In this document: one piece after another, positions 1 through 64,000 of the stretch
Layout: each line of letters opens with the position of its first letter
How positions within the stretch are numbered: the first letter of the stretch is position 1
Source of the DNA: Candidatus Gottesmanbacteria bacterium RIFCSPHIGHO2_02_FULL_39_11
Lineage (GTDB): Bacteria; Patescibacteriota; Microgenomatia; 2-02-FULL-39-11
Direction: 5' to 3'
DNA: 64,000 nucleotides
Assembly: GCA_001779195.1 (NCBI GenBank)
Contig: MFJL01000026.1
Location: 3,226-67,225 of the forward strand
The notes under the pieces: generated by a model
Told to the model about the DNA's origin: nothing
Database searches by the model: none
The model's input: the letters and a program-made list of their open reading frames with translations, nothing else
Position numbers and translations under genes: made by a program

Positions 1-7
1 TTCTCAG

Positions 8-841
8 ATGTTTTATTTTAGAGCTCCCAGATCTCCGGGAAGTGCTGCAACTTTAAAAGTAAGCGGACTTATAAATATTCCGCAGAAGCCAGGGAATTAT
101 CCGGTCGTTGTAATGCTGCGGGGGTATATTCCCCGGGAAACGTATAAACCGGGAATCGGATCACAGCCTAGTGCACAAGTCTTTGCAAAAAACGGATTTA
201 TCACACTTTCTCCTGATTTTTTAGGGTACGGAGAATCGGCAAGTTCCTCGGCAAACCCGTTTGAGGAAAGGTTTCAAACATATACGACTGCTTTGAGTTT
301 GCTCTCATCACTGACACATTTAAACACGGGACTGGATGCTAGCTATTCAGGAAATATAACTGCGGATTTGACCAAGATCGGTATTTGGGGACACAGTAAC
401 GGAGGACATATCGCTTTATCTGTATTGGCCATAAGCGGAATGGCCTATCCTACAGTACTGTGGGCACCGGTTTCTCAGTCATTCCCCTATTCCATTCTCT
501 ATTATACGGACGAGTATGATGACGGTGGAAAAGCACTTCGGAAAGTTCTTTCTAATTTCGAACAGGAGTATGACACGGATATGTTCTCACCTTCCCGGTA
601 CTACTCGTGGATTAAAGCTCCTCTTCAAATCCATCAGGGGCTTTCTGACCGTGAAGTTCTGCCCTGGTGGTCTCTCGATCTTACAAAAATACTGAAGAAA
701 AATGATATCGACGTAACATATTTAACTTACCCAAACGCCGATCATAATTTACTTCCGAGCGGATGGACAAATGCAGTCCAAAGCAGTATTAATTTTTACA
801 ACGATCATTTTTACAAAAAATTTGGTATAATCTTACCATAA
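8..841 (+). CDS. alpha/beta-hydrolase fold protein (dienelactone hydrolase / S9 peptidase-like esterase)
   Basis: 277-aa ORF with nucleophile-elbow motif GHSNGG (G-x-S-x-G) and later D/H residues typical of alpha/beta hydrolases. May be 5'-truncated at the window edge. Confidence 0.5.
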   Translation: MFYFRAPRSPGSAATLKVSGLINIPQKPGNYPVVVMLRGYIPRETYKPGIGSQPSAQVFAKNGFITLSPDFLGYGESASSSANPFEERFQTYTTALSLLSSLTHLNTGLDASYSGNITADLTKIGIWGHSNGGHIALSVLAISGMAYPTVLWAPVSQSFPYSILYYTDEYDDGGKALRKVLSNFEQEYDTDMFSPSRYYSWIKAPLQIHQGLSDREVLPWWSLDLTKILKKNDIDVTYLTYPNADHNLLPSGWTNAVQSSINFYNDHFYKKFGIILP

Positions 842-865
842 TTGGTAAAGCGTTTGAGTTTATAC

Positions 866-900
866 CGCTCTTTCCGATCCCGATTTAATCGGGAGCGGAT
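866..900. repeat. nested GC-containing hairpin (ccgctc..tcccgat-ttaa-atcggga..gagcgg)
   Basis: Perfect inverted repeat tcccgat/atcggga nested in ccgctc/gagcgg, seen directly; it sits downstream of the hydrolase stop. Confidence 0.5.
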
Positions 901-903
901 TAG

Positions 904-936
904 CACTGTAAAATTTTTAAAAAAAATTTTACAGTG
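904..936. promoter_or_regulatory. 33-bp palindrome cactgtaaaa-N13(AT)-ttttacagtg, copy 1 of 2
   Basis: Perfect 10-bp inverted arms seen in sequence; a near-identical copy lies at 8290-8322 in the copper-operon promoter. It contains TGTA/TACA half sites. Confidence 0.5.
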
Positions 937-1124
937 TAAAAGAGGTTTCCCGCTAAACGATTCTTGAAAAAGAGCGCAGCATATGATAAATATGACGGAA
1001 GGACACCGTAGAAATAATCCAAAGTGTGTCGTAGTTAAACGGAGCACTAATAAGAATCTTAATCGATTGAAGCAAGGTGGTACCACGAGTTAACCTCGTC
1101 CTTGTCAAAGGAGGAGGTTTTTTT

Positions 1125-1937
1125 GTGGAAAATTCAGAAAGAAAAATACATTTAGATCAAGAAGAAACAGAGAAATTTATTTCTCAAAAAATTATTGTCA
1201 AAATCGGAAGCAGCACCATTACCGGAGGAAGAGAAGCACTGGATACTGCCTTTATATCTGATATTGCCCGCCAGATAAGCTACCTTAAAAAAAAGAATTT
1301 GAATGTGGCAATCGTCTCATCCGGAGCAGTTGCATGCGGAAAACACAGAGTTTCAAATTACGATGGGAGTATCCTCAGCCGTCAGCGTGCAGCAGCCAGA
1401 GGACAAAGAATCCTCATCCAAAAATGGGCAGATGCATTTGAAACCTATGGTATGGAAGTTGATCAAATACTGATTAATGATGACAACTTTCCTTCCGCAA
1501 AAAATCTTCTGAATTCTCTTCTTGCCGATCCTGTAGGTATTCCAATAATAAATGCAAATGACGCGGTAAGTGATCATGAGATGAAACAACTTTTAATTTC
1601 TGCCGATAATGATAGACTGGCTGGTTTTGTTGCCGGAGCAGTAGGAGCAGATACCGTATTTTTACTGAGTGATGTTGATGGAATTAAAGATAGAGAAGGT
1701 AATATTGTACCAACTATATATACTCATAATTACTCAGGAGAAAATATAATTTTTAGGGGAAGATCAGAAACCGGAACAGGAGGAATGGAATCAAAACATC
1801 AAGTTGCAATGGAATTAGCAGAGCAAAATATGAGAGTTGTCATCGGAAACGGAAGAGAAGAAAATATTCTGATAAGAGGAGCAAAGGGTGAAAGTGTGGG
1901 GACTTTATACTTCGCACCCTCCTCCACCTTGCAGTGA
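1125..1937 (+). CDS. proB: glutamate 5-kinase (ProB, no PUA domain)
   Basis: Motifs KIGSSTITGG, IVSSGAVACG, IPIINANDAVS, ADNDRLAG, GTGGMESK and VGTLY match the amino-acid kinase/ProB signature blocks. A GTG start at 1125 follows an AAAGGAGGAGG SD with 8-nt spacing; the ORF track begins at 1077. Confidence 0.8.
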   Translation: MENSERKIHLDQEETEKFISQKIIVKIGSSTITGGREALDTAFISDIARQISYLKKKNLNVAIVSSGAVACGKHRVSNYDGSILSRQRAAARGQRILIQKWADAFETYGMEVDQILINDDNFPSAKNLLNSLLADPVGIPIINANDAVSDHEMKQLLISADNDRLAGFVAGAVGADTVFLLSDVDGIKDREGNIVPTIYTHNYSGENIIFRGRSETGTGGMESKHQVAMELAEQNMRVVIGNGREENILIRGAKGESVGTLYFAPSSTLQ

Positions 1938-1946
1938 GATTTGCGT

Positions 1947-2771
1947 TTATTTTGAAGTTTTTTTACTTTCATGTTTTGCTACCTTTAGCATGAACCAAAC
2001 TAACAAGATTATCCCCATAAGAACAGCAATATCTAATAGGGGATTTGAAAGTTTTGAAGACAGGTTGAAAATAAATGTCCGAAGATTTTTGGCATAAGCC
2101 TCGTTTTCATCCATTATGATCTTATCGGTAAGCGCCATATAAGCGATAATAACTGATGACACCATAAAGAGAACACTTGCTGCCAGTTTTAAGGGTTTTT
2201 CTGTTTTGCTTTTTATCTTATACAGATACTGATTGGTAAGCTTTTCATAAAATAAGGATAGAAAAAAAAGAGGAAAGACTATTCCTAAAACGTAGACAAA
2301 TGAAACGATAAGAGAAGTAAGAATTGTCGGGGATAAGGATGATAGAGTAATTGCTGCAAATAGGACAGGGGCACAGCAGGATGAAGTAATGCCAGAAAAA
2401 AGTCCTAATACATAGGTCGAGAAAACGGTCGTTTTGGTTGGCATGGTAAAGTGAGGAAGCGGTAGCATCAGTTTGGTATCAAAAAGGGTCATTAACCCCA
2501 GAAGAAACATAAGAAGAGCTCCTAATAAGTAGGTAGTAGTATGAAACTGGTCAAACACCGAGACAATGATTTTCATGCCAAGCGCAACCGGAACGAGTAT
2601 CGAGCCTAAGCCTAGAGCGAATACTAGTGTCAGAAGAACAATCCGTTTCCTTTCCTTAAAAATAGTACCTAAATAGGAAGGAAATAAAAAAGTGATACAG
2701 CAGGGGGCAAAAAGGGCTACCATTCCGCCTAAAAAAGATGCCGTTAGTGATACTCCGAAAAGTGCAGTCAT
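1947..2771 (-). CDS. ccdA: cytochrome c biogenesis / thiol-disulfide transporter CcdA (DsbD TM-domain family)
   Basis: Polytopic membrane protein with paired-Cys motifs (APCCITF, SSCCAPV) and CcdA-like topology. It is the last gene of the copper operon. Confidence 0.55.
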   Translation of the reverse strand: MTALFGVSLTASFLGGMVALFAPCCITFLFPSYLGTIFKERKRIVLLTLVFALGLGSILVPVALGMKIIVSVFDQFHTTTYLLGALLMFLLGLMTLFDTKLMLPLPHFTMPTKTTVFSTYVLGLFSGITSSCCAPVLFAAITLSSLSPTILTSLIVSFVYVLGIVFPLFFLSLFYEKLTNQYLYKIKSKTEKPLKLAASVLFMVSSVIIAYMALTDKIIMDENEAYAKNLRTFIFNLSSKLSNPLLDIAVLMGIILLVWFMLKVAKHESKKTSK

Positions 2772-2773
2772 AA

Positions 2774-3286
2774 CTAGTTTACATTCGCCTTAACGGTAAA
2801 ATTCAACCTCGGATTATTCGGGTCATTTGTCTCCATAAACACGTCACGACTTACCTCTCCTTTAACCGGCATGATAAAAGGACGATATATAACAGATAAA
2901 GTTGCTTTCTTCCCCGGAGCAATTGTTCCAACCCATGGATTTTTGGAGTGCATGGAGAATTCAGGACTTACTTTCCCATCGATGGTTATCTGACCATAAG
3001 TACAATCACACGATGAGCTTATCTTAAAAAGGGAAAGAGGTTTCAGGCCGTTATTAACGATCGTAAATTCTGCAGATTTCTCATCTTTAACATTCATATT
3101 TCCTAGATCGGAAAAGAAAGATGATACGCTCGCCTCCGGCTTCTCTTTATCGTTTGCTCTGTAACTGGTTATATTGGAAGCTGCCTGGCTCTGTTTTCCT
3201 TCATTAATGGAAAAAAGAACAATGAGTACCAAAAGAAGCACGGTAATTCCGCCAATAATGTAAAAAACTAGCTTGTCCGTACCCAT
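2774..3286 (-). CDS. DUF1573-like membrane-anchored beta-sandwich protein
   Basis: N-terminal TM helix followed by a soluble domain with an SCDCT motif resembling the DUF1573 SCGCT signature. The assignment is inferred from memory of that family. Confidence 0.35.
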   Translation of the reverse strand: MGTDKLVFYIIGGITVLLLVLIVLFSINEGKQSQAASNITSYRANDKEKPEASVSSFFSDLGNMNVKDEKSAEFTIVNNGLKPLSLFKISSSCDCTYGQITIDGKVSPEFSMHSKNPWVGTIAPGKKATLSVIYRPFIMPVKGEVSRDVFMETNDPNNPRLNFTVKANVN

Positions 3287-3288
3287 AT

Positions 3289-6246
3289 TTACTTTCCGGA
3301 GCTGACTCGGACATTTGACATCGGTTTTTCAGGTGTTGCCATGGTTGAGCTAATTTTGGCAAATCCGGCAAAGATTAAACTAAAAATAATAATCATGACA
3401 GTAGGAGCAATAAATGATAGGTAGTTTCTGCGGTGCGGCTGAAAATAGCGTAGAGTCAGAGAATTACTAACCACTGATACAGACGACAAGGCCATAGCAA
3501 GTCCGGCAAGTTCCGGTTTGAGCACCAGTCCGGCAAATGCCAGCGCTCGTGCTGCAACCGGAATTCCAATCACATTGTAAAACAGGGCAAAGAACATATT
3601 CTGTTTGATTTTACCCATCGTTTCTTTTGATAAGTTAATTGCTGTCGCGACATCTCTTAAATCATTTTTTACAATGACAATTCCCCCCGCTTCCATAGCC
3701 ACATCGGTTCCAGAACCCATAGCAATTCCTAAATCTGCTTGTGCTAGAGCCGGAGCATCATTAATACCGTCTCCGACCATGGCAACCGTCTTACTTTGTT
3801 CCTGAAGTTTCTTCACCTCGCTTGCCTTATCCTGAGGCAATACTTCTGCAAGAACATTGGTTATTCCTAATTGTTTGGCTATAGCTTCTGCCGTTTTCCG
3901 GTTATCGCCCGTTATCATATAGACAGCTATATTCTTTGCTGTTAGTTTTTGAATGGCTTCCCGGGATGTCTCTTTGAGAGTATCCGCAACGGCAACAGTA
4001 CCTATAATTTCTTTGTTGTTGGAAAGAAGCATTACCGTTTTTCCTTGTTCCTCAAGTCGTACTACTTTTCTGTCGACTCTATCAATTGGTAAGCCGACAA
4101 CATCAGTTGTCAGTTTTCTATTTCCAAAATAATACGTTTCACCGTTAATAACCCCTTGTACTCCGTGTCCGGCAATTGCCTTAAACTGCTCGACTCCGGA
4201 TGTTTTTATCGATTCTTCATTTGCATAAGTTACGATTGCCTCAGCCAAAGGATGCTCAGAAGAACGCTCAAGACTTGCTGCAAGAGAAAGAACATCGTTC
4301 TCATCAAAGTCAGAAAAGCAATCGACGTCAGTAACTACAGGCTTACCGTTTGTCAGTGTGCCCGTCTTATCAAAAATTACAACATTCACCTTACAAGCCT
4401 TTTCAAGCGGCTCACCGCCTTTTATTAATATGCCGTGTTCAGCACCTTTTCCGGTTCCTACCATAAGAGCGGTTGGAGTTGCCAGTCCCAACGCGCATGG
4501 ACAGGCGATGACTATCACTGCCGTAAATGCCATAAGTGCATAGGAAAGCGGTGCACCGATTACAAAAAACCATACAACAAAGGTAAGAAGTGCAATCGCA
4601 ATTACAGCCGGGACAAAGTATGCTGATATTTTATCGGCGAAAGCTTGAATAGGAGCTTTGCTTCCTTGAGCTTCTTCAATAAGTCTGATTATCTGAGACA
4701 ATGTTGTTTCCGATCCCACACGGGTTGCTTCAAATTCAAAACTGCCCATCTTATTCATAGTAGCGCCAATAACTGTATCACCAATATTTTTCTCAACCGG
4801 GATACTTTCACCGGTTACCATGGACTCGTCAATACTTGATGAACCCTTTATTATTTTCCCGTCAACTGGTATCTTTTCACCCGGTCTAACCAAAATAACA
4901 TCTCCTTTAACTACTTCATCAATCGGTATATCTAGCGTTTGATTGCCGCGCACCACTCGTGCAGTTTTTGCCTGAAGACCCATCAGCTTTTTTATGGCGT
5001 CTGATGTCTGTCCTTTAGCACGAAGTTCGAGCCATTTTCCTAAAAGAACAAAGGTAATAAGAAATGCCGCTGTTTCAAAATACAGTTCAGGAATTTTTTC
5101 TCCGTTTAGACCAATAAATGAACCGGTCCTAAGACTGTAGAATAGAAAATTATAGATACTGTATAGAAATGCAGTTGACGTTCCGATTGCTATAAGACTG
5201 TCCATATTAAACGTCTTCATACGAAGAGCAGATATCATTCCTTTATAGAAACTGTTTCCTAAGAAGATTTGGACCGGTGAGGCAAGAAGAAAAGAGATAG
5301 CTCCTACATACGGAAGTAAAATAGTCTTTCCCGGAATGAAAGGGAAGAAGTCAAAAAGCATAAAGTAGAGCATGGGAAAACTTAGCACAAAACCCATAAT
5401 GAATTTATTACGGGCTTTTTTTATTTCTTTCTGCCTTTTTTTTGACTCGAAAGTAGCATCTTTCTGATTGACAATTTCCGCTTTATATCCTGCTCTCTCC
5501 ACGGCCTTAATCAGTAAGTCAACAGACGTTTTTGCTAGGTTAAAATCAACGAGAGCTTTTTCTGCCGCGAAGTTGACATTTGCCTGCGATACGCCATCTA
5601 CTTTTTTTAAGGATCTCTCGATAATTGCCGCACAGGAGGAACAGTGCATCCCTGAAAGGGATAGATTGACTCTTGTAGTTTGAGATGCAATATTTTCCTG
5701 TTTTTGTATGCTTTTATTTTCTCTATCTTTCCCAATTTCAGGTGTATTTGCAGAAGATGTGATTCCGTCAAAAAGTCTGATTACATCAAGTGAAGAGACA
5801 AGATTCTCTAAATACTCCTTAGACGTTTTTTGATTTTCCGGAACAGATACCTTTACTTGGCGGTTGTTCTTGAGCACTCCTTCAAAATACGATTTACCTT
5901 CAGGATCTTGTCGTACTTTTCCTTCGGCTACGATTTCCGATTCCAATGAAAACTTAAGAGGTTTTCCTGTTGGAATAACTTCTTGCTCTATATTCATTCC
6001 ATTTCCCAATACAGCATTCCCATTTCCGTTACTTTCAACTTTCGCTTCATATCCGGCACGAGCAATGGCAGAAACAATATTCCGTAATGATCCGTCATTA
6101 TCATCTGCTACCAGACTGGCAGCACCTGTTTTATGATCGATGGATCTCACCTGTACCCCAGGAATTTCCGACAGTTCATCTTTAATAAGAGCTTCACATG
6201 AACTACAATGCATTCCCGAGATAGTAAAGTTTATGTTTGTTGTCAT
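3289..6246 (-). CDS. copA: copper-translocating P1B-type ATPase with multiple N-terminal HMA domains
   Basis: HMA motifs GMHCSSC (x2), TM CPC motif [11 protein letters not shown], phosphorylation site FDKTGTLT, hinge [10 protein letters not shown]; 985 aa. Confidence 0.9.
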
Positions 6247-6249
6247 ATC

Positions 6250-6465
6250 TTATGCTTCTAAAACGGTATAGGGCATACCCGACAGTGCAGTGATAATATC
6301 GGACACTTTCAACTCATTGCTGCTTGTTATCGTCGTTTCTCCGTTATTGTTTTTAATCGCCACATCTGTAACTCCTGTAAGCCTTCCCACTTTTTTCTTA
6401 ATCAATTTGACACAAGCTTCGCAGGTTATCCCTGAAATTTTTAAAGTTAAAGTGTAATTATTCAT
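6250..6465 (-). CDS. copZ: copper chaperone (HMA domain protein, CopZ-like)
   Basis: 71 aa with GITCEACV metal-binding motif; its start overlaps copA. Confidence 0.8.
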   Translation of the reverse strand: MNNYTLTLKISGITCEACVKLIKKKVGRLTGVTDVAIKNNNGETTITSSNELKVSDIITALSGMPYTVLEA

Positions 6466-8228
6466 AGAACTTTGATAACTCCCCGTGGTACACCCATTGC
6501 ACAGGTAATAGGATAATTTCCTTTTCCATTCGGGGTGAAATTGAAGGTAATTGTTTTACCTTTCGCCAAATATTGAGGATCATCTACCAGTCTTGGAATA
6601 GTTATGGTTCCCATGCACCCCGACCCGTTATCTTTAACATCTATTTCCATCCTTACCGGTGTTCCAGCTTTTACAGAAAACTCATTAGGAGAAATATCCC
6701 GGTCAGCAGTATATGTTGTTTTTATAACCTGTACGGCACCTTCCCGTTTTGCTTCTTGGGCAACAACGGGTTGTTGGACAGCTTGTTTTGCCCCTCCTCC
6801 ACAACCGCAACCGCCCGTCCCGCATGATACTCCGCTTTTTGCCGGCGGTGCCTGCGCAACTGCATCCGTACTTTTTTCAACTACATTAAAAACTCCCGTA
6901 TACATGCCCATACTGCATGAGAAAGGCAATCTTCCAACGTCTGTTGGGGTAAATTCTATGGTATTGTCACCTAATTCAAGATTTTTCCGTATGCCAAGGC
7001 GGGATATAATGATGGCACTGGCACACGTATTAGAATCAGTTGAGTTGATTTCCCATTTCACCGGAACATCTTTTACGACAGTAAATATATTCGGATTATA
7101 TCCGTTTGCCGACTGCGTCATCTTAACGACTTGAAAACCATCCACAATAGTATTGACAGAAGATGCAGCCAATACATTCTGATTAGAAGAAAAAAGATAT
7201 GCAGGAGATAATCCCATCAAATTTAATCCGTTTTGAGCATTGAAAAACGCTAGTATTGTAACGACAACACCGGCAAATTTGAAGAATTTTTGGGCAAAAT
7301 ATCCTTTGATGACGGATGTCACTCCTCCGACACCTAATAATCCGGGAGCAGTACCCAAAGCAAAAATACCCATGATGGTGGCCCCTCTGATAAAACTGCC
7401 GCTACTCATAGCCAAAAGCTGCATCGCTTGGGTAAAACCGCAGGGAAGAAAAAAAGTCAATCCGCCCAGGATGAATGCATTTTTATGACTGTATTCTTTA
7501 TTCTGCTGCTCTTTTATCCCCAACGCCTTACTTATTCCTGTTGGAAGAGTGAAATGGGCATTGCTGATCCTGGGAAACAGTCCGGTAAGTTGCAATCCGA
7601 GCATCAACATAACCAGAGCTACTCCCAAGGTAAGAAGACCTAAACCAAAGCCAGATAGCTGAAAAAATGATCCGATTAGGCCAATAACACCGCCCAGTAT
7701 TACGTAAGAGGTGATTCTTCCGAAATTAAAAAAAAGATGGGGTTTAAATTTTTCATACACTGATGCATTAGGATTTTTTTCTGAAAAACGGGCAGATACC
7801 CCAAGCACCAGACCTCCCACAAGCGCCATGCAGGTAGAGAGACCTGCGGTTATTCCTATCAGGAATATGGGTATCAGACCGGACGGACGGGAAATAGAAG
7901 TACTGAATAATTTGTTTAAACCAAATATATCGACAAGAATAAAAAGAAAGGAAAGCACAATAACTGAAATGATAATATCTTTGTAGTCATTAATGTTTTT
8001 AGAAAAAAGCGGTTTTTCCTCCTCGTAACCAACTTGATACCCTGCCCGCTCTACTGACTGTATAATTGTGCCATCATTTAAGTAGTTTTCGTGATAAAGT
8101 TCTGCACATTTTTTCCGCTGGGAAACGGTAACTTTTTTCACTCCGGGGATGTCTTTTAATTCATCCTCAATTAAAAGTTCGCAGGATCTGCAGTGCATTC
8201 CTTGAATTGGAACAGTAGTGATTCTCAT
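6462..8228 (-). CDS. fusion protein: N-terminal HMA domain, polytopic permease-like membrane domain, Cys/Gly-rich linker, two C-terminal cupredoxin-like domains
   Basis: N-terminal GMHCRSC HMA motif; ~8 predicted TM helices (TauE/SafE- or CcdA-like); GCGCGGG linker. Two tandem beta-rich repeats end in C..M motifs (SCSMGM, TCAMG) reminiscent of cupredoxin/CopC-like copper sites. Confidence 0.5.
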   Translation of the reverse strand: MRITTVPIQGMHCRSCELLIEDELKDIPGVKKVTVSQRKKCAELYHENYLNDGTIIQSVERAGYQVGYEEEKPLFSKNINDYKDIIISVIVLSFLFILVDIFGLNKLFSTSISRPSGLIPIFLIGITAGLSTCMALVGGLVLGVSARFSEKNPNASVYEKFKPHLFFNFGRITSYVILGGVIGLIGSFFQLSGFGLGLLTLGVALVMLMLGLQLTGLFPRISNAHFTLPTGISKALGIKEQQNKEYSHKNAFILGGLTFFLPCGFTQAMQLLAMSSGSFIRGATIMGIFALGTAPGLLGVGGVTSVIKGYFAQKFFKFAGVVVTILAFFNAQNGLNLMGLSPAYLFSSNQNVLAASSVNTIVDGFQVVKMTQSANGYNPNIFTVVKDVPVKWEINSTDSNTCASAIIISRLGIRKNLELGDNTIEFTPTDVGRLPFSCSMGMYTGVFNVVEKSTDAVAQAPPAKSGVSCGTGGCGCGGGAKQAVQQPVVAQEAKREGAVQVIKTTYTADRDISPNEFSVKAGTPVRMEIDVKDNGSGCMGTITIPRLVDDPQYLAKGKTITFNFTPNGKGNYPITCAMGVPRGVIKVL

Positions 8229-8289
8229 AAAATATCTATACCCATCTTACTCAGGTTTGCAACTAGAATAGTTGCAATAGCTCACTTAG

Positions 8290-8322
8290 CACTGTAAAAT
8301 TTTTTAAAAAAAATTTACAGTG
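8290..8322. promoter_or_regulatory. palindrome cactgtaaaa-AT-ttttacagtg, copy 2, ~65 nt upstream of the copper operon start
   Basis: Near-identical to 904-936. It is followed upstream by a second perfect palindrome tactgaaaaa-ggcg-tttttcagta (8336-8359) and a direct repeat ttttcagtatat (8351-8362, 8393-8404). Confidence 0.55.
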
Positions 8323-8639
8323 TAAAATGGGTTTATACTGAAAAAGGCGTTTTTCAGTATATATGCTGGAAAAACATATTTCAACCTCGAGTTTTTTCAG
8401 TATATTAGGTAATTTTAGTAATAACGACTATCTTACCAATACAGTTATTAAGATTTTATGAGTACCGGGCACAAAAAATTTATTCGTATTATTTCCTTTC
8501 CTTTTTCGTGATCTCCTTGGCGAAATAAATGATACCGAGAATAAGAAAAACAATAACTAATAACCATATCAGTGAACCAAATATTCCCCAGCCAGACATC
8601 ATATTTGAGTAATATCCCATCATAATAAGCCACCTCCTT

Positions 8640-10826
8640 TCAAATTGAAATTAAATCTTTTTCTGCTCGTTTTAATAATACTGCATTTGTCGCCACAATA
8701 ATTGATGAGATACTCATAAGAAGTGCTGATATTTCAGGCCGTAATGAAATACCAAACCCAGGATATAAAATACCTGCTGCAACCGGAATTGCCAGAAGGT
8801 TATAAATCGATGCCCAAAACAGATTTTGTTTCATTTTGCGCACGGTTGCTTTGGATAATTTGATTGCTCGTAGAATATCAGCAGGATCTGATTTCATTAG
8901 GACAACTTTCGCGGTCTCAATAGCAACATCAGTACCAGCGCCAATTGCAATTCCTATATCTGCTTGTGAGAGAGCCGGAGCATCATTGACTCCATCGCCA
9001 ACCATAGCAGTAAACTTACCTTCTTTTTGTAACTTCTTAATATATGAGGCTTTGTCTTCCGGCAACACCTCAGAGAATATTCTGTCTATAGTTAATTGCT
9101 TCCCAATTGCTTCCGCAGTTTTTTTATTATCGCCTGTTATCATGGCTACTTCCAACCCCAACTCTTTCATAGCTAGGATTGCTTCTTTGGCTGTTGGTTT
9201 AATCTTATCGGCTGCTGCCGCCACGCCTGCAACTTTGCCGTCAATTGCCAAAATCATTATGGTTTTGCCCTCAGATAATAATCGGTCAATATCTTTCTGG
9301 AGTGGAGTAATATCAACTTTCCGATCATTCATGAGCTTTATGGTTCCCACAAGAACGTGCCTGCCGGAAACATACGCTTCAACGCCATGACCAGCTAAGT
9401 TTTTGAATCCCGCAACTTCACCTAGAACAAGTTTTTCTTTCTCGGCTTTTTCCAAAATAGCGTGACTTAGAGGATGACTCGATCGCTTCTCAACAGAGGC
9501 AATAAACCATAGAACCTTTTTCTCATCGTGCGATACTGATAGTATATCAATCACGGTGGGTTTGCCTTCTGTCAATGTACCCGTCTTATCAAGAACCACT
9601 GCTTGGATTTTTGATACCTGCTCAAGCGTGGGGGCATCTTTGATGAGGATATTATGTTTGGCTCCAAGACCAGTGCCTACTGCTACGGCAGTTGGAGTTG
9701 CTAGTCCAAGTGCATCCGGACAAGCAATCACGACAGTTGAAATAGCAAAGGACAGCGCAACAAGAAGTGGTTGACCCAGAATAAAAAACCAAATACCGAA
9801 TGTCAAAAGCCCACCGCCTACGGCGATTATAACAAGATATTTGGCAAACTTATCTGCTAATTTTTGCCCGGGTGCTTTTGAGTTCTGGGCAGTTTCCACC
9901 ATTTTAACAATTTGGGCAAGAGCAGTATCTTCGCCAACTTTCGTGGCTTTGAATTTGACAGAGCCGGAAGTATTGATTGAACCACCAATAACCGAATCGC
10001 CTATATTTTTAGCCACCGGAATTGACTCACCAGTAACCAGAGATTCATCAATCGCCGTCTCTCCTTCGATAATCTCGCCATCGACTGGCACTTTGTCCCC
10101 TGGTTTAAGCATAAGAATATCGCGAGACTTAACTTGTGATGTAGGTACCATTTCTTCTTTTCCATCTTTCCAAAGCCTTGCTTGGGGAGGAACGAGGTTA
10201 AATAATGCTTGGAGTGCATCGGTAGTACCCCGCCGACTTTTCATCTCCATCCAATGGCCAAAAAGCACAAAGGTAATAAGCATTACAGAGGCTTCGTAAT
10301 ACGAATCATTACTGCCTAAAATAGTTAGGACAACACTAAATCCATAGGCCGCTGTGATCCCTACCGCAATCAAAACTGCCATATTGAGAGTCTTGGCTTG
10401 AAGTGCTTTATAAGTTGAATAAAGGAAGATCCATCCGGCGTAGAAAAATACGGGTGTGGTTAACAGAAACAGAAGCCACGGTACTGGAATTGGACTTGGT
10501 AAAGTTACTCCGATAATTTTCTCCCCAAGGGGGGAATACAGGATAATGGGGATGGAAAAAAGCAGAGCGAAAAAGAATTTATTTCGGATATCTTCTTCCA
10601 TCAACTTTGCCATTTCACGACCTGCCAATCCTCCGTGCTCCATCCCCATACTCATCGTCATACTCATCTTTAATTTTTCCCATGATGACATCCCAGAAGT
10701 AGGCTTCATGACATGTCCAGCTTCTAATTTCTCACTTCTGGCTTCCAGTTCCATCCCGCATTTAGGACATGAACCAGGAATATCTGAAGAAATTTCAGGA
10801 TGCATCGGACACGTATATTTTTGCAT
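8640..10826 (-). CDS. heavy-metal (Cu) P1B-type ATPase with N-terminal CPMHPE...CPKCGM metal-binding domain and Met-rich segment; non-canonical CPD TM motif
   Basis: YTCPMHPEISSDIPGSCPKCGM (HMBD-type), MSMTMSMGMEHGG Met-rich stretch, TM motif IACPDALGLATP (CPD rather than CPC/CPH), LDKTGTLT, GDGVNDAPAL. Confidence 0.85.
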   Translation of the reverse strand: MQKYTCPMHPEISSDIPGSCPKCGMELEARSEKLEAGHVMKPTSGMSSWEKLKMSMTMSMGMEHGGLAGREMAKLMEEDIRNKFFFALLFSIPIILYSPLGEKIIGVTLPSPIPVPWLLFLLTTPVFFYAGWIFLYSTYKALQAKTLNMAVLIAVGITAAYGFSVVLTILGSNDSYYEASVMLITFVLFGHWMEMKSRRGTTDALQALFNLVPPQARLWKDGKEEMVPTSQVKSRDILMLKPGDKVPVDGEIIEGETAIDESLVTGESIPVAKNIGDSVIGGSINTSGSVKFKATKVGEDTALAQIVKMVETAQNSKAPGQKLADKFAKYLVIIAVGGGLLTFGIWFFILGQPLLVALSFAISTVVIACPDALGLATPTAVAVGTGLGAKHNILIKDAPTLEQVSKIQAVVLDKTGTLTEGKPTVIDILSVSHDEKKVLWFIASVEKRSSHPLSHAILEKAEKEKLVLGEVAGFKNLAGHGVEAYVSGRHVLVGTIKLMNDRKVDITPLQKDIDRLLSEGKTIMILAIDGKVAGVAAAADKIKPTAKEAILAMKELGLEVAMITGDNKKTAEAIGKQLTIDRIFSEVLPEDKASYIKKLQKEGKFTAMVGDGVNDAPALSQADIGIAIGAGTDVAIETAKVVLMKSDPADILRAIKLSKATVRKMKQNLFWASIYNLLAIPVAAGILYPGFGISLRPEISALLMSISSIIVATNAVLLKRAEKDLISI

Positions 10827-10872
10827 AGCAATTCTATTCTACCTTTTGGTTTCTGCGCTCATCATGGATAGA

Positions 10873-11487
10873 CTATGTGAAACTATGTTTATATGATTCT
10901 GCAATAACTTGAACAGACGATTGGATGATAAGAAATGATATACCCAGTCCGACAAAAATATCCGGCCAGGCGGAATTAAAATAGGAAACTAATAATCCTG
11001 CACCAATAACTGCCACATTTGCCGTCACATCGTTTCTGGAACATATCCATGCTGACTTAACATTAATATCTTCTTTCCGATGCTTCATCAACAAAAGAAA
11101 ACTCACCAGGTTAGCAATCAACGCAACCACTCCTAAAAGGGTAATTGTTTCTGCTTGAGGTAGTGTCGGCACAATAATTCTAAGGATACTTTTATAGACA
11201 ACAAAAAATCCCAACAATAGCATAATTAACCCTTTGATAAGGGACGCCTTTGCCCGTAGGTTTGATGATTTATTCATTACGAGCAAACTTACTCCATAAA
11301 CCGAGGCATCTCCCAACATATCCAGCGAGTCACCCAGAAGCGCGTTTGAGGATGCGAGAATTCCGCCAATAAATTCGGCTATGAACATCACGAAATTAAT
11401 AGCCAAAACAATGATAAAAATTTGCTTCAGCTCTTTCTTTTTGGCTAGATCGAGTTCTTTGTTATCAAACTCACAACAGTCAGACAT
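10873..11487 (-). CDS. cation diffusion facilitator (CDF)-like transporter, transmembrane domain only
   Basis: The N-terminus matches CDF TM1-2 signature (FIAEFIGGILASSNALLGDSLDMLGDA). It is only 204 aa and lacks the ~90-aa cytoplasmic C-terminal domain of CzcD-type CDFs. Confidence 0.5.
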   Translation of the reverse strand: MSDCCEFDNKELDLAKKKELKQIFIIVLAINFVMFIAEFIGGILASSNALLGDSLDMLGDASVYGVSLLVMNKSSNLRAKASLIKGLIMLLLGFFVVYKSILRIIVPTLPQAETITLLGVVALIANLVSFLLLMKHRKEDINVKSAWICSRNDVTANVAVIGAGLLVSYFNSAWPDIFVGLGISFLIIQSSVQVIAESYKHSFT

Positions 11488-11606
11488 ATAAATTCCTCAG
11501 GACACATAGGGCATATATATATAATTCCACAGTAATTTTATTATACCTTAGAGGATTTAAGGATTTTGCTGATTCTTGGGTAGAGAATAGGACACTTTCC
11601 ATATTT

Positions 11607-12287
11607 TTACAATTTTTTACTGGTTATACGTTTATTAAATACTTCTGCTGAAATCATTTTTACTGATGGGAAAAAGCCGGGTGTTTCTTTTTGATAGCGA
11701 ATGTATGCATCGCCAAACATTTTAATCATCTCCCTCTCTTCAACTCGCGCAAGCCGGATATATCGGAAAATAAGGATCGGGGCCATGAACAAGGTAATAA
11801 GAGTTGGCCATTGAATGAGAAAGCCAAAAATAATCAAAATAAATGCAAGATATTGCGGATGACGAATATAGTTATAGACACCCCCAATCGCGAGCCGTTG
11901 TTGTTTTTGGGCTTTATATAATACTTCCCATGCTTTACCCAGAAGGACAAGTCCGCCGATAATTAAAGCGTAGCTTGTAATATGCAGAATATTAAAATGT
12001 GGATCCCCGCCAAGACCTAACAAAGTATTAAGGATGTGGCCGTTATTATGAGTAAAATCCAAACCTATTTTGTTGCCAAAAAATGAAGTCAACAAGTAGA
12101 TAGTCAGAGGAAATCCGTACATCTCGGCAAACAGGGCAACGATGAATGCCCCAAGAATCTTGTACGTCCTCCAGTCTGTATTTGTCCTCGGCTTGAAAGC
12201 GCTCTTAATGAAATAGAGAAAAAGAATGATATTGAATATTACGAGAAACCAGTTTCCGTAGTCGTACATATAAGGAAAGTGTAACAA
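11607..12287 (-). CDS. isoprenylcysteine carboxyl methyltransferase / phospholipid methyltransferase family membrane protein
   Basis: Polytopic membrane protein with C-terminal NYIRHPQYLAFILIIFGF motif (RHPxY...E of ICMT/PEMT family). Confidence 0.55.
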   Translation of the reverse strand: MLHFPYMYDYGNWFLVIFNIILFLYFIKSAFKPRTNTDWRTYKILGAFIVALFAEMYGFPLTIYLLTSFFGNKIGLDFTHNNGHILNTLLGLGGDPHFNILHITSYALIIGGLVLLGKAWEVLYKAQKQQRLAIGGVYNYIRHPQYLAFILIIFGFLIQWPTLITLFMAPILIFRYIRLARVEEREMIKMFGDAYIRYQKETPGFFPSVKMISAEVFNKRITSKKL

Positions 12288-12353
12288 AGAATAGATTAAG
12301 AAATCGTGAGATTATTATCCAGTATTAATCAGGGTTGAACTTTTTGCTTCCAA

Positions 12354-12372
12354 TTACTACAATTAGTAGTAA
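12354..12372. promoter_or_regulatory. palindrome ttactac-aatta-gtagtaa immediately upstream of blaI/copY-like start
   Basis: Perfect 7-bp arms; ends 6 nt before the ATG at 12378. It shares the ACTAC/GTAGT core with the 13763-13781 palindrome. Confidence 0.5.
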
Positions 12373-12377
12373 CCTAT

Positions 12378-12758
12378 ATGTTTCAAAAAACACTAAGCCC
12401 TCTGGAACAAGAGATTATGACTATTGTTTGGGAACTGAAGAAGTGCTCTGTTCGGGATGTTATGGAGCAACTTAACCGGGAGAAAAAACTTGCGTATACA
12501 ACGGTTGCCACACTGCTTCAGCGCTTGTTTGAAAAGGGTCTTGTCCAGAGAGGCAGTCGAGGTACAGTACTTTCCTACATACCTAAAGTTTCCAAGGAAC
12601 TATACAGCAAAAGAACGGCTAAGTCGTTTATGCGAACGTTTGTGTCTTCTTTTGGGGAAACAGCTATCGCTTCGTTTGCCGAGTCTATTGACAAACTGCC
12701 AAAGGACAAAAAGGATTATTTGTTGCAGCTGTTGGAAAAACAAAATGAGGATAAATAA
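12378..12758 (+). CDS. BlaI/MecI/CopY-family winged-helix transcriptional repressor
   Basis: The N-terminus (LSPLEQEIMTIVWELKKCSVRDVMEQL...KLAYTTVATLLQRLFEKGLVQR) matches the penicillinase-repressor family. It has no C-terminal Cys cluster, so it is BlaI-like rather than classical CopY. Confidence 0.8.
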   Translation: MFQKTLSPLEQEIMTIVWELKKCSVRDVMEQLNREKKLAYTTVATLLQRLFEKGLVQRGSRGTVLSYIPKVSKELYSKRTAKSFMRTFVSSFGETAIASFAESIDKLPKDKKDYLLQLLEKQNEDK

Positions 12759-13731
12759 GCATTTGTTCATTTTTTCAAGTTTATTATTTCTTCTGACTGC
12801 GAGTTATTTTTTTGTTTTAGTGAAGTTTTTTCCACTACTGGTACACCATACCTTTTATTACTGTCAAGAAATGGCAAAGGTAATATCTTTGAGCCTTCCG
12901 GGGAACTGGGGAGTTGTTGTCTTTGGGATATTAATTATTTCGGTTCTTTACACCGCATTCAAATTATTTGCTACCATCGTTCAAGTTTATAAGTTTCGTC
13001 AGTTGTTGTCCCGATCCATTGTCAAGAATCATGAACTTTCAGATATTTTCAAATCTCTCAAGCTTGTAGATAAAGTGGTCGTATTACATGAAACTAAGCC
13101 ATTTGCATATTGTTTTGGAGTAAGAAACCCAAAAATCTTTATTACTATTGGTTTAATTGCAATGGTTAATAGAAAGGAACTTGAGGTTATTTTACGCCAC
13201 GAAAAGTATCATCTGGAACATCGGGATAACCTAATTTTACTGGTAGCAACATTTATTGAGTCTCTATTCCCTTTTTTCCCAATACTTACGGACCTTATCC
13301 GTATTTACAAGACAGATCGGGAATTACTAGCAGATCAGGCTGCTATCCATAGAGAAGCAGATAAACATTCCCTTTCGTCTATTTTGAAAAAACTCCTTCA
13401 ATATGAACCCGTAACACTACCTGCATTGGCTCCCGCAATTGCTGATGTTGATACACTTGAGACTCGTATAAAATCATTGCTTTCAATTAAAGTAGATTAT
13501 CCTAAGCTAGGAAAAAGAAATTCGCTTCTCAGTATAATTTCCATTGCCGCACTCATGGCGCTTATGAGAACTTCTGTACATGCAGTAGAACTTCATAGGG
13601 ACGGCTTGGATATAATGATAGTCTGTAATGGAAATGTCAGCTGCGAATCTGTCTGTAAAGACCGCAACTTGATCAAATCGCAAAGTATCAGCTCTTCGTA
13701 CACTTCTAAAAACTTCTCCGCAAACAACTGA
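12745..13731 (+). CDS. M56-family (BlaR1-like) membrane metalloprotease / antirepressor without a penicillin-binding sensor domain; His/Cys-rich extracytoplasmic tail
   Basis: HEXXH motif (RHEKYHLEHRD) between TM helices. An in-frame ATG at 12745 overlaps the repressor stop by 14 nt. After the last TM the C-terminus reads HAVELHRDGLDIMIVCNGNVSCESVC. Confidence 0.7.
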   Translation: MRINKHLFIFSSLLFLLTASYFFVLVKFFPLLVHHTFYYCQEMAKVISLSLPGNWGVVVFGILIISVLYTAFKLFATIVQVYKFRQLLSRSIVKNHELSDIFKSLKLVDKVVVLHETKPFAYCFGVRNPKIFITIGLIAMVNRKELEVILRHEKYHLEHRDNLILLVATFIESLFPFFPILTDLIRIYKTDRELLADQAAIHREADKHSLSSILKKLLQYEPVTLPALAPAIADVDTLETRIKSLLSIKVDYPKLGKRNSLLSIISIAALMALMRTSVHAVELHRDGLDIMIVCNGNVSCESVCKDRNLIKSQSISSSYTSKNFSANN

Positions 13732-13762
13732 TATTTTATCTGTTGACAAATGGTTAATATAC

Positions 13763-13781
13763 CTACTACACTTTGTAGTAG
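13763..13781. promoter_or_regulatory. palindrome ctactaca-ctt-tgtagtag (TACA-N3-TGTA) upstream of the dsbA-MCO operon, preceded by TTGACA at 13743-13748
   Basis: Perfect 8-bp arms seen in sequence. It resembles BlaI/CopY operator half-sites (TACA/TGTA). Confidence 0.55.
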
Positions 13782-13801
13782 ATTCTAACTATTTTTATTT
13801 T

Positions 13802-14566
13802 ATGCCGGAAAACTTATCCACTCTGAAAATAAACACAGTGTTTGCGGGATTTTTAATCGTTGCTTCATTTATCATTGGTTCTTTATGGACAAAAGTGCAG
13901 TATCTCGAGAAGGGAGCTTCACAACCTGCGCTGGCTGCCGATAACCCAAGTGCCGATGTGCCTGCTCCAATTGTCGCTCCAGGGGATAATGGTGAGCCGG
14001 TAAAAGTATCAATTGATGACGATCCTGTATTGGGAGATAAGAACGCAAAAGTGACATTGATAGATTTTTCAGATTACGAATGTCCTTTTTGTAAACGACA
14101 TTTCGATGAAGTCTATCCACAACTGAAGAAAGACTATATTGATACGGGAAAAGTCAAAATGGTTTTTCGCGACCTTCCTTTGAGCTTTCATCAAAATGCT
14201 CCCAAAGAGGCTGAGGCCGCTGAGTGTGCAAGAAAACAAGGCGGTGACCAGATGTACTACAAGTACCACGACCAAATCTTTACCAAAACCACTTCCAACG
14301 GAACAGGCTTAGCTCTTGACCAGCTACCAGTTATAGCCAAAGACTTAGGGCTGAATATAGGTCAGTTTCAACAGTGTCTTGATTCCGGCGAATTTAAAGC
14401 GGAAGTCGATAAAGACTTAGCCGATGCAGCTAAAGTCGGGGCTAGTGGTACACCTACGTTTTTTATCGGTAAATCAACAAGCAATGGCGAGATAGACGGC
14501 ATCAAGGTGGTTGGAGCACAACCGTACAGCGCTTTTAAGACAATTATTGATGAAAAATTGAAATAA
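13802..14566 (+). CDS. DsbA-like thioredoxin-fold thiol:disulfide oxidoreductase (membrane-anchored)
   Basis: N-terminal TM segment; CPFC active site in YECPFCKRHF context; DsbA-family length. Confidence 0.7.
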   Translation: MPENLSTLKINTVFAGFLIVASFIIGSLWTKVQYLEKGASQPALAADNPSADVPAPIVAPGDNGEPVKVSIDDDPVLGDKNAKVTLIDFSDYECPFCKRHFDEVYPQLKKDYIDTGKVKMVFRDLPLSFHQNAPKEAEAAECARKQGGDQMYYKYHDQIFTKTTSNGTGLALDQLPVIAKDLGLNIGQFQQCLDSGEFKAEVDKDLADAAKVGASGTPTFFIGKSTSNGEIDGIKVVGAQPYSAFKTIIDEKLK

Positions 14567-14573
14567 TATATGT

Positions 14574-15089
14574 ATGGACAAATCAATCTTTTCCAGTCGA
14601 CTGCTTTTGCCTACAGTAATAATTTCTAGCCTCTATCTTTTAATAACAATACTTCTTATGAATCGCAGTTTAACTGTTGATACACTTTTTGGAACATACT
14701 CTCTTGACTACAAAGGTCAAATAATTATTTCACTTATAAGCGGTATGTGGACTTCGATGACTGACATGGGTTTGTTTCTTCTTGTGATAGCTTCGGTGCT
14801 TACCGGTCTTAACATTTCCCTTTTAGTAGATCGCTTGAACAAGTTAAAAAAGTTAGCGAAGCTTCATTTAGTGGTTGGAGGAAGTTCAATTCTGGGAATA
14901 GTAGGAAGCGGTTGTGCGGCCTGTGGATTGCCAATTCTAGCCCTTCTGGGATTAAGCGGAAGTGCTGCATATTTGCCTCTGAGGGGCATGGAACTGTCGT
15001 ACTTTTCTGTCTTAATATTATTATTTTCTTTTTATTTTTTGGTTAAAACTGATACCCGTCAATCTTGTACTATTAATGTAAATAAATAA
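14574..15089 (+). CDS. small polytopic membrane protein with CAAC motif (possible DsbB/VKOR-like or metal-handling partner)
   Basis: ~4 TM helices; GSGCAACGLP motif; immediately downstream of the DsbA-like gene. No confident family match. Confidence 0.3.
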   Translation: MDKSIFSSRLLLPTVIISSLYLLITILLMNRSLTVDTLFGTYSLDYKGQIIISLISGMWTSMTDMGLFLLVIASVLTGLNISLLVDRLNKLKKLAKLHLVVGGSSILGIVGSGCAACGLPILALLGLSGSAAYLPLRGMELSYFSVLILLFSFYFLVKTDTRQSCTINVNK

Positions 15090-15097
15090 ACGTCTAT

Positions 15098-16165
15098 ATG
15101 GATACAGAATTTTTACTCAAAAATAAATATGTTTTAGTTGTTCTGACAGTAGTCTTTTTGGCTGTTGTCTTTTTCCAAATAAATAAATCAAAAAGTGGCG
15201 TAACACTCAAAAACACTCCGGCGCAGTTATCGATATCAGGGGAGAATGAAACCGCACTTAAGGCTATGGAAGCGATTCCACAAGATAATGTCCCTATGGC
15301 AACAGAAAAACAAGGCCTTCAGGAATTGCCATTTAAAGTGGAAAACGGTGAGAAAGTTTTTAATCTGACTACCCAACCGGTGAAGTGGAATATTTTAAAA
15401 GATGTTACGGTGACGGCTTGGGCATACAATGGAATGATTCCCGGACCGCTCATCCGTGTAACTGAGGGGGACAAAGTGAAAATTTTAGTCAAAAATAATT
15501 TGTCTGAGCCTACCACTATCCATTGGCACGGGATTCAAGTTCCTAATAATATGGATGGTATCCCCGATGAGACGCAAAAACCCATTGCTCCGACAGAAAC
15601 ATTTACCTATGAATTCATAGCAAAGCCGGCTGGTACTTATTGGTACCATTCCCACTATGATAGCGATAAGCAAATCTCGGTGGGGCTCTCCGGTGCCTTT
15701 ATTATAGAACCGAAAGGTGGACTAGCCTCAAAGCCGGATATCGACAAAATTCTTATGCTTAATGAATGGCGTGTCATTGATGATCAAACCTATGCTGCTA
15801 TGCCGGCAACGGGAATGGATGGCAACTTCTTTACCATTAACGGTAAAGCATTCCCTGAGACTGAAACGCTGAATGTTAAGATTGGCCAGAAGGTGAGATT
15901 GCGCTTTATAGGAAGCGGCCAGATGATCCACCCGATGCATTTGCATGGATTCCCCTTTAAAATAGTGGCAACTGACGGCAACGATGTGCTGGAATCTGCC
16001 CAATGGATAAAGGATACCGTCTCGGTGGCTCCCGGTGAGCGGTATGATGTCGAATTTACACCTGATCGGCCAGGCAAATGGATGCTGCATTGTCATATAC
16101 CCCATCACACGACTAACGAACATGTTGAGCCCGGTGGGCTTATGATGATTGTTAATGTTACTTAA
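15098..16165 (+). CDS. two-domain multicopper oxidase
   Basis: All four MCO His motifs are present (HWHG, HSHY, HPMHLHG, HCHIPHH). At 355 aa it is a small two-cupredoxin-domain MCO, and it has an N-terminal TM/signal segment. Confidence 0.8.
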   Translation: MDTEFLLKNKYVLVVLTVVFLAVVFFQINKSKSGVTLKNTPAQLSISGENETALKAMEAIPQDNVPMATEKQGLQELPFKVENGEKVFNLTTQPVKWNILKDVTVTAWAYNGMIPGPLIRVTEGDKVKILVKNNLSEPTTIHWHGIQVPNNMDGIPDETQKPIAPTETFTYEFIAKPAGTYWYHSHYDSDKQISVGLSGAFIIEPKGGLASKPDIDKILMLNEWRVIDDQTYAAMPATGMDGNFFTINGKAFPETETLNVKIGQKVRLRFIGSGQMIHPMHLHGFPFKIVATDGNDVLESAQWIKDTVSVAPGERYDVEFTPDRPGKWMLHCHIPHHTTNEHVEPGGLMMIVNVT

Positions 16166-16185
16166 TTTATTTATAAAGAGGACTT

Positions 16186-16596
16186 ATGAACAATAAAAAT
16201 CTACTCGTTGTGTTAGCAATTGCAGTTGGTGTTCTAGTAATACTCGGATTCAAATTGATGAATACTTCCGGTTCAAGTTCACCATCAAATAATGGAAGAA
16301 ACGCACAGGTGAGTTTAACCACTGATCCAGACCCGCTTAAAATGGGACAGGCAACCTTTATTATTGACGTTAAAGATCAGACCGGCAAGCCAGTCGATAA
16401 TGCGACGGTATTTTTCGATCTCAATATGACCGCTATGAACATGGGAACCCAACAGGGAAACGCCACTTCCCAGGGTAATGGTAGGTACGCAGCCTCCGGA
16501 AGGATGAGCATGCGCGGTCCCTGGAAAGTGACAACAAAAGTCACTATGCCGGACAGTAGTGTTGTGAATAAAGATTTTACAGTCAATGTTCCTTAA
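16186..16596 (+). CDS. YtkA-like / periplasmic copper-binding Ig-like domain protein
   Basis: N-terminal TM/signal, then a Met-rich beta domain (FFDLNMTAMNMGT...GRMSMRGPWKVTTKVTMPD) resembling the YtkA/FixH-like domain found in copper operons. Confidence 0.4.
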   Translation: MNNKNLLVVLAIAVGVLVILGFKLMNTSGSSSPSNNGRNAQVSLTTDPDPLKMGQATFIIDVKDQTGKPVDNATVFFDLNMTAMNMGTQQGNATSQGNGRYAASGRMSMRGPWKVTTKVTMPDSSVVNKDFTVNVP

Positions 16597-16632
16597 ATTG
16601 TGGTTCGGGATATTGATCCGGTTATCCATCTC

Positions 16633-16905
16633 TTACTTATTCTTAAGAAGATGGTTATATATAAAAGCAAAGATATATCCGGTAATCCATGCAGATACTG
16701 TAAATGTAACCAGACCCCACAACATCGTACCTATCTCAGGCGGAGATCCCCTCCATATCTGAGATAGATCTGCCCCATGTGCCCACGAAATAGCAATACT
16801 TTTGTATAAGTCAGGAGCAATATAGATAAGTGAAGCACAGACTATATAGTAAGCTCCGGCCATTATTGCTAAACTATGTGCAGCAACTTTTTCATTTAAC
16901 TTCAT
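16633..16905 (-). CDS. small hydrophobic membrane protein, function unknown
   Basis: 90 aa with 2-3 predicted TM helices. Confidence 0.3.
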   Translation of the reverse strand: MKLNEKVAAHSLAIMAGAYYIVCASLIYIAPDLYKSIAISWAHGADLSQIWRGSPPEIGTMLWGLVTFTVSAWITGYIFAFIYNHLLKNK

Positions 16906-16993
16906 AAATAATCACCCCCTCTTTATATATCATACGTAATTTCATGTCTTTAGTTATTTATACATTATTTATTATGGCAACAATATGCCTCCT

Positions 16994-17173
16994 CTATTCT
17001 GACAACATTTTCCGTGACGGCGATAATACCAAAGATAGAAATATTTTATTCCTGCCTTCTTCCCTTAAAATCAAAAGATAACCTGAAGAAATCAGAAAAA
17101 AAAGAAGAGTTCCGCAGCAAAAAAGATGAAGTGCCAAAAATGGCAATATTCCGGTAATAACTTTTTTCATCAT
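16994..17173 (-). CDS. unannotated 59-aa membrane ORF with vicinal CC motif (HLFCCG)
   Basis: Hand-translated: MMKKVITGILPFLALHLFCCGTLLFF.... It starts 10 nt downstream of the 17183 stop and is below the 60-aa threshold of the ORF track. The CC-in-TM pattern recalls MerT/MerE-type metal handling. Confidence 0.3.
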   Translation of the reverse strand: MMKKVITGILPFLALHLFCCGTLLFFLISSGYLLILREEGRNKIFLSLVLSPSRKMLSE

Positions 17174-17182
17174 TAAACCCCG

Positions 17183-17401
17183 TTAATGTTTGTGACCGCC
17201 GTCCTTCATCATCCAAATGTGCATTAACGGACAAGCCAGAAGTACTGCTCCAAAGAATACCGTACTTACCGGGATTCGAAAAATAGTCACCGCTACAACC
17301 GCCAAAGCTATTAGTCCTAAACACATACCGAGCCACCTTAGAGATGAGTCTTGAGCCTTAACAGCAGAAAATGTACTCGAATGATCATTATGGTTTTCCA
17401 T
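17183..17401 (-). CDS. DUF2933-like small His-rich membrane protein
   Basis: 72 aa: an HNDHSS N-terminus, one TM helix, and C-terminal CPLMHIWMMKDGGHKH. It resembles the DUF2933 family seen in metal-resistance loci (from memory). Confidence 0.35.
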   Translation of the reverse strand: MENHNDHSSTFSAVKAQDSSLRWLGMCLGLIALAVVAVTIFRIPVSTVFFGAVLLACPLMHIWMMKDGGHKH

Positions 17402-17466
17402 ATTTTCACCTCCTTTTACTGCATTATAGAAATCAGATTATGAAGATTTCGTTAATTATGTGAAGT

Positions 17467-18864
17467 TTAAGTACCGGGAAAGGATATAGATACTGTGGTA
17501 CCATGTTCTACTTTGCTGTCGATATCTATTTTCCCGTGATGTGAGGAAATGATAGCCTGAGCAATCGCAAGACCAAGCCCGGAGCCTGAAGCTTTCTCAT
17601 TCTTTGACGCTCTATAAAACCGTTCGAAAATATGGGGCAGATCTTTTTTAGCAATTCCAGTGCCATTGTCTTTTATCTCTACATGAACCAGATTCCTTAT
17701 CTTATGTAACATAATGGTAACTGTTCCATTCTCGTGTGTGTACTTCATTGCGTTATCAACAATATTTAGTATGGCATGGAATAATTTATCTCTTTTCCCG
17801 TGTATTTTAATATCCGGCGCGGTTTCTCCGGTAATTTTAATATTTTTAGAAGAAGCCATTTTTGTCGCCAGTTCGCGGATTTCCTCCAGAAGCTCTGAAA
17901 GATCAAAAACTTCAAAATGAGCAGTAACATCCGCTTCTGACCACGCAAGATCCAAAATGTTTTCCAGCGTTTGCGACATTCTTTTATTATCGATAAGTGT
18001 TTCATCCAAAGCCTTTATATACTCATTTTTTCCTCTCTCTTTTAAGCGTATAATCTCGATATTGCTTCTTTGGGTAGCCAGAGGAGTTTTCAGTTCATGG
18101 GCTACATCTCCAATAAATTGCCGTTCCCTTTTAAATGCCGAATTTAACCGGTCCAAAAGACTGTTAAAAGTTACTGCTAATTCTTTAATCTCGTCATTAG
18201 TGTCGGGAGTATCTACTCGTTCATCAAGATTTTCGTGGCTTATCTTTTTCAGTTTTTCAGAAATGGATGCGATGGGTGCAATCGCGCTTTTGGCGAGAAG
18301 GTATCCCCCAAAAACAGTCGGCAATAAAAATACTACAAAAACGGCTCCAAGTATCAGGAGTAAATTGTTTAGAGAGTTTTCAATCACGTCAATCGGATGA
18401 CCGACAAACACAACCCCATACAACTGATTGTTTTTATAGATGGGGTCAATCCAGAAACGCATTCTAAGATCAGAAATAGTGTGATCTGTAATATGAGGGG
18501 ATTTTGCCGTCGCGGCTTGTTCAAAAAGTTGAGATAGTTTTTTATCGGATCGGTTAACGGTAACGGAACTGCCTACAATATTGCCGGTACTATCCATCAA
18601 AATTACAACCATTCCAGGAATATCGCTAAACTCAGAAAGAAAAGCATTTCGTGCCATCATCTGACATGTTTGACAGGATAGGTTCCCTTCTTTTGTGATC
18701 ACTTCAACAATCGAATTTCCGTGTGATTTAAGTGTTGCATCCGTTTGTGAATATAGAGTGTTTTTTGTAATGAGATAAAAACTGGCAAAAATGACTAGAG
18801 ATGCTATAAAAAAGGCAAGGGAATACCAAACCGTTAGACGAAATCTGACACTTCTCGTATTCAT
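17467..18864 (-). CDS. sensor histidine kinase (CusS/CopS-like)
   Basis: Two TM helices flanking a periplasmic domain containing CQTCQMM, then HAMP, HisKA H-box (HELKTPLA) and HATPase N/G boxes (DNGTGI, GSGLGL). Confidence 0.85.
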   Translation of the reverse strand: MNTRSVRFRLTVWYSLAFFIASLVIFASFYLITKNTLYSQTDATLKSHGNSIVEVITKEGNLSCQTCQMMARNAFLSEFSDIPGMVVILMDSTGNIVGSSVTVNRSDKKLSQLFEQAATAKSPHITDHTISDLRMRFWIDPIYKNNQLYGVVFVGHPIDVIENSLNNLLLILGAVFVVFLLPTVFGGYLLAKSAIAPIASISEKLKKISHENLDERVDTPDTNDEIKELAVTFNSLLDRLNSAFKRERQFIGDVAHELKTPLATQRSNIEIIRLKERGKNEYIKALDETLIDNKRMSQTLENILDLAWSEADVTAHFEVFDLSELLEEIRELATKMASSKNIKITGETAPDIKIHGKRDKLFHAILNIVDNAMKYTHENGTVTIMLHKIRNLVHVEIKDNGTGIAKKDLPHIFERFYRASKNEKASGSGLGLAIAQAIISSHHGKIDIDSKVEHGTTVSISFPGT

Positions 18865-19535
18865 ATTGATTCACTTATTTTATATCCGACACCGTGCAGG
18901 GTATGGATAAGTTTAACTTTCGCTCCTTTATCTACCTTACGCCTGATTGCAGCAAGAAAAACATCTACAACATTGCTCATGCTGTCAAAGTTATAGTCCC
19001 AGACATGTTCAATGATCATGGTTCGTGAAACAACTTCATCTTTATGACGGAGTAAAAGTTCCAGGACTGAAAATTCCTTAGGAGTAAGGGTAATAGGTTT
19101 TCCATTTCTTGTTAATAGATGTTTAATCGGATCCAGTTCCAAATCGGCAACACTTAGCGTGGGTGATGATTCCCCTTTACTGCGTCTTATAAGTGCGTGT
19201 ATTCGCGAGCGAAGTTCCAGATAGGCGAAAGGTTTTGTAATATAATCATCTGCTCCGCTATCAAGGCCGATAACTTTCTCTTCAAGCGTAGCACGGGCAG
19301 TGAGCATAAGGATTGGAGTTTTAATATTTTTCTTACGAAGTTCTTTGCAGATGGTTATCCCATCTGCTTTTGGCAGAGTTATATCCAATATAATAAGATC
19401 ATATTCTTCAGATTCTGCAAGATATTTTCCTTCTTCCCCATCATAAGCGATATCTACAGCAAATCCTTCTTCCGTAAGACCTTTTTTGACTACATTTGCA
19501 AGGCGCCTCTCATCTTCTACAAGAAGTATTCTCAT
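18861..19535 (-). CDS. OmpR-family response regulator (CusR/CopR-like)
   Basis: Receiver domain (MRILLVEDE, DLIILD) plus winged-helix trans_reg_C; it overlaps the kinase gene by 4 nt. Confidence 0.9.
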   Translation of the reverse strand: MRILLVEDERRLANVVKKGLTEEGFAVDIAYDGEEGKYLAESEEYDLIILDITLPKADGITICKELRKKNIKTPILMLTARATLEEKVIGLDSGADDYITKPFAYLELRSRIHALIRRSKGESSPTLSVADLELDPIKHLLTRNGKPITLTPKEFSVLELLLRHKDEVVSRTMIIEHVWDYNFDSMSNVVDVFLAAIRRKVDKGAKVKLIHTLHGVGYKISESI

Positions 19536-19598
19536 AGCCTCTGATTATACACCAAAAAGGTTAAGATTTTATGAAGTTTCCGGTTAGGAACAATATAC

Positions 19599-19913
19599 TT
19601 GACAAGTATATTAGTAATTGCTAATATAGTTAAGATGAAACACGATGTTATTTCCGCATTATGCAATCCGGTGAGACTTAAACTTATTCTCTGCCTTGCC
19701 AGAAAAAGCAAAAACGTACAAGAGCTTATACATACCTGTGGTTTATCTCAGTCGGCAGTTTCCCAACATTTAAATAAGCTAAGAAAAGCCGGGTTAGTAA
19801 AAGATCGAAAGGAAGGTCTATTTATTTATTACTCACTAAAGTATCCTAAAACCGCAAAAATTGCTGAGATGGTTATTAAATTTACTAAGGAGATACGGAA
19901 TGAAAAACAATAA
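19599..19913 (+). CDS. ArsR/SmtB-family metalloregulatory transcriptional repressor
   Basis: HTH CGLSQSAVSQHLNKLRKAGLV; the ALCNPVRLKLI region is typical of the ArsR family. Confidence 0.75.
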   Translation: MTSILVIANIVKMKHDVISALCNPVRLKLILCLARKSKNVQELIHTCGLSQSAVSQHLNKLRKAGLVKDRKEGLFIYYSLKYPKTAKIAEMVIKFTKEIRNEKQ

Positions 19914-20166
19914 AAGTATCACGCATGTAAAATTATACTCAACATTAACCTGTCCGTACTGCATCATGGAACAATCATGGTTAGAAAGTAAAAAGATACA
20001 ACATGAAGTTGTTCATGTGGACCTAAATCCGAAGGAGGCGGAATATATGGTAGAAAAGACCGGACAGATGGGAGTTCCGGTAACGGAGATTGGCTATAAG
20101 GACGGAAAAATGGAATATGTTATCGGATTTGATCAAACGCATCTGGAACAGATTTTACATGTTTGA
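19900..20166 (+). CDS. glutaredoxin-like protein (thioredoxin fold, CPYC)
   Basis: TCPYC active-site motif. ATG at 19900 follows AAGGAGA, overlapping the arsR 3' end. Confidence 0.7.
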   Translation: MKNNKSITHVKLYSTLTCPYCIMEQSWLESKKIQHEVVHVDLNPKEAEYMVEKTGQMGVPVTEIGYKDGKMEYVIGFDQTHLEQILHV

Positions 20167-20500
20167 TATTACAGAACCTCAAGTTCCGGAAATTACCGCA
20201 GAAAACGTAAAAAAATCCATCGATGCAAAAGAGGGAGCACTTCTACTGGATGTCCGGACTGCCGGAGAATACTTGCGTGGAAAAATTGAAGGAAGCATAA
20301 ATATACCGGTGGATGAAGTGACAAACTTCGTCGAATCGGTTGTCCCGGATAAAAGTCATACCATATACGTTTATTGTCTGTCTGGCTCCCGAAGCGTTCA
20401 TGCGGTTAGCACAATGGTAAAACTGGGATACACGCGTGTCTACAATATGATAAACGGCTTACTGGCGTGGCGGGCAAAGGGTTACCCGGTAGAAGGATAA
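20159..20500 (+). CDS. single-domain rhodanese (sulfurtransferase)
   Basis: Rhodanese fold with active-site loop CLSGSRS (CxxGxR type). Its ATG overlaps the glutaredoxin stop. Confidence 0.75.
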   Translation: MFDITEPQVPEITAENVKKSIDAKEGALLLDVRTAGEYLRGKIEGSINIPVDEVTNFVESVVPDKSHTIYVYCLSGSRSVHAVSTMVKLGYTRVYNMINGLLAWRAKGYPVEG

Positions 20501-20511
20501 TCTGTCAGAAC

Positions 20512-21084
20512 TCATTTCTCCACCGGTTCTTCCTTCTTCTGTTTTCTTCTTGTCCAAAGCTTTTCAAACCACCAGGGAATGGTGGTCATGGGGCCGAAAA
20601 TGCTGCCTATAATTGAAAAAAGCTTTGTCTGTCCTGTGGTAAACCCGAAGGTATTTGTGACAGTGATCCCTAATATTTTTGTATTTAAACTGTCAGACAC
20701 CGCTATCTCATACGTACCGGTTTTTCGGGGAGTCATAATCCAGGAGAGAAACCCTTTGCTTCCTTTTTGAAGGGTGATCGTCTGTTCGTCTTTGGAAGGC
20801 GTAATATCAAACCCGGGAGAACGCAGGGAGAGAATGGAGACACAATTCTCCGAGGCGGGATTATCTATATGTATAAGAAGAGCTTGGGATTTGTCCTCCG
20901 ACATCACCCGTTCCGAAACGTCCGCGTTCCAGATGCAGAGGGGCGGCCCCTGTACTATTCCATGTGCCGTTTTTTCGCTATCGCGGGAAACAGCATTTTT
21001 CTCCTCCTGATAAAGGGTAAAAAGAAAATACAGGCTGACAAGGAAAAACACAGCGCCGAGTATTCCAATAATTTTTTTTGTCAT
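20512..21084 (-). CDS. hypothetical membrane-anchored protein
   Basis: N-terminal TM helix followed by a ~150-aa soluble domain; no recognisable motif. Confidence 0.3.
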   Translation of the reverse strand: MTKKIIGILGAVFFLVSLYFLFTLYQEEKNAVSRDSEKTAHGIVQGPPLCIWNADVSERVMSEDKSQALLIHIDNPASENCVSILSLRSPGFDITPSKDEQTITLQKGSKGFLSWIMTPRKTGTYEIAVSDSLNTKILGITVTNTFGFTTGQTKLFSIIGSIFGPMTTIPWWFEKLWTRRKQKKEEPVEK

Positions 21085-21099
21085 TTAAATTAAATTATG

Positions 21100-22066
21100 A
21101 ATAGGAAGGGGGATTTTTAAATGTTTCTTCCAAACTGTTTTTTACAGATATAAAATCCATCTTTTCTCTTTCATGAATAAGAGCTTTTATACCTTGTATA
21201 GCACCATCGTATTTTGAAAATAACTGTCTGACCGTCTGTTGTACTTCAGCATCCATACTTCCAATCTCTAACTGTAGTTGAGATTGTCTGCCTTGGCTAA
21301 AATGAACCTGGGAATTAAGCCATGCCAGTAGTCTTTGTTGATAGAATTCTTCTTTTCCCGATCTCTTTCTCCGTTCTCATTGACTGATCTAAAATACTGA
21401 GCAATATCCAGATTATCCTCTATATATAACGAGTCTGCTTCCCACCGGGCAGTTCCTGATCCTTCCATTCCCCCTCCTCCTAAATCTGCCAAGGCAACCG
21501 CCTGAGCAACTAAGTTTCCTTTGTATTTCACAAACTCCGGTTGCGTCACAGTTCCTAGGGATACGTCAAAATTGGGAACAGTCAATAGAATTGCTTCCTG
21601 TACTTTCTGTCTATCTGATTCCGTAAATACTTCCTCCCCCGTTTCTTTATTAACCCCTGTCATATATTCTATCGCCAACTTGGCGCTGGACTGTTCATTA
21701 TTTCCCAAAGCACGTTTTCTTTTTACCATTGCCCGCCCTTTAGCATCTTCTTACCGGATTCGGCTTCCAATTCTGGACCGTATCATGCCATGCCGCGGCA
21801 AATTTGGCCAGACCAATATCTCTCTCTGTGACTTTATGTGAATTGGGGTTTGCCTGTCTTACTGCATTCAGGATACTTTCGCTCCGATGCATCACCCCTT
21901 GTGTATGAATTCTTATATGGTATGACAATCGGTTTTCGAGATTGGGATTTCTTTCAAAGTTTTCTTCAATTCTGGATAAGGCAGATGAAATCCCCCGTGC
22001 GATTGAGGCGTTGAATTTTTGTTCGTGTGATAAATTCCCTTCTGAAGGTTGAATCGTTTCAGTCAT
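21100..22066 (-). pseudogene. probable frameshifted gene (three consecutive same-strand ORF fragments; HD-like H...HD motif in the N-terminal fragment)
   Basis: ORFs 21740-22066 and 21268-21729 are separated by 10 nt. Protein-like coding in a third frame continues below 21268 to ~21100. The pattern H..H...AAWHD suggests an HD phosphohydrolase. Confidence 0.25.
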
Positions 22067-22149
22067 TATGGGTGAATTATTTCATAAGAAGGAACAAGAA
22101 ATCAAATGGAGCTCTTCCTGATAAAAATATGGTTTTGCTTTTCATAGAA

Positions 22150-22398
22150 TCATTTATACACTCCGTGTCTGTGTGCAATCGTCACAACATATACCCTCTT
22201 TTCTTTTTCATGGACATAATAAAGTATCCGGTAGGGCCAGGCCCGCAGAGACCTCGTTTCCGACAAAGTCCCCGAAAGTTTTTTGCCTTCTGCAGAATTT
22301 TTTTCCAGGAGTAAAAGTCTTTTTCTTATCTTTATTTGTTCCGTTTTCGGAAGACGAAGATATTGCTTAGCGGCTTTCGGAGTAATAATGACTTCCAT
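22150..22398 (-). CDS. RelE/ParE-family type II toxin
   Basis: 82 aa, with C-terminal RAWPYRILYYVHEKEKRVYVVTIAHRHG typical of the RelE/ParE fold; 4 nt downstream of the antitoxin. Confidence 0.7.
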   Translation of the reverse strand: MEVIITPKAAKQYLRLPKTEQIKIRKRLLLLEKNSAEGKKLSGTLSETRSLRAWPYRILYYVHEKEKRVYVVTIAHRHGVYK

Positions 22399-22401
22399 TT
22401 T

Positions 22402-22656
22402 TTATTTTAAGTCAGAGAGACGGATGCCCTGACCCTTTTTTGCCTGTTTCATGCCTTCCGAAATGCTTTTTTTGGCTCCGGGAATGGCAAAGATTTCCGC
22501 TGTCTCTTCAAGAGATTCTAATTCCTCCGCACTTACAAGTGTTGCCTTCGGCTGTCCGTTCACGGTGATCGTCACCCGATCCATATGCTGACTGACCTTA
22601 TTGACCAGATCCGGAAGGATCATTCGCGCGTCCGATATAGAAATTATGTTGCTCAT
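22402..22656 (-). CDS. Phd/YefM-family antitoxin
   Basis: MSNIISISDARMILPDLVNKV...LVSAEELESLEETAEI matches YefM/Phd. The start is taken at the internal Met; the ORF track extends to 22707. Confidence 0.7.
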   Translation of the reverse strand: MSNIISISDARMILPDLVNKVSQHMDRVTITVNGQPKATLVSAEELESLEETAEIFAIPGAKKSISEGMKQAKKGQGIRLSDLK

Positions 22657-22762
22657 ACCTAAAATGTACAACATTATGTACAAGATGTCAAGAGGAGATA
22701 TAACCACTATTTGCGCAAGTTAAAAACAAAATGCAGAATTTCATATGCAAGATCTTTCCTTT

Positions 22763-23182
22763 TCACTCTGAAACTGTAAATTTATTTTTCTTATAACTCT
22801 TGATTAAATATTCTGCGGCTGGAAATAAGTTTTGTGGGATTTTATCTTTATCAAACCATTCCCATTTCTCCCAGTCCTCCGGAATTAAGAGTTTCGGTCC
22901 ACCATCAATTTCTGCTGTTACTCCTATGCCGATATAGTGATTGCCGAAGGCGTAATTTGCGTTTACGGAAATGATTTTATACTTTTTAATACCGCATCCG
23001 AACTCTTCTTTGATATTCCGTCTCACCGTATCCCCGATTTTTTCTGCGAATCTGATATCTCTTCCAGGTACACCGTAAACCTGTTGTCCGTTATACATCC
23101 ACTTCTTAGTCAGTAGACCCAAGAGAATTTTATTATCTTTAATAACCAAAATAGCTACACTAACTTTTGGATATTTTTTCAT
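22763..23182 (-). CDS. NUDIX hydrolase
   Basis: Nudix box GVPGRDIRFAEKIGDTVRRNIKEEFG (Gx5Ex7REUxEExGU). Confidence 0.7.
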   Translation of the reverse strand: MKKYPKVSVAILVIKDNKILLGLLTKKWMYNGQQVYGVPGRDIRFAEKIGDTVRRNIKEEFGCGIKKYKIISVNANYAFGNHYIGIGVTAEIDGGPKLLIPEDWEKWEWFDKDKIPQNLFPAAEYLIKSYKKNKFTVSE

Positions 23183-23260
23183 ATTAGGCTGGGTTTACAT
23201 ATTCTGTTAGAACTTATTTTATTAATTTTTAAGTATATATTTCAACAAAATATACTGTCA

Positions 23261-23875
23261 CTAGTTCAAATATTTTTCAATTTTATCAATAATCTTCTTT
23301 GCATTATCAAACACATTATTAACATCTTTTTTTTGATAAAAATCATCCGTCTCTTTTAAGGCAGCTAGATGTATTCTGTTTCTTATCTTTCTTATTTTCT
23401 CTGCACAATCATATTCTTCTTTATCAAAAACTTTTGCTCTAAAGGCAGCTTTATTTAGTGTAATAAATTGAGTACTATCTTCAAAAGATTCACATTGTTT
23501 ACGTTTTATGACGCCACAAACTTTTTCAACTCCTGATATTTTATAGAGATCTTTGCATGTGATTTCTTTCCATTCAATATCCATAATATCTTTTTCTTCG
23601 ATCTTATTTAGAAATATAGCAGTTTTTAAACAGTAATATATGCAACTTTCTACTATTGCGGCAGTATGAACAATAATATCCTTAAATATAGAGTATGAAA
23701 TGGGACCTGGTAATTTTACTTTATCTTCCTCTAGGATAATCAAAAAGAGAATGTACCTAAAAGAAATAGTAATGTTTGTTCCTAAAAGATCATCTTTGAT
23801 AAATTTAAATCTAGCCTCAATGGTCTTTTGGGAAGGAATTTGCGGATTTAAAGAAGATAAAATCTTACTACCCAT
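23261..23875 (-). CDS. hypothetical protein with HEPN-like R-x6-H motif (RKIRNRIH)
   Basis: 204 aa, largely alpha-helical, with a C-terminal RKIRNRIHLAA motif compatible with the HEPN Rx4-6H signature. This is inference only. Confidence 0.3.
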   Translation of the reverse strand: MGSKILSSLNPQIPSQKTIEARFKFIKDDLLGTNITISFRYILFLIILEEDKVKLPGPISYSIFKDIIVHTAAIVESCIYYCLKTAIFLNKIEEKDIMDIEWKEITCKDLYKISGVEKVCGVIKRKQCESFEDSTQFITLNKAAFRAKVFDKEEYDCAEKIRKIRNRIHLAALKETDDFYQKKDVNNVFDNAKKIIDKIEKYLN

Positions 23876-24029
23876 TTTTGAGTAATTTACTTAATGAATC
23901 ATACCCTTTTTCTTTAAGATATTTGCCTAATTTCTTATCTGATCTCACACCAAAATCTTTACCATATTTTTTTTCAATAGTACCCATTTTCGTATCAGTT
24001 CTTTTACTTCTAAAGCTGGGATTCTTCAT
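23868..24029 (-). CDS. unannotated 53-aa basic protein translationally coupled (ATGGGTAG overlap) to the 23261-23875 gene
   Basis: Hand-translated: MKNPSFRSKRTDTKMGTIEKKYGKDFGVRSDKKLGKYLKEKGYDSLSKLLKNG; its stop overlaps the downstream start by 8 nt. Confidence 0.3.
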   Translation of the reverse strand: MKNPSFRSKRTDTKMGTIEKKYGKDFGVRSDKKLGKYLKEKGYDSLSKLLKNG

Positions 24030-24204
24030 ACATTTATTATATACTACTTTTCATTTTTTTTGTTTTAGTCATCGCTTGATCAATTAATATATCAACAAAA
24101 AAGGATAAAAACATAAATCCTAAAATCCTCCACCCTCCAGGTGGGGATGACTATTAGGGTCTATTTCTCACCCAACTAACAAGAAATATTGTACCGTATA
24201 GTTG

Positions 24205-24582
24205 CTAAGTCATACGATAAATATATGCATCTTCGATGAAGTAGTTATTAATCGTATTTTTAGAAAATCTGATACCAGAAATAGCAGTTCTTCCGGTACT
24301 TATAGCTTTTTTTAGCATAACTACTAAATTGTTATTGGGACTTACTACAGATATGTCCTTAAGGGAAATAATATTATTTCCAAGATAACTCTGGATGTCC
24401 TGGTAAACCTTTAAAGGTCCTTCTTCGTCAACTCTGGAGGAAGATATGACATATTTCCAACTATCAGAATTTTGATCATAGAACCACATAGCTGCATTAA
24501 CAGGAAATTTTTTTGAATCTAAGTTTTTCAATAACGTTTTACCCTCCGTTATGTATTTATCTACCAATATTTTTGTATCCAT
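24205..24582 (-). CDS. hypothetical protein, downstream partner of HEPN-domain gene
   Basis: 125 aa; overlaps the HEPN gene by 22 nt; no nucleotidyltransferase GSxDxD motif. Confidence 0.3.
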   Translation of the reverse strand: MDTKILVDKYITEGKTLLKNLDSKKFPVNAAMWFYDQNSDSWKYVISSSRVDEEGPLKVYQDIQSYLGNNIISLKDISVVSPNNNLVVMLKKAISTGRTAISGIRFSKNTINNYFIEDAYIYRMT

Positions 24583-24977
24583 TGCAATACTCCTTTCCTT
24601 GAATCAGTGATTGATAGGATCATGTCTTCTGCTTTTTTTCGTTGGTGCTGTTCATAACGAGCATTTTCTGACCAATCCTTAGCAACACCCCAATAGGTAT
24701 CGAATGTCTTATCTGCTTTTATCTGGTTATTAAGTTTTATTTCTAGCCCTGCTCCTTTTATCAGTTTTTCCAACTCATGTGTGTAGATGTTGTCAAGTGA
24801 TTTTCTGTCTAAAGGGAAATCGCCTTTCCTCGTTTTTCTAGCTATGCATGCTTTAAGTGCACACTCGATTACATATCCACTAATATAATACGCTCCCGAA
24901 TAATGACCCTTTTTTAGAAGAATTTGTGCTTCTTTTAATCGTATCGTTGATAGTTTTTTAAAGAGTAATCTATTCAT
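24561..24977 (-). CDS. HEPN-domain protein
   Basis: GYVIECALKACIA helix and overall 4-helix pattern of the classical HEPN domain; 138 aa. Confidence 0.5.
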   Translation of the reverse strand: MNRLLFKKLSTIRLKEAQILLKKGHYSGAYYISGYVIECALKACIARKTRKGDFPLDRKSLDNIYTHELEKLIKGAGLEIKLNNQIKADKTFDTYWGVAKDWSENARYEQHQRKKAEDMILSITDSRKGVLQWIQKYW

Positions 24978-25162
24978 AGAATTAAAAAAATAGATTCAAA
25001 TACATTTTAACATATCCGTGAAAGAGTGAGACTTTCCGAAGTGTTCACGTTGTTGATGTGATGGTCAAACTTAGGTATACCCAATCAAATCCTCTACCCT
25101 CCAGGTGGAAATGATAATCTTTTCTTCCATATTATTTTCACCCTTGCTCTGAGTGAGCTGTA

Positions 25163-26212
25163 TTACCTTTCTATGTAATCGTCATTTTTCATCGAAGGAT
25201 CAAGATCAACATAAAAATTTCTTTCCCAGGCATGATGTTTCAATTTTTCCATAAGTTGACCTGTTAATTTACGACCATCCGAAACGGATGCATTATCATC
25301 GACATATTTTACTTTTCTTGTTCCGGGGATAACTGTGGAAATTTCATCAAAAGAAAGTATCCAACGAAGAGCTAATTCCGGTAAAGTTTTTGCCTCGTTT
25401 CCTAAAAGTTTTTCAAGTTTTTTAATTCTTGGGATAAGTAACTTTAATCGTTCCTCACTAAAATATTTTGATCTCATATCGTCGTTAAACTTGCTTTCTA
25501 GTGTAAGTTTTCCGGTTAAACCTCCTTCGTCTCGTGGTACTCGAGCAATTAAACCGACGTTATGCTTTTTGGCAAATGGCAGAAGTTTTTCTGTAGGTTT
25601 TTGGTGAAAAATATTAAAAATAAATTGTATAGTACCAATTAAGCCTGTTTCTAAAGTTTTGAAACAGTTACTTGGTTGGTAATCGTTAATAGAAATTCCC
25701 CAGTATTTTACTTTCCCCTTTTTTGTAATACTCTGTATTTCTGATTTCCAGTCATCCTCTTCCACAAACTGATCTTGCCAGACGTGGAATTGCATGAGAT
25801 CAAGCGAGTCAATCTTTAAACTCTTTAGAGAACTATCAACCATTTTTTCAATATAACCTTTTGGAAATACTTCTGAAATCGGCACACCTCTCCATGCTGG
25901 CCATTTGCGGTTTTTACCGGGAATCTTGGAGGCGATAATTATCTTTTCTCTGTTACCCGACTCTTTAATAAACTTACCGATCAATTCTTCTGAACAATGT
26001 TTTCCTTGTTCATCACCTGGTTCATCAACTCTACCATAAACCCAAGCCGTATCTATAAAATTGCCTCTTAGCTCAACGAAACGATACAATGCTCTCATGC
26101 TTTCATTTTCATCCGGCGCATCCCAACCCCATGGTTTGCCCGCAAGTTGCCATGTACCCATACCAACTTCCGAAACTCGTAATCCTGTTTTACCAAGTGT
26201 TCTGTATTTCAT
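25163..26212 (-). CDS. aldo/keto reductase family oxidoreductase
   Basis: N-terminus YRTLGKTGLRVSEVGMGTW plus typical AKR length and (alpha/beta)8 pattern. Confidence 0.8.
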   Translation of the reverse strand: MKYRTLGKTGLRVSEVGMGTWQLAGKPWGWDAPDENESMRALYRFVELRGNFIDTAWVYGRVDEPGDEQGKHCSEELIGKFIKESGNREKIIIASKIPGKNRKWPAWRGVPISEVFPKGYIEKMVDSSLKSLKIDSLDLMQFHVWQDQFVEEDDWKSEIQSITKKGKVKYWGISINDYQPSNCFKTLETGLIGTIQFIFNIFHQKPTEKLLPFAKKHNVGLIARVPRDEGGLTGKLTLESKFNDDMRSKYFSEERLKLLIPRIKKLEKLLGNEAKTLPELALRWILSFDEISTVIPGTRKVKYVDDNASVSDGRKLTGQLMEKLKHHAWERNFYVDLDPSMKNDDYIER

Positions 26213-26233
26213 ATTTTTATCTTAGTATATTCA

Positions 26234-26316
26234 AATCCTCCAAAACCCTCCACCCTCCAGCCAAAACCCTCCAAAAACCCTCCACCCAAACCCTCCACCC
26301 TCCAGGTGGAAATGAG
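26234..26316. repeat. C-rich degenerate tandem array (AAACCCTCCA-like units, ~6 copies) ending in hairpin cctccaccctccaggtgg; G-rich on the minus strand
   Basis: Seen directly. The minus strand reads GGAGGGTGGAGGGTTTGGGTGGAGGGTTTTTGGAGGGTTTTGGCTGGAGGGTGGAGGG with at least 8 GGG tracts. Single-unit copies of the terminal hairpin lie at 24123-24144 and 25087-25108, each just 3' of a minus-strand gene. Confidence 0.7.
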
Positions 26317-26348
26317 TCCACACCTGCTTTTTATTTTTTTCAGAATCT

Positions 26349-26422
26349 TGGCTGCCCAGCTTGGATTCGAACCAAGATACCATCCTCCAGAGGGACGTGT
26401 CCTACCGTTAGACGACCGGGCA
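26349..26422 (-). tRNA. tRNA-Gln (anticodon CUG), CCA encoded
   Basis: Hand-folded cloverleaf: acceptor TGCCCGG/CTGGGCA, D-arm GTCT..GGAC, anticodon stem CGTCC/GGATG with loop CTCTGGA, T-arm CTTGG-TTCGAATC-CCAAG, and 3' G-CCA. Confidence 0.75.
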
Positions 26423-26481
26423 ATAATAATGAAATATCCTAACGATTGTATCATTTTTCTGCTAAAATCGGGATAACTCTT

Positions 26482-27192
26482 ATGTCCAGGCTCGTTACTC
26501 TCAAAAAAGAACTCAACTCTTTAGGCAGTTCCCAAAAAGCAAAAGCGTCGGCATGGTTTTTTAAAACCGGAAAAGGTGAATACGGAGAAGGAGACAAATT
26601 TATAGGGGTAACCTTACCGGAACAAAGAGGTATAGCCAAAAAATATTTCGATCTTCCGCTTAAGGATATTGAAAGACTATTAAATAGTCCTATTCACGAA
26701 CACAGATCAGTTGCTCTTATTATCTTGGTCAACCAATACCAAAAATCCGATAAAAAGAAACAAAAAGAAATTTTTAACTTCTATCTTTCACATACAAAAA
26801 GAATTAATAACTGGGATTTAGTCGATTGTTCAGCCGGATATATCGTAGGGGGATATTTAATTGATAAGCAGGTTACCATTCTCTCTAAATTAACAGAGTC
26901 TAAAAATATATGGGAAAGGCGTATTTCGATACTTGCAACTTTTAAATTTATATACAACGGCAGATACAAAGAGACATTTCTTATCGCAGAAAAACTTTTG
27001 GCTGATAAACATGACTTGATCCATAAAGCTGTCGGATGGATGCTTCGTGAGACGGGAAAAAGATGCGGTGAGGACATTGAAGAGGAATTTCTAAAAAAGC
27101 ATTATAAGAAAATGCCAAGGACTTCCCTGAGGTATGCTATCGAAAGGTTTTCAAAAGAAAAGAAATTTCAGTATCTTAAAGGTTTAGTTTAA
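26482..27192 (+). CDS. DNA alkylation repair enzyme (AlkD/AlkC-like HEAT-repeat glycosylase family)
   Basis: N-terminal KASAWFFKTG...VTLPEQRGIAKKY and WDLVDCSAGYIVG motifs typical of the DNA alkylation repair family (from memory). ATG at 26482; an alternative TTG at 26446. Confidence 0.65.
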   Translation: MSRLVTLKKELNSLGSSQKAKASAWFFKTGKGEYGEGDKFIGVTLPEQRGIAKKYFDLPLKDIERLLNSPIHEHRSVALIILVNQYQKSDKKKQKEIFNFYLSHTKRINNWDLVDCSAGYIVGGYLIDKQVTILSKLTESKNIWERRISILATFKFIYNGRYKETFLIAEKLLADKHDLIHKAVGWMLRETGKRCGEDIEEEFLKKHYKKMPRTSLRYAIERFSKEKKFQYLKGLV

Positions 27193-27231
27193 AATCACTA
27201 AGCGGGTGACCCGGAATCCAGTTGCAGGGCA

Positions 27232-28626
27232 ATGCAGGAAAGAATGAAGAAAAAAAATTTAATCCTATGGTTGATTTTACTTTTCGCGTTTATTTTTTAC
27301 TCCTCGTCTCTTTCCTTCTTTTTCATATCAGATGACTTTTTTCATATAAGTTTTAATCGCCTGGCTGAAATTTTTAAAATCAGTCCTTCGTATAACCACT
27401 ACATTCCTGTTTTTTTAAGTTCCCTTTTTATTATAAAAAAACTTTTTGGAACTAATCCTTTTGTCTTTCATTTGTATGTAGTTTTACTGCATATTTTAAA
27501 TATTTTTCTGGTATATGTTTTTACAAAAGAATTTTTAAAAAGTTCACGAAAAGCACTCATTGTTTCTCTTCTTTTTTCTTTTTTCTACTCCCACTATGAA
27601 GCAGTTTACTGGATCACGGGAACGACAAATTCTCTTATGACTTTGTTTTATTTATTATCCCTTATTTCGTTTCAAATGTTTACTAAAACAAGAAAAAATA
27701 TTTGCTTGGTTTTTACAGGAGTACTAATACCCCTCGCATTTCTCTCCCATGAGCATGCAATCACATTAATTCCAATAATTATCTGTTATGGAATTTACAG
27801 AAAAGTTAGAGTTAAGAATTACAAAATTCTCCTCCTGCCTATATTTCTGTTTTGTTTTATCTCAATTTTAAAAATTGAAAATACTCATTTAGAGGTGGTA
27901 AAAATAGCAACTTTTTCTCAATTCTACCAATCCGTTATTAGATCAAATATATATCTGTTAATTCCTATTCCATTTATAGTAGATAACATTCCGAAAGGAA
28001 TACCCCTGCTTGCTTTCTTAATTTTAATGATTATTATCTTTATATTAATAAAAAAAGAAACAAAACTTTTGTTCTGCTTAATTTGGCTGGAAATTCACAT
28101 ATTGCTTTTTTCATCAACCAGCCTTCCTCAGCCGAGATATTTTTATTTGGCATCCATACCGGCACTCTGTTTAATTATATCTTTCCTCTCTTACTTTAAG
28201 AAAAACGTGCAGTTTGTGCCTTATATGTTTCTACTTATCGGTTTTATTATTTTCCTATCAAATAGAAGCAGGGAATGGAAAGAGACAAGTATGATTATGC
28301 GCCAAACAATAACTTCTTTAAATACTATGTACTCAAGATTTTCTAAAGATAAAAAAGTATATTTTGTAAATCTTCCCGATTCTCTTAATGGACCTCCATG
28401 GAACGCGTATCTGTTTAGAAATGGAGTTGAAAGATTAATTGAATATGCATCTGGAATACTCCCTAATAATATTTATTATCTGAAGACAGTGAAAAATAAT
28501 ATATTACTTAGAAATGATCCATACATTAATACTAAAGAATTATATAGAATAAATAATTCAGCAGTTATGTTGTATAAAGAAGGAAAATTGTATTTTAGTG
28601 AGAGAAAAATAAAAGAAGAAAAATAA
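27232..28626 (+). CDS. large polytopic membrane protein, putative GT-C-type glycosyltransferase (ArnT/PMT-like)
   Basis: More than 10 predicted TM helices; an N-terminal FISDDFFH acidic loop motif is reminiscent of GT-C glycosyltransferases. Weak. Confidence 0.35.
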   Translation: MQERMKKKNLILWLILLFAFIFYSSSLSFFFISDDFFHISFNRLAEIFKISPSYNHYIPVFLSSLFIIKKLFGTNPFVFHLYVVLLHILNIFLVYVFTKEFLKSSRKALIVSLLFSFFYSHYEAVYWITGTTNSLMTLFYLLSLISFQMFTKTRKNICLVFTGVLIPLAFLSHEHAITLIPIIICYGIYRKVRVKNYKILLLPIFLFCFISILKIENTHLEVVKIATFSQFYQSVIRSNIYLLIPIPFIVDNIPKGIPLLAFLILMIIIFILIKKETKLLFCLIWLEIHILLFSSTSLPQPRYFYLASIPALCLIISFLSYFKKNVQFVPYMFLLIGFIIFLSNRSREWKETSMIMRQTITSLNTMYSRFSKDKKVYFVNLPDSLNGPPWNAYLFRNGVERLIEYASGILPNNIYYLKTVKNNILLRNDPYINTKELYRINNSAVMLYKEGKLYFSERKIKEEK

Positions 28627-29368
28627 GTGCCAGAATAATTCTGTAGATTCCAAAGATTTTTAATGAATGATTTTTTATATATTCGATAAAATATTTAATA
28701 GCAATTAATGCAGTAACAAATGCACCGATAAACCCGATAAGAAGAAGCATCCATTCGTTTGTTGAGTATGAAAATCCGACCTTTAACATGTCTAAAAGTG
28801 TTGCACCCAAAATAGTCGGAATTGCAAGAAGAAATGAAAACTCTACGGCGTGAACCTTGTCAAATCCGGCCATCTGTCCGCCGATAATAGTTGCCGCCGA
28901 ACGGGACACTCCGGGAATAATTGAGAATACCTGATACAGCCCAATTCCCATAGCTTCTTTGGCATTCATCTTTTCAATTGATTTGTCATGTTTTTCTTTG
29001 GGCAAAAGTTTCTCAAAACTGACAAGAATAACTCCTCCGATAAAAAGTGCTGCAACCGTGATCCAAATATTTCCGATTAATAATCCCTTGATGAATTTAT
29101 ACAGTACAAAGCCTGCCACTCCGGCCGGAACAAAGGAAATAATAATTGGCCGGATAAGTTTTTTATTATCAAGAATTTTTTTAGCATATAAAATAATTAC
29201 TGAAAATATCGATCCGAGTTGAATAAAAATTTCAAAACTTTTTACAAAATCAGTTTGGGCAACTCCTAAAATTTTGGAAGCGAGAATCAAATGACCTGTC
29301 GAGGATATGGGAAGAAATTCCGTAACTCCTTCAACCATTGATAAAATAATAGCCTGGAGAATGTTCAT
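28595..29368 (-). CDS. uppP: undecaprenyl-diphosphate phosphatase
   Basis: The N-terminus (AIILSMVEGVTEFLPISSTGHLIL) and 8-TM layout are the UppP/BacA signature. Confidence 0.9.
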   Translation of the reverse strand: MNILQAIILSMVEGVTEFLPISSTGHLILASKILGVAQTDFVKSFEIFIQLGSIFSVIILYAKKILDNKKLIRPIIISFVPAGVAGFVLYKFIKGLLIGNIWITVAALFIGGVILVSFEKLLPKEKHDKSIEKMNAKEAMGIGLYQVFSIIPGVSRSAATIIGGQMAGFDKVHAVEFSFLLAIPTILGATLLDMLKVGFSYSTNEWMLLLIGFIGAFVTALIAIKYFIEYIKNHSLKIFGIYRIILALIFLLLFFSH

Positions 29369-29375
29369 TTCTTAT

Positions 29376-29466
29376 TGTCATTCATAACTTCATGTGCGAT
29401 CAAACATAGACTCCCGCCTTCCCATAAAAACTCTAACGAGTTTTCAGGGTAAACGCGGGAATGACA
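29376..29466. repeat. palindromic intergenic repeat, family A module (TGTCATTC ... GGGTAAACGCGGGAATGACA), inverted orientation
   Basis: The same ~55-nt core recurs at 52741-52797, 55583-55635 and 57927-57985. Confidence 0.7.
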
Positions 29467-29470
29467 TCTC

Positions 29471-29782
29471 CTACTTTTTCTTTTTCTTCTCTTCTTTTTT
29501 AGTCTCTTTCTCTTTTTCCTCTTCGGGCACATCTCCGAGCTGTTCATCAGTTGCGGTAAGAATTGAGAACAATATAAACCCAGCAAATACCGGCATTATA
29601 AGAGTAAATCGGGTTACTTCATCTTTTACTTTAACCAAAATTCCAAGCGTTAAAATAACGGCAATAACCGCCGCCCAAACCATGGGCTTGTTTTCTTTGT
29701 ATATTTTATTTAAGAGTTTCATAAATAGGATATTAATTATTAATAGTACCATTATGCTATGGTAAGGTAGTATAATTGTCAA
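29471..29782 (-). CDS. small membrane protein with K/E-rich C-terminal tail
   Basis: Three TM helices then EEEKEKETKKEEKKKKK. Confidence 0.3.
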   Translation of the reverse strand: MTIILPYHSIMVLLIINILFMKLLNKIYKENKPMVWAAVIAVILTLGILVKVKDEVTRFTLIMPVFAGFILFSILTATDEQLGDVPEEEKEKETKKEEKKKKK

Positions 29783-29786
29783 GGTT

Positions 29787-30650
29787 ATGAAGTCGGGCTA
29801 CGTCGCAATCACCGGAAAACCAAATGTAGGGAAGTCTACACTTCTTAATAATATTTTGGGACAAAAAGTATCTATCACCTCTCCCAAGCCGCAGACTACT
29901 AGGCAGTCCATCGAAGCCGTGTATGAAGATAAGAGAGGTCAGATAATTTTTGTCGATACTCCGGGAATTTTTAAAAAAGTTGAAGATCCGGTTTCTGCAA
30001 AAATAAACCTCGTTGCTCCAAAAGCTTTGGGTAGGGAAATCGCCGTTGCTGTCTATGTAATTGATCCATCCCGGGAACGGGATGAGGAAGACAATAAAGT
30101 TTTGGGGATGGTGCGTAAAATGAAAATTCCGAAAATTCTCGCTATAAATAAAATGGATATTAAGCATCCTTCTTTTCTTCCCCACTATAAATTCATGGAA
30201 GAAGAATTTGATAAAGTTGTCACCATATCGGGAATGTATAAATTAAACACCAACTATCTTATAGATGCCATTTTCGAATTACTTCCGGAAGGGGAGCCCA
30301 TCGTTAAACCGGGACCGCGTGCTACTCCTCTTTTAAATTTGGACAGCAAGCTTTTTATAGGAGAGCTTATACGGGAAAAAGCATATATATTCCTAAGAAA
30401 AGAACTTCCCTATACATTGGGAACGGTTGTTGATGAAGTTACGGAAAGAGACCAAAATTTGACGTATGTAAAAGCCCGGATTCTGACAACTACTGATAAA
30501 TATAAAAAAATGATTATTGGGAGTCACGGAAGAATGATAAAAGAAATCGGAATGGCGGCACGGAAAGAACTGGAAACTGCAACCGGAAAAAAATTCTTCA
30601 TAGATCTGACTGTTGAAGAAAACCCTCACTGGATAGAGACATTACTATAA
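29787..30650 (+). CDS. era: GTPase Era
   Basis: G1 GKPNVGKST, G3 DTPG, G4 NKMD, C-terminal KH domain. Confidence 0.9.
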   Translation: MKSGYVAITGKPNVGKSTLLNNILGQKVSITSPKPQTTRQSIEAVYEDKRGQIIFVDTPGIFKKVEDPVSAKINLVAPKALGREIAVAVYVIDPSRERDEEDNKVLGMVRKMKIPKILAINKMDIKHPSFLPHYKFMEEEFDKVVTISGMYKLNTNYLIDAIFELLPEGEPIVKPGPRATPLLNLDSKLFIGELIREKAYIFLRKELPYTLGTVVDEVTERDQNLTYVKARILTTTDKYKKMIIGSHGRMIKEIGMAARKELETATGKKFFIDLTVEENPHWIETLL

Positions 30651-30654
30651 GAAT

Positions 30655-31251
30655 TTATTTTAATGGTTTTTTTACTAAATATTCTTTTACTTTATTAAAT
30701 GCTTTTCCGCGATGACTTATTTGGTTTTTTTCTTCCATACTTGCCTCTGCAAAGGTTTTCTTCAGGTCAAATGAATAAAAGATGGGATCGTATCCAAATC
30801 CGTTTCCTCCATCGGGCTTTGTGGTAATTTTCCCTTCACTTATTCCTTCAAACGTTTTTATTTCTTTGGTTAAGGGATTGTATAAAGCAACAACTTCACA
30901 GTACCGGGCAGATCTTTTACCTTCGGGAATATTTTTCATTTCTTTAAGGATCTGGCTGGTCCGATCAGAGTCACTCCCTTCACTATATCGGGCAGAGTAT
31001 ATTCCGGGTTTCCCACCTAAAGCATCTATTTCAAGCCCTGAGTCCTCCGCAAGAGTTAACAGACCGGTTTTTTCTCCCCAATACTGTGCTTTTAATCGTG
31101 CATTTTCCTCAAATGTTTTTCCCGTTTCTTCCGCTTGACCGTGCTTATTAATATCCTTAGGTGAAACAACTCCCAGAGATAAATCCTTAATTAATTCTTT
31201 AATTTCCTGAAGTTTATGAGCGTTTGTGGTTGCAATAAGAAGTTTTTGCAT
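30655..31251 (-). CDS. rdgB: non-canonical purine NTP pyrophosphatase (RdgB/Ham1)
   Basis: LLIATTNAHKLQEI N-terminus; Ham1 family length and motifs. Confidence 0.85.
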   Translation of the reverse strand: MQKLLIATTNAHKLQEIKELIKDLSLGVVSPKDINKHGQAEETGKTFEENARLKAQYWGEKTGLLTLAEDSGLEIDALGGKPGIYSARYSEGSDSDRTSQILKEMKNIPEGKRSARYCEVVALYNPLTKEIKTFEGISEGKITTKPDGGNGFGYDPIFYSFDLKKTFAEASMEEKNQISHRGKAFNKVKEYLVKKPLK

Positions 31252-31266
31252 GAATTATTGGGGTAA

Positions 31267-32682
31267 TTAGACTAATTTTAATCTTTCTGTACTCTCTTCT
31301 TTCCCCAAAATTTCCATCGATTCATTTAAGGGTGGACTTACTTTTCGTCCGGTAACTGCTATTCTTACCGCCATAAAATAATCCGATGATTTTTTGCCGG
31401 TCTCGTTGACAACTTGTTGCATTGCTTCCCCAATAGATACAGCATCCCATTTTTTAACCGATTTTAATTTTTCCGAAGTTTTAGCAAAAATATCTTTCCA
31501 CGCTTTAATATCAATTTCATAAGCAGTCGGTTTTTCAAAAAAGAAAGAACTAAGAGGTAAATAATCGGAAAACTTTTTTATTCTCTCTTTAACCAGAGGA
31601 ATTGTTTTTCCAATAATTTCTTCCGGATAGTTATGATCTAAATAATTTGAAATTTGATCTTTGAGCTTTGGATTTTCCGTTTTACGGATATATTCCCCGT
31701 TTACCCACTCCAGTTTTTTCAAATCAAAAGAAGGGCCTACTGCTTTAAGATGTGCGATATCAAACTTTTTTATCATTTCCTCTATCGTGTATATCTCGAT
31801 ATCACCCGGATAAGACCATCCCATCTGTGCAAGATAATTTAAAATTGCTTCGGGCAAAAATCCCTGATCTTTATACCAACTAGCCCACACGGGATTTTTT
31901 CTTTTGGAAAGTTTTGAGTGATCCGGATTTCTGATAAGGGGCACATGACAAAATACAGGCAATTCCCAACCCAGATAGTGATAAAGAAGAATATGTTTTG
32001 GGGTGGACGAAATCCAGTCTTCGGCACGAATTACATGAGATATTCCCATAAGATAATCATCAACGACAACTGCTAAATGATAGGTGGGATATCCATCTGA
32101 TTTTAAAAGCACCTGATCATCAATAAGTTTATTTTCAAATGTGACTTTCCCCCGTATTACATCTTCAAACTGAGTAGTTCCGCTATCTGGTACATTTAAT
32201 CGAATTACATACTTTTCGTTCAATGATCTTTTTTTTGCTTCTTTAGAATTGATATTTTTGCAAAAGCCATCGTATAAAGTAGGTTCTTTTCTTGCGATTT
32301 GTCCTTTTCTCATTTCCTCAAGCCGTGCACTTGTGCAAAAACAATAATAAGCTTTTCCTTTTCCAACAAGTTCCTCGGCATATTTTTTATAAAAATTGAG
32401 TCTTTCTGATTGACGATATGGTCCATATTTACCTTCTGTATCGGGTCCTTCATCATAATCAAGATCAAACCATTTTAAGGAATTTAAAATCCGTGCTTCT
32501 GACCCCTGTACATACCGGGTCCGGTCGGTATCTTCAATCCGTACGATAAATATGCCGTTATTTTTTTTAGCATAAACGTAGTTAAGTAGAGCTGTGTATA
32601 CATTTCCTATATGAAGATCTTCTCCTGTTGGAGAAGGTGCGATGCGCACTCGGACTGGTTTTATCATGCGCTTATTATACAC
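31267..32682 (-). CDS. gltX: glutamate--tRNA ligase
   Basis: Class I HIGH-type motif (PSPTGEDLHIGN) and KLSKR motif (SKLSKRKN). Confidence 0.9.
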   Translation of the reverse strand: MYNKRMIKPVRVRIAPSPTGEDLHIGNVYTALLNYVYAKKNNGIFIVRIEDTDRTRYVQGSEARILNSLKWFDLDYDEGPDTEGKYGPYRQSERLNFYKKYAEELVGKGKAYYCFCTSARLEEMRKGQIARKEPTLYDGFCKNINSKEAKKRSLNEKYVIRLNVPDSGTTQFEDVIRGKVTFENKLIDDQVLLKSDGYPTYHLAVVVDDYLMGISHVIRAEDWISSTPKHILLYHYLGWELPVFCHVPLIRNPDHSKLSKRKNPVWASWYKDQGFLPEAILNYLAQMGWSYPGDIEIYTIEEMIKKFDIAHLKAVGPSFDLKKLEWVNGEYIRKTENPKLKDQISNYLDHNYPEEIIGKTIPLVKERIKKFSDYLPLSSFFFEKPTAYEIDIKAWKDIFAKTSEKLKSVKKWDAVSIGEAMQQVVNETGKKSSDYFMAVRIAVTGRKVSPPLNESMEILGKEESTERLKLV

Positions 32683-32731
32683 AACTTGCTACTTGATTCG
32701 TAATACGCAATACTTAATAAGCAGCACCTTT

Positions 32732-33784
32732 ATGTCTTCACTGACCCAAATCTCAATAAATGCCCGTAAAGCACTCGTCTTCGGTATTATCCTTTTTGTT
32801 GCATACCTTATATTAAATGCAATTTTCAACGCAGTTCTGAGATCTCTTCAGAAACCTCCACCTCCCTTTATACTCCTTCCTCAAAATGAATACGGACAGC
32901 TTCCCTCACCCAAGTTTACTACCGCTGAAAATACGGCAGGTATTAATCTCACCTTGGAAAATATAGAAGGACATCCTCCCGAATCAACAACCGCGGCAAA
33001 AGTATACAAATTTCCCGAAAGACTTTATACCAGCCTTTCTCTGGACCGGGCACGTGCATTCGGAAGAAATTTAGGATTCAGAGATGAACCCGTTGCTCAG
33101 TCCAAAACGTTATATTTATTCACCGATCCTAATAATCCCTTACGTACTTTACAAATAGATGTGGTGACTTTTAATTTCCAAATAAAATACAACTATGCTC
33201 AAAGTCCTGATCTTTTTAAAAATTTGCCAAATACAGGAAAAGATCAACTGGTGAAGGATGCCAGAAATTTTATCACACCGTTATTTGATTCGACTTTATT
33301 AGGAAATATAAAGAGCGATTATCTTAAAGTAGATGCAACCGGCACACAGCTTGTACCTGCCACTGATCGTTTTGATCCCATTCAGGGAGTGAAAATGAAT
33401 TTTTTCAGACCTAATTTGGACGGATTAAAAATAGTGACATCCCAATTTTTTGAAAGCCAGGTAAATCTGACTCACATACCTACCCCTGACATCAATACCA
33501 GCTTTCTTAATATTTCTTATACCTTTTGGCCTATTGCGTACGACTCATACAGTTTATACGGTATACGCACAGCTCTTCAGGCATGGCAGGATTTAAAAGA
33601 CGGATACGGAGCAGTAATATCTATGGGAAATAATACTCCCGAGAAAGTCGTCATCAGAGATATATATATGGCTTACTATGATTCTGAGGAAGAACAACCA
33701 TACTTGCAGCCGGTATATGTATTTGAGGGAGATAATGATTTTGTAGCGTATGTACCCGCGGTTTCTCCGGAACAATTGAATTAA
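32732..33784 (+). CDS. hypothetical secreted/membrane-anchored protein
   Basis: An internal Met followed by a TM/signal segment; no recognisable domain. Its 3' end overlaps the convergent dac gene by ~130 nt. Confidence 0.3.
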   Translation: MSSLTQISINARKALVFGIILFVAYLILNAIFNAVLRSLQKPPPPFILLPQNEYGQLPSPKFTTAENTAGINLTLENIEGHPPESTTAAKVYKFPERLYTSLSLDRARAFGRNLGFRDEPVAQSKTLYLFTDPNNPLRTLQIDVVTFNFQIKYNYAQSPDLFKNLPNTGKDQLVKDARNFITPLFDSTLLGNIKSDYLKVDATGTQLVPATDRFDPIQGVKMNFFRPNLDGLKIVTSQFFESQVNLTHIPTPDINTSFLNISYTFWPIAYDSYSLYGIRTALQAWQDLKDGYGAVISMGNNTPEKVVIRDIYMAYYDSEEEQPYLQPVYVFEGDNDFVAYVPAVSPEQLN

Positions 33785-34724
33785 TATCTTTCCACTGAAA
33801 ATTATCAAATATCCAATTCATCAGATGTTGCGTCTCTGTAAACCTGTCGGCACTTTTTAAAATGACAATCAGAACTCTATGATCATTTCTTTTTACTTCT
33901 GAGACCAGGATTTCTCCTCCTTCCTCGGTAAATCCGGTTTTAACTCCTGACACGCCGGGAATCCTTCCCAATAGCTCATTTACGTTTTTTAAATCATGAA
34001 AATATTGGTAATTTACATCTGAAACCGTTATCTCTTTGGTACCGACCATTTTGGTAAATACCGGATTTCTAAGACCCACTAAGGCCATTTGTGCAAGTTC
34101 TGATGCCGTTGTATACTGGTTGGTATTATCAAACCCGACGGGGTTTTGAAAATGGGTATTACTAAGCCCCATCTCCTTGGCAACCCGGTTCATCTCGGAA
34201 ACAAAATTTTCAACTCCTCCCGGATAGTTATCTGCCAGAGTGTAAGCAGCATCGTTTGCTGAGTCAACAAGTGTCGCGTATAGAACGTTTTCGGCAGTCA
34301 TCCTCTCACTGTTTACGAGTCCCATGGTTTTTCCCTCAGTAATTACCGTTTTAACCGTCAAAACATCATCCAGTTTGTAATGGTTGAGAGATACAAGAGC
34401 GGTCATAATTTTAGATGTTGAAGCAGGAGCAAGCCGTTCATTTTTATTTTTTGAATACAAAACGACTCCGGATGTAATATCTTTAACCAGAACTGCAGCA
34501 GCAGAAAGTAGAGGAGGAGGATTTTTTGTCTGATTTATAGGAATAGCAGGAGGAGCTGGCAAGACTGATTTTTCAGGAAGAGCATATCCGATGAGTTCAG
34601 GAGGGGTATAAAAATAGACATTTTGAGAAGGAAAAAGAGATATTAGAATGAGGAAAAGAACAAATATAATAATTCTTTGTTTGTGCTTTTTGAGATTTTT
34701 TAATTTAGAGCTGATCTTTTTCAT
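33654..34724 (-). CDS. D-alanyl-D-alanine carboxypeptidase (serine-type, PBP5/S11 family)
   Basis: SxxK (ASTSK), SxN (DSANDAA), KTG (VKTGFT) motifs; N-terminal signal/TM. Confidence 0.8.
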   Translation of the reverse strand: MKKISSKLKNLKKHKQRIIIFVLFLILISLFPSQNVYFYTPPELIGYALPEKSVLPAPPAIPINQTKNPPPLLSAAAVLVKDITSGVVLYSKNKNERLAPASTSKIMTALVSLNHYKLDDVLTVKTVITEGKTMGLVNSERMTAENVLYATLVDSANDAAYTLADNYPGGVENFVSEMNRVAKEMGLSNTHFQNPVGFDNTNQYTTASELAQMALVGLRNPVFTKMVGTKEITVSDVNYQYFHDLKNVNELLGRIPGVSGVKTGFTEEGGEILVSEVKRNDHRVLIVILKSADRFTETQHLMNWIFDNFQWKDINSIVPEKPRVHTLQNHYLPQIHIPAASMVVLPQNHSKPYIYL

Positions 34725-34769
34725 TCATTTATATGGAGCCGGTTCCCGGTTCTCTCGCGCAGCAAATTG

Positions 34770-36158
34770 TTATCTATTTTTAATCACTTTAATCCCCAAC
34801 TCTTTTAGCTGTTCACTAGAAAGCTGATTGGGAGCATCCATGACGGACGTTCTTCCTCCTGATGTCTGAGGAAAAGCAACTACTTCACGCAAATATTGCT
34901 CATTAGCCAGCATCATAATTAATCTTTCAACTCCAAAAGCGCATCCGCCGTGAGGAGGCGCCCCATAGGAAAATGCCTCCAGCATGTGTCCGAATTTTTC
35001 CCATATTTCTTTTTTTTCGTATCCCAGTATTCCAAAAACTGCTTCCAGAATCTCAGGACGGTGAGCTCTAGTGCTTCCTCCTCCTACTTCAAACCCATTA
35101 CAGACTAAATCATATTGAGTTGTAAGAATACCTTCAATATTTCGCTTATTTAATAAGTCCTTAATAAATTCATCTTTGGGTTTTGAAAACGGATTATGGG
35201 TAAATGTCCATTTTCCTTCTTTGTCTTTTTCAAAAAATGGAAAATCTACAACCCATGCAAATGCTTTTACTCCGTTTTTCTTCTCTTCTTCATTTCTTAA
35301 ATCGAATTTGTCGCTTGCAAATTTTTCCATTGCTTCTTTATAGGTAAGTACTGGAAATGGTTTTTGTTTTATTTTAACGTCAAAACTTTCAAAAACCTGC
35401 GTAATCATTTCCTCCAAAATTTCCATCACATCTTCCCTTTCTATAAAACTCATTTCCAAATCAATTTGGGTATGTTCAAATCCCCGGTCAGCGCGCAAAT
35501 CTTCATCGCGCAGACACCGTGCAATTTGGAAATATCTCTCAAATCCGGCTACCATCAGAAGCTGTTTATATTGCTGGGGTGATTGAGGAAGTGCGTAGAA
35601 ATTTCCCTGCTGAAGTCGGGAAGGTACGACAAAATCCCGCGAGCCTTCAGGAGTTGACTTAGTCAAAAGAGGAGTTTCAATTTCACAAAAATCTTTTGAA
35701 AAAAGAAATTCGCGGACCTTTTGTACAAACTGAGAACGAAGTCTGATGTTTTTAGTAAGTCTGTCTCTTCGAAGATCCAGATATCGATATTTTAATCTCG
35801 ACTCTTCGTTAACATCGTATCCATCGCCGTCAATTGGAATCGGTAATTCTTTTGCTTTTGATACAATCTCAAGGGATTTTATCTCCACTTCGACTTTCCC
35901 GGTTGCTATTTTAGGATTTACCATTTTAACAGGTCTCTCTTTAACCAAACCGGCAATTTTCACAACATCCTCAGTTGTTATATTTTCTTTAAGGTTGACT
36001 CCTACACATTGGATAAACCCGCTCCTGTCGCGAAGATCTATAAACATGACTTTTCCATGATCACGCCGGGTCGCGACCCATCCCATGAGAGTTACTTCTT
36101 TTCCAACTTCTCGAACTGAGTCAGCAATTAATATTCGTTTCATAAATACTCTTGTCAT
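34770..36158 (-). CDS. aspS: aspartate--tRNA ligase, archaeal/eukaryal-type (possibly non-discriminating)
   Basis: Class II motifs, QSPQQYKQ signature of Asp/Asn synthetases, C-terminal GGGSTRAHR...GAPPHGGCAFGVERL; ~460 aa. Confidence 0.75.
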   Translation of the reverse strand: MTRVFMKRILIADSVREVGKEVTLMGWVATRRDHGKVMFIDLRDRSGFIQCVGVNLKENITTEDVVKIAGLVKERPVKMVNPKIATGKVEVEIKSLEIVSKAKELPIPIDGDGYDVNEESRLKYRYLDLRRDRLTKNIRLRSQFVQKVREFLFSKDFCEIETPLLTKSTPEGSRDFVVPSRLQQGNFYALPQSPQQYKQLLMVAGFERYFQIARCLRDEDLRADRGFEHTQIDLEMSFIEREDVMEILEEMITQVFESFDVKIKQKPFPVLTYKEAMEKFASDKFDLRNEEEKKNGVKAFAWVVDFPFFEKDKEGKWTFTHNPFSKPKDEFIKDLLNKRNIEGILTTQYDLVCNGFEVGGGSTRAHRPEILEAVFGILGYEKKEIWEKFGHMLEAFSYGAPPHGGCAFGVERLIMMLANEQYLREVVAFPQTSGGRTSVMDAPNQLSSEQLKELGIKVIKNR

Positions 36159-36203
36159 CCCCGCAATGGATCCTTCTCCCGTCAGGGCGGGGTCAGGATG
36201 ACA
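36154..36203. repeat. palindromic repeat, family D (TGTCATCCCCGC...GCGGGGTCAGGATGACA)
   Basis: Hairpin with TGTCATCC/GGATGACA termini; related copies at 38960-38997 and 55513-55540. Confidence 0.7.
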
Positions 36204-37398
36204 TTTTGTTATATTTCTTTATCGCCATTCCTAAAAGCTCCATTGCTCTTTCAAGTCTTTTCTCTTTAAGAACATAAGCAATCCGTATCTCATCTTTTCC
36301 TTTTCCGCCGCTCGCATAAAATCCGGTCGCCGGAGCAACCATAAGTGTCTCATTTTTGTCGCTGAATTCTTTGAGTAAATATTGGGCAAAGCGGTCGCTG
36401 TCTCTAATTGGAAGCTTCGGAATGATATAAAAAGCTCCCTGAGGAGGAGTGAATTTTGCACCTGTGATCTTTGAAAGACCTGAAACGATTGTATCTCTTC
36501 TGCTTTGATATACTTTTTTAATCTTTTCAGTATAGGATTTCCAATTTTTAAATGCAGGAATCATTGCAAGTTGTTCAATGGTTGCAACCGATAACCGCGA
36601 TTGTGCAAAACGAAGCATCACCTGCATAACTTCGCTGTTTTTACTTGCAACGCAGCCGATCCTTGCTCCGCAGGCATTAAATCTTTTAGATGTTGAATCG
36701 CAAATAATTAACTGGCTATGAATTTCAGAAAAACATATAAAGGGAAGAACTTTTTTATTATCAAAAACAATTTCCTGATACGTTTCGTCAGAAATAATAA
36801 ATAAATTATGTTCTTTTGCAATTTCAACAATTGTTTCTACTTCCTCATCTGTATAAACAGTCCCGGTAGGATTATTTGGGTTGCATACTACAATCCCTTT
36901 TGTTTTTTTGCCGATTGCCCTCTCTATAATTTCTTTTTTCGGCAGGTGAAATCCGTCCTCTACATGCGTCATGACAGGTTTTAAAACAATATCTCCCATA
37001 CGGGCAATGATGGCATAGCTTGTGTAAAAGGGGTCAAAAACCAAAAGCTCATCACCCGGATCACACACCGTAAAGAAAGCAAAAATAAGCCCTTCAGATC
37101 CTCCTGCTGTAACTATAATATCGTGATCTTCAATGGGATACTGCTTTGACCGGTAAAATTCTCCCCAGGCATGAATGGTTTCCGGAAATCCTAATGACGG
37201 AGCGTATTCCAAAGTTGTAAGCTTCAGTCTATGAATCTCTTTAAAAACTTCTGGAGGAGTAGGAAGATCCGGTTGCCCGATATTTACATGATAAACTGTC
37301 CTTCCCTTCTTTTTTGCTTCCTCAGCAAATGGCACAAGTTTTCGAATAGCTGATGAAGGAGTTTGGCGCCCCCGATTTGAAATGGATATTTTTTTCAT
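36193..37398 (-). CDS. PLP-dependent aminotransferase, class I/II (aspartate aminotransferase-like)
   Basis: Fold-type I length with a conserved SKRF lysine region. Confidence 0.75.
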   Translation of the reverse strand: MKKISISNRGRQTPSSAIRKLVPFAEEAKKKGRTVYHVNIGQPDLPTPPEVFKEIHRLKLTTLEYAPSLGFPETIHAWGEFYRSKQYPIEDHDIIVTAGGSEGLIFAFFTVCDPGDELLVFDPFYTSYAIIARMGDIVLKPVMTHVEDGFHLPKKEIIERAIGKKTKGIVVCNPNNPTGTVYTDEEVETIVEIAKEHNLFIISDETYQEIVFDNKKVLPFICFSEIHSQLIICDSTSKRFNACGARIGCVASKNSEVMQVMLRFAQSRLSVATIEQLAMIPAFKNWKSYTEKIKKVYQSRRDTIVSGLSKITGAKFTPPQGAFYIIPKLPIRDSDRFAQYLLKEFSDKNETLMVAPATGFYASGGKGKDEIRIAYVLKEKRLERAMELLGMAIKKYNKMSS

Positions 37399-37401
37399 AA
37401 C

Positions 37402-38901
37402 TTATCCTAAACTTTTTCTAAGCACTCCGGATCTGGTTATAAGATCCGAGACTTTTTTATGGTGCCGATCCTCGTAAATAGTGTCCGTCAATTCTTTATG
37501 TTCAAAATGAGACGGTTCTTTCGGTCCTAACTCAATATGAAAAATCTCTTCAATGCCTTCTATATCTTTTCGCAATCCGTTTAAGTTTTTTATGCTTCCT
37601 ATAGTCTTTTCAAGAGTATTTTGATTGAAAAAATAACCTGCCTGGATGATATCATTTTTAAGTGTGGGGTACAAATGTAAAATTTCAGAAAGTACACCTT
37701 TCTTTTTGGCATCTAGTAGTCCCCGCCCGGTTCCTATAATCTCAGGCGGAATCCCTATGGAATAAAGAGAAGCAGTAAAGGGAATTGCCCGGGGTAATGT
37801 CACTTTTCCGACTCCTCTGCTGTATCCAAACAATCCTACATGCTGCACCCGTTCGCGCCTTTTTGCTACCTGTTTACTCAGAATATTTATAAGCGGCGCA
37901 ATTTTTTCAATCGTTTCCCGATATGGTTTTTCAAAAAAGGAAACTGATTCTTTTGCAGTATTTTCAAGTTTCTTAGGAACGGAGACGGCACTTAGATGGG
38001 GAAGTTCCCTATTTAATTCGTGAATTGCTTCCTTGACTCTTTTCTCAGCATAATCATATCTAAAAGCACTTTGAATTGTGAGAGTTCTTACCCCCGGATA
38101 TTTTTGAATGGTTTCTGAAGTAGTTAACGGATTTACCCCTCCCCTAAAAGGAAGAGAGCCGGTCCCCAGCATCGGGAAAAGTTTTACTCCGGTTTCACTC
38201 TCCAAAGATGAGAAATTTGATAAAGCGCATCTGACTGCGAGCATTGTTGCAACCAGTCCTGAATTTAATGCCGGATCGCTTCTGGCACAATAGGGTCTTA
38301 GGTATTGGGGTTTTTTGCCGAATTTTTTAAGATGGAGTGAAATATATTTTTTTATGATGTTGCTTGATTCAAATATGCGCTCTACTTGCTCAAAAAGAGG
38401 AATAATTTCAATATGCTGAATGGAGTCTTCCATTTTCAACAGTTTGTGATCGATTGCGACAAGTTCACGAAATGCTTCCTGAATGTCCATAATCTCAGAA
38501 GCGGTCTCAGTAAGAGGGAGGATGGTTTCAAAAATAGGCGGGCTTGAGAATCCCAGACTTTCAGCCAACTGTGAACTGGTTATCATAACCATAAAGGCTC
38601 GTGCCAGTCTGAACTGCTTTTCAATCCGGGGATTAGGGATGCGGAATGTCAGAAATTTTTCTTTGCCCAGAGAGTGACTTTTAAAATAATCAAAGTATTT
38701 ATGCAAAAGCCGGTCAACAACGGCCTCATCCACAAACTTTCCCTCCCAGTCCCAGTTATATTCATCCATCCCGAGATTATTAAAACAATAATAAGCCTCG
38801 CGGGGTTCGGTTCCGGTTGATATATAAGCACGGGAATTCCAAAGAGGACGTCCTGCATTGTCCGGATGCTGAGTAGCCATGGTAGAGGGAATTTTGCGCA
38901 T
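37402..38901 (-). CDS. archaeal-type phosphoenolpyruvate carboxylase
   Basis: N-terminal IPSTMATQHPDN motif and ~500-aa length are characteristic of atPEPC (PpcA). Confidence 0.65.
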   Translation of the reverse strand: MRKIPSTMATQHPDNAGRPLWNSRAYISTGTEPREAYYCFNNLGMDEYNWDWEGKFVDEAVVDRLLHKYFDYFKSHSLGKEKFLTFRIPNPRIEKQFRLARAFMVMITSSQLAESLGFSSPPIFETILPLTETASEIMDIQEAFRELVAIDHKLLKMEDSIQHIEIIPLFEQVERIFESSNIIKKYISLHLKKFGKKPQYLRPYCARSDPALNSGLVATMLAVRCALSNFSSLESETGVKLFPMLGTGSLPFRGGVNPLTTSETIQKYPGVRTLTIQSAFRYDYAEKRVKEAIHELNRELPHLSAVSVPKKLENTAKESVSFFEKPYRETIEKIAPLINILSKQVAKRRERVQHVGLFGYSRGVGKVTLPRAIPFTASLYSIGIPPEIIGTGRGLLDAKKKGVLSEILHLYPTLKNDIIQAGYFFNQNTLEKTIGSIKNLNGLRKDIEGIEEIFHIELGPKEPSHFEHKELTDTIYEDRHHKKVSDLITRSGVLRKSLG

Positions 38902-38911
38902 ATAATGAATA

Positions 38912-38997
38912 TGTCATTCTGAGCGGAGCGAAGAATCCCGACCGATTGCATAATCCCAACGGGATCCTTCCCCCCGCGAACGGGGATCAGGATGACA
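38912..38997. repeat. composite palindromic repeat (TGTCATTCTGAGCGGAGCGAAGAATCC + family D module)
   Basis: Sits between recJ and PEPC; seen directly. Confidence 0.7.
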
Positions 38998-38999
38998 AC

Positions 39000-40676
39000 T
39001 CAATTCGAAACTTTAACATCAATGAGCGTCAACTGCAACTTTTTCTCTCCATTCCACTCATTCTCGCAAACCCTATATACAATGTCCAAATGGTTATTTT
39101 CGATAAACTCGGATACCCTTTCCCCCATTCCAAAACCCATTGCTTCATAGTAAGTATTATTTTTTGAATCTTTTATTTTTATTTTCAGATGGCTCCCTGT
39201 TTTTCCTACAAACCTTTTTTCAACTATTTCCGCATTTTTTGAAAGAAACACCGGCTCCGGATTTGCAACCCCGAAGGGCTTTAACAATTCAACGGTTTTT
39301 AACAGTTTAGTATCTAAAGCGGAAAGGGGAAGTTGGGCATCAACCGGTATTTCCTTTTCCATTTTTCTGCCCTTTAATATTTTCTTTGCTTTTTTCTCTA
39401 AAACTTCTTGAAGTTTCTCTACATTTTCAAGTTTGACGGTAAATCCTGCTGCCATAGGATGTCCTCCTACATCTACAAACCAACCTATCTCCTCCCTAAA
39501 AAATTCAACGATGTTAAATCCCGCAACTGATCTTGCCGAAGCTTTGGCAAATTCCTTTCCTAATGACATTACAACTGAAGGCTTGTTGTATTTTTCCGTA
39601 AGTTTTCCTGCAACCAAACCGATTATTCCTTCATTAAATTCTTCATGGCTGATAATTAGTATCGACTCATCTTTTTTAACCATCTCAAATGCAATATCCG
39701 TTGATTCGCGGGTCAAGTCCTGACGATTTGTGTTGGTATAGCCCAATATGCGAGCCAGCTCACGGGCACGTTTACCATCTGTTGTGCATAACAGCCTTAG
39801 CGCATCCATTGCGTGGGTAATCCTTCCCATGGCGTTAATTCGCGGAGCAATGATGTGTCCTATGTGATAAGTATCTATTTCCTTATCTTTTAATCCTGAT
39901 TGTTCAATAAGGGCAAGTAAACCCAAACGCTTTGTATTATTTAATCTTTCCAGTCCGAATTTTACAATTGCCCGGTTAGGACCCGTCAGAGGAACCAGAT
40001 CAGCAACCGTTCCAATAACCGCCAAGTCCAGATAATTTTTTTTCAATTCTTCAAAAGAAATTTCTTTAACAACAGATCTTAGGTAATTTGAAAAAAACCA
40101 GGAAATTCCGGATGCGCACAACCCGGTGGTATGAACCAATGCAAAAGGCTTAGGAGGATTTTTAGGTATTAAATGATGATCAAGAATAATTACATCCATT
40201 CCTAAGTGTTTGGCATACTCTACTTTTTCTCCTGATGTTATTCCGTGATCAACGGTTATAAGAAGTGCAGGATTAAATTCCTTCTTTATATTTTCAATTC
40301 CAAGTTTTGATAAGCCATACCCCTCACGTACCCGGTGAGGAACATACGGCATGACATGCCCCCCTAACTTATAAAGAGTTTCCCAAAGAATGGCACCTCC
40401 TGAAACTCCATCCGCGTCATAATCTGTATAGACAACTATCGATTCCCGATTTTTAATTGCTTTTTTAATTCTTACAACCGCAATATCTGCTTCTTTTTTA
40501 TCAATTCCGGTTGTCTGAAACGTAATGCTTTCTAATGTAGGATGCAGAAAACTTTCTTCATCTTTTTTCCCTATATTCCTATTTTTTAATAAAATCGAAA
40601 ATAAATTTTGTGAAGTTACTTCTTCTTGCGATAACAGTTTCCACGTTGTCATAGGAGATATAGTACAATAATACAA
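39000..40676 (-). CDS. recJ: single-stranded-DNA-specific exonuclease RecJ
   Basis: DHH motifs (VVYTDYDADGVSG, ILDHH) and DHHA1 domain (GGHPMAAG). Confidence 0.85.
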   Translation of the reverse strand: MYYCTISPMTTWKLLSQEEVTSQNLFSILLKNRNIGKKDEESFLHPTLESITFQTTGIDKKEADIAVVRIKKAIKNRESIVVYTDYDADGVSGGAILWETLYKLGGHVMPYVPHRVREGYGLSKLGIENIKKEFNPALLITVDHGITSGEKVEYAKHLGMDVIILDHHLIPKNPPKPFALVHTTGLCASGISWFFSNYLRSVVKEISFEELKKNYLDLAVIGTVADLVPLTGPNRAIVKFGLERLNNTKRLGLLALIEQSGLKDKEIDTYHIGHIIAPRINAMGRITHAMDALRLLCTTDGKRARELARILGYTNTNRQDLTRESTDIAFEMVKKDESILIISHEEFNEGIIGLVAGKLTEKYNKPSVVMSLGKEFAKASARSVAGFNIVEFFREEIGWFVDVGGHPMAAGFTVKLENVEKLQEVLEKKAKKILKGRKMEKEIPVDAQLPLSALDTKLLKTVELLKPFGVANPEPVFLSKNAEIVEKRFVGKTGSHLKIKIKDSKNNTYYEAMGFGMGERVSEFIENNHLDIVYRVCENEWNGEKKLQLTLIDVKVSN

Positions 40677-40699
40677 GATTTTGTCATTATACTATTAAT

Positions 40700-42049
40700 A
40701 TGTCATATTCACTTCCTCAATCAGTACAAGATTTAATAAAACAATTTCGCCATTCTAGATTTGAAATCTATGCTGTTGGTGGAGCTGTTAGAAATATGCT
40801 TCTTGGCAAACTTTCAAACGATTGGGATTTTACAACTAATGCAAAACCCGAAGAGATTCAAAAACTGTTTCCTGACTCGTTCTATGATAATTCTTTTGGC
40901 ACAGTCGGAATTCCCATTAAGGATAATGATGGAAATACCGAGTCCGTATATGAAGTAACTACGTTTAGATCCGATAGGAATTATTCAGATTCACGTCATC
41001 CTGATTCCGTAGCATGGGGAAGCTCTTTGCAAGAGGACCTCTTGAGAAGAGATTTTACAATAAATGCTATAGTATATGATGGAAAGTCTATTATTGATCC
41101 GTTAAACGGACAGGAGGATCTGAAAAATAAACTGGTAAAAGCCGTTGGAGATCCCCAAAAAAGATTTCAGGAGGATGCGCTTCGCATGATGCGGGCAGTT
41201 CGCATTGCAACGGAATTGGGATTTGCAATTGATGAGAGTACTTTTGATGCAATCAAAAAAAACGCGCCCCTCCTTTCTAAAATTTCAGGGGAAAGAATAC
41301 GGGATGAACTTATAAAAATACTCTCCTCAGATTATCCCTCTGACGGGATCATGGTTTTAAAAAATTCCACACTTCTCGATAGTATCATCCCCGAGTTTGT
41401 AATCTGTTTTGGAGTTGGTCAGATAAGCCCTAAAAGACACCATACCCTGGATGTCGGGACGCATCTTATTGAATCTCTCAGGAATTGTCCCTCAAAAGAT
41501 CCCATTGTACGGCTTGCAACTCTTCTTCATGACATCGGAAAACCGCAGACGCGCAAAGAAATTGACGGAGTAATTACTTTTTATAATCACGAAATAGTGG
41601 GGGCGGGAATTGTCAGAAGAATACTGGATCGTCTCCATTTTTCCAAAAAAGACAGAGAAAAAATTTACCGGTTAGTAAGATTTCATCAGTTTACCGTTGA
41701 TGAAAGACAGACGGATTCGGCCCTTCGAAGAATTCTAAGAAATGTAGGAGTTGAGAATATGGATAACATGTTAGCTCTTCGAACCGGAGACAGACTAGGC
41801 GGAGGAGCACGGGAAACTTCCTGGCGACTTGAACTTTTTAAGAAACGCCTCATTGAAGTTCAGATTATTCCGTTTTCCGTGCAGGATTTAAAAATAAGCG
41901 GATATGATGTGATGAAAGAATTAAATATAAAACCCGGCCCTCAAGTCGGAAAAATCCTGAATGAAATTTTTGAAAAAGTGGAAAAAGGAGAGTTGAAAAA
42001 TGAAAGAGAAGTTTTATTAAAATATATTCAATCCAATCAGCATTTCTAA
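40700..42049 (+). CDS. cca: tRNA nucleotidyltransferase (CCA-adding enzyme) with HD domain
   Basis: Pol-beta NT motif (YAVGGAVRN...DWDF) plus an HD domain (HTLDV...HDIGK). Confidence 0.8.
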   Translation: MSYSLPQSVQDLIKQFRHSRFEIYAVGGAVRNMLLGKLSNDWDFTTNAKPEEIQKLFPDSFYDNSFGTVGIPIKDNDGNTESVYEVTTFRSDRNYSDSRHPDSVAWGSSLQEDLLRRDFTINAIVYDGKSIIDPLNGQEDLKNKLVKAVGDPQKRFQEDALRMMRAVRIATELGFAIDESTFDAIKKNAPLLSKISGERIRDELIKILSSDYPSDGIMVLKNSTLLDSIIPEFVICFGVGQISPKRHHTLDVGTHLIESLRNCPSKDPIVRLATLLHDIGKPQTRKEIDGVITFYNHEIVGAGIVRRILDRLHFSKKDREKIYRLVRFHQFTVDERQTDSALRRILRNVGVENMDNMLALRTGDRLGGGARETSWRLELFKKRLIEVQIIPFSVQDLKISGYDVMKELNIKPGPQVGKILNEIFEKVEKGELKNEREVLLKYIQSNQHF

Positions 42050-42142
42050 ATCAAAACGGAACGAGTTACAAATACCTTCCGGCTTCAAAGTATTTAAAAC
42101 GGAACGGATTACAAATACCTTCCGGCTTAAAACTTAGTTCTT

Positions 42143-42487
42143 TTATTCAATTGTCATCTCGCTGGGAAAACCATCAAGTCGTCTTATAAATCGTTTTACA
42201 TCCTCCGGATCACCGCTATAAAATTCATAGTATCGGTCATCACTTAATAGGCTTTGGCTTCCATCACCATTTACTCTAAATATTTCTCCGCTTTTTCCGT
42301 ATCTGCCACACACTTCTATTTTTCCTTTAGACAAGCCTTCTTGTATAGCAATATCAATATGGCTCTCAGTGCCAAATCCCCATTTATCAGCCGTATACAA
42401 TGTACCACCGGCAAATATATATGGTACAGAAGATCTATCAAGTACTAAACCATTTCTACGATCATAACTTTCTACTGGATGAGACAT
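42143..42487 (-). CDS. hypothetical protein translationally coupled to secF (TAATG overlap)
   Basis: An internal Met at 42487 overlaps the secF stop (TAATG); the ORF track extends to 42511. Confidence 0.3.
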   Translation of the reverse strand: MSHPVESYDRRNGLVLDRSSVPYIFAGGTLYTADKWGFGTESHIDIAIQEGLSKGKIEVCGRYGKSGEIFRVNGDGSQSLLSDDRYYEFYSGDPEDVKRFIRRLDGFPSEMTIE

Positions 42488-43383
42488 TATTTTTTCTTCC
42501 TCTCTTCCCACAAAACTAATAATGGTGCTGCGTTAAATATGGATGAGTAAGTACCCGATAGTATACCGATTAATAGTGCTACGGCAAACCACCGGATGGA
42601 CTCTCCTCCGAAAAGAACGAGTGCCAGAATAGTGAGAAGTACAGTCAAAGATGTAGAAAGAGAACGGACGAGTGTCTGATTCATTGAGAAATTCACTATT
42701 TCTGAAAAATGTACTTCCGGCATTTTACGAAGATTTTCCCGGACCCGGTCAAAAACAACGATGGTATCATGTACGGAAAATCCCATGACAGTCAGAAGTG
42801 CTGTTATAAAAAGACTATCAACTTCAACTTTTAAGAAATGTCCGAGTATTGAAAATAGACCGACAACAACCAAAACATCATGGATAAGGGCAACTACTGC
42901 GCATACTCCGAATGCAATCGGGGAATACGGTTTGGGAATTTTGCGAAACGACCAGGCAATATACAAAATGATAAACAGAGAAGCAACGAGTACTGCCTTA
43001 ACGGCATTGAGTGTCGTTTCCTGACCTACACTCGGTCCAACTGTCTCGTATTTTTTCTGAATAACGGTACCCCCTATTTCTTTTTCAGCTGAGGATAGAA
43101 TCTCCCGACTTTTATTTACGTCAATCGGTTTCATTCTCAGTAAATACGAATCATCACCTGCCTCTGCAACGGATGCTACCTCTACTCCGCTTTTTACAAT
43201 CACATCTTTCAGTTTTTCTTTTGAGAATCCAGGAGACGGATTTTTTATCTGATACTCAAGAAGAGTTCCTCCGGTAAAATCAATGGAAGGACTAAGACCC
43301 CACAAGATAAGCGAAATAGTACCCGGAATAATAATAAGACCGGAGATAATAAAATAGAGGGTTTTTTTCCCGATGATATTCAT
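42487..43383 (-). CDS. secF: protein translocase subunit SecF
   Basis: Six-TM SecF pattern with conserved N-terminal region. Confidence 0.85.
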   Translation of the reverse strand: MNIIGKKTLYFIISGLIIIPGTISLILWGLSPSIDFTGGTLLEYQIKNPSPGFSKEKLKDVIVKSGVEVASVAEAGDDSYLLRMKPIDVNKSREILSSAEKEIGGTVIQKKYETVGPSVGQETTLNAVKAVLVASLFIILYIAWSFRKIPKPYSPIAFGVCAVVALIHDVLVVVGLFSILGHFLKVEVDSLFITALLTVMGFSVHDTIVVFDRVRENLRKMPEVHFSEIVNFSMNQTLVRSLSTSLTVLLTILALVLFGGESIRWFAVALLIGILSGTYSSIFNAAPLLVLWEERKKK

Positions 43384-43393
43384 GATTTGCTTT

Positions 43394-43494
43394 TGTCATT
43401 CCCGCGAAGGCGGGAATCCAATCATTTAGATAAAAATACTAATAATAAAACTTATTTATTAAGGAGTGGATCCCGGGTCAAGCCCGGGATGACA
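43394..43494. repeat. composite palindromic repeat (TGTCATTCCCGCGAAGGCGGGAATCC ... GGATCCCGGGTCAAGCCCGGGATGACA) between secD and secF
   Basis: Two hairpin modules with an AT-rich spacer fill the 117-nt secD-secF gap. Confidence 0.7.
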
Positions 43495-43500
43495 CCATAT

Positions 43501-44829
43501 TTAATCCTTATAAATCATTCCTAAAAACGTTCTGGTAATTACAACCGCGCTAAAAAGTGAAACTAAAATACCGATTGCCAAAGTGATTGCAAAGCCTCTT
43601 ATGGTTCCGCTCCCAAAGTAATACAAAATACCGCATGTCAGAAGTGAGGATACATTTGAATCCCGAATAGACGGATATGCCCGGTCAAAACCCAATCTAA
43701 GCGCGGATACAAAACTGTGTCCCCATCCCCTCTCTTCTTTCATTCTCTCAAATATTAAAATATTGGCATCAACCGCCATTCCAACTGATAGAATAAACCC
43801 GGCAATTCCTGCAAGAGTCAGAGTGACCGGAATAATTTTAAATATAGCAAGAGTTAGAAATGTATAGATAACCAGTGCACAAACGGCGACTATTCCTAAA
43901 ATTCCGTACTGGACGATCATAAAAACAGCAATAATAGTAAGCCCAATTCCGCCCGCTAGTAAACTTTTATCAATGGATGACTGTCCCAGAGTTGCTCCGA
44001 TGTTTCTTTCTTCAATAGGCTTAAGAGGAACGGGAAGCGCGCCTGCGTTTAGGGCAATTGAGAGTTTTTTTGCTTCATCTACTCCAAAACTTCCGTTAAT
44101 AACCGCTTTTCCTCCGTCGATTCTCTCGCTTACGTTCGGAGCTGAAAGAAGCTCGTTATCCAAAAATATCGCCAGTGTCTTTCCTATGTTTCGAGAAGTA
44201 ATGTCTGAAAATAGCTTTGATCCGGCTTCATCAAACTCCAAAGATACCTGCGGAACTCCTGTTTTCGGATCAAAGGTAACTTCAGATTTTTTCAGCTGTT
44301 TGCCTGTCAGTTTTGTCTCTTTAGGCCAGACTTCCAACAGACCTGACGGTGTTGCTACTTTGGCGCTTTCAGATGCTTCCTCCCGAAAAGTCAGTTGGGC
44401 AGTTTTGCCGATAAGATCAACCGCCTGGTGTACATCAGTCACCCCCGGAATTTCTGCAATAATCCGGTATGAGTTTCCCACTTTTGACTGCTGAATAACC
44501 GGCTCGGTAAGACCATACAGATTTACCCGTCTTTCAACAACCGTTTTAGCAGCATCAAAAGCACTTTTCCTGTCACTTTCGGCAACCCCGGTCATATCAG
44601 CCTCTAAAACCAGATGGGTTCCTCCGGAGAGGTCCAAACCAAATTTAGGAGGAAATGACTTTACGATATTAATTGGCCCTAAATGAATATTAAATTCAAG
44701 AGGATGAAGAGTACGGTTAATGTTAATTGGTCCGGCGTGAATATTCAAAGGAACACTGGGGATGTTAATAAGAACCGCGTAAAGGGTAATGATAAAAATG
44801 ATACCGATAAGAAATTTATTTTGTCTCAT
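43501..44829 (-). CDS. secD: protein translocase subunit SecD
   Basis: Periplasmic P1 domain plus C-terminal 6-TM core (LDLSGGTHLVLEAD). Confidence 0.85.
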   Translation of the reverse strand: MRQNKFLIGIIFIITLYAVLINIPSVPLNIHAGPININRTLHPLEFNIHLGPINIVKSFPPKFGLDLSGGTHLVLEADMTGVAESDRKSAFDAAKTVVERRVNLYGLTEPVIQQSKVGNSYRIIAEIPGVTDVHQAVDLIGKTAQLTFREEASESAKVATPSGLLEVWPKETKLTGKQLKKSEVTFDPKTGVPQVSLEFDEAGSKLFSDITSRNIGKTLAIFLDNELLSAPNVSERIDGGKAVINGSFGVDEAKKLSIALNAGALPVPLKPIEERNIGATLGQSSIDKSLLAGGIGLTIIAVFMIVQYGILGIVAVCALVIYTFLTLAIFKIIPVTLTLAGIAGFILSVGMAVDANILIFERMKEERGWGHSFVSALRLGFDRAYPSIRDSNVSSLLTCGILYYFGSGTIRGFAITLAIGILVSLFSAVVITRTFLGMIYKD

Positions 44830-45401
44830 CTTACCAATTCCTCTTCATCCCCTATTACCATAATCCGGGAACCTTTTAAAATTTCAAGAACAAAAGGATC
44901 CCGTCTATTTTTTCGAAACTCAAACTCTTCTTCACTCATTACCGTGTAATTAATCTCTTTTTCCCGCCTTACCTCCTCAGCTCTTACGATTTGATTTATT
45001 TCCGGTAATACTACCTTACCAACCAACAAGAGGTCAACCTCGTTTGCGTTTTTCTTTAAATTACGGGCAAATTTTCCTGCTATCATGGCAAACTTTACTT
45101 TGCCCAGCTTGGGCTTATTTTTGATAATTTCTCCGCCCATTCCTGTTGTTTTTACGATAAGTTCTAAAAGATCGTAATAAATGGAATAGTCCTTTCGAAG
45201 TGAATAAAAAAGCCGATTTGCCCGGTGCTCCTTACTCATGATCCCCTTTTTCTCAAGATGGGAAAGTTCTCTGCGGACCGCATTTATTTCCTCACTCGTC
45301 CGTCTTACAATCTCCCGGACATGATAGATAGTCTCAGGATTTGAGAAAAATAATTCGAGGATTTTGACCCTCACCCGCGAGACAATTAGATCATGTAGCA
45401 T
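44826..45401 (-). CDS. winged-helix DNA-binding domain protein with uncharacterised C-terminal domain
   Basis: N-terminal RVRVKILELFFSNPETIYHVREIVRRT (ArsR/PadR-like wHTH); it overlaps the secD start by 4 nt. Confidence 0.35.
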   Translation of the reverse strand: MLHDLIVSRVRVKILELFFSNPETIYHVREIVRRTSEEINAVRRELSHLEKKGIMSKEHRANRLFYSLRKDYSIYYDLLELIVKTTGMGGEIIKNKPKLGKVKFAMIAGKFARNLKKNANEVDLLLVGKVVLPEINQIVRAEEVRREKEINYTVMSEEEFEFRKNRRDPFVLEILKGSRIMVIGDEEELVR

Positions 45402-45441
45402 AATTACTCCTATACGGGCAGGCCTTTAAATAATTAAAATT

Positions 45442-46623
45442 TCATTGGTATGTCACTTGGCTTTCATTTGGAATAAGTTCAATCCAGATAAGGCCCCGGT
45501 TAAATTCGATCTCTTTTCCATCCGGCCCAAAATACTGGGTCCGTCCAATCCTGCTTTTTTTAGACCACGTCCCCATAATTTGTTTGCCGTCCTTAAAAAT
45601 AAGTGCCTTGCCGCCTCCTATAGTCCCGTACAGCAAATGTCCGTGTTCATCCACCGGCCCGGTCAATTTAGTAAGCTGAACAACTACATTTTTAACCCTG
45701 AGTTGCTCCTTTGTTGTCAGATCAAGATGAGCCGCTCCTCCCGTCTTTCTCTTGTAACTATTTGAAGCTTTGTCATAATCCCACTCCGCGTCATATTTTT
45801 CATACCCCTGGCTAAACTGGACTTTAACCGTATTTACGGCACTTTGATCCGTTGGCGAACCGTCTATAAATTTCCATGGGGTAAAGTTTTTATCCCATGC
45901 AATTCCCCGGTCATCTACATTGGTCCACTCTCTTTTTTCGGCTATCTTATATAGATTTTCAGAGAAACATACCATGGTATGCTCTGTAGCCACCGGATGG
46001 TCTAATCTATCAGGATTTCTGTAGCAGTCAGGATACCCGATGCCGAACTGATCCATATCTTTTATGCGATAGTTCTGGATTTGACACAGTGCTTTTGCAC
46101 GCGGGTCAACGGTATCATCCGGACATCTCCCGGCTCCTCCTACATGGTTATATAAAGCGTCATACTCTGAAACATAGTCCACATAATAGGTACGGGCTGA
46201 CCGCACAGGAGCAAATTCAATATTTTCAAAGGGTGTATTGCAATAAAAAACACCCATAAGTCTTGTGATCCATCCTTCAGCCAGTGCTTCGTAAATAATG
46301 TCAGCTCGGGAAATTCCCGACTGAGGTCTAGCCTCTTCCGTATTTTCAATCATGACGGCAAGAGGACGCCTAGTTGCCCATACCTCTTCTTCCTTTTTGG
46401 TATATTTCATACCGTTTAAGGGACATTCTTCGGTTTTGGGCAAAGATGGATCGACTTTGTATTTGGGTGTCGGAGAGACAGAAGTTTTAGGAGATTTTCC
46501 GTCCAGGCCCGATATATCTGCAAGCCCCTCTGAATTTACCCTGCTAAATCCCATAAAAGATACTCCGGTCACAACCAGATATAATCCTAAGCCACCAATA
46601 AGATAGGACAGCTTTTTATTCAT
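45442..46623 (-). CDS. hypothetical secreted protein/lipoprotein (DUF3048-like?)
   Basis: Internal Met (MNKKLSYLIGGLGLYLVV) then a signal/TM segment and a ~370-aa soluble domain; family guess only. Confidence 0.3.
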   Translation of the reverse strand: MNKKLSYLIGGLGLYLVVTGVSFMGFSRVNSEGLADISGLDGKSPKTSVSPTPKYKVDPSLPKTEECPLNGMKYTKKEEEVWATRRPLAVMIENTEEARPQSGISRADIIYEALAEGWITRLMGVFYCNTPFENIEFAPVRSARTYYVDYVSEYDALYNHVGGAGRCPDDTVDPRAKALCQIQNYRIKDMDQFGIGYPDCYRNPDRLDHPVATEHTMVCFSENLYKIAEKREWTNVDDRGIAWDKNFTPWKFIDGSPTDQSAVNTVKVQFSQGYEKYDAEWDYDKASNSYKRKTGGAAHLDLTTKEQLRVKNVVVQLTKLTGPVDEHGHLLYGTIGGGKALIFKDGKQIMGTWSKKSRIGRTQYFGPDGKEIEFNRGLIWIELIPNESQVTYQ

Positions 46624-46680
46624 AAACAATTCTCTCCTTTTTAAAACTAATAACTGACAACTAATAACCAACAACCGACT

Positions 46681-47181
46681 TTACTTCATCATGGCCAAAA
46701 GCGTATTTGACCACCCTTCTTTTAAGATGCTGGCATGTTTGACTGCTTCTTTTTCTTCAGAAGATAACTCATGATCCACACTTTTTCCATCCATTACCCT
46801 TTTTATATACCACCTGGTATTGCCTCTATTATGAAGAGAGGTAATGACCAGTCCGCTGTTGTATCCATCCAGAAGTGCAATGATAAAACTCTGTTCTCCT
46901 CCTGTATTTGCAAAAGGATTAAACCGGACTAAGCCCATTTTCTGAATATGATATTTCGTATCTTTTTTGAGAGTGTCTACTTCTTTTTCAAAATAGTCCT
47001 GCCGGGTTGAATGTTCATTTACGTGCCCTAAAATCTCAGTTAAAATTTCCTGCAGATTTTTTTTATTATTTCCCCCCGTAAGCGTCCTGTAATGACTCAT
47101 CATTTTATACAAATTCAGAGTCAGTACTGACATCCATCCCACGATTAACCCGATTAATACAAAAAGAATTACACTTTCCAT
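46681..47181 (-). CDS. DUF4446-like membrane-anchored protein
   Basis: MESVILFVLIGLIVGW TM start, then a domain ending GEQSFIIALLDGYNSGLVITSLH. It resembles DUF4446 from memory. Confidence 0.35.
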   Translation of the reverse strand: MESVILFVLIGLIVGWMSVLTLNLYKMMSHYRTLTGGNNKKNLQEILTEILGHVNEHSTRQDYFEKEVDTLKKDTKYHIQKMGLVRFNPFANTGGEQSFIIALLDGYNSGLVITSLHNRGNTRWYIKRVMDGKSVDHELSSEEKEAVKHASILKEGWSNTLLAMMK

Positions 47182-47256
47182 AAATGAGTACACTATGTAT
47201 TCGAGATTGTAAATTACTTTACAAGGTTCTGTCAATATGATAGGCTCAAATCTGCT

Positions 47257-47523
47257 ATGCCGCAAAAAACCAGAAAAGAAAAAATCCTCGCAGAAAAAAG
47301 GAGACAGAAGCAACTTTTAATTTCTCCTGCCGTGCCTGCTTATTCTTTAGACATAAAACCTGCTCCCAAAACTTCTTCAGAAGCGCAAAGTGTACAAAAC
47401 ACAGAAAAAGTAAATATACTGACAGGACACGCTGACCTCAAGTCTGACCTTTTAAAAATTTCACTTTTTACCGTAGGGGCTGTTGCTTTTCAACTTATTT
47501 TATTCTTCTTTGTTATCAAATAA
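47257..47523 (+). CDS. small hypothetical protein with C-terminal TM helix
   Basis: 88 aa, basic N-terminus, C-terminal hydrophobic helix. Confidence 0.25.
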   Translation: MPQKTRKEKILAEKRRQKQLLISPAVPAYSLDIKPAPKTSSEAQSVQNTEKVNILTGHADLKSDLLKISLFTVGAVAFQLILFFFVIK

Positions 47524-47524
47524 C

Positions 47525-47631
47525 ACGACTTACTATGTAAGTCGTCATCCTGAACTTGATTCAGCCTGCCTGCCGGCAGGCAGGGATCCAGAAATTAACT
47601 AACTGGATTCCGGGTCAAGCCCGGAATGACA
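47525..47631. repeat. composite palindromic repeat (hairpin acgacttac/gtaagtcgt; GTCATCCTGAAC...; cctgcctgcc/ggcaggcagg; GGATTCCGGGTCAAGCCCGGAATGACA)
   Basis: Several perfect hairpins concatenated, seen directly. Confidence 0.7.
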
Positions 47632-47843
47632 ACATATGCCCTTCATTTTCTGTGTCCGGTGTCAGACAAAGCGGGATGATCCTAATGCACAAAAAGTTAT
47701 AATGAAAAATAAGCGTCCGGCTCTTAAAGGAAAATGCCCGGTCTGCGGGGCAACCTTGTTTCAGTTGGGAGGATAACCAAGATATTGAAGAAAAGAATTC
47801 AATAATATATTTAATCCTAATTCAGCTAATATAATTTTTTGAA

Positions 47844-48728
47844 ATGCTTGAAAATAAAATAGCAATAATAACCGGTGCAGCAAGCGGAATTGGCCAAGAA
47901 GCAATAAGACGCTTTATTCAAAATCCAAATTATCAAGTATATGCTGTAGATAAAAACCCGCTAGTCTGTCAACTGTACGACAGAAGTTCTTCTGTTAAAC
48001 CAACTCTGTTAGATGTTAGAGAACGTGATGCAGTATCTCAATTCGTTCAACAAGTGCTGGAAAGAAACAGCAGTGTAGAGGTGCTTGTAAACGGAGCGGG
48101 AATTTTGAATGTTGGCAGAGTGGAAACATATTATGATATAGATGGAAAACCAAATTCAAAATATCAAGATCTCTTAGAAACGAATTATACGGCCCCTTTA
48201 AGATTAATGAGATTAATCTTACCTGTTATGAGGCAACAAGGTTCAGGGGTTATAGTAAATATTACCTCAACAAAAGAATATGTACAGGATCCCTATCATG
48301 TTCCTTATGCTGATTTAAAAGCAAAATTAACAAAAGTCACAAGAAGGATTTCACAGGTAGAAAGAGAAAATGGTATTAGAGTTGTTGCTTTGCAACCGGG
48401 AAATACGAAAACAAATATCGATCCGGGACTATGGACTCCGGGAAGTGATGAAGAAGAGTCATATCAAATACAAACATTAAATGACTGGTGGAGAAAAGTC
48501 TTTGGAAACAATCCCCGAAATGTCGCAGAAGTAATTTACCAAATTGCAGAAGGAGATATAACAGATGAACGGGTTTTGGTGGGAATGGATGCAAAACTTG
48601 CGGCAATTTTGCATGATCATCTACCCTATTGGGATAAAATATTTGCACTAGGTTATAAATCTGCAATGATTCTAACCAGAGTAAGTCTTGCAATTCAAAA
48701 TAAAAGGAATGAGCAAATTAATAAATAG
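47844..48728 (+). CDS. short-chain dehydrogenase/reductase (SDR) family oxidoreductase
   Basis: TGAASGIG cofactor motif and the YxxxK region (YADLK). Confidence 0.85.
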   Translation: MLENKIAIITGAASGIGQEAIRRFIQNPNYQVYAVDKNPLVCQLYDRSSSVKPTLLDVRERDAVSQFVQQVLERNSSVEVLVNGAGILNVGRVETYYDIDGKPNSKYQDLLETNYTAPLRLMRLILPVMRQQGSGVIVNITSTKEYVQDPYHVPYADLKAKLTKVTRRISQVERENGIRVVALQPGNTKTNIDPGLWTPGSDEEESYQIQTLNDWWRKVFGNNPRNVAEVIYQIAEGDITDERVLVGMDAKLAAILHDHLPYWDKIFALGYKSAMILTRVSLAIQNKRNEQINK

Positions 48729-48736
48729 GGTGAGAA

Positions 48737-49531
48737 TTAAAAGTGATAAAACGATATTCTTGCTTTCTTCTCTAATTTTAATAGTCCCTTCGTAACTAAT
48801 TCTGTTAAATAGTCGGTTGCGGCACTTTGGCTCACGTGAAGAAAAGTCCGAACCTCTTTATTGGTGACTTTTCCTTTTACTTTGACATAGTCAACAATCT
48901 TATTCATGCGAATCATCCTTCGCCGGGCACGTTCCTGGTTTGCATGGTTTAATTTTTCAAAAGCATTTCTCTTGATCCCTTCTTTCACTTGATCTTCAAT
49001 AGCATGCTTGTCAGATGAACCTATCTGATCGGCCGGATTCGTCTGCGGCAATCGGCCAGGTTCGTCTATAGTATCGGCCACATTGGTAGAAGACTCTACG
49101 GGATGATCGGCCGGATTGGTACTCTCCTCCCGGCCACTTTCGCTCACCGGATCGGCCATTTTGGTGGAATCTGGCCGATCGGCATTTGTGGAAGGATCAG
49201 AAGGCTGATCGGCCGGAATGGAATCAGATTTTGGGCCGGGTTCAACGGATTGGTTGGGAACAGGAGAAGCAGGAAGAGGTCGAATCTCGACAGGCTTTGA
49301 AGGTTCAACTTGAATAGGAGGAGGACTAACGGGAACCGGAGAAGCACTCGACGGAGACTCAACTGGAGAAGACGGAATGGAAGGTTCCTGCGGAAGGTTT
49401 TGAACAGGAGGGTTGGGTTGAGTAGGTAGGAACTCAGGAATAGAAACTTTCACGTCTTTAAGTTTATTAAGGATGTCGCCAAAAGACGTGCGTGAATTTC
49501 CCAAAGGAGGAACTGTAGCATCATCTGCCAT
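48737..49531 (-). CDS. Pro/Ser/Asp-rich low-complexity protein with C-terminal winged-helix DNA-binding domain
   Basis: C-terminal KEVRTFLHVSQSAATDYLTELVTKGLL wHTH. The N-terminal two-thirds is low complexity with NPAD/ADQ repeats, encoded by GATCGGCC-type DNA repeats. Confidence 0.4.
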   Translation of the reverse strand: MADDATVPPLGNSRTSFGDILNKLKDVKVSIPEFLPTQPNPPVQNLPQEPSIPSSPVESPSSASPVPVSPPPIQVEPSKPVEIRPLPASPVPNQSVEPGPKSDSIPADQPSDPSTNADRPDSTKMADPVSESGREESTNPADHPVESSTNVADTIDEPGRLPQTNPADQIGSSDKHAIEDQVKEGIKRNAFEKLNHANQERARRRMIRMNKIVDYVKVKGKVTNKEVRTFLHVSQSAATDYLTELVTKGLLKLEKKARISFYHF

Positions 49532-49594
49532 ACAAAGTCAGTATAGCATTCCAATCATTATACTGCTTTGATCAGGTAATTCGATAAAAAAAAT

Positions 49595-49623
49595 TTGACA
49601 AAAGCCGCAAAAGAAGATATATT
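49595..49623 (+). promoter_or_regulatory. sigma70-type promoter TTGACA-N17-TATATT for leuA leader
   Basis: Consensus -35 at 49595-49600 and -10 at 49618-49623, seen directly. Confidence 0.6.
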
Positions 49624-49722
49624 TTCTATAGTGTGATTACAAATTCTCTTTCAAACCTTTTAAATCTCCTCCTTCTTGGAGGCATTTAATGGGGTTTGAG
49701 AGAGCCAAAGTTTTAGAATAAG

Positions 49723-49745
49723 TCTCTCGAAAGAGAGATTTTTTT
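49723..49745 (+). terminator. intrinsic terminator-like hairpin tctctc-gaaa-gagaga + T7 within the leuA 5' leader
   Basis: Perfect 6-bp stem and 7 T residues. An upstream GAGAGAG (49699-49705) could alternatively pair with the 5' arm as an antiterminator. Confidence 0.5.
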
Positions 49746-49834
49746 ATGCAGCCGTTGCCGATTCTGAGTTTGACGAAGAAGCGGTTTACGGATGCATAAT
49801 CCGCCGAAGCCTTGGCGAAGGCGGATATTACCTT

Positions 49835-51334
49835 ATGAAACAAAAAATTTACATCTTTGACACCACCCTAAGAGACGGTGAACAAACCCCCGGAGCCAAA
49901 TTAAATACTGCCCAAAAAGTAATTTTGGCAAAACAACTTGAGAAACTGGGAGTGGATATTATTGAGGCCGGGTTCCCTATCTCATCTCCGGGAGACTTCC
50001 AATCGGTTGTTGAGATCGGAAAAGCAGTAAAAGACGTAGTCGTATGCGGACTGACACGGGCTATAAAAGGAGATATCGACCGTGCAGCTGAGGCGCTTAA
50101 ATATTGTAAACATCCCCGGATTCATACCGGTATCGGAGCATCGGATGTTCACATCGAATTTAAATTTAAAAGTACTAGAGAAAAAATACTTGAACAAGGC
50201 ATAGAAGCTGTAAAGTACGCTAAAAAATGTGTAGATGATGTTGAATTTTATGCGGAAGATGCAGGACGGGCTGATAATGGATTTTTAGCCAAAATGGTGT
50301 ATGAAGTTATTAAAGCCGGTGCAACCGTTGTAAATATTCCGGATACTACCGGATATTGTTTTCCTGAGGAATTCGGAGAAAAAATAAAGTATCTTTTTAA
50401 TCACGTGGAAAACATAGACAAGGCAATTATTTCCGTTCACTGCCATAATGATCTGGGTATGGCAACTGCCAATACGCTATCAGGAGTGGCAAATGGAGCA
50501 AGACAAGTAGAGGTTACGATAAACGGCATCGGAGAGAGAGCAGGAAACACATCTCTTGAGGAAGTTGTAATGGCTCTTTATACCAGGAAAGACAAAACGG
50601 ATTACTTTACCGATATTAAAACTGCTGAGATTTCCCCGGCAAGTAAAATGGTATCAAGCATTATGGGAATTCCCATTCAGCCGAATAAAGCAATAGTGGG
50701 AGCCAATGCATTTGCCCATTCCTCAGGAATACATCAGGATGGAGTTTTAAAGAGACGCGAAAACTATGAAATTATTGATCCGAAAACCGTAGGACTGGAT
50801 GCATCCCAAATTATACTTACGGCACGATCAGGACGTGCTGCACTCCGACATAAGTTGGGAGAACTTGGAATTGAATTAAATCAGGATGAATTAAACGGTT
50901 TGTATGAAGATTTTTTAAATCTCGCTGACCGGAAAAAAGAAATTTATGATGAGGATCTCCGTATGTTGGTAGGAGAAAAACAGGAGGGCAAGCCGCAAAA
51001 AATAAAATTGGATTTGATACATGCAATTTCAGGGAATCAAAACCTTCCAACCGCTTCGGTCAAACTTACCATCCTGGACAAAGAATACGAGTCAGCAGCA
51101 ACCGGAGACGGAGGAATTGATGCCGCTTTTAAAGCAATTGATCACTGTGTGAAGAAAAAATACAAGCTTACTGAATTTATGATTACTGCAGTAAGTGTGG
51201 GAACAGACGCGCAAGCCCGGGTAAATGTAGCAATTGAGTATAATAAAGAACTTTTTTGGGGCGTGGGTATTGATACGGATACCGTCGTTGCAGCAGCTAA
51301 ATCTTATATAGATGCGATAAATAAATTTATCTGA
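49835..51334 (+). CDS. leuA: 2-isopropylmalate synthase / (R)-citramalate synthase family (LeuA/CimA) with C-terminal LeuA-dimer regulatory domain
   Basis: HMGL-like N-terminus [12 protein letters not shown]; HxH metal site; C-terminal [12 protein letters not shown] regulatory domain. Confidence 0.85.
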
Positions 51335-51336
51335 TT

Positions 51337-52734
51337 ATGCCTAAAACTCTTTTTCAAAAATTATGGGATTCTCATATCGTCAAAAAAATAGATGATGAGA
51401 CTTTCTTAATCTATATCGATACTCATCTGGTGCATGAGGTTACTTCCCCCCAGGCGTTTAACGGACTGAGAAAGCGCGGAATCAAAGTAAGACGGAGGGA
51501 TAAAACTTTTGCAACATGCGATCATAATGTCCCGACATCCGATCAGAAAAACATACGGGATGAATTATCCCGCCTCCAAGTTGAAGCGCTTGAAAAAAAC
51601 TGTAAGGAATTTGAAATCCCCCTGTATGGACTGGATAGTCCCCATCAGGGAATTGTTCATGTAATAGGACCTGAACTTGGAATTACACAGCCGGGTGCAA
51701 CCATAGTCTGCGGAGATTCCCACACGTCCACTCATGGTGCATTTGGGACTTTGGCATTCGGAATTGGAACAACGGAAGTTGAACAGGTTTTAGCAACTCA
51801 GTGTCTGCTCCAATCTCCCTTAAAGACTATGGAAATAAAAATTGATGGAAAATTGGGGAGTGGTGTAACTGCTAAAGATATTATTCTGACCATTATTAGA
51901 AATATCGGAACTAAAGGCGGAAGCGGGTATGCAATTGAATACACGGGAGAAGCAATAAGAAATCTTTCAATGGATGGACGCATGACCATATGCAATATGA
52001 GTATCGAGGCAGGGGCAAAAGCAGGAATGGTTGCTGCGGATCAAAAGACATTTGACTATATAAAAGGAAAAATGTTTGCACCCTATGGAACAAATTGGGA
52101 TAAAGCTTTAGATTATTGGAAAAGTCTTCATACAGATAAAGGGGCTGCATATGATAAATTAATTGTAATTAATGGAAATACAATTGAACCGCTGGTAACA
52201 TATGGAACAGATCCTTCAACAGGAATTAAATTAAGCGAAAAAATTCCAAATTTTTCCGATTTAAAAACTCCTGAGGAAAAAATTACACTTACCAAATCTT
52301 TGGAATACATGCAGATTAAACCCGGAACATCTTTAAATAATTTTCCTATAGATTATGTGTTTATTGGAAGCTGTACGAACTCTAGACTATCCGATCTTCG
52401 TGAAGTTACAAACTTAATAAAAGGAAAAAAAGTAAAATCAGGAGTTTATGCTTTTGTGGTACCGGGATCCCGGCATGTAAAAAAAATGGCTGAGGAAGAG
52501 GGCTTAGACAAAATATTTATAAGTGCCGGATTTGACTGGAGAGGAGCGGGATGCTCAGCCTGTCTGGGGATGAACGAAGATAAAATTCCGGCAGGAAAAT
52601 ACTGTGTTTCGACAAGTAATAGAAATTTTCAAGGCCGCCAGGGCCCGGGAGCCCGCACTTTTTTGGCAAGTCCTCTAACCGCTGCAATTTCAGCAATAGA
52701 AGGAAAAATTGTTGATGTGAGAAATTATTTATAA
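51337..52734 (+). CDS. leuC: 3-isopropylmalate dehydratase large subunit
   Basis: Aconitase-family Cys ligands and the LeuC N-terminus. Confidence 0.9.
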   Translation: MPKTLFQKLWDSHIVKKIDDETFLIYIDTHLVHEVTSPQAFNGLRKRGIKVRRRDKTFATCDHNVPTSDQKNIRDELSRLQVEALEKNCKEFEIPLYGLDSPHQGIVHVIGPELGITQPGATIVCGDSHTSTHGAFGTLAFGIGTTEVEQVLATQCLLQSPLKTMEIKIDGKLGSGVTAKDIILTIIRNIGTKGGSGYAIEYTGEAIRNLSMDGRMTICNMSIEAGAKAGMVAADQKTFDYIKGKMFAPYGTNWDKALDYWKSLHTDKGAAYDKLIVINGNTIEPLVTYGTDPSTGIKLSEKIPNFSDLKTPEEKITLTKSLEYMQIKPGTSLNNFPIDYVFIGSCTNSRLSDLREVTNLIKGKKVKSGVYAFVVPGSRHVKKMAEEEGLDKIFISAGFDWRGAGCSACLGMNEDKIPAGKYCVSTSNRNFQGRQGPGARTFLASPLTAAISAIEGKIVDVRNYL

Positions 52735-52740
52735 ACATAC

Positions 52741-52826
52741 TGTCATTCCCACGTTTACCCTGAAAAGTTCGCTTTTTAGGGAAGGCGGGAATCCATCCTG
52801 GATCCCGGATCAAGTCCGGGATGACA
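52741..52826. repeat. composite palindromic repeat (family A + family B modules) between leuC and leuD
   Basis: TGTCATTCCCACGTTTACCCTGAAAAGTTCGCTTTTTAGGGAAGGCGGGAATCC + TGGATCCCGGATCAAGTCCGGGATGACA. Confidence 0.75.
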
Positions 52827-52836
52827 AATAATATAT

Positions 52837-53424
52837 ATGAAAAAAATTCACAAAATCACTTCTCATACTCTCCCATTAAAACACGAGAACATCGACACAG
52901 ACCAAATTATCCCTGCTAAATTTCTTAAAACCACAGTGCGGGAAGGAATCGGGGAGTTTTTCTTCCATGCATGGCGGGAGGATAAAGATTCCGTTTTTCA
53001 TTCTTCTAAGCATAAAGGGGCCAAAATACTTTTGGCAGGAAAAAACTTCGGAATCGGAAGTTCCCGCGAGCATGCTGTGTGGGCAACACTGGATTACGGA
53101 TTTGATGCCGTTATTTCTTCTTCGTTTGGAGACATTTTTTACAACAACTCGTTAAAAAACGGCCTTATTCCTGTCAAAATCGCACACAGCGAACTTTTGG
53201 AACTGTTTGGATTGGTTGAAAAAGACCACACCACCATTATCGAAGTAAATTTGGAGAGTGAGGAAATTCATCTTCCCAAACACGGAAAAAAATATAAATT
53301 CCCGATTGATCCTTTCCGGAAACAGCTTTTGTTAAATGGAACAGATGAATTAGGGTATCTTTTGACACTCGATAAAGAAATTTCAGAATTTGAAAATAAA
53401 CATAAAGGATTTGTGAATAATTAA
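52837..53424 (+). CDS. leuD: 3-isopropylmalate dehydratase small subunit
   Basis: Aconitase swivel domain, 195 aa. Confidence 0.9.
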   Translation: MKKIHKITSHTLPLKHENIDTDQIIPAKFLKTTVREGIGEFFFHAWREDKDSVFHSSKHKGAKILLAGKNFGIGSSREHAVWATLDYGFDAVISSSFGDIFYNNSLKNGLIPVKIAHSELLELFGLVEKDHTTIIEVNLESEEIHLPKHGKKYKFPIDPFRKQLLLNGTDELGYLLTLDKEISEFENKHKGFVNN

Positions 53425-53445
53425 TTATCATCTAAAAAATATTCA

Positions 53446-53471
53446 GATCCTGAAACAAGTTCAGGATGACA
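53446..53471. repeat. palindromic repeat, family C (GATCCTGAAACAAGTTCAGGATGACA) between leuD and leuB
   Basis: Perfect hairpin ATCCTGAAC/GTTCAGGAT; the same unit recurs at 59205-59231. Confidence 0.7.
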
Positions 53472-53477
53472 TAAGAT

Positions 53478-54542
53478 ATGCAAAAAACCATAGCTGTTTT
53501 ACCGGGTGACGGAATCGGTCCTGAAATAATTGAAGAAAGTATTAACATACTAAATGCCGTTGCAAAAAAATTCAATCATATGTTCGAGTATAAATATGGA
53601 TTAATCGGCGCTTCCGCAATTGATAAAACAGGTGATCCGTTTCCAAAAGAGACAGAAGAAATTTGCAGAACTTCCGATGCAATTTTATTTGGGGCAATCG
53701 GGGATCCGAAATATGATAATGACCCGCGGGCAAAAGTAAGACCGGAACAGGGAATTTTACGTCTTAGAAAGTCTTTGGAACTTTTTGCAAACATTAGACC
53801 AGTCAGTATTTACCCGGAACTTTTTGATATTTCTCCTCTGAAAAATGAAAAGCTTAAAAACGTAGATTTTATTATCGTCAGAGAATTGACCGGCGGGATA
53901 TATTTTGGTGAAAAGAAACGATTCAGTAGCAGTAAAAGTGCATCCGATGTCCTAACTTATTCAAAAGATGAAATAAAGAGAATTGCAAAAAAAGCATTTG
54001 ATCTTGCTAAAAAAAGAAAGAAAAAAGTGACATCTGTTGACAAAGCAAACGTTTTGGAAACTTCACGGCTTTGGAGAGAGACGGTAAATGAAATATCACA
54101 GGATTATTCAGGTGTTGAGTTAAATCATCTATTTGTTGACAATACTTCCATGCAGATTATCAAACGTCCCTCTGAATTTGATGTCATTCTGACGGAAAAT
54201 ATGTTCGGAGATATTCTCTCCGATGAGGCATCGGTGCTAGCCGGTTCAATAGGACTTCTTCCTTCCGCATCCATCGGAGAAAAATACGCGCTTTACGAAC
54301 CTATCCATGGAGCGTTTAATAAAGCCGCGGGTAAAAATATAGCAAATCCCGTGGGTACCATTTTATCCGCAGCCATGATGTTGCGGTTAAGTTTTAAGAT
54401 GGAAGAAGAAGCACAAGTAGTTGAAAACGCAGTGAAAGAAACGATTAAGGATGGGAAGAGAACTAAAGATACAGCACCCTCACAAGAAACTTATTTAGGA
54501 ACAAAAGAATTCGGGGAAATAATTAAGAAAAATTGTCTTTGA
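53478..54542 (+). CDS. leuB: 3-isopropylmalate dehydrogenase
   Basis: IAVLPGDGIGPEI N-terminus and the isocitrate/IPM dehydrogenase signature. Confidence 0.9.
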   Translation: MQKTIAVLPGDGIGPEIIEESINILNAVAKKFNHMFEYKYGLIGASAIDKTGDPFPKETEEICRTSDAILFGAIGDPKYDNDPRAKVRPEQGILRLRKSLELFANIRPVSIYPELFDISPLKNEKLKNVDFIIVRELTGGIYFGEKKRFSSSKSASDVLTYSKDEIKRIAKKAFDLAKKRKKKVTSVDKANVLETSRLWRETVNEISQDYSGVELNHLFVDNTSMQIIKRPSEFDVILTENMFGDILSDEASVLAGSIGLLPSASIGEKYALYEPIHGAFNKAAGKNIANPVGTILSAAMMLRLSFKMEEEAQVVENAVKETIKDGKRTKDTAPSQETYLGTKEFGEIIKKNCL

Positions 54543-54548
54543 TTTTCT

Positions 54549-55502
54549 TTAAATTTTCGTTAGCCAATTTTTATATTTGTTATTTCTCCCTCTCACAATG
54601 TCAAAAAAGAGTTTCTGAAGTTTTCCGGTGACGGGTCCAATTTTACCATCACGTATTTTCCTTCCGTCAACTTCTGAAATCCATGCCACCTGCGCGCCGG
54701 TTCCTGACAGAAAACACTCATCTGAAATATATACCTCACTCCTATCTACTTCCCGTTCCTCAACCGGAATATGAAGATCACGGGCAAGCTGAATAATGGA
54801 ACGCCTGGTAATTCCTTCTAAAATATCTGAATAGTTAGATGGGGTGATAAGCACACCATCCCTTACCATAAAGAAATTTGCGGCAGATCCTTCAGTAATG
54901 TGGCCTTCTGATGTCATCATTAGAGCGTCATCAAATCCCAAGCTTTCAGCGTCTCCTTTTGCCAACGATGAGTTAATATATGCTCCTGTAACTTTTGCCC
55001 GTGCCGGAATCATCACATCTGAAATCCGTATCCAGTTTGAAATCATCAGTTTCAATCCTTTGTGTATCGGCAGGTACTCCCCCAGAGGGATCATGTATAT
55101 CGCAAAATCAAAGACCGCTTCGTGAAGGTTAGGAGATAATCCTAAATTGGATGCATAAGCAAGGGGCCGGAAATAACAATCTGTATCCGGTGCATTTTTC
55201 TTTGCAAGTTCAATGGTAATATCAACCAATTTCTTATGAGAATAAGGAATGGTCTTATTTAAAATATTGAGCGACTTTAAAAACCTTTGATAATGATCCG
55301 CAATTCTGAAAATCGCTACTTCTTTTTTGGGATTTTGGATTTTGGATTTTGGATTTTCTTGTACATACCCCCGTATTCCTCCAAATATTCCCGTCCCGTA
55401 CTGAAGAGCGTTTGTCATAATACTGACCTTTGCTTCACCAATCGGAACTATTTTCCCTTTAAAAAAAACATAGGGAAAAGAGATTTTTGAATTGTTTGTC
55501 AT
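54549..55502 (-). CDS. ilvE: branched-chain amino acid aminotransferase (fold type IV)
   Basis: Class IV aminotransferase motifs; its stop lies 6 nt from the convergent leuB stop. Confidence 0.85.
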   Translation of the reverse strand: MTNNSKISFPYVFFKGKIVPIGEAKVSIMTNALQYGTGIFGGIRGYVQENPKSKIQNPKKEVAIFRIADHYQRFLKSLNILNKTIPYSHKKLVDITIELAKKNAPDTDCYFRPLAYASNLGLSPNLHEAVFDFAIYMIPLGEYLPIHKGLKLMISNWIRISDVMIPARAKVTGAYINSSLAKGDAESLGFDDALMMTSEGHITEGSAANFFMVRDGVLITPSNYSDILEGITRRSIIQLARDLHIPVEEREVDRSEVYISDECFLSGTGAQVAWISEVDGRKIRDGKIGPVTGKLQKLFFDIVRGRNNKYKNWLTKI

Positions 55503-55512
55503 AAAGTTAATA

Positions 55513-55635
55513 TGTCATCCCCGACCAGATCGGGGATCCACTCATTAATAAATAAGTTTTATTCTAAGATTTTTTAAGGATTGGATTCCCGCCTGCCCTA
55601 AAAAGCGAATTTTCAGGGTAAACGCAGGAATGACA
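55513..55635. repeat. composite palindromic repeat (family D + inverted family A) between ilvE and ridA
   Basis: Seen directly. Confidence 0.7.
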
Positions 55636-55659
55636 AAATATTAAATATTTGTAATTAAC

Positions 55660-56085
55660 TTAACAGCATTCTCCTCCGCATCCATCACATCCTTCATCCT
55701 TCATCCGTTTAATATACGCAATACATTCAATTTCAATCGGCGATCCTTTCGGAAGAACAGCAACCTGTACCGTTGCACGAGCAGGGAACGGCTTCTCAAA
55801 ATAAGTTTCATAAACTTTATTCATATCAGAGAATTTCGAAAGATCAGTCATATAAACCGTTGTTTTAAGTACCGATTCCATGCCGGAGCCGGCATCTTCT
55901 AAAATCGATTTGATATTTTCCAAAACTTGTTTTGTTTGTTTTGAAATATCACCCTTTACTATTTCTTTTGTTTTAGGGTTTATGGGAATCTGTCCTGAAA
56001 CAAAAACCAGATCTCCTATAACCACCCCTTGGGAATAGGGGCCAATTGCTTGTGGTGCATTGGGTGTAATAATTTCTTGAATCAT
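55660..56085 (-). CDS. ridA: RidA/YjgF-family reactive enamine/imine deaminase with Cys-rich C-terminal tail
   Basis: PNAPQAIGPYSQGVVIGDLVFVSGQIP RidA core; an extra C-terminal CDGCGGECC. Confidence 0.8.
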   Translation of the reverse strand: MIQEIITPNAPQAIGPYSQGVVIGDLVFVSGQIPINPKTKEIVKGDISKQTKQVLENIKSILEDAGSGMESVLKTTVYMTDLSKFSDMNKVYETYFEKPFPARATVQVAVLPKGSPIEIECIAYIKRMKDEGCDGCGGECC

Positions 56086-56086
56086 G

Positions 56087-57916
56087 TTATTTACCTTTCT
56101 TGTTTAACTGATAATAAAGTTCATTATACCCTCTTACATATGCATCCATGGATGCAACTATCATATCAGGAGATGTTCCTTTTGCAACAATTTCCGTACC
56201 GTCACTTGATACCAAAACCATAGTCACAACAACAGATGCGTTGCTTCCTGAGGTAGGAATCTCAACAAGAAAGTCTTTCAGACGAAAAGAGATGCCGTCA
56301 TATTTATTAATAATTGATTTAATTGCAGAAACCGCAGCATCCACGGGCCCGTCTCCGATACCGTTTGCTGTATATATTTTTCCGTTAAGTTTAACCGTCA
56401 CAAAAACAGACGCTTTTCTGTGTTTAGAATCAGAAAGAGTAAAGTCTTCCAAACTTAGATAATCATTGGGAGACTGATGCTGAAAAATGGTCTCAAGAAT
56501 TGTCTGCAAATCAGCTTTCCCCAGAGATTTTCCTTTCTCTTTTACAAAATGGTTTACCTGTTTTACAACTTTTTTTATGTCGTCTTGTGATAATTGTATG
56601 TCAAATTCATGGTGAATAATTTTCGAAATTTTTTTCTCATCAAAATTTTCATCCAGAAGCTTTTTCTCTTTTTCTGAAGTTTCTGATGTCTTCATGGAAA
56701 GCAAATTTTGGGAAAAAATCCGCTCTACTTCTTTAAGATCCGGTTCAATTGTCGGAGGTGCCGCCATAATTTTTAAAGTTGCCGCAGGGTCTTTAAGCCC
56801 TATACCGGTTGCCACACACACGACCGTATCATCTTTAGAGATAGTTTTAGTCTTTAGCAGTTTTGCCAAAGCAACAATGGTTGTTGCACTGCTGGGCTCG
56901 ATATACAAAGCCTGAGTTTGAGCAAGCATTTTTTGTGCGAGAAGTGCCTCTTCATCAGAGGCATCGGTAATGGTTCCGTGTGTGTTAACTAACGATTCAA
57001 TCACTTTCGGAGCATCAATTGGGAATCCGCATGCGATTGCTCCGCAGATAGTCTGAGGTTTTTGAACCGGCCGGACTTGGTATGAATTTTTATCAGGATA
57101 AATGGAATGACAACCGGAAGCTTGTACTCCGACAATTTTAGGCATTTTTTTAATAAGTCCAAGTCTATAGTACTCATATATTCCTTTATAAATTCCTGAA
57201 AGATGCGTACCCATGCCGATAGGAACTATAATCCAGTCTACATTTCCGCCAGGTACTTGATCCATGATTTCAAAGCCGGTTGATTTCTGACCTTCCTGTC
57301 TAAAAACATAATCTCCTGCAAGATAAAAATTGTATTTTTTGGCAACTTTTTCACACAGCTCGCTTGCTTCATTATAGGTGCTACTTACCTGAATCACCTT
57401 TGCACCATAGGAGAGTGTCTGAGCAAGTTTTCCTTTGGGAGTATTTTCAGGAATAAAGACATAGCAGGCAAGTCCCGCTTGTGCGGAAAATGCAGCAACA
57501 GATGCAGCCATATTGCCTGTTGAAGCCACACACACAGAAGTAAATCCAAGCTCTTTGGCTTTATTTATCTCGACAAAACTTCCCCGATCCTTAAACGCAC
57601 CTGTTGGATTAAGTCCCTCATGCTTAATATAGATATGATCGTTTTTAAGTTTTATTCCCAGTTTTTTTGCATGAATAAGGGGAGTTCCGCCTTCTTTAAG
57701 AGAAACTAAATTTTTCCTGGATTTAAACGGATAAAAATCCAGGTACTTCATAACCGTGGGCTTTGCATTTTCCAACAGATACGGATTCATTTTATTTTTA
57801 AGTTCCTCAAAATTATATTCAATAGTTAAAGCACCTCCGCAGGAAAGACACCGGGAGGTGGTCATTTTTTCATCCGTCTTTTTTTTACATGAGACACACT
57901 GCAGATAGTAATTCAT
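56087..57916 (-). CDS. PLP-dependent ThrC-like enzyme (threonine synthase/dehydratase fold II) with N-terminal Zn-ribbon and C-terminal LeuA-dimer-like allosteric domain
   Basis: Cys4 ribbon (CVSC...CLSC); PLP-lysine signature HEGLNPTGAFKDRGS. The C-terminal ~110 aa match the LeuA_dimer regulatory block (ANGIGDGPVDAAVSAIKSI). Confidence 0.6.
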   Translation of the reverse strand: MNYYLQCVSCKKKTDEKMTTSRCLSCGGALTIEYNFEELKNKMNPYLLENAKPTVMKYLDFYPFKSRKNLVSLKEGGTPLIHAKKLGIKLKNDHIYIKHEGLNPTGAFKDRGSFVEINKAKELGFTSVCVASTGNMAASVAAFSAQAGLACYVFIPENTPKGKLAQTLSYGAKVIQVSSTYNEASELCEKVAKKYNFYLAGDYVFRQEGQKSTGFEIMDQVPGGNVDWIIVPIGMGTHLSGIYKGIYEYYRLGLIKKMPKIVGVQASGCHSIYPDKNSYQVRPVQKPQTICGAIACGFPIDAPKVIESLVNTHGTITDASDEEALLAQKMLAQTQALYIEPSSATTIVALAKLLKTKTISKDDTVVCVATGIGLKDPAATLKIMAAPPTIEPDLKEVERIFSQNLLSMKTSETSEKEKKLLDENFDEKKISKIIHHEFDIQLSQDDIKKVVKQVNHFVKEKGKSLGKADLQTILETIFQHQSPNDYLSLEDFTLSDSKHRKASVFVTVKLNGKIYTANGIGDGPVDAAVSAIKSIINKYDGISFRLKDFLVEIPTSGSNASVVVTMVLVSSDGTEIVAKGTSPDMIVASMDAYVRGYNELYYQLNKKGK

Positions 57917-57926
57917 ATGTTTTCTC

Positions 57927-58046
57927 TGTCATTCCCGCGTTTACCCTGAAAAATTCGCTTTTTAGGGCAGGCGGGAATCCATCGATGGATCCCGGGTCTC
58001 GGAACAATTCTGTCGAATTTTCCGAGTAAACAAGCCCGGGATGACA
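57927..58046. repeat. composite palindromic repeat (family A + expanded family B) between ilvC and thrC-like gene
   Basis: Seen directly. Confidence 0.75.
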
Positions 58047-58050
58047 ATTA

Positions 58051-59103
58051 TTATTTTTTTAAATTTTCCGGTCTTAAGCTTCTAACCATTCTTCCTGCTC
58101 TCCAAATTTCAAGTTCTGACATCTCTTTTAATTCTTTATTTAATTTTTCTTTGTAATCTTTTGTTGCGTTTGCTTTAAGAACCCGTGCTGTTTCTTTCCC
58201 CTCTTTGACACTCTGATATAACTTTTTAAATACCGGCATCACCGCTTTTTTAAACTTCCCCTTCCAATCCAGTGCTCCCCGCTGAGCAGTTGTACTACAA
58301 TTTGCGTACATCCAATCCATTCCACTCTCTGCAACCATTCGGATAAGACTTTGTGTCAGTTCTTCAACCGTTTCGTTAAATGCTTCACTGGGAGTGTGTC
58401 CTTTTTTCCTAAGAGTCTCGTACTGAGCTTCCATAATTCCGGCAAGCGCTCCCATTAAGACTCCCCTCTCTCCGGTCAGATCGCTGTATACTTCATTTTT
58501 AAAATTGGTTTCAAATAAAAACCCCGATCCTATTGCAATTCCCATAGCCAATACTCTTTCTCTAGCACGGCCGGTTGCATCCTGAAAAACCGCAAAACTG
58601 CTGTTTATTCCGCTTCCGTCTAAAAAGTTAGTCCGAACCGATCTTCCAGCGCCTTTCGGAGCAACTAAAATTACATCAATATCTATGGGTGGAATAATTT
58701 TCGTTTGTTCCTTATAGGTAATTCCAAATCCGTGAGAAAAATACAAGGCTTTTCCCTTGGTTAAGTATTTTTTAACATCTGGCCATAACTGCATTTGTCC
58801 TGCATCGGATAACAAATATGCGATAATGGTGCCTTTTTCCAGCGCTTCTTCAATTGAAAATAAATTTTTCCCTTTTTTCCATCCGTCTTTTACGGCTTTA
58901 CCCCAGGAGGGAGATGGATACCTCTGTCCGATAATTACATGAATTCCGTTATCTCTCAAATTCATTGCCTGCGCAGGTCCTTGGACTCCATATCCGATTA
59001 TCGCAACGGTTTCACCTTTTAAGACTTCCTTTGCCTTTTTTAAAGGAAATTCTTCCCGGGTCATAACGGTTTCTAATTCATCTCCGAATTTTATTTTGGA
59101 CAT
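58051..59103 (-). CDS. ilvC: ketol-acid reductoisomerase (class I)
   Basis: Rossmann motif GYGVQGPAQAMNLRDNG and a KARI C-terminal knotted domain. Confidence 0.9.
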   Translation of the reverse strand: MSKIKFGDELETVMTREEFPLKKAKEVLKGETVAIIGYGVQGPAQAMNLRDNGIHVIIGQRYPSPSWGKAVKDGWKKGKNLFSIEEALEKGTIIAYLLSDAGQMQLWPDVKKYLTKGKALYFSHGFGITYKEQTKIIPPIDIDVILVAPKGAGRSVRTNFLDGSGINSSFAVFQDATGRARERVLAMGIAIGSGFLFETNFKNEVYSDLTGERGVLMGALAGIMEAQYETLRKKGHTPSEAFNETVEELTQSLIRMVAESGMDWMYANCSTTAQRGALDWKGKFKKAVMPVFKKLYQSVKEGKETARVLKANATKDYKEKLNKELKEMSELEIWRAGRMVRSLRPENLKK

Positions 59104-59110
59104 AAATTTT

Positions 59111-59268
59111 TGTAAGTGACCTAGAAGCAGTCTCGAAACCTTTACATCTCTGTCATGCTGAATTCATTTCAGCATCTTCAGAAGATTCCTGAACCGAATT
59201 CAGGACAGGCTCTGAAACAAGTTCAGGATGACGGTTTAGAGATGACTTCTAAGTCACTTAAGTAACTT
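59111..59268. mobile_element. MITE-like composite of hairpin modules bounded by ~17-25-bp imperfect terminal inverted repeats (TGTAAGTGACCTAGAAG / CTTCTAAGTCACTTAAGTAACTTAC) between ilvN and ilvC
   Basis: Terminal IRs with 1 mismatch enclose TGTCATGCTGAA..., ATTCCTGAACCGAATTCAGGACAG and family C modules. Confidence 0.45.
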
Positions 59269-59752
59269 ACTTAAATAATGCCGTCCTTCCGGTTCTTACG
59301 AACTCCATCACTCCATATTTCTTCATATTTTTATAAAATCCTTGTATCTTTTCTTCGTTTCCGGTTATCTCAAGCATCATATATTCAGGCGTGACTTGAA
59401 TTACTTTTGCACGGAAGTGATCTGCAATTAAAGAAATTTCTCCCTTGCTTCCGGTTTTTGTAGTTGAAACTTTAATAAGTCCAAGCTCTCTGGCAACAAT
59501 ACTATCTTCTTCCGGTTCGTTTACCTTGATAACTTCGATGATCCGGTATAACTGCTTTGCCATTTTTTCGACCGTTTCCTTATCTCCTTCAACAACGATT
59601 GTAAATCGGGACATGTCAGGATCCTCAGTTGCCGATACCGTAAGAGAAGCGATGTTAAATCTTCTTTTTCGGATAAGTCCTGAGATCCGGTATAAAACAC
59701 CCGGTTTATTTTGAACGGTTACGATTAATGTAGAAAATTTATTTTGCTTCAT
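59267..59752 (-). CDS. ilvN: acetolactate synthase small (regulatory) subunit
   Basis: N-terminal ACT domain followed by the ALS_ss_C domain. Confidence 0.85.
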   Translation of the reverse strand: MKQNKFSTLIVTVQNKPGVLYRISGLIRKRRFNIASLTVSATEDPDMSRFTIVVEGDKETVEKMAKQLYRIIEVIKVNEPEEDSIVARELGLIKVSTTKTGSKGEISLIADHFRAKVIQVTPEYMMLEITGNEEKIQGFYKNMKKYGVMEFVRTGRTALFK

Positions 59753-59785
59753 AGTCTTAATTGTTCATTGTACATTGAACACTAT

Positions 59786-61471
59786 TCATTCAATTCTAAT
59801 TTCATCCACCGATGCTCCCTGCGGAATCATCGGGAAAATATTCTGCTCTTTTTCAACAACAAACTCAATAAGATAGGGTCCTTTATGCTTTCTCGCCCGT
59901 TTAATTGCGCCTTCTATATCTTTTCTTTCCGTCACTTTTTCTGATGGAATTCCGAATCCTTCTGATAATTTCATAAAGTCAGGATTTTTCAAAGATACGG
60001 ATGAATAATTTTTATCAAAAAATAACTGCTGCCATTGTCTTACCATTCCTAAAAAATTATTATTTAAAAGCATTATTTTTATATCCAGGTTTTCCTGAGC
60101 AATCGTTGCCATCTCCTGCATAGTCATTTGGAAAGATCCGTCTCCGACAATTGTCCATACTTCATCATTAGGCTTTGCAACTTTAACACCTATACTGGCG
60201 GGAAGTGCAAAACCCATGGTTCCCAACCCCCCGCTTGTGACAAAACTGTCATGTTTTTTATATTCATAATATCTGCAAGCAATCATCTGATGCTGTCCGA
60301 CATCAGCAACGATACGTGATTTTCCGTGGGTTATATCGGAAAGTTTTTTTACAATTTCACTCATTTTTAAGGGTCCTTTCCTAGGATAGATTTCAGGACG
60401 GATCACTTTTTCGTACTCCACTTTGTCATAATCTTTAAACATGTCAAACCATTCTTTTCTTCCTTTAGATTCTTTGATGAGGGGAAGCAAACTTTTCAGT
60501 ACTTCTTTTACGTCTCCGACAATAGGTACACTGACTTTTACATTCTTACCCAGTTCCGCAGGATCAATATCTACATGAATAATAGTTGCATGGGGCAAAT
60601 AATCATTTAGTCTTCCAGTTACCCGATCATCAAATCGCATCCCAAGGGCAATAACAACATCGGCTTTATTTACACATTTATTGGGGGCCAAATTCCCATG
60701 CATCCCAAGCCAGCCGATATAATTAGGATGGTCTCTTTTGATACAGCTGATTCCGTGAAGTGTGGTTCCAACCGGAATTGCGGCTTTTTCGGATAACTCT
60801 AAAAGTTCTTTTTCCGCATGAGAAATAAGTACACCGTGTCCGGCAAAGATATAGGGCTTACTGCTTTGGTTTATAAATTCAGCCGCCCGTTCTATCTGAT
60901 GCATGTTTCCTTTCACTGTAGGATTATACCCGGGTAAATTAATTTTTTCGGGATAGTTAAATTCTATTTTTTCAAATTGTGCGTCTTTTGTGATATCAAT
61001 TACAACCGGTCCGGGCCTTCCGGTTCCGGATATATGAAACGCTTCTTTAACTGACACGGCAATTTCAGATGCTTTCATTATCAGATAATTATGCTTAGTA
61101 ACCATCGCTGTAATTCCTACAACATCCGTTTCCTGAAAAGCATCTCCCCCAATCAGATGTGAATGAACCTGTCCGCTTATGGCAACAACGGGAACTGAAT
61201 CAAGTATCGCATCAGCAAGACCGGTAACAACATTGGTTGCTCCCGGTCCTGATGTCACCAGACACACGGCAGGTTTTCCGGTAGACCTAGCATATCCTTC
61301 AGCCGCATGGATTGCTCCCTGTTCATGACGAACCAAAATATGGCGAAGTTTTGGATAGCGGGTGAGCGCATCATAAACGGGCATAATCGCGCCTCCCGGA
61401 TATCCGAATATTACTTCAACTCCTTCTTTTAATAGTGATTCACAAAGTATTTCAGCGCCGGTTAGTTTCAT
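59786..61471 (-). CDS. ilvB: acetolactate synthase large subunit (ThDP-dependent)
   Basis: ThDP-binding GDG...N motif and the conserved N-terminus. Confidence 0.9.
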
Positions 61472-63144
61472 ACAAGTATCGCCCCTTTTTCAGCACCCGT
61501 TACCAACTTTGCATACCTTGCTAACCATCCCTTAGAAACAGACAGTTTAAACGATTTTAAGTTTTTCTTTCTTTTTAAAATTTCTCTCTCTGAAACCAGT
61601 AGTGATATTTTCTTTTTTTCTGCATCTATTTCTATTTCATCCCCGTCTTTTACTAAAGAAATCGGACCGCCAACTGCAGCCTCCGGTGCAATATGTCCTA
61701 CAACATGCCCATGCGTTCCTCCCGAGAATCTTCCGTCTGTTATTAATGCTATATCTTCTCCTAATCCTTTTCCCATTACAGCGGAGGTGACCGATAACAT
61801 TTCTCTCATTCCGGGGCCGCCTTTGGGTCCTTCGTACCGGATGACAAGGACTGATCCTTTTTTTATTTTATTTTTCATAAGAGCATCCATGGCTTCTTCT
61901 TCGCTGTTAAAGACTTGGGAAGGACCCTTAAAATAGGAATATTTAAGTCCGGTAAGTTTAGTAATTGCTCCACGAGGGGCTAAGTTACCGTTAAGAATTG
62001 CCATTGGCGGATGAGTATACATTGGGTTATCAAAGGAAGAAATAACATCCTGCCCTTTTTTAAAGTCGGAAACAGCTTTTAAATTTTCTTTTATGGTTTT
62101 TCCGGTAACTGTCAAACACTCTCCGTGTAATAAACCCGCTTGTAATAACTGCTTCATAAGTGCTGGTACTCCTCCTACTTTATATAAATCAGCCATCACA
62201 TACTTCCCCGAAGGTTTAAGATTTCCCAGATAGGGGGTTTTTAATGCAACTCTTTGAAAGTCATCCAGTGTTAACTTGATATCTACTTCATGGGCCATGG
62301 CTAATAAATGTAACACTGCATTGGTTGATCCTCCGAGAGCCATCACAACAGTAATTGCATTTTCAAATGCTTTTTTTGTCATAATCATTTTTGGAGTAAT
62401 CTTTTTTTTAATCAGAGTAACAATCTGCTCGCCGGCTTTTTTACATTCCTCTTTTTTTTCAGGATATACTGCAGGAGTGGATGAAGATTGCGGTAAACTC
62501 ATACCCAAAGATTCAATTGCTGAGGACATTGTGTTGGCCGTATACATTCCTCCGCATGCACCCGGACCCGGACACGCGTTACACTCTATACATTTAAATT
62601 CATCTTTGGAAATTTTTCCCGCATTATATTTTCCTACAGCTTCAAAAATGGATACAATATCTACTTTCTTTCCATGACACTCCCCAGGAAGTATGGTTCC
62701 GCCGTAAACAAATATAGATGGAATATTAATTCTACCCATAGCCATGAGGCAACCGGGCTGATTTTTATCGCATCCGCCGATTGCGACAAGCCCATCGTAA
62801 TTTTGGGCTTTTGCAACAGTCTCAATTGAATCTGCAATAATTTCCCGCGAAGGCAGAGAATATTTCATCCCCCAGTGTCCCATTCCGATTCCGTCAGAGA
62901 CAGTTATGGTATTAAAAATCTGAGGAGCCCCGCCCCCTATTTTCACGCCTTGTTTAACTTCACGAGCGAGCACATCAATATGGCTGTTGCAGGGCGTAAC
63001 TTCAGCCCACGTTGACGCAACACCTATCATGGGTTTTTTAAAATCGAGATCTGTAAATCCAACAGCTCTAAGCATGGCACGATTCGGCGCCCTCTCATTC
63101 CCTTCCGTTGTCAGATAACTTCTGAATTTAAGATATGACTTCAT
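61468..63144 (-). CDS. ilvD: dihydroxy-acid dehydratase
   Basis: IlvD/EDD Cys ligands ([17 protein letters not shown]). Confidence 0.9.
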
Positions 63145-63299
63145 ATAAATTCGAAATCCGAATATCGAAATCCGAAATAAATTCTAATTATTAAAATTCC
63201 AAATTTTCAAAATGTTTAGAATTTTCTTCTTTTAGAATTTCGATATTGTTTCGAATTTCGTATTTCATGCTTCGTATTTTCTTACTATATAACGCAAAA

Positions 63300-63318
63300 A
63301 CCTCTCACTTGGAGAGGT
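63300..63318 (-). terminator. intrinsic terminator (hairpin acctctc-caagt-gagaggt + T-run on minus strand)
   Basis: Seen directly; a T5 run follows the hairpin on the minus strand. Confidence 0.5.
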
Positions 63319-63476
63319 TAATTCAATATTCTATTTGGAAGCTTTTCAGGTCCTCTCAACCTTTAGCCCCCATAGAGGGACAATAAGGTTAAGGACAATA
63401 ATTGAAAAGCTGCTATTTATCATAATTGTTAGATTCTATCAAAAGGAAGCTTCAAATGTCAAGAATTTCTCTTTTT

Positions 63477-63983
63477 TTAGTGAAGGATTCTTTTAAGTTC
63501 ATCCAGACGCGCAAGAAAATAATTAAGCCCTTCCCCCGGATGTGTTATACAGTAAACTGCTTTTTTACTGCAGTCGAGAACCATCTCAACCGGAACATTC
63601 GAGACCATTTCTATTCCGTTTATCACTATACTTACCTGAGTTTTAAAAGGCTTGCTACCTGATATATCTACAAACCACGGAGTTACCCGATATGAGTAGT
63701 CAGAAGGATAGTCGACTTTTATATTTTCAATTTCAGGGGACAGATTAACGGAGATACTAGCAACGGGCGTTGTTCTTCCGTATACATTTAAAGGCAAAAT
63801 AAAAAGCCGGATAGGATTTCTTCCCGCTATTGCTTTTTTATTATTCCAATAAAAAATAGATTTATAAGAATCAACTTCCAGGTTTGCTTTATCCGGTTGA
63901 AAAATAGGATTTAGTTCTTCCAAGTTTTGCAGGGAAGTTTGCGGAGTCAGGGTAATTTGGTCAGTATCTTTTAAAAGATTCAA
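63477..63983 (-). CDS. hypothetical protein
   Basis: 168-aa ORF; no recognisable motif. Confidence 0.3.
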   Translation of the reverse strand: MNLLKDTDQITLTPQTSLQNLEELNPIFQPDKANLEVDSYKSIFYWNNKKAIAGRNPIRLFILPLNVYGRTTPVASISVNLSPEIENIKVDYPSDYSYRVTPWFVDISGSKPFKTQVSIVINGIEMVSNVPVEMVLDCSKKAVYCITHPGEGLNYFLARLDELKRILH

Positions 63984-64000
63984 AAGAGGTACAAAAATCT

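Follow-up and report, generated by a model that had tools for sequence, protein, structure and literature searches.

Two similar palindromes near a Gottesmanbacteria copper operon and proB are probably hairpin modules of a small mobile element

Each of the two 33-nt palindromes found close to a copper operon and to proB is probably not a copper operator but the hairpin module at the centre of a short MITE-like insertion element of Microgenomates that has no coding capacity. The elements that contain them are referred to as element A (near proB) and element B (at the copper operon), and both lie in the window, the 64-kb stretch of DNA analysed here. Feature coordinates are given in Table 1.

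The window derives from a Candidatus Gottesmanbacteria genome from Rifle groundwater. The first-pass annotation had described a duplicated palindrome, and this duplication is real: CACTGTAAAA-N13-TTTTACAGTG is present at 904-936 and 8290-8322 and nowhere else in the window. With ≤3 mismatches allowed, a pattern scan of the 64 kb still returned just these 2 sites, and 100 shuffles gave no match. The half-site CACTGTAAAA by itself shows no enrichment in the window (9 observed, 5.8 expected). The perfect 10-bp arms ascribed to both copies hold for copy A (CACTGTAAAATTTTTAAAAAAAATTTTACAGTG), which has even longer arms of 15 nt, perfectly paired around a 3-nt loop, but not for copy B (CACTGTAAAATTTTTTAAAAAAAATTTACAGTG), where the 10+10 pattern gives 9 perfect pairs and 1 mismatch. 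Both palindromes are contained within a 49-nt direct repeat that is 92% identical and longer than first noted. The second palindrome beside copy B is likewise present and slightly longer than described (TATACTGAAAAA/TTTTTCAGTATA, 8334-8345 and 8350-8361, 100% complementary), as is the direct repeat TTTTTCAGTATAT at 8350-8362 and 8393-8405. Copy A is located between an S9-type hydrolase gene (end 841) and the glutamate 5-kinase gene proB (GTG at 1125). At the copper operon, 62 nt separate the start of copy B from the downstream ATG (8228, minus strand) of an HMA/DsbD_2/cupredoxin fusion gene, which is followed by genes for CopZ, a 985-aa P-type ATPase, a DUF1573 protein and a 274-aa protein.

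Comparison with three orthologous cop operons (L070, L071 and L072; first protein 76-84% identical) reveals that the palindrome is missing from their promoters. All three keep the TACTCATAAAATCTTAATAACTGTATTGGTAAGAT block, 12-37 nt before the ATG, and have TCATAAAATCTTAAT plus an extended -10 in common with the window. Relative to these orthologues, the window has ~165 extra bases between the conserved promoter and the ATG, which is where element B sits. Alignment with L070 places a ~166-nt gap opposite the extra bases, with TATA at both ends, and once 8241-8404 is taken out, the remaining leader of 37 nt can be aligned with that of L070, which is 35 nt long. The comparison is consistent with insertion accompanied by TATA duplication. 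L071 contains a 74-nt relative of the element, TATA/CCCTTCTTAC...GTTTCAG/TATA, immediately upstream of the cop promoter box. This insertion is independent of that in the window, differing from it in both position and orientation.

The element B block was also found in a Roizmanbacteria locus (L069 5329-5498; nhmmer E 1.6e-11), upstream of rpsB-tsf. The filled site in L069 reads ...CTCGTTGT TATA (~164 nt) TATA ATGTTAACTTATG, whereas the empty site in L111 (RpsB 95% identical) reads ...CTCGTTGT TATA ATGTTAACTTATG. The TATA that is duplicated in L069 and single in L111 belongs to the rpsB promoter, within its -10 box; this promoter reads TTGAAC-17-TATAAT in the empty site and is rebuilt at the junction as TTGCAA-16-TATAAT in the filled one. 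L112 and L113 lack the block as well. The L069/L111 pair shows an insertion with a 4-bp (TATA) duplication. Of the two origins that the first-pass annotation had put forward, a shared regulator or a small mobile cassette, this filled-site versus empty-site comparison supports the latter.

Members of the element family start with CC(C/G)NTCTT, end with YAG, are flanked by TATA and span 74 to ~164 nt. Copy A (TATA/CATA) and the 74-nt relative in L071 have the same ends as element B, and the CATA following element A (980-983) is an imperfect copy of TATA. As expected of MITEs, the copies are short and non-coding (115, 160, ~164 and 74 nt), and target-site duplication is seen between L111 and L069. 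No credible ORF is present in element A or element B; the ORFs that they do have are short, overlap one another and begin with rare start codons. The match between the terminal inverted repeats is weak (~13-14 of 22 positions in element B, from sequence and fold), and the ends pair imperfectly in the predicted folds: TATACtgaaaaaaCTCgAGGTT with TATACccatcttaCTC-AGGTT in B, and CGCTCTTT (866-873) with AAAGAGCG (969-976), partly complementary, in A. RNA folding gave -52.8 kcal/mol for element B (z -5.8 versus shuffles) and -50.5 kcal/mol for element A (z -5.2). The L069 hairpin homologous to 8290-8322 is CACTGGAAA...TTTCCAGTG, a compensatory change, and the second hairpin module of element B corresponds to a second CACTGTAAAA...TTTTACAGTG hairpin in L069.

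Two copies are visible in the 64-kb window and one related unit lies 2.6 kb outside it (L001 10909-10961); further copies occur in two other genomes, in other contexts. Within the outside unit, L001 10923-10961 is homologous to the G+C-rich inner hairpin of element A and lacks the 33-nt palindrome. No transposase was found among the part of the window proteins scanned against Pfam. Element A has no empty-site counterpart, because all 10 population contigs are filled and the closest proB homologue is only 54% identical.

Table 1. Positions of the two elements, their modules and flanking sites, and the conserved promoter boxes in the window.
Feature	Position	Strand	Basis
TATA left of element A, putative target-site copy	861..864	+	Sequence; TATA/CC... 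junction as in element B, L069 and L071
Element A, non-coding, 115 nt	865..979	+	CCGCTCTTTCC...AAAGAGCGCAG; family profile E 1.9e-27
G+C-rich inner hairpin of element A	873..899	+	TCCGATCCCGATT/AATCGGGAGCGGA; 13-nt arms, 92%
49-nt core of element A, 92% identical to element B core, holding the 904-936 palindrome	900..948	+	Repeat and inverted-repeat search
Possible promoter across the right end of element A, facing the proB leader	964..992	+	Read from sequence
TATA flanking element B, cop start-codon side	8237..8240	+	Sequence and leader alignment
Element B, non-coding, 160 nt	8241..8400	+	CCCATCTTAC...GAGTTTTTTCAG; homologous to L069 5329-5498 over its whole length
Palindrome TTGCAACTA-gaa-TAGTTGCAA inside element B	8257..8277	.	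Inverted-repeat search
49-nt core of element B, holding the 8290-8322 palindrome	8286..8334	+	Repeat search and alignments
Second hairpin module of element B, TATACTGAAAAA ggcg TTTTTCAGTATA	8334..8361	.	Inverted-repeat search and alignments
Outward-facing promoter-like site, other end of element B	8379..8406	+	Sequence and L069 comparison
Second TATA flanking element B	8401..8404	+	Sequence and alignment
Conserved cop promoter block TACTCATAAAATCTTAATAACTGTATTGGTAAGAT, not part of element B	8430..8463	-	Kept in L070, L071 and L072
Same box, TCATAAAATCTTAACC (19574-19559), and TGTATAAT (19551-19544)	19544..19574	-	Upstream of response-regulator gene

We propose that the element is moved in trans by a transposase, with a preference for TATA, i.e. 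-10-like sequences. In the long form, each end appears to hold a -35-like hexamer at a spacing of 16 nt to the duplicated TATA, so that insertion into a -10 box would, as judged by hexamer spacing, rebuild a promoter at the junction. Such rebuilding would explain why copies are tolerated in promoters. On the minus strand of element B, TTGCAA (8262-8257)-N16-TATAGA (8240-8235) stops 6 nt short of the A of the start codon (ATG at 8228), and by analogy with L069 it may act as a promoter. At the other end, TTTCAA (8379-8384) is separated by 16 nt from TATATT (8401-8406, the duplicated TATA plus TT). This promoter-like site opposes the conserved cop promoter, with the cop genes lying behind it, and its equivalent in L069 is the TTGCAA-N16-TATAAT before rpsB. 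A promoter straddling the right end of element A is possible, consisting of TTGAAA (964-969, inside the element), 17 nt and TGaTAAATA (984-992), with the TG just outside the element and the hexamer deeper in the flank. The internal CACTGTAAAA-type hairpins would be selected for self-complementarity, folding in single-stranded DNA or RNA. Element B could either be transcribed as a ~195-nt structured leader from the copper-regulated promoter or partly replace that promoter through its own outward -35.

The palindrome hairpin is part of a wider family in these bacteria, often found exactly at tRNA 3' ends. Its stem carries compensatory changes in 6 of 10 pairs (24 cells), matched by none of 500 shuffles. 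At the loci retrieved, 17 of 39 distinct tRNA genes have a CAC...GTG hairpin running from the tRNA 3' end and followed by TAAAC, a fraction inflated because the loci were retrieved by the motif; 9 of these 17 hairpins do not match the search pattern. The tRNA-Arg(tcg) genes of L086, L091 and L100 have hairpins with conserved stems and differing loops. Hairpins at orthologous tRNA positions, with stems conserved and loops free, point to a cellular function beyond mobility. A functional RNA-level signal of Microgenomates, whether a terminator lacking a U tract or a hairpin acting at the 3' end, in processing or in stability, is an unlikely though not negligible alternative, and it is compatible with the mobile-element reading. 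The copies at 904 and 8290 would then carry the same signal as that following tRNA genes and would end or insulate transcripts, for example those of the S9 hydrolase gene and the upstream ATPase/44-aa unit. The compensatory changes in the stem favour such a signal, and copy A does follow the hydrolase gene in the orientation of the tRNA cases. However, the palindrome has no U tract, its stem is A+T-rich and the next bases are TAAAA/CTAA, which is why it is missing from the intrinsic-terminator scan list; the intrinsic (Rho-independent) terminator class, with its G+C-rich stem and U tract, does not accommodate it. The genome does use canonical terminators, such as that at 1093-1124 with seven T/U, which overlaps the ribosome-binding site before proB. 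Furthermore, a strong terminator at copy B would shut off the operon, since the conserved cop promoter lies upstream of it, and the window's own tRNA (26349-26422), with encoded CCA, lacks such a hairpin.

A joint reading can be offered tentatively, although we think it improbable as a whole. The CACTGTAAAA-type hairpin would be a lineage-wide, sequence-specific Microgenomates signal that was captured by -10-targeting elements with outward -35 boxes. It might mark transcript ends or direct processing without a U tract, sitting exactly at the 3' ends of tRNA genes that encode no CCA, or it might be the recognition site of a dedicated protein. If true, the elements would be self-insulating cassettes that stop incoming transcription and rebuild the interrupted promoter, and the copper operon of the window would be partly uncoupled from its response-regulator promoter.

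Joint regulation of the copper operon and proB by one transcription factor, CopY/BlaI-like or other, with the palindrome as its operator is very unlikely. A perfect dyad does lie close to two gene starts, TTTACAgTGTAAA looks like a TACA/TGTA box, and the stretch 12378-13731 encodes a BlaI-like repressor and a BlaR1-like sensor. Against this, the palindrome is missing from the three orthologous cop promoters and is part of an insertion that follows the conserved promoter. The inserted block also precedes rpsB in another lineage and related hairpins accompany tRNA genes, and it is just such loci, unrelated to metal genes, that the first-pass annotation had named as grounds for refutation. The BlaI/CopY-like core it had pointed out is present as far as TACA and TGTA are concerned, but in TACAgTGTA these are spaced by 1 nt, compared with 2 nt in CopY/BlaI boxes. 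No TACANNTGTA is found at either site, the sole occurrence in the window being at 37670, and the BlaI-like (Penicillinase_R) gene (12378) has a different upstream palindrome, TTACTACaattaGTAGTAA. Arm variants change on both sides, which keeps pairing and not a fixed half-site sequence, and half-site phasing is not kept because loop length varies from 3 to 24 nt.

Control of the copper operon is most likely exerted by a conserved site further upstream. The conserved cop block contains a putative response-regulator box, TCATAAAATCTTAATA (8461-8446), and an extended -10, TGgTAAGAT (8438-8430). The same box is found upstream of the genes for an OmpR-type response regulator (18861-19535) and a histidine kinase (17467-18864), and as TCATAAAATCTTAA it precedes the response-regulator gene not only in the window but also in L070 and L072. 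From the sequence, TCATAAAATCTTAAT plus the extended -10, common to the response-regulator operon, is the better candidate for an operator.

We give very little credence to the ~100-170-nt blocks being a structured, riboswitch-like cis-regulatory leader RNA that senses a signal common to cop and proB. The blocks are located 5' of genes and have strong predicted multi-hairpin folds, but the block itself has no Rfam match at either threshold, and the window and L069 have it in different orientations with respect to the gene downstream. In L069 it is upstream of the rpsB promoter and would fall outside the rpsB mRNA, and the orthologous cop leaders lack it. In addition, proB seems to have a T-box-like leader of its own: the region adjoining copy A scores 37.1 bits against Rfam RF00230 (T-box; gathering score 93; E 7.6e-07 in a 401-nt search), and the putative T-box sequence GGUGGUACC is present at 1076-1084, ahead of the terminator at 1093-1124.

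An assembly or binning artefact, with chimeric joins induced by the repeat, can be dismissed with near certainty: Logan contig L001 ends within the second palindrome and L109 begins directly after copy A, but de Bruijn assemblers are expected to break contigs at hairpins, and both junctions of both copies are spanned with identical sequence by several independent assemblies of the same population (L002, L003 and L083 for copy B; L001 and L101-L107 for copy A).

The mobile-element reading removes a false lead, since the stacked dyads before the copper operon are probably not its operator. It also provides a documented case, with filled and empty sites compared, of a small mobile element in candidate-phyla-radiation bacteria, which have very small genomes; a full-text literature search returned nothing on such repeats in these bacteria. 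The insertion targets of the element are -10 boxes, and it seems to supply a -35 of its own; such elements need masking when promoters, operators or small RNAs are predicted in these genomes. Among the features of gene expression in these uncultured bacteria, the related hairpins at tRNA ends still lack an explanation but can be tested.

Among known systems, CopY/BlaI/MecI operators (TACAnnTGTA) resemble the palindrome in having a TACA...TGTA dyad beside a copper operon with a Penicillinase_R-family regulator encoded nearby. They differ in their 2-nt spacer, and the dyad described here lies inside an insertion, is not conserved in orthologous cop promoters and is unlike the regulator's own upstream dyad. 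The cop box class, defined by the inverted repeat TACA-NN-TGTA, orthologue conservation and an autoregulatory dyad, was rejected on all three counts. OmpR-family (CopR/CusR-type) boxes are the closest match for the conserved cop promoter, not for the palindrome: in three genomes, the cop operon and the operon of the regulator itself each have a conserved 15-16-nt box, with an extended -10 following ~10 nt downstream. The putative site TCATAAAATCTTAAT differs from the proteobacterial CopR/CusR box.

BOX elements of Streptococcus pneumoniae and REP/BIME of enterobacteria are similarly mosaics of short palindromic units, intergenic, variable in module number and strongly structured by prediction. 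REPs have a 5' GTAG, are associated with RAYT transposases and number in the hundreds. The units described here are instead flanked by TTAG or GTTTA, with 2-3 copies seen (window plus 2.6 kb outside); assignment to the REP/BIME class was rejected on these flanks and on the lack of half-site enrichment in the window. BOX elements are not known to duplicate their target, unlike the element reported here. Correia elements (CREE/NEMIS) of Neisseria are ~100-160 bp and non-coding, duplicate TA-containing targets and often lie beside promoters; their -35/-10-like end sequences can drive neighbouring genes, and they form hairpins when co-transcribed. The present elements are alike in being small non-coding insertions with target duplication, promoter-adjacent positions, promoter-like ends and hairpin folding. 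They differ in sequence, to which Correia elements show no similarity, in their candidate-phyla-radiation host, in a 4-bp TATA duplication with weak terminal inverted repeats, and in an interior made up of a variable set of hairpin modules (74 to ~164 nt).

The 33-nt palindromes reported in the first-pass annotation are present at 904-936 (CACTGTAAAATTTTTAAAAAAAATTTTACAGTG, copy A) and 8290-8322 (CACTGTAAAATTTTTTAAAAAAAATTTACAGTG, copy B), and these are the only matches in the window when up to three mismatches are allowed, compared to none in shuffled sequences. The repeat proved longer than described: positions 900-948 and 8286-8334, 49 nt each, form a direct repeat with equal orientation and 92% identity. 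The second palindrome and the direct repeat described close to copy B were likewise found, and element B, the block surrounding this copy, contains three TATACTGAAAAA units. Both loci are reproduced in independent assemblies of the same population, hence the duplication is not an assembly artefact.

The window originates from Candidatus Gottesmanbacteria (candidate phyla radiation, Microgenomates) in Rifle groundwater. Copy A is located between an S9-type hydrolase gene (ending at 841) and proB (GTG 1125), while copy B precedes the cop genes. Further upstream of the latter are a 44-aa ORF, a second ATPase gene and a cation-efflux gene. The 44-aa ORF lies between the second ATPase gene and the cop promoter, and a similar ORF is found in L070, a locus with an orthologous cop operon. 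The metal island also encodes a DsbA-like protein and a multicopper oxidase.

Features of the window and of related loci (L numbers denote retrieved loci; L001 is an independent contig of the same population).
Feature	Position	Strand	Remarks
Element B, CCCATCTTAC...GAGTTTTTTCAG	8241-8400		TATA at 8237-8240 and 8401-8404; element ends elsewhere written CCCATCTTAC...TTTTTTCAG
Outward hexamers of element B	TTTCAA 8379-8384, 16 nt, TATATT	plus	faces away from cop genes
Outward hexamers of element B	TTGCAA 8262-8257, 16 nt, TATAGA	minus	A of ATG 6 nt on
Dyad TATACTGAAAAA/TTTTTCAGTATA	8334-8361		near copy B
Dyad TTGCAACTA/TAGTTGCAA	8257-8277		near copy B
Direct repeat TTTTTCAGTATAT	8350 and 8393		near copy B
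cop genes	8228 to 1947	minus	order: HMA/DsbD_2/cupredoxin fusion, copZ, 985-aa P-type ATPase, DUF1573 protein, 274-aa protein
44-aa membrane ORF	8489-8623	minus	hydrophobic core MMGYYSNMMSGWGIFGSLIWLLVIVFLILGIIYFAKEITKKERK, strong ribosome-binding site
Box TCATAAAATCTTAA(T/C)	8446-8461 and 19559-19574	minus	~10 nt 5' of extended -10; also L070, L072
BlaI-like repressor and BlaR1-like (M56-like) protease	12378-13731 (repressor 12378-12758)		
OmpR-type response regulator and its histidine kinase	17467-19535 (response regulator 18861-19535)		
Related unit without 33-nt hairpin	L001 10909-10961		2.6 kb outside the window, 5' of another P-type ATPase
CCA-less tRNA with hairpin	L031 860-2290; L074, L075, L079, L081, L085, L086, L091, L095, L098, L100		
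Variant stem CACCGTAAAA/TTTTACGGTG			
Variant stem CACTGAAAAA/TTTTTCAGTG			
Variant stem CCCTGTAAAT/ATTTACAGGG			
Variant stem TACTGAAAAA/TTTTTCAGTA			
Palindromic repeats, GTCATTCCCGCGTTTACCCTGAAAAnTTCGCTTTTTAGGGCAGGCGGGAATCC and TGGATCCCGGGTCAAGCCCGGGATGACA families	29405-29470 (-), 52740-52797, 55590-55650 (-), 57926-57983; also 43467-43500, 47604-47637, 52799-52832, 53444-53477		

Alignment of the window with L070 reveals ~166 extra bases between the conserved cop promoter and the ATG. Once the element B block and one TATA are deleted, 37 nt of leader remain, which align with the 35-nt leader of L070. The block recurs, ends included, in a Roizmanbacteria genome from a different site (L069 5329-5498; nhmmer E 1.6e-11, and alignments), where it lies upstream of rpsB-tsf in an orientation to the downstream gene opposite to that in the window. 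Comparison of element B with its L069 homologue shows the differences in their hairpins to be compensatory.

The corresponding empty site is provided by L111, whose RpsB is 95% identical to that of L069 and in which rpsB starts just 45 nt from the preceding gene. Here the sequence reads ...CCCTTGAACATTGAGGGGCTCGTTGT TATA ATGTTAACTTATG, with a TTGAAC-17-TATAAT promoter. In the filled L069 site, ...CTCGTTGT TATA is followed by the block TACCCATCTTAC...GGTTTTTTTAG, a second TATA and ATGTTAACTTATG. The block is also absent from two further relatives (L112 and L113). The L069 rpsB site is thus an insertion inside the -10 box with duplication of TATA. The palindromes are internal modules of this short insertion element, and the empty/filled comparison supports the small mobile cassette that the first-pass annotation had offered as an alternative. 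At the L069 junction, the element brings TTGCAA to 16 nt from TATA, creating TTGCAA-16-TATAAT in place of the interrupted promoter. We infer that the element is transposed by an enzyme acting in trans, that -10-like TATA targets would be preferred, and that the outward -35 hexamers would rebuild the promoter interrupted by insertion. The hexamer pairs at both ends of element B are equivalent to that of the L069 junction and are putative promoters. Element B may alter the copper regulation of the cop genes: their transcripts would gain ~165 nt of structured leader, or transcription would use an alternative promoter at the ATG. Neither element A nor element B contains a credible ORF, and the RNA of both folds much more strongly than that of shuffles (z -5.2 and -5.8, respectively).

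The alternative that the palindrome is an operator of the copper operon or a site for a shared regulator was assessed using three orthologous cop operons (first protein 84, 78 and 76% identical to that of the window). The palindrome is absent from all three, and in the window it sits in the insertion. What the three operons share is a block, TACTCATAAAATCTTAATAACTGTATTGGTAAGAT, 12-37 nt upstream of the ATG; in the window copy (8463-8430) the block closes with an extended -10, TGgTAAGAT. The first half of the block, TCATAAAATCTTAA, also precedes the response-regulator gene in the window (19574-19544), L070 and L072, where its distance to TGTATAAT or TGTTATAAT is about that seen at the cop promoter; the candidate response-regulator box in the window is also written TCATAAAATCTTAAT. 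As the TCATAAAATCTTAA(T/C) box is common to the cop operon and the regulator's own OmpR-type operon in three genomes, it is likely a CopR-type activator site. The conserved feature of the cop promoters is this different box rather than the element, and the operator proposal is not supported. A degenerate version of the box may occur near 11540-11570, upstream of the cation-efflux/ATPase operon. Separately, a palindrome directly upstream of the BlaI-like repressor gene (TTACTACaattaGTAGTAA, 12355-12373) is probably that repressor's own operator.

Other readings of the palindrome were set aside: a sigma-70 promoter formed by the arms (TTTACA/TAAAAT) has unsuitable spacing to flanking hexamers at both copies, a sigma-54 site lacks the required GG/GC pair and the spacing is wrong for a LexA-like CTGT...ACAG box (both judged by eye), the 10-mer shows none of the enrichment of a DNA uptake sequence, and the palindrome is not a canonical terminator.

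Copy A shares its left junction (TATA 861-864, then CCGCTCTTTCC) and the 49-nt core with copy B. The right end reads ...GCGCAG (979) followed by CATA, and the ends pair with one another (866-873 with 969-976). TTGAAA at 964-969, near this right end, is spaced 17 nt from TGaTAAATA (984-992), and together these could form a putative proB promoter. No empty site was found for copy A, the nearest proB homologue being 54% identical and 10 of 10 population contigs being filled. A 74-nt relative, TATA then CCCTTCTTAC...GTTTCAG then TATA, abuts the upstream edge of the cop promoter box in L071, another of the orthologous loci; since both position and orientation differ from those in the window, this insertion is independent. 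A profile search of the retrieved loci found no members other than copies A and B of the window and those in L069 and L071. The genome collection scan with CACTGTAAAAN{12,16}TTTACAGTG, which was the source of L031 and L069, gave 66 scattered single matches in unrelated phyla; these are mostly chance and do not represent a genome-wide copy count, the source genome not being in the collection. Viral scans gave no match to the hairpin pattern, and a single viral match to CAGTGTAAAATGGGTTTA (L115) lies in a G+C-rich context and is ascribed to chance. On L001, about 2.6 kb ahead of the window, 10961-10985 contains TATACTGAAAAG 2 nt before the ATG of the P-type ATPase and shares the TATACTGAAAAA unit with element B; if TATACT in TATACTGAAAAG is a -10, the ATPase mRNA would be leaderless.

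Genome and metagenome collection scans located the same stem in other low-G+C contigs of candidate-phyla-radiation type. A hairpin beginning at the last tRNA bases (CAC...GTG), with no encoded CCA and followed by TAAAC(A/C)C, occurs at 17 of 39 distinct tRNA genes in the retrieved loci, a fraction inflated by retrieval via the motif. Nine of the 17 fall outside the search pattern, and are therefore independent cases. Other family hairpins adjoin tRNA 5' ends (GGGTTTA-CCCTGTAAAT...ATTTACAGGG), and one arm pair surrounds an entire tRNA-Pro (L031 1976-2076). For tRNA-Arg(tcg), stems are kept across three contigs while loops are free; loop length ranges from 3 to 24 nt. Two-sided changes affect 6 of 10 stem pairs (24 cells; 0 of 500 shuffles as high) among hairpins aligned with the 3' TAAAC and the A-run as anchors; because this set was picked by bimodal pairing, the percentage of paired cells is partly circular. 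As the changes are compensatory, self-complementarity is what is kept. This pattern is consistent with a hairpin formed by single-stranded DNA or by RNA rather than with a pair of phased protein half-sites. It is possible the hairpin acts as a terminator or processing signal at tRNA genes; a U tract is absent, and the genome does have canonical terminators (e.g. 1093-1124).

Several further repeats were observed. L074 5560-5870 holds two tandem partial tRNA-Thr 5'-half copies before the intact gene, and in each a CACTGTAAAG-type stem followed by TAAA interrupts the D-loop between GGTA and GAGC; the hairpin of the first is truncated. A tRNA with a D-loop hairpin intron was rejected for this region: hairpin removal yielded no tRNA call, and the 5' half of tRNA-Thr is partially duplicated in tandem here. 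In another Gottesmanbacteria genome (L027 5806-5866), a CACTGTAAAA hairpin lies between 13-nt imperfect direct repeats (TAGAGGAACTGAA and TAGAGGAGGTGAA), the second of which provides the next gene with its ribosome-binding site. The window has two further palindromic intergenic repeat families, GTCATTCCCGCGTTTACCCTGAAAAnTTCGCTTTTTAGGGCAGGCGGGAATCC and TGGATCCCGGGTCAAGCCCGGGATGACA; the inner hairpin of the former, GTTTA-CCCTGAAAA, has a stem of the same family as the tRNA-associated/33-nt hairpin. Repeated units of CCTCCACCCTCCAG type occur in 24116-26315 (two direct-repeat families), with a short run directly 3' of tRNA-Gln (26349-26422). Upstream of proB, a T-box-like leader (996-1127, +) scores 37.1 bits with RF00230, below the gathering score of 93 (E 7.6e-07, 401-nt search). 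It carries GGUGGUACC at 1076-1084 and a terminator (ACCUCGUCCUU...AAGGAGGAGGU plus seven U, 1093-1124) containing the ribosome-binding site before GTG 1125. T-box leaders are not known to have been described in candidate-phyla-radiation bacteria.

Literature searched by topic and by sequence strings contained no description of such elements or repeats in Patescibacteria, and matches to the strings were apparently primers or other unrelated sequences. The closest known analogues of the window element are the Correia elements of Neisseria, which target TA, carry ends that form promoters and give rise to hairpin transcripts, together with modular repeats of the BOX and BIME kinds.

Follow-up and report, generated by a model that had tools for sequence, protein, structure and literature searches.

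An 18.5-kb stretch of DNA from a member of the Gottesmanbacteria, an uncultured bacterium of ultra-small size, is a genuine copper-defence gene cluster. It occupies positions 1,947 to 20,500 of the window, by which we mean the whole stretch analyzed (64,000 nucleotides). Gene calls were checked with Pfam and NCBIfam HMMs and compared with a sample of 80 related loci, which are numbered here with the prefix L. The copper and redox genes named in a preliminary description are all present at or near the positions given to them, and HMM annotation backs both their identities and their copper roles; that inventory was borne out almost item by item. Genes for copper export make up one operon, the efflux operon:

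6462-8228, minus strand: fusion protein, 588 aa (Pfam: HMA, DsbD_2 and two Cupredoxin_1 domains)
6250-6465, minus strand: CopZ-type HMA chaperone, 71 aa, GITCEAC (PF00403, 1.7e-12)
3289-6246, minus strand: CopA, P1B-1 Cu(I)-exporting ATPase, 985 aa (Pfam and NCBIfam; motifs read in the sequence)
2774-3286, minus strand: membrane-anchored DUF1573 Ig-like protein (PF07610, 1.2e-9; PF22544, 4.7e-11)
1947-2771, minus strand: CcdA/DsbD-superfamily membrane protein, 274 aa, last gene of the operon

CopA has two N-terminal HMA domains together with the CPC, YN and MxxSS motifs. The fusion protein consists, in order, of a cytoplasmic HMA domain (CxxC), TM0, a six-TM DsbD_2 domain and a pair of CupA-type cupredoxin domains for Cu(I), connected by a linker rich in Cys and Gly. 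We found that two Cys residues of DsbD_2 (STCM, LPCG) are conserved in at least 90% of 62 sequences; the CupA Cu(I) motif is likewise kept across the 62 homologues, and 61 of them have C.M.M. Counts of K+R per loop across 62 homologues predict, by the positive-inside rule, seven TM helices with the N-terminus in and the C-terminus out, a topology that would place the CupA-type domains outside the cell. The copA gene lies directly downstream of the fusion gene in 59 of 67 loci.

The closest parallel to the fusion domain is CupA of the S. pneumoniae cop operon (CopY-CupA-CopA; CupA structures 4F2E and 2MRY), which it matches directly by sequence (E=2.7e-9). CupA is a small protein anchored at the cytoplasmic face by one N-terminal helix, whereas here two such domains stand behind an HMA and 7-TM DsbD_2 module; the present cluster also differs from the cop operon in possessing a classical CopZ. 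The Cys pair of CupA reduces Cu(II) and then requires a re-reductant (PMC5646241). In layout, the fusion protein resembles the DsbD relay of cytoplasmic thioredoxin, membrane Cys pair and periplasmic domains, since it joins a cytoplasmic CxxC donor to two membrane Cys residues and extracytoplasmic Cys-bearing domains, but its end domains have HMA and CupA folds rather than thioredoxin and immunoglobulin folds.

The 274-aa protein had been called CcdA, and the homology holds in family-profile searches but not in Pfam, where 1947-2771 has no match. Its family profile matches T. thermophilus CcdA (5VKV) over the full length (residues 8-210) at E=4.8e-9, and thus the label CcdA-like is acceptable. 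This true homologue differs from CcdA in having vicinal Cys pairs, one in each half-repeat (FAPCC, SSCCAP), of which the first Cys aligns with the redox Cys of CcdA. It has more than 2300 homologues, and the best 120 are 66-92% identical and come mostly from Gottesmanbacteria among those with a source name. Its likely client is the DUF1573 protein and not, as for CcdA, a factor for cytochrome c maturation. The SC-x-CT (CxC) motif of the DUF1573 protein is invariant in eight homologues, and its gene is always paired with the CcdA-like gene, inside or adjoining copper operons, in seven genomes (L004, L005, L006, L009, L012, L014, L076).

Upstream of the efflux operon, and on the same strand, lie further transporters:

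8489-8623, minus strand: single-TM peptide, 44 aa, Met/Gly/Tyr-rich, preceded by a strong RBS and immediately following the second ATPase
8640-10826, minus strand: second P1B ATPase, 728 aa (Pfam and NCBIfam; HMBD domain)
10873-11487, minus strand: CDF transporter, membrane domain only, 204 aa (PF01545, TIGR01297)

The second ATPase, 45% identical to CopA, has an N-terminal zinc-ribbon-like HMBD domain and a Met-rich stretch; CPD replaces CPC/CPH, with YN and MxxSS retained. CPD defines a rare, uncharacterised subtype of P1B ATPases (PMC5552934). It is kept in L012 and L031, where the protein is 70% and 58% identical, and relatives of about 40-44% identity have CPH instead. In the CDF transporter, alignment to ZnT8 and ZnT4 revealed that the transport-site His of TM5 is replaced by Cys (WICSRND), and both this Cys and an N-terminal CC are retained in the homologue in L026. 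The substrates of this transporter and of the CPD ATPase could be other soft metals. The conserved 44-aa membrane ORF was absent from the earlier gene list; it has homologues in L004 (66%), L078, L076, L021 and L030, and a gene of 44 aa is called at the same position in L002 and L003.

The plus strand carries an operon that would serve thiol and copper chemistry outside the cytoplasm:

13802-14566, plus strand: DsbA-like oxidoreductase, membrane-anchored, 254 aa, CPFC (PF13462, 4e-30; PF01323)
14574-15089, plus strand: membrane protein of 171 aa from a family without a Pfam model, the conserved partner of the DsbA-like gene
15098-16165, plus strand: two-domain multicopper oxidase (MCO), membrane-anchored, 355 aa (Pfam)
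16186-16596, plus strand: YtkA-like secreted or anchored Ig-fold protein (PF13115, 3.5e-14)

The 171-aa protein has an invariant GSGCAxCGLP, whose CxxC falls within a predicted TM helix, and an invariant C-terminal Cys. Its family numbers 1424 cluster representatives; we found no Pfam, NCBIfam or PDB match for it, and profile comparison revealed no link to DsbD or CcdA. The AF2 model has low confidence at the Cys motifs. Both here and in 11 of 12 further loci with a member of the family, the gene comes immediately after one for a DsbA-like protein, and 10 of those 12 are copper clusters. The pairing recalls ScsABCD of Salmonella, Proteus and Caulobacter, in which the genes for a CxxC protein of DsbA fold and for its thiol-redox partner in the membrane lie together and are likewise linked to copper tolerance. 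The DsbA-like protein can be related to ScsC structures (1e-9 to 1e-6), but its closest solved relative is B. subtilis BdbD (3EU3, 3e-18), and the membrane partner here is the 171-aa family rather than the DsbD-like ScsB. A further difference is that Patescibacteria, the group of the present organism, are not known to have an outer-membrane-bounded periplasm.

The MCO has all four Cu-ligand motifs (HWH, HSH, HxxHxH, HCH), and its closest solved relatives are the two-domain oxidases 3G5W (2.6e-57) and 2ZWN. Because it has an N-terminal signal anchor and its sequence contains no twin-arginine motif, it must gain its four Cu atoms outside the cell. The YtkA-like protein has Met-rich motifs (NMTAMNMG, RMSMRG) and is kept after the MCO or the DsbA module in L071, L076, L077 and L078.

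Regulatory genes and cis-elements

Three regulatory systems of different types are encoded among these genes:

11607-12287, minus strand: ICMT/PEMT-family membrane methyltransferase (Pfam), divergent from blaI
12355-12371, plus strand: candidate BlaI-type operator 1, TACTACAATTAGTAGTA, overlapping the -10 (TACAAT) of the blaI-M56 promoter
12378-12758, plus strand: BlaI/MecI-family repressor, 126 aa (PF03965, 2.4e-27)
12745-13731, plus strand: M56 (BlaR1-like) membrane metalloprotease, 328 aa, HExxH (Pfam; true start 12745)
13764-13780, plus strand: candidate BlaI-type operator 2, TACTACACTTTGTAGTA, overlapping the -10 (TACACT) of the dsbA operon promoter
8229-8446, minus strand: leader of the efflux operon, about 200 nt, with three palindromes (8257-8277, 8290-8322, 8334-8361)
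8430-8462, minus strand: candidate response-regulator box CTCATAAAATCTTAAT (8462-8447), with an extended -10 TGGTAAGAT downstream (8438-8430), from position and conservation
16633-16905, minus strand: DUF5676 two-TM protein (PF18926, 1.1e-17)
16994-17173, minus strand: ORF of 59 aa with an HLFCCG motif, a doubtful gene with a weak RBS
17183-17401, minus strand: DUF2933 two-TM protein with a CPLMHIWMM...GGHKH tail (PF11666, 22.1 bits)
17467-18864, minus strand: sensor histidine kinase, heavy-metal (CztS/SilS/CopS) type (TIGR01386, 4.8e-69, below the NCBIfam trusted cut-off for the subfamily; Pfam)
18861-19535, minus strand: OmpR-family response regulator, CopR/CusR type (TIGR01387, 3.1e-76, likewise below the cut-off), 91% identical in L004
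19560-19575, minus strand: candidate response-regulator box TTCATAAAATCTTAAC at the -35 of the regulator-kinase promoter, with an extended -10 TGGTGTATAAT downstream
19599-19913, plus strand: ArsR-family regulator, probable start 19635 (PF01022)
19900-20166, plus strand: glutaredoxin/NrdH-like protein, CPYC (PF00462), its start overlapping the arsR stop
20159-20500, plus strand: single-domain rhodanese, active-site loop CLSGSR (PF00581, 7.7e-18), its start overlapping the grx stop

Compared with MecI (1OKR), the BlaI repressor scores E=3.6e-11, and its ASF lines up with the LNF motif of MecI, Phe to Phe. In promoter scans, the -35 elements of its own promoter and of the dsbA operon promoter are TTGAAC at 12335 and TTGACA at 13743, and the -10 boxes are sigma-70-like. 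The motif TACTAC-N5-GTAGTA has only two exact matches in the 64 kb, both promoter-proximal. Operator 1 is kept in place in L077 and L078, where the divergent ICMT-blaI layout also recurs (ICMT 69% identity), and operator 2 is kept upstream of dsbA in L009, L076, L077 and L078; apart from one match in a coding region, the motif is absent from loci with no observed BlaI gene. From this position and conservation, we consider both sites to be candidate operators of BlaI. The genes dsbA, 171-aa, MCO and ytkA are 7-20 nt apart and share the one promoter with such an operator, an arrangement conserved in four other genomes.

The M56 protein has no penicillin-binding domain in its sequence, and the best match of its AF2 model is S. 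aureus BlaR1 (8EXP, probability 1.0), with low confidence at the Cys motifs of the ectodomain. Loop 1 (HHxxYYCQEM) and the C-terminal tail (E-x-H...C-x5-C-x3-C) are both predicted to face outward, so that the conserved His, Cys and Met residues would lie on the outer face. In alignments of its homologues (n=79; those with a source name are all from Patescibacteria), C40 is invariant and H34, E282, H284 and C294 are at least 90% conserved. The S. pneumoniae cop operon likewise has a repressor of the BlaI/CopY family, but this one shows no CopY-type C-terminal Cys motif (CxCx4CxC copper site) in its sequence and is paired with a protease. Another parallel is PetR/PetP of Synechocystis, a BlaI/M56 switch that governs plastocyanin and cytochrome c6 in a copper-dependent way. 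There too the stop of the BlaI-family gene is overlapped by the start of an M56/M48 protease gene, a beta-lactam sensor domain is lacking, and 5 nt separate the two halves of the inverted repeat that forms the operator (GAC-N5-GTC, compared to the core TAC-N5-GTA here). In contrast to the electron carriers of that regulon, the genes here are those of the DsbA-like/171-aa/MCO/YtkA operon, and PetP has two Met residues in its TM2-TM3 loop instead of the outer motifs described above. By this precedent the pair here may be copper-dependent as well.

A second element, the CTTCATAAAATCTTAAT box, is direct-repeat-like and stands at the -35 of both the efflux-operon and the response-regulator promoters. 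The copy at the efflux promoter, CTCATAAAATCTTAAT, has one mismatch to that at the regulator promoter, where the TTCATAAAATCTTAAC box implies autoregulation of the regulator-kinase pair. The box occurs 10 times in 1.34 Mb, and 9 of these occurrences, in seven genomes, lie no more than 230 nt upstream of a copper-cluster gene and in its sense orientation (among them three sites in L004 and sites in L012, L071, L076 and L078). We therefore take it, from position and conservation, as a putative site for the response regulator. As candidate promoter for the efflux genes we take the element at 8430-8462, which stands some 200 nt upstream of them, behind a strongly structured leader (-52.4 kcal/mol, z=-5.5). 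Alignment to L004 (ORF with PF02583) revealed in the leader a relic, the 3' end and terminator of a CsoR-type gene. A promoter more proximal to the operon is possible. Upstream of the CDF gene, at 11571-11540, there is a degenerate box-like element with TATAAT.

The preliminary description had singled out a CQTCQMM motif in the kinase. The motif is present, but it is a lineage-specific three-residue insertion common only to the closest relative, L004, and we found no conserved metal motif in an alignment of the sensor domains. The DUF2933 gene lies directly downstream of the kinase gene in the direction of transcription, and homologues 35-57% identical stand beside the kinase in L004, L005, L076, L077 and L078. 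The 59-aa CC-motif ORF, which had been counted as a cluster gene, has no homologue in the 80 related loci (best E=0.012, spurious). The DUF5676 gene, with homologues in the copper clusters of L008, L014 and L077, was absent from the earlier gene list.

The ArsR gene heads a glutaredoxin-rhodanese operon. A 7-6-7 palindrome, ATATTAG-N6-CTAATAT (19608-19627), unique in the window, overlaps the arsR -10 found by promoter scan. ArsR had been proposed as a copper regulator, but it is SqrR/BigR-like and without metal-site ligands; its best solved relative is the persulfide sensor SqrR (6O8K, 1e-11), and the equivalent of SqrR C41 is kept. The regulation of the cluster had also been called layered. 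The distribution of cis-elements points instead to three separate regulons, and the regulators look partitioned rather than layered over the same genes.

Discussion

We consider it probable that this is a chromosomal, lineage-typical copper-homeostasis supercluster built of modules that can be reshuffled and run by three separate circuits. The synteny comparison suggested with the preliminary description gave a positive result, in that the modules recur, reshuffled, across Patescibacteria: the order ICMT, BlaI-M56-DsbA-171aa-MCO-YtkA and DUF2933-HK-RR is repeated in L077 and L078 and rearranged in L076. Since the same arrangement recurs in other genomes, the clustering is far beyond chance, and the density that had seemed uncommon is the norm within the lineage. 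The locus had been called an island, and a horizontally acquired island or mobile metal-resistance element would fit its synonymous codon use (RSCU distance, cluster versus rest of window, 0.41 vs 0.26±0.04; 1/1000 permutations), its GC3 (0.365 vs 0.328), the past rearrangement recorded in the csoR-type relic and its mosaic identity to L004 (response regulator 91%, CcdA-like 88%, CopA 68%, fusion 57%, second ATPase 44%); a serine recombinase also lies beside a similar cluster in L073. However, the codon shift is modest, and total GC does not differ (0.394 vs 0.383 in the rest of the window, p=0.29). There is no integrase or transposase among the ORFs scanned and no flanking tRNA, the sole tRNA lying 6 kb beyond the cluster. 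Neither do repeats bound it, the sole long pair (900-948 and 8286-8334) included, and the flanks are housekeeping genes. With the same modules found throughout the lineage, we think an island unlikely. Thiol-disulfide genes had been described as embedded in the copper operons, and we consider it very unlikely that they are general envelope-folding genes, merely adjacent and uncoupled. In L080 the 171-aa/DsbA-like pair does occur without copper genes, next to thioredoxin, thioredoxin reductase and DsbB-DsbA, and in L082 too a DsbB-DsbA pair accompanies it, such that its role may be general thiol management rather than copper-specific; the affinity to BdbD, a general oxidase, points the same way. 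Nevertheless, this pair and the DUF1573/CcdA-like pair recur inside the copper clusters of many Patescibacteria, which ties them to copper genes beyond mere adjacency, as does the operon with its single operator-controlled promoter.

The cluster might instead serve mainly copper supply, maturing the exported MCO rather than detoxifying, with the fusion and YtkA-like proteins as metallochaperones that load copper pumped out by CopA. The need of the MCO for extracytoplasmic copper and the predicted position outside of the CupA-type and Met-rich YtkA domains agree with this, and maturation of an MCO in Rhodobacter, as outlined in PMC8456105, depends on the CopA efflux pathway. Two ATPases, a CDF transporter and a heavy-metal-type two-component system are nonetheless typical of resistance. 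Moreover, beyond the window itself, an MCO gene was seen in no more than six loci of the 80-locus sample (L073, L074/L075, L077, L078, L081), the fusion-CopZ-CopA core is usually without it, and in L076 the MCO is decayed with the rest of the cluster kept. Supply as the main role seems doubtful to us, if worth keeping in mind, and is compatible with detoxification. Another soft metal (Ag, Hg, Cd, Zn), with the HMA-DsbD_2 protein as an importer by a thiol relay like that of MerT/MerP, strikes us as quite improbable. MerT has vicinal Cys pairs in its membrane helices, which those of the cluster resemble, and models of MerP and MerTP also pick up the HMA domains; the Cys in the CDF transport site and a CPD subtype without assigned specificity would fit as well. 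Against this, CopA bears the complete signature of a Cu(I) pump (CPC, YN, MxxSS), the CupA motif forms a Cu(I) site, the cluster encodes an MCO and a CopRS-like system, and no MerA, MerR or MerB was found among the ORFs scanned.

The copper supercluster that we favor shares its logic with Cue/Cus of E. coli (CopA, CueO, CusRS), namely Cu(I) export by an ATPase, oxidation by an extracytoplasmic MCO and a two-component sensor of envelope copper. It differs in having neither CueR nor CusCFBA, and its MCO is membrane-anchored, two-domain and without a Tat signal. The box of its two-component system we take to be unrelated in sequence to the CusR box.

The identities of the genes, their conserved synteny and cis-elements and the CupA motif are direct observations; the metal of each sensor, the direction of thiol and copper transfer and the biochemical steps that follow are what we infer from these parts. 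In a first circuit, the CopRS-type regulator and kinase, with DUF2933 downstream, would sense copper outside the cell and, through the CTTCATAAAATCTTAAT box, activate their own promoter and the efflux operon (fusion, CopZ, CopA, DUF1573, CcdA-like), and probably also the CDF, CPD ATPase and 44-aa genes. In a second, BlaI and M56 would form a proteolytic switch analogous to PetR/PetP, in which the predicted outward His/Cys/Met face of M56 takes the place of a penicillin-binding domain, and BlaI, bound over the -10 boxes, would repress its own genes and the DsbA-like/171-aa/MCO/YtkA operon. The third would be a thiol-stress module, with the SqrR-like ArsR controlling glutaredoxin and rhodanese. 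Cytoplasmic Cu(I) would pass from CopZ to CopA (CPC) and the CPD ATPase, and outside the cell the fusion protein would capture Cu(I) with its CupA-type domains, whose Cys ligands may be kept reduced, or loaded, via two other parts of the same protein, the DsbD-like membrane domain and the HMA domain in the cytoplasm. Oxidation of Cu(I) to Cu(II) would fall to the Sec-exported MCO, which may be metallated from the same CupA-domain pool, and the CcdA-like/DUF1573 (CxC) and DsbA-like/171-aa pairs would manage extracytoplasmic thiols under copper stress. The parts of this cluster are mostly familiar, and to them are added three uncharacterised membrane proteins that would tie copper export to extracytoplasmic thiol chemistry.

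A copper-homeostasis cluster that recurs across Patescibacteria

The genes between 1947 and 20500 constitute a genuine and coherent copper-homeostasis system, most of whose parts belong to known kinds or are variants of them: CopA and CopZ, CupA, CcdA/DsbD, DsbA, a multicopper oxidase (MCO), a CopRS-like two-component system (TCS), a PetRP-like BlaI/M56 pair and a SqrR-like ArsR. Taken singly, CopA, CopZ, the MCO and the TCS are ordinary components. What is new is the predicted externalised CupA-DsbD_2-HMA architecture of a fusion protein, a family of putative DsbA partners that has no Pfam model, and a candidate M56 sensor bearing Cys and His residues that stands over a DsbA-MCO operon. Conserved synteny and shared promoters support a coupling of this system to extracytoplasmic thiol chemistry, and our literature search found no description of the cluster in the candidate phyla radiation. 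An ORF listing combined with Pfam and NCBIfam scans confirmed nearly all of the genes named in the preliminary description, and added a DUF5676 gene and a 44-aa peptide behind the second ATPase, giving the following arrangement:

8228 to 1947, minus strand: fusion protein, CopZ, CopA, DUF1573 protein and 274-aa membrane protein, with gaps or overlaps of 0-3 nt
12287 to 8489, minus strand: ICMT-family methyltransferase, 204-aa CDF transporter, 728-aa P1B ATPase (HMBD) and 44-aa peptide
12378 to 16596, plus strand: BlaI, M56 (true start 12745), DsbA-like protein, 171-aa protein, two-domain MCO and YtkA-like protein
19535 to 16633, minus strand: response regulator (RR), histidine kinase (HK), DUF2933 protein, 59-aa ORF and DUF5676 protein
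19599 to 20500, plus strand: overlapping arsR, grx and rhodanese genes

The window is part of a Candidatus Gottesmanbacteria MAG (RIFCSPHIGHO2_02_FULL; locus tags A3D77_075xx), and the nearest relatives of its proteins are found in Gottesmanbacteria, Roizmanbacteria and other Patescibacteria. A scan for relatives of the fusion protein, with one genome per species, yielded 67 loci, all of which look like Patescibacteria by title or similarity except four Chloroflexota/Anaerolineae matches (28-33% identity); several of the genome titles are evidently those of mislabelled bins. In 59 of the 67 loci, copA lies 3' of the fusion gene in the same orientation and no more than 1.8 kb away, and contig ends cut four more. 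To this core, Microgenomates-type genomes add the DUF1573/CcdA-like pair, the TCS, DUF2933, DsbA-like genes and a second ATPase, in variable order. Two contigs with M56 homologues (L077 and L078) have the layout of the window, with ICMT on the minus strand, BlaI-M56-DsbA-171aa-[DUF3105]-MCO-YtkA on the plus strand and DUF2933-HK-RR on the minus strand, and they carry the fusion protein and an HMBD ATPase nearby; a third locus, L076, has this layout in rearranged form with a decayed MCO. There, the MCO gene is reduced to fragments (9308-9638), the DsbA-like, 171-aa and YtkA genes are kept, and the cluster is otherwise syntenic. Thus, homologues are not scattered in related genomes, where the modules recur together, and the density of copper genes, which had been called uncommon, is the norm in this lineage.

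The cluster had also been described as an island. However, total GC did not distinguish its 22 genes from the 40 other genes of the window (0.394 vs 0.383, P = 0.29); composition differed only modestly, by a slight excess in GC3 and by a shift in synonymous codon usage (1 of 1000 permutations). Among the ORFs scanned, we found neither an integrase nor a transposase, and we found no bounding repeats and no tRNA within 6 kb of the cluster; of the hallmarks of a genomic island or mobile element, only the modest codon-usage shift was seen. The cluster's neighbors are Era, GluRS, Ham1, BacA and similar genes, and identity to the closest relative, L004, is a mosaic, running from 91% (RR) down to 44% (second ATPase). 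We interpret the cluster as chromosomal, with modules that have been swapped and rearranged within the lineage, and not as a foreign island.

An Rfam search of the window matched tRNA only. Elsewhere in the window, a low-GC patch (22000-30000; GC 0.31-0.35) encodes a Phd/YefM antitoxin, a NUDIX protein, a HEPN protein and several ORFs without a Pfam match, and adjoins tRNA-Gln (26349-26422); its composition is more island-like than that of the copper cluster. On the same contig, ~3-4 kb left of the window edge, the region L001 10981-11887 encodes a P-type ATPase 29% identical to CopA, together with a class A beta-lactamase-like gene.

A CupA-type site predicted to face outward

In the 588-aa fusion protein (6462-8228, minus strand), a cytoplasmic HMA domain with a CxxC motif precedes a membrane module of the DsbD type (DsbD_2), in which two Cys are strongly conserved (in at least 90% of sequences), and two cupredoxin domains (Cupredoxin_1) follow at the C terminus. 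The first of these C-terminal domains shows direct sequence homology to S. pneumoniae CupA as well as to the CopA metal-binding domain: phmmer matches it to 2MRY/4F2E (E = 2.7e-9), with the CupA-type motif (PF13473) aligned as C...FSCSMGM to C...FACGMNM, and this motif is present in 61 of 62 fusion homologues. Whereas CupA has a single N-terminal anchor and a domain at the cytoplasmic face, the CupA-type domains of the fusion protein follow seven TM segments. Loop charge across the 62 homologues (K+R of 3.6, 6.5 and 3.6 inside vs 0.3, 0.2 and 0.1 outside) predicts an N-in, seven-TM, C-out topology, and thus the Cu(I) domains of the fusion protein should sit outside the cell, unlike that of CupA.

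This layout mirrors the DsbD relay. We infer that the fusion protein either relays electrons, so that the Cu(I) ligands outside the cell stay reduced, or passes Cu(I) itself across the membrane by a thiol-based relay. The Cys pair of CupA is able to reduce Cu(II), after which it must be re-reduced by a factor yet to be found (PMC5646241); an outside CupA-type site wired to a DsbD-like conduit could explain what re-reduces sites of this type.

Within ~200 nt upstream of the fusion gene are palindromes that we considered as operators and rejected, as they are not conserved upstream of homologues. Instead, this stretch (8237-8420, plus strand) is the remnant of a CsoR-type gene, with its last nine codons (YTHLTQVCN*) and its terminator region; in L004 that gene is intact (PF02583, 113 aa) and has copA on one side and the DUF1573 gene on the other (relic compared with L004 13960-14150). 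The relic lies antisense inside the leader of the efflux operon, whose RNA is strongly structured (z = -5.5). The former operator palindromes are thus the 3' end and terminator of the csoR-type relic plus a repeated AT-rich hairpin. The latter is a 49-nt palindromic element, CACTGTAAAAT...ATTTTACAGTG, with two copies of 92% identity, one after a hydrolase gene (900-948) and the other in the relic terminator region (8286-8334). It is absent from related loci and resembles a hairpin of the REP or terminator type; we do not read it as an operator.

Three cis-elements and a putative BlaI/M56 switch

The regulation of the cluster had been called layered, but its three cis-elements point to three separate regulons. 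One of these elements, TACTAC-N5-GTAGTA, occurs at exactly two sites in 64 kb, and these candidate BlaI operators start 23 nt before blaI and 38 nt before dsbA. Both lie 15-18 nt past a TTGACA-like -35 element and overlap the -10 element (TACAAT or TACACT). Among 78 loci, the relaxed pattern TACNAC-N5-GTNGTA was found in five, four of which carry BlaI/M56 and have it at the same two positions; in the fifth, the match falls inside apparent coding sequence.

The repressor matches the Penicillinase_R family, which has a winged-helix and a dimerization domain, over its full length (PF03965, 2.4e-27; MecI 1OKR, 3.6e-11), and its alignment to MecI and BlaI extends to the Phe of their LNF motif. This motif is where the scissile bond lies. 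We considered a CopY-type repressor instead. The C-terminal CxCx4CxC of CopY has no counterpart, since the C-terminal half of the protein has no Cys, and the cop box TACAnnTGTA (TACANNTGTA) is absent from the cluster and has just one chance-level match in the window, outside the cluster; thus the repressor is not of the CopY type.

Its partner, M56, is an HExxH protease in a four-TM scaffold like those of BlaR1 and MecR1 (PF05569, 4.8e-13; HEKYH), and its AF2 model matches BlaR1 (8EXP/8EXR) with probability 1.0. The penicillin-binding, class D beta-lactamase-like sensor domain of BlaR1/MecR1 was not found in this protein, which ends ~45 residues past the last TM helix and has a tail with E-x-H...C-x5-C-x3-C instead. 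This tail motif, together with HHxxYYCQEM in the first predicted outer loop, is kept in 65 M56 homologues. The closest precedent for the pair is PetR/PetP of Synechocystis, a copper-dependent switch in which the M56 partner degrades the repressor, with the operator GAC-N5-GTC, although only the architecture and the form of the operator are common to the two.

The second element is a candidate RR box, CTTCA[TC][AG]AAATCTTAA(T), located 9-10 nt before an extended -10. The 1.34 Mb of fetched loci contain 10 copies, of which nine precede copper-cluster genes in the sense orientation; these nine come from seven genomes. In the cluster, it is found at these positions:

19560-19575: RR box marking the RR-HK promoter
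8447-8462: RR box marking a promoter ~200 nt upstream of the fusion gene
before the CDF gene: degenerate copy of the RR box

For both TCS proteins the best-scoring models were those of the heavy-metal subfamilies (CusRS/CopRS/SilRS), at scores below the trusted cut-offs (HK to cztS_silS_copS, 233.5 bits vs 292.6; RR to cztR_silR_copR, 255.8 bits vs 279.2). Gene context and the conserved box support a putative copper role for the TCS. The periplasmic CQTCQMM of the HK was dismissed as a conserved metal site, as it is a three-residue insertion present in the window and L004 only.

The third element is a unique 7-6-7 palindrome across the -10 of arsR itself. The best solved relative of this ArsR is the persulfide sensor SqrR, of which the C41 equivalent is kept and the second, C-terminal Cys is absent. 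As for ArsR/SmtB metal ligands, it lacks both the alpha3N CxC and the alpha5 His/Asp/Glu set, with a single alpha3 Cys (ILCLA) and no alpha5 His. With its overlapping CPYC-glutaredoxin and rhodanese genes, it looks like a putative thiol/persulfide stress module.

Thiol proteins with distinct partners

The 171-aa membrane CxxC protein belongs to a family of ~175-aa proteins with about 1400 clusters at 50% identity, for which we found no relatives in Pfam, NCBIfam or the PDB; distant members likewise have no Pfam match. GSGCAxCGLP and a C-terminal Cys are invariant. A link to CcdA or DsbD_2 was rejected on hhalign scores that were not significant (E 0.08-0.38), and the AF2 model has a pLDDT of only 68 and is poor around the CxxC. 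In the window, as in 11 of 12 other loci, the gene lies directly 3' of one for a DsbA-like protein; copper clusters account for 10 of the 12.

We considered that the 171-aa protein might substitute for DsbB where DsbB is lacking. This idea is weakened by two Patescibacteria loci that have both DsbB-DsbA and DsbA-like/171-aa pairs side by side (L080, 2176-6549; L082, 943-5516), in L082 within one BlaI-M56-headed operon. Since the pairs coexist, the 171-aa protein appears to be part of a second, distinct partner system, and not a DsbB substitute. By analogy with DsbA/DsbB and DsbC/DsbD, this suggests that extracytoplasmic thiols may be handled by two pathways in parallel. BdbD is the closest relative of the DsbA-like protein, to which ScsC proteins are more weakly related; an Scs system would pair ScsC with the DsbD-like ScsB, and we found no ScsB-like gene here, the partner being of the 171-aa family.

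The 274-aa CcdA-like protein (1947-2771, minus strand) can be placed in the CcdA/DsbD superfamily, whose hallmark is six TM helices in two repeats, with a redox Cys and a conserved Pro after it in both TM1 and TM4. No Pfam model reaches threshold, but the family profile matches T. thermophilus CcdA (5VKV) over residues 8-210 (E = 4.8e-9), and in both vicinal CC pairs it is the first Cys that lines up with a redox cysteine of CcdA. This protein is always paired with the DUF1573 protein, in which a CxC is invariant, suggesting a relay of reductant from the former to the latter.

ATPases, CDF transporter, small ORFs and MCO

CopA (985 aa, 3289-6246) has all of the P1B-1 signatures (CPC, YN(x)4P, M(x)2SS, DKTGT, HMA CxxC), with two HMA domains, two GMHCSSC motifs and 640 bits to TIGR01511 (cut-off 397). 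The second ATPase (8640-10826, minus strand) has CPD in place of the CPC of P1B-1 or the CPH of P1B-3. CPD is kept in L012 and L031, and relatives at ~40-44% identity have CPH; the protein retains YN and MSISS, an HMBD domain and a Met-rich N terminus. CPD P1B ATPases have been noted as a rare uncharacterized subtype (PMC5552934).

Directly 3' of the CPD ATPase, with a strong RBS, is the gene for the 44-aa peptide (8489-8623, minus strand), MMGYYSNMMSGWG...LGIIYFAKE, which is rich in Met, Gly and Tyr and has a single TM segment. At least five other clusters also encode it, with homologues that adjoin copper ATPases in L004, L076, L078, L021 and L030. The N termini of SHOCT proteins in L074 and L075 resemble this peptide. 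The 59-aa ORF with a CC motif was set aside, with 0 homologues in 80 related loci even where its neighbors are conserved.

The CDF transporter (10873-11487, minus strand) has no cytoplasmic domain and an N-terminal CC. Its transport site is D, D, C, D, with Cys replacing the conserved TM5 His, and both features are common to the only homologue detected (L026, 19287-19883). We know of no described CDF site that bears a thiolate. The MCO has two cupredoxin domains (Cu-oxidase_3 and Cu-oxidase_2) with HWHG, WYHSH, HPMHLHG and HCHIPHH, and its best PDB matches are the two-domain enzymes 3G5W and 2ZWN. It carries a signal anchor and lacks a twin-arginine motif, so its metallation has to take place outside the cell.

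A possible copper-thiol relay

We tentatively propose, as a possibility that we would not favor at even odds, an undescribed copper-thiol relay: (1) an external CupA-type Cu(I) site would be recharged, with electrons or with Cu(I), through the fused DsbD-like and cytoplasmic HMA domains; (2) the ~175-aa CxxC family would be the dedicated partner of the copper-cluster DsbA-like protein; and (3) M56, through its Cys/His ectodomain, would sense copper or thiol oxidation and free the DsbA-MCO operon from BlaI. Beyond protein identity, topology prediction and the conservation of cis-elements, we infer the steps of this mechanism. The 171-aa family, large, without a Pfam model and riding with the DsbA-like gene, is a testable lead. 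The BlaI/M56 pair would be the second example, after cyanobacterial PetRP, of such a proteolytic switch used to sense metal or redox state, and it has clear operators as well as candidate residues for ligand binding. Patescibacteria genomes are tiny, yet this 18-kb investment in copper handling recurs across the radiation, which argues for strong selective pressure.

Follow-up and report, generated by a model that had tools for sequence, protein, structure and literature searches.

Copper homeostasis at the bacterial cytoplasmic membrane is explained by P1B ATPases and by soluble or tethered chaperones. CupA of S. pneumoniae, for example, is a membrane-tethered protein encoded in a cop operon, the tethering being essential for function; its domain bears a C...CxMxM binuclear Cu(I) site made up of a bis-thiolate S1 site and a Met-rich S2 site (PMC7558416). 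CopL, CueP and CusF bind Cu(I) at the surface or in the periplasm and aid resistance beside CopA-type pumps (PMC11672702, PMC10907172), surface-located CopL conferring resistance in S. aureus (PMC11672702). Copper induces ScsB and ScsC, which bind Cu+ and hand it to CueP (PMC10907172). In the LysE/DsbD superfamily, most families export heavy metals or amino acids as secondary transporters (PMC4608589). Finally, COG2836 of Firmicutes, in which an HMA domain is joined to DsbD_2 with or without a DUF2318/FtrD-like part, has been placed, by a purely computational inference, in the copper regulon that CsoR controls in gut Firmicutes (PMC4938975), a description in which no cupredoxin domain figures. 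This is the only literature mention that we found of the protein family analysed here, for which no experimental study of any member was found; in this narrow sense the original prediction, which did not recognize the architecture as a described family, was right. The Pfam architecture is already catalogued.

The window (the whole 64,000-nucleotide stretch of Candidatus Gottesmanbacteria bacterium RIFCSPHIGHO2_02_FULL_39_11 that was analysed; GCA_001779195.1, MFJL01000026.1:3226-67225) contains an operon with the following genes, in operon order:

6462..8228, minus strand: fusion gene, 588 aa, ATG start, encoding an HMA domain, a 7-TM DsbD_2 membrane part and two CupA-like cupredoxin domains
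6250..6465, minus strand: copZ, a 71-aa HMA chaperone, the start of which overlaps the fusion-gene stop as ATGA
3289..6246, minus strand: copA, a P1B-1 Cu(I) ATPase of 985 aa with two HMA domains and CPC and MALSS motifs
2774-3286, minus strand: membrane-anchored DUF1573/Ig-like protein with a CDC motif, same operon, 2-nt gap
1947-2771, minus strand: 274-aa polytopic protein with APCC and SSCCAP motifs, same operon, 2-nt gap

The 588-aa ORF had been predicted as the first gene of the copA operon, and the ATGA overlap with copZ and the gaps of only 2-3 nt further downstream agree with this. The DUF1573 gene and the gene for the membrane protein with CC motifs recur as a pair in 12-15 of 80 related loci; the latter product is a candidate for another DsbD-like protein of the operon, and BLASTP detected no significant similarity between it and the fusion protein.

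At least 592 GTDB species have this architecture next to copA; those inspected were nearly all Patescibacteria. It is also present in thousands of Bacillota proteins, including those of cultured Clostridia; cultured bacteria with a homologue include Clostridium (Pseudoclostridium) thermosuccinogenes, Acetoanaerobium noterae and Caldicoprobacter guelmensis. All of the best 120 of 4400 matches (E<=1e-5) have the three-domain architecture, and the matches at E<=1e-30 form 1043 clusters at 50% identity. The fusion had been considered unusual; both Patescibacteria and Bacillota in fact have it very commonly. Homologues from thousands of independent assemblies are full-length and collinear, among them those of the complete genomes CP006914 (WWE3) and CP021850 (Clostridium thermosuccinogenes). 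A 100% identical database protein, from Candidatus Gottesmanbacteria, occurs on 4 contigs, and the GC content is even along the gene. The ORF is thus a genuine gene and not a chimera.

The fusion gene lies directly 5' of (copZ)-copA in ∼70 of the 80 loci, in many CPR lineages, and likewise in Clostridia/Bacillota, the gene order in Clostridia being copZ - FtrD-like - fusion - copA. Contig ends excepted, it was never found apart from copA in these 80 loci. The position of copZ between the fusion gene and copA is conserved in most of them; a separate copZ is absent from about half, so that the fused HMA is then the sole non-ATPase chaperone-type domain. True CupA-like genes, with a single TM anchor, were seen at loci L061, L063 and L077; a motif search found no cupredoxin-type CopA domain in the loci with such a gene.

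The region 5' of the operon and a group of plus-strand genes were also annotated, the latter by Pfam:

8229..8488, minus strand: operon 5' region, which holds a promoter-like site and two palindromic elements
8356-8384, minus strand: promoter-like site
8284-8328, minus strand: 45-bp palindromic element
8257-8277, minus strand: palindrome TTGCAACTAGAATAGTTGCAA
12378-12758, plus strand: BlaI/CopY-family repressor, candidate regulator
12754-13731, plus strand: BlaR1-like M56 protease, candidate regulator
13802-14566, plus strand: membrane-anchored DsbA-like thioredoxin-fold protein, candidate redox neighbour

No canonical CopY cop box (TACANNTGTA) was present upstream of the fusion gene, the sole match in the window (at 37670) being at chance level, and a comparison of 75 related loci found no shared operator in front of the gene; these searches gave no support for copper-dependent regulation of this particular operon. 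The 45-bp palindrome was absent from all the related loci fetched.

The fusion protein itself was divided as follows:

8031..8225, minus strand: HMA domain, aa 2-66, with GMHCRSC (C13, C16), predicted cytoplasmic (Pfam, NCBIfam, model fold)
7926..7994, minus strand: leader TM helix TM0, aa 79-101 (hydropathy peak 2.84, models, positive-inside count)
7218..7880, minus strand: 6-TM DsbD_2 core, aa 117-337 (PF13386, model helix breaks, conservation)
7827-7832, minus strand: C133-M134 in broken helix TM1
7608-7610, minus strand: invariant membrane M207
7440-7445, minus strand: P262-C263 in broken helix TM4
7422-7424, minus strand: invariant membrane M269
7371-7373, minus strand: invariant membrane M286
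6879..7151, minus strand: cupredoxin domain 1, aa 360-450, CupA-type, predicted extracytoplasmic (C402, C438, M440, M442)
6750..6878, minus strand: inter-domain linker, aa 451-493, predicted disordered (pLDDT <50 at aa 454-487)
6789-6827, minus strand: Cys/Gly motif SCGTGGCGCGGGA, aa 468-480 (C469, C474, C476), inside the linker
6465..6749, minus strand: cupredoxin domain 2, aa 494-588, degenerate CupA-type (C538-M539, C576, M578, V580)

Pfam HMA (PF00403) matched aa 5-64 (E 2.9e-8; 34.4 bits against a gathering cutoff of 24.8). The domain has an MxCxxC-type metal-binding loop (GMHCRSC, aa 10-16) and, in the AlphaFold model, the beta-alpha-beta-beta-alpha-beta fold of HMA (E-H-E-E-H-(E), the last strand being given in brackets). 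Its NCBIfam matches were of the CopZ/MerP type, including MerP, MerTP and MerT/CopZ fusion models; matches to Mer models involved the HMA part only and were far below the model cutoffs. The domain is kept in 75 of 77 surveyed family members, and a paralogue without it exists at locus L022. No signal peptide was found. Hydropathy and two AlphaFold models gave seven TM helices, a leader (79-101, seen in both models) plus a 6-TM core, instead of the core of ∼8 TM helices originally predicted. Because of this leader helix, the HMA domain is placed on the face opposite the C-terminal domains. Mean K+R was 14.3 in the predicted inner loops versus 1.9 in the outer loops (32 sequences), and one homologue ends in a ScsC/DsbA domain, a protein type found outside the cytoplasm, in agreement with an external C-terminus. 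The topology prediction hence has the HMA domain inside, as its original assignment to the cytoplasmic type had it, and both Cys/Met beta-domains outside.

DsbD_2 (PF13386) matched aa 121-327 with 113.3 bits (cutoff 24.9), covering model positions 2-197 of 199. The DsbD_TM model PF02683, which is matched by Bacillota and Acidobacteriota relatives, gave no match to the window protein at E<=0.1. Helices TM1 and TM4 are broken in the model at 130-131 and 261-263, and C133 and C263 lie at these breaks of a 3+3 repeat, an arrangement of the DsbD type. C133, M207, C263, M269 and M286 do not vary between the proteins of Patescibacteria and Bacillota, which share 26-31% identity; P262-C263-G264, Q267 and Q270 and, outside the core, C13, C16 and the CxMGM motif are likewise invariant across phyla. 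In TM1 the Bacillota form reads HCxAMC, with a second Cys added, versus STCM in the CPR form, which differs from COG2836 in this respect and in having no FtrD-like neighbour, the front end being otherwise the same. No solved structure resembling the core was found, and the full-length AlphaFold model had a low pTM (0.47). Databases name the family 'sulfite exporter TauE/SafE', 'heavy metal transporter' or 'UreH domain-containing'. A TauE/SafE sulfite exporter was rejected, there being no PF01925 match at E<=0.1 and the context being copZ/copA; nothing supports sulfite export, and the names are misleading.

Pfam Cupredoxin_1 (PF13473) recognized two stretches (E 5.8e-20), the best stretch, 494-585, lying in domain 2, and a SCGTGGCGCGGG linker, predicted to be disordered, joins the two domains. 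Domain 1 aligned with S. pneumoniae CupA (2mry/4f2e) at E 9e-9, with the ligand residues in register, so that all Cu(I) ligands of CupA have an equivalent in it (C402/C438/M440/M442). Foldseek gave the same beta-barrel, with a TM score of 0.87 to 4f2e (rmsd 1.3 A, 27% identity) and 0.85 to 4f2f. Domain 2, which gave E 0.11 in a search on its own, can likewise be aligned in register with CupA; it lacks the last Met, its CAMGV standing against CGMNM in CupA with V580 in that place. The expected motifs are all present: two tandem beta-domains ending in Cys...Met pairs (SCSMGM, aa 437-442; TCAMG, aa 575-579) and the Cys/Gly-rich GCGCGGG linker. The designation cupredoxin-like was borne out by the Pfam match, but the domains are of the CupA type and not blue-copper (type 1) cupredoxins, which were ruled out since aa 249-588 contain no His, and hence neither beta-domain can have a His2-Cys(-Met) site, while the CupA ligands are conserved. 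A generic Ig fold was likewise ruled out by the conserved CupA ligand set. CxMGM occurs in almost all of the 77 surveyed members, and domain 2 is missing from about half of the family. The linker Cys residues are invariant within the close family, ∼35 of the 77 members have at least two Cys in a linker or tail, and GGCC/CGCG tails recur in Bacillota and one archaeal homologue. The common form has a single cupredoxin domain, and domain 2 and the Cys/Gly linker are lineage-specific accessories, not parts of the core of the device.

An important difference from CupA is that the latter is a small protein with one N-terminal TM anchor that faces the cytoplasm and pairs with a cupredoxin-type CopA domain, while the CupA-type domain of the fusion protein follows seven TM helices, is predicted to be outside and is duplicated, with the second site degenerate; its cognate CopA has two HMA domains. 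CopL, CueP and CusF have unrelated folds, and in none of them is a polytopic membrane core or a cytoplasmic HMA domain part of the chain. The fusion protein is an uncharacterized variant assembled from known parts.

What such a protein passes across the membrane is probably Cu(I), or else the reductant by which copper-binding thiols are kept functional. The account we prefer, to which we give somewhat less than an even chance, is that of a single-chain thiol/thioether relay carrying Cu(I) across the cytoplasmic membrane and working with CopZ/CopA efflux. The cytoplasmic HMA (C13/C16) would receive Cu(I) either from CopZ or directly from the cytosol. Ligand exchange would then transfer it to a site within the membrane that consists of C133 in TM1 and C263 in TM4, both at the DsbD_2 helix breaks; M134 and M207 would flank this site, followed in the outer leaflet by M269 and M286. 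The metal would next reach the tethered extracytoplasmic CupA-type domain or domains, domain 1 offering a bis-thiolate site and a Met2 site, and the Cys/Gly linker and domain 2 possibly adding capacity. In these monoderm, mostly anaerobic bacteria the protein would in this way provide an auxiliary route of export and hand-off and would buffer Cu(I) at the surface. The domain identities, the predicted topology, the ligand conservation and the synteny with copA come from the data above; the passage of metal through the core, its driving force and its direction, most likely outward, we infer.

The Cu(I) relay is favoured because all the modules (HMA, CupA-type) are copper or thiophilic-metal modules, because the HMA and CupA-type domains are on opposite faces, because the Cys2Met3 membrane set is invariant and thioethers are to be expected in a Cu(I) path, and because of the near-obligate synteny with copA and the almost constant retention of the HMA domain. 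The regulon inference for COG2836 counts for it as well, and a superfamily of exporters provides a family precedent: the LysE exporters (CadD, MntP, RcnA/NicO, TerC) and UreH-like proteins also have two 3-TM repeats, and mostly export heavy metals (PMC4608589). At the sequence level, Pfam detected no match of the fusion protein to the LysE-superfamily metal-exporter families. To our knowledge, none of these proteins works with Cu(I), or with Cys/Met ligands plus chaperone domains on two faces. Against the relay stand the HMA-less paralogue, the low pTM of the model together with the lack of a solved structure like the core, the negative searches for a cop box and a conserved operator, and the redox features considered next. 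The original prediction of a self-contained device for copper uptake, relay or delivery survives best as a relay, which is the most economical account, uptake being the least likely direction.

Since the core belongs to the DsbD superfamily, ScsB-like electron transfer is a serious rival, one that the original prediction did not consider. The redox-active Cys pair of DsbD/CcdA is exactly where the two membrane Cys of the fusion protein sit. C133 and C263 would then carry reducing equivalents outward instead of metal, so as to keep as thiols the protein's own CupA-type domains, the Cys/Gly linker and the neighbouring DsbA/ScsC-like and DUF1573 CxC proteins, allowing Cu(I) to be bound outside (e.g. 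that released by CopA) and copper-induced disulfides to be repaired; the HMA domain would serve as a cytoplasmic copper sensor or gate. We regard this as possible, though less probable than the relay. External thiolate Cu(I) sites do require reductant, and the 113-bit DsbD_2 match, the DsbD_TM matches of the relatives and the 3+3 repeat with one Cys at each break speak for it; the DsbD_TM matches and the positions of the Cys also count against a metal relay. In being Ig-like, extracytoplasmic and equipped with Cys pairs, the external domains resemble DsbD-alpha and ScsB-alpha, and ScsB is itself a Cu+-binding member of a copper-stress system with ScsC (PMC10907172). In ∼18 of the 80 loci the fusion gene is accompanied by the BlaI/BlaR1/DsbA-like trio or by a DsbA-like gene, often in adjacent position; a DsbA-like gene occupies the copZ slot at locus L051, and homologue P0344 is fused to ScsC_N and DSBA. 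Electron transfer fits such neighbours and the ScsC fusion at least as well as metal transfer. Nevertheless, it has to invent a role for a near-universal cytoplasmic HMA and leaves the invariant Met207/269/286 unexplained; we know of no role of such membrane Met residues in disulfide exchange. Rare fusions aside, the protein has no thioredoxin fold, and thus no counterpart of the thioredoxin-like gamma domain; its TM helices number 7 against the 8 of DsbD, and it matches PF13386 and not PF02683 and carries its external domains, which are of the CupA type with Met ligands, at the C-terminus. Moreover, the operon has another DsbD-like candidate (1947-2771), and the linkage to copA is much tighter than that to DsbA-like genes.

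That the fusion protein does not transport at all, the membrane core being a mere scaffold for a two-sided tethered chaperone, seems improbable to us. Its HMA would feed CopA from inside as a tethered CopZ, and its external domains would accept Cu(I) at the CopA exit, as CusF, CueP and CopL do. A gene that is never found without copA could well encode a CopA accessory and not a transporter in its own right, and half of the loci have no copZ; the essential tethering of CupA (PMC7558416) and the resistance conferred by CopL in S. aureus (PMC11672702) are consistent with such a role. A scaffold, however, would not hold C133, M207, P262-C263-G264, Q267, M269, Q270 and M286 invariant across phyla, and one TM anchor would do, as in the CupA-like genes of L061, L063 and L077.

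More improbable still is a relay running inward in the manner of MerP-MerT-NmerA, from the external CupA-type domains through the core to HMA and CopZ, for copper supply, sensing or routing to CopA. The order of outside site, membrane Cys pair and inside HMA is that of the mercury relay (including MerTP and MerT-CopZ fusions), which likewise moves a thiophilic metal by ligand exchange; the HMA domain matches MerP, MerTP and MerT/CopZ fusion models, and M269 and M286 in the outer leaflet resemble the Met-rich entrances of copper importers. The mercury relay, however, has an unrelated membrane fold (MerT has 3 TM helices) and an HMA instead of a cupredoxin as its outer domain, and its inward transport, of Hg(II), is driven by MerA. 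The fusion protein has no MerA-like cytoplasmic sink; no mer genes lie near the gene, and no MerT membrane domain with a CC pair was found. An inward relay co-transcribed with an exporter would create a futile cycle, the related loci, searched for a fixed set of cop-locus proteins, yielded no cuproenzyme genes, and LysE-superfamily metal carriers are mostly exporters (PMC4608589). As for an assembly chimera, which the original prediction had named as a risk, or a mis-called ORF fusing unrelated genes, the thousands of independent collinear homologues, the 4 contigs and the even GC content leave virtually no room for either.

In two large lineages, Patescibacteria and Bacillota, the fusion family is a third, very common and strictly copA-linked component. 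We put forward tentatively, as a possibility short of likely, that it represents a previously unrecognized class of secondary, non-ATPase Cu(I) exporters built on a DsbD/LysE scaffold, a bucket brigade from HMA through Cys2Met3 to extracellular CupA-type domains, which the cop operons of Patescibacteria and Clostridia would carry as their regular third component. Should Cu(I) be the cargo, the protein would define a new class of transporter, with an electron-transfer scaffold (DsbD) turned to the handling of metal; should electrons be the cargo, it would be the functional counterpart in these lineages, within one polypeptide, of the proteobacterial ScsB/ScsC/CueP copper-redox system. A 2020 review limited the CupA fold to a few streptococcal species (PMC7558416). 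On either reading the fold would be extended to two more phyla and, by prediction, to the outside of the cell, and the annotation 'sulfite exporter TauE/SafE' is corrected. Since clostridial homologues are in culture, the question is open to direct testing.

Pfam searches resolved the fusion protein into the following parts:

6462-8228, minus strand: fusion-protein ORF, 588 aa
aa 5-64: HMA domain (Pfam)
aa 121-327: DsbD_2 domain (PF13386; Pfam, 113 bits, cutoff 24.9)
two further stretches: Cupredoxin_1 (Pfam, E 5.8e-20)

In NCBIfam, matches were confined to the HMA part and came from CopZ/MerP-type models, with scores far under the cutoffs. The fusion described in the original prediction was confirmed by these domains, by homologues and by the motifs it had quoted (GMHCRSC, SCGTGGCGCGGGA, SCSMGM and TCAMG), all of which were found in the protein. 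An assembly chimera, which that prediction had considered, was ruled out since full-length, collinear homologues exist in thousands of independent assemblies; the ORF is genuine. GC content is even along the gene, and four contigs carry the identical protein, named 'hypothetical protein A3D77_07490', from Candidatus Gottesmanbacteria.

The two C-terminal β-domains are of the CupA type. Domain 1, the first of these, matched CupA, the copper chaperone of S. pneumoniae (2mry/4f2e; E 9e-9), as well as the cupredoxin-type metal-binding domain of CopA (4f2f; E 1.7e-7), and its model overlays 4f2e at TM 0.87 (rmsd 1.3 Å). Residues C402, C438, M440 and M442 align with the CupA motif C...CxMxM; the equivalent CupA residues build a binuclear Cu(I) cluster, in which S1 is a high-affinity bis-thiolate site and S2 a Met-rich one (PMC7558416). 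Domain 2 is in register with CupA and retains only C538, C576 and M578 of this set, the last Met being replaced by V580. Neither domain contains His, which rules out their being blue-copper electron carriers. While domain 1 has the fold and ligand set of CupA, the single anchor, cytoplasmic location and cupredoxin-type CopA partner of CupA proper are all missing from the fusion system.

Hydropathy analysis revealed seven hydrophobic spans, no signal peptide was found ahead of the HMA domain, and Lys+Arg averaged 14.3 in the predicted cytoplasmic loops of 32 homologues versus 1.9 in the others. The protein is therefore predicted to be N-in/C-out, with the HMA domain in the cytoplasm and the β-domains and the Cys/Gly linker between them extracellular. 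A distant homologue of 720 aa (P0344), in which ScsC_N and DSBA, domains of extracytoplasmic type, extend the C-terminus, agrees with this topology. The AlphaFold models of the full-length protein (pLDDT 71, pTM 0.47) and of the core only (pLDDT 72, pTM 0.67) agreed with the seven spans, both placing a leader helix (79-101) before a six-helix core in which TM1 (118-151) is broken exactly at ...STC133M... and TM4 (248-276) exactly at ...LPC263G.... The linker, with pLDDT <50, is probably disordered.

The term 'unusual', originally applied to the fusion, could not be maintained. Scanning GTDB at one genome per species turned up at least 592 loci encoding relatives, and HMMER, run exhaustively over 1.84 billion cluster representatives, gave 6430, 2398 and 1043 matches at E≤1e-3, ≤1e-10 and ≤1e-30 respectively, the commonest form being a single-domain protein of ~450 aa. 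The titles of the best 80 of the ≥592 loci mostly name Patescibacteria lineages (among them Gottesman-, Roizman-, Levy-, Ames-, Moran-, Magasanik-, Falkow-, Uhr-, Berkel-, Gracili- and Saccharibacteria, and WWE3), and ~20 more among these 80 read 'uncultured Gammaproteobacteria/Pseudomonadales/Bdellovibrionales'. Many loci so titled (TPA_asm MAGs; L001, L004, L008 and others) encode proteins 50-67% identical to that of Gottesmanbacteria in identical gene order, and their labels look like placeholders or mis-assignments. In ~70 of the best 80 loci, (copZ)-copA directly follows the fusion gene on its own strand. Of 77 family proteins, 75 carry the HMA motif, and nearly all carry TM1 S[TS]CM, TM4 FFLPCGFTQAMQ and domain-1 CxMGM; roughly half (437-480 aa) possess a single cupredoxin domain and roughly half two, with a Cys/Gly stretch in ~35 and several two-domain forms doing without it. 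One locus (L022, 2588-3607) encodes an HMA-less, 339-aa paralogue comprising the core and one cupredoxin domain, together with a full-length copy. Some loci have a small gene at the position of copZ, separating the fusion gene from copA:

L061, 9342-9701: small gene
L063, 10070-10456: small gene
L077, 9454-9813: small gene

In the products (119-128 aa), K/R residues come after an N-terminal TM anchor, and SSCLEEV...CGMGM motifs are present; these proteins resemble true, cytoplasm-facing CupA orthologues in Patescibacteria. The adjacent CopA keeps the HMA motif and lacks CxMxM.

Beyond Patescibacteria, tblastn against plasmid and chromosome records located a 480-aa protein of matching architecture directly upstream of copA in Acetoanaerobium noterae. 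As a query it gave 7999 matches at E≤1e-5; the best matches listed share its architecture, go by the names 'heavy metal transporter', 'sulfite exporter TauE/SafE' or 'UreH domain-containing', and include proteins from the cultured Clostridium thermosuccinogenes, Caldicoprobacter, Petroclostridium and Sporobacter. More members are labelled Kerfeldbacteria, Acidobacteriota and uncultured archaeon, the archaeal C-terminus being SCGGGGGGCGCG. Between Patescibacteria and Bacillota (26-31% identity), C13, C16, C133, M207, P262-C263-G264, Q267, M269, Q270 and M286, in the HMA domain and core, are among the invariant residues, as are C402, C438, M440, G441 and M442 in domain 1. The gene order is copZ - FtrD-like - fusion - copA in C. 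thermosuccinogenes and FtrD-like - fusion - copA, with no separate copZ, in Sporobacter. The FtrD-like gene (PF10080, former DUF2318; 174 aa), directly upstream of the fusion gene in Clostridia, is absent from the window, and hints at an additional redox or metal partner:

L082, 4299-4823: FtrD-like gene
L083, 4338-4862: FtrD-like gene

In the window, the fusion-gene stop overlaps the copZ start (ATGA), and copZ, copA, a DUF1573 gene and a gene for a 274-aa CC-motif membrane protein follow, spaced 2-3 nt apart. The pump, CopA, is of the P1B-1 type and has two HMA domains together with CPC and MALSS motifs. The surrounding features are:

1947-3286, minus strand: two genes 3′ of copA, 2-nt gaps
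8229-8488: 260-bp non-coding region 5′ of the fusion gene, with a promoter-like site and several palindromes
8489-8623, minus strand: 44-aa membrane ORF with a strong ribosome-binding site, after the second P1B ATPase
8640-10826, minus strand: second P1B ATPase
12353-13731, plus strand: BlaI/CopY-family repressor and BlaR1-like M56 protease, with an upstream palindrome

The first gene after copA encodes a DUF1573/Ig-like protein that is anchored in the membrane and has a CDC motif. The second encodes the 274-aa protein, which is polytopic, contains APCC and SSCCAP motifs and has no Pfam match and, in NCBIfam, no more than a weak match to the DsbD portion of TsoB. This pair of genes, also present in 12-15 of 80 related cop loci, looks like a split version of a Cys-bearing membrane core plus external Ig-like Cys domain. 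The second P1B ATPase has an N-terminal HMBD zinc ribbon (PF19335), a Met-rich MSMTMSMGM and, in TM4, an unusual CPD where CPC or CPH is expected.

No canonical cop box was found upstream of the fusion gene, nor any operator common to the window and related loci, so copper regulation is inferred from gene content only. The repressor, the protease and a DsbA-like protein are encoded on the opposite strand, 4-6 kb from the operon. The repressor lacks the Cys-rich C-terminal tail of CopY and is directly preceded by the palindrome TTACTACAATTAGTAGTAA; the protease has a Cys-rich C-terminal part (VCNGNVSCESVC). This pair, found beside the fusion gene in several related loci, may form a proteolytic metal-sensing switch. 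Two copies of a 45-bp AT-rich palindromic element, TTAGCACTGTAAAA-T(5-6)A8-TTT(T)ACAGTGTAAAA (898-942 and 8284-8328, same orientation), flank the entire five-gene cop operon and an amino-acid-kinase gene. Its TTTACA-N-TGTAAA half-sites resemble a BlaI/CopY box, but with 1-nt spacing; it occurs in 0 of 84 fetched loci, and may serve as an operator or promoter, or mark the edge of an island. The fusion-gene leader also contains a perfect palindrome, TTGCAACTA-GAA-TAGTTGCAA (8257-8277), occurring once in the window, and three exact copies of TATACTGAAAAA (8334-8404), two of them an inverted pair.

The fusion protein has Cu(I)-type sites on both membrane faces, and in the core that links them the invariant polar/soft-ligand residues are two Cys and three Met only. 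We tentatively favour a copper(I) relay by ligand exchange, directed outwards. Cu(I) would start on the HMA domain, pass to a membrane site at C133/C263 (with M134/M207), then to M269/M286 in the outer leaflet, and finally to the tethered CupA-type domain(s). The outward direction is preferred since the gene shares a transcription unit with an exporter, since LysE-superfamily metal carriers are in their majority exporters (PMC4608589), and since monoderm bacteria can profit from buffering Cu(I) at their surface, an effect shown with CopL (PMC11672702). The original prediction of a copper uptake/relay or delivery device stands in its device-like architecture and its place at the head of the copZ/copA chain, but not in 'uptake'.

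The main alternative, which we consider rather unlikely, is a ScsB/DsbD-like core whose electrons would maintain the external copper-binding thiols in reduced form. The superfamily of the core, the position of its Cys pair, DsbA-like neighbours in ~18 of 80 loci, the ScsC fusion in P0344 and the established link of ScsB, ScsC and CueP to copper (PMC10907172) speak for it; however, the HMA domain is near-universal, the membrane Met residues are invariant, and linkage to copA is far tighter than to DsbA-like genes. A two-sided chaperone without transport is improbable, and inward, Mer-like uptake slightly more so.

No experimental work on the family was found in the literature; a related COG, COG2836, has been placed by computational inference in the CsoR regulon of gut Firmicutes (PMC4938975). 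The fusion protein truly belongs to both the HMA and the DsbD_2 family. Unlike DsbD/CcdA, it has neither a PF02683 match nor a Trx-fold module; the membrane domain of MerT is unmatched in it, and a TauE/SafE identity was rejected, there being no match at all. Metal relay and reductant supply could coexist in the same protein, and the redox alternative of the DsbD type must be retained beside the relay. The fusion protein is an uncharacterised new variant assembled from known parts.
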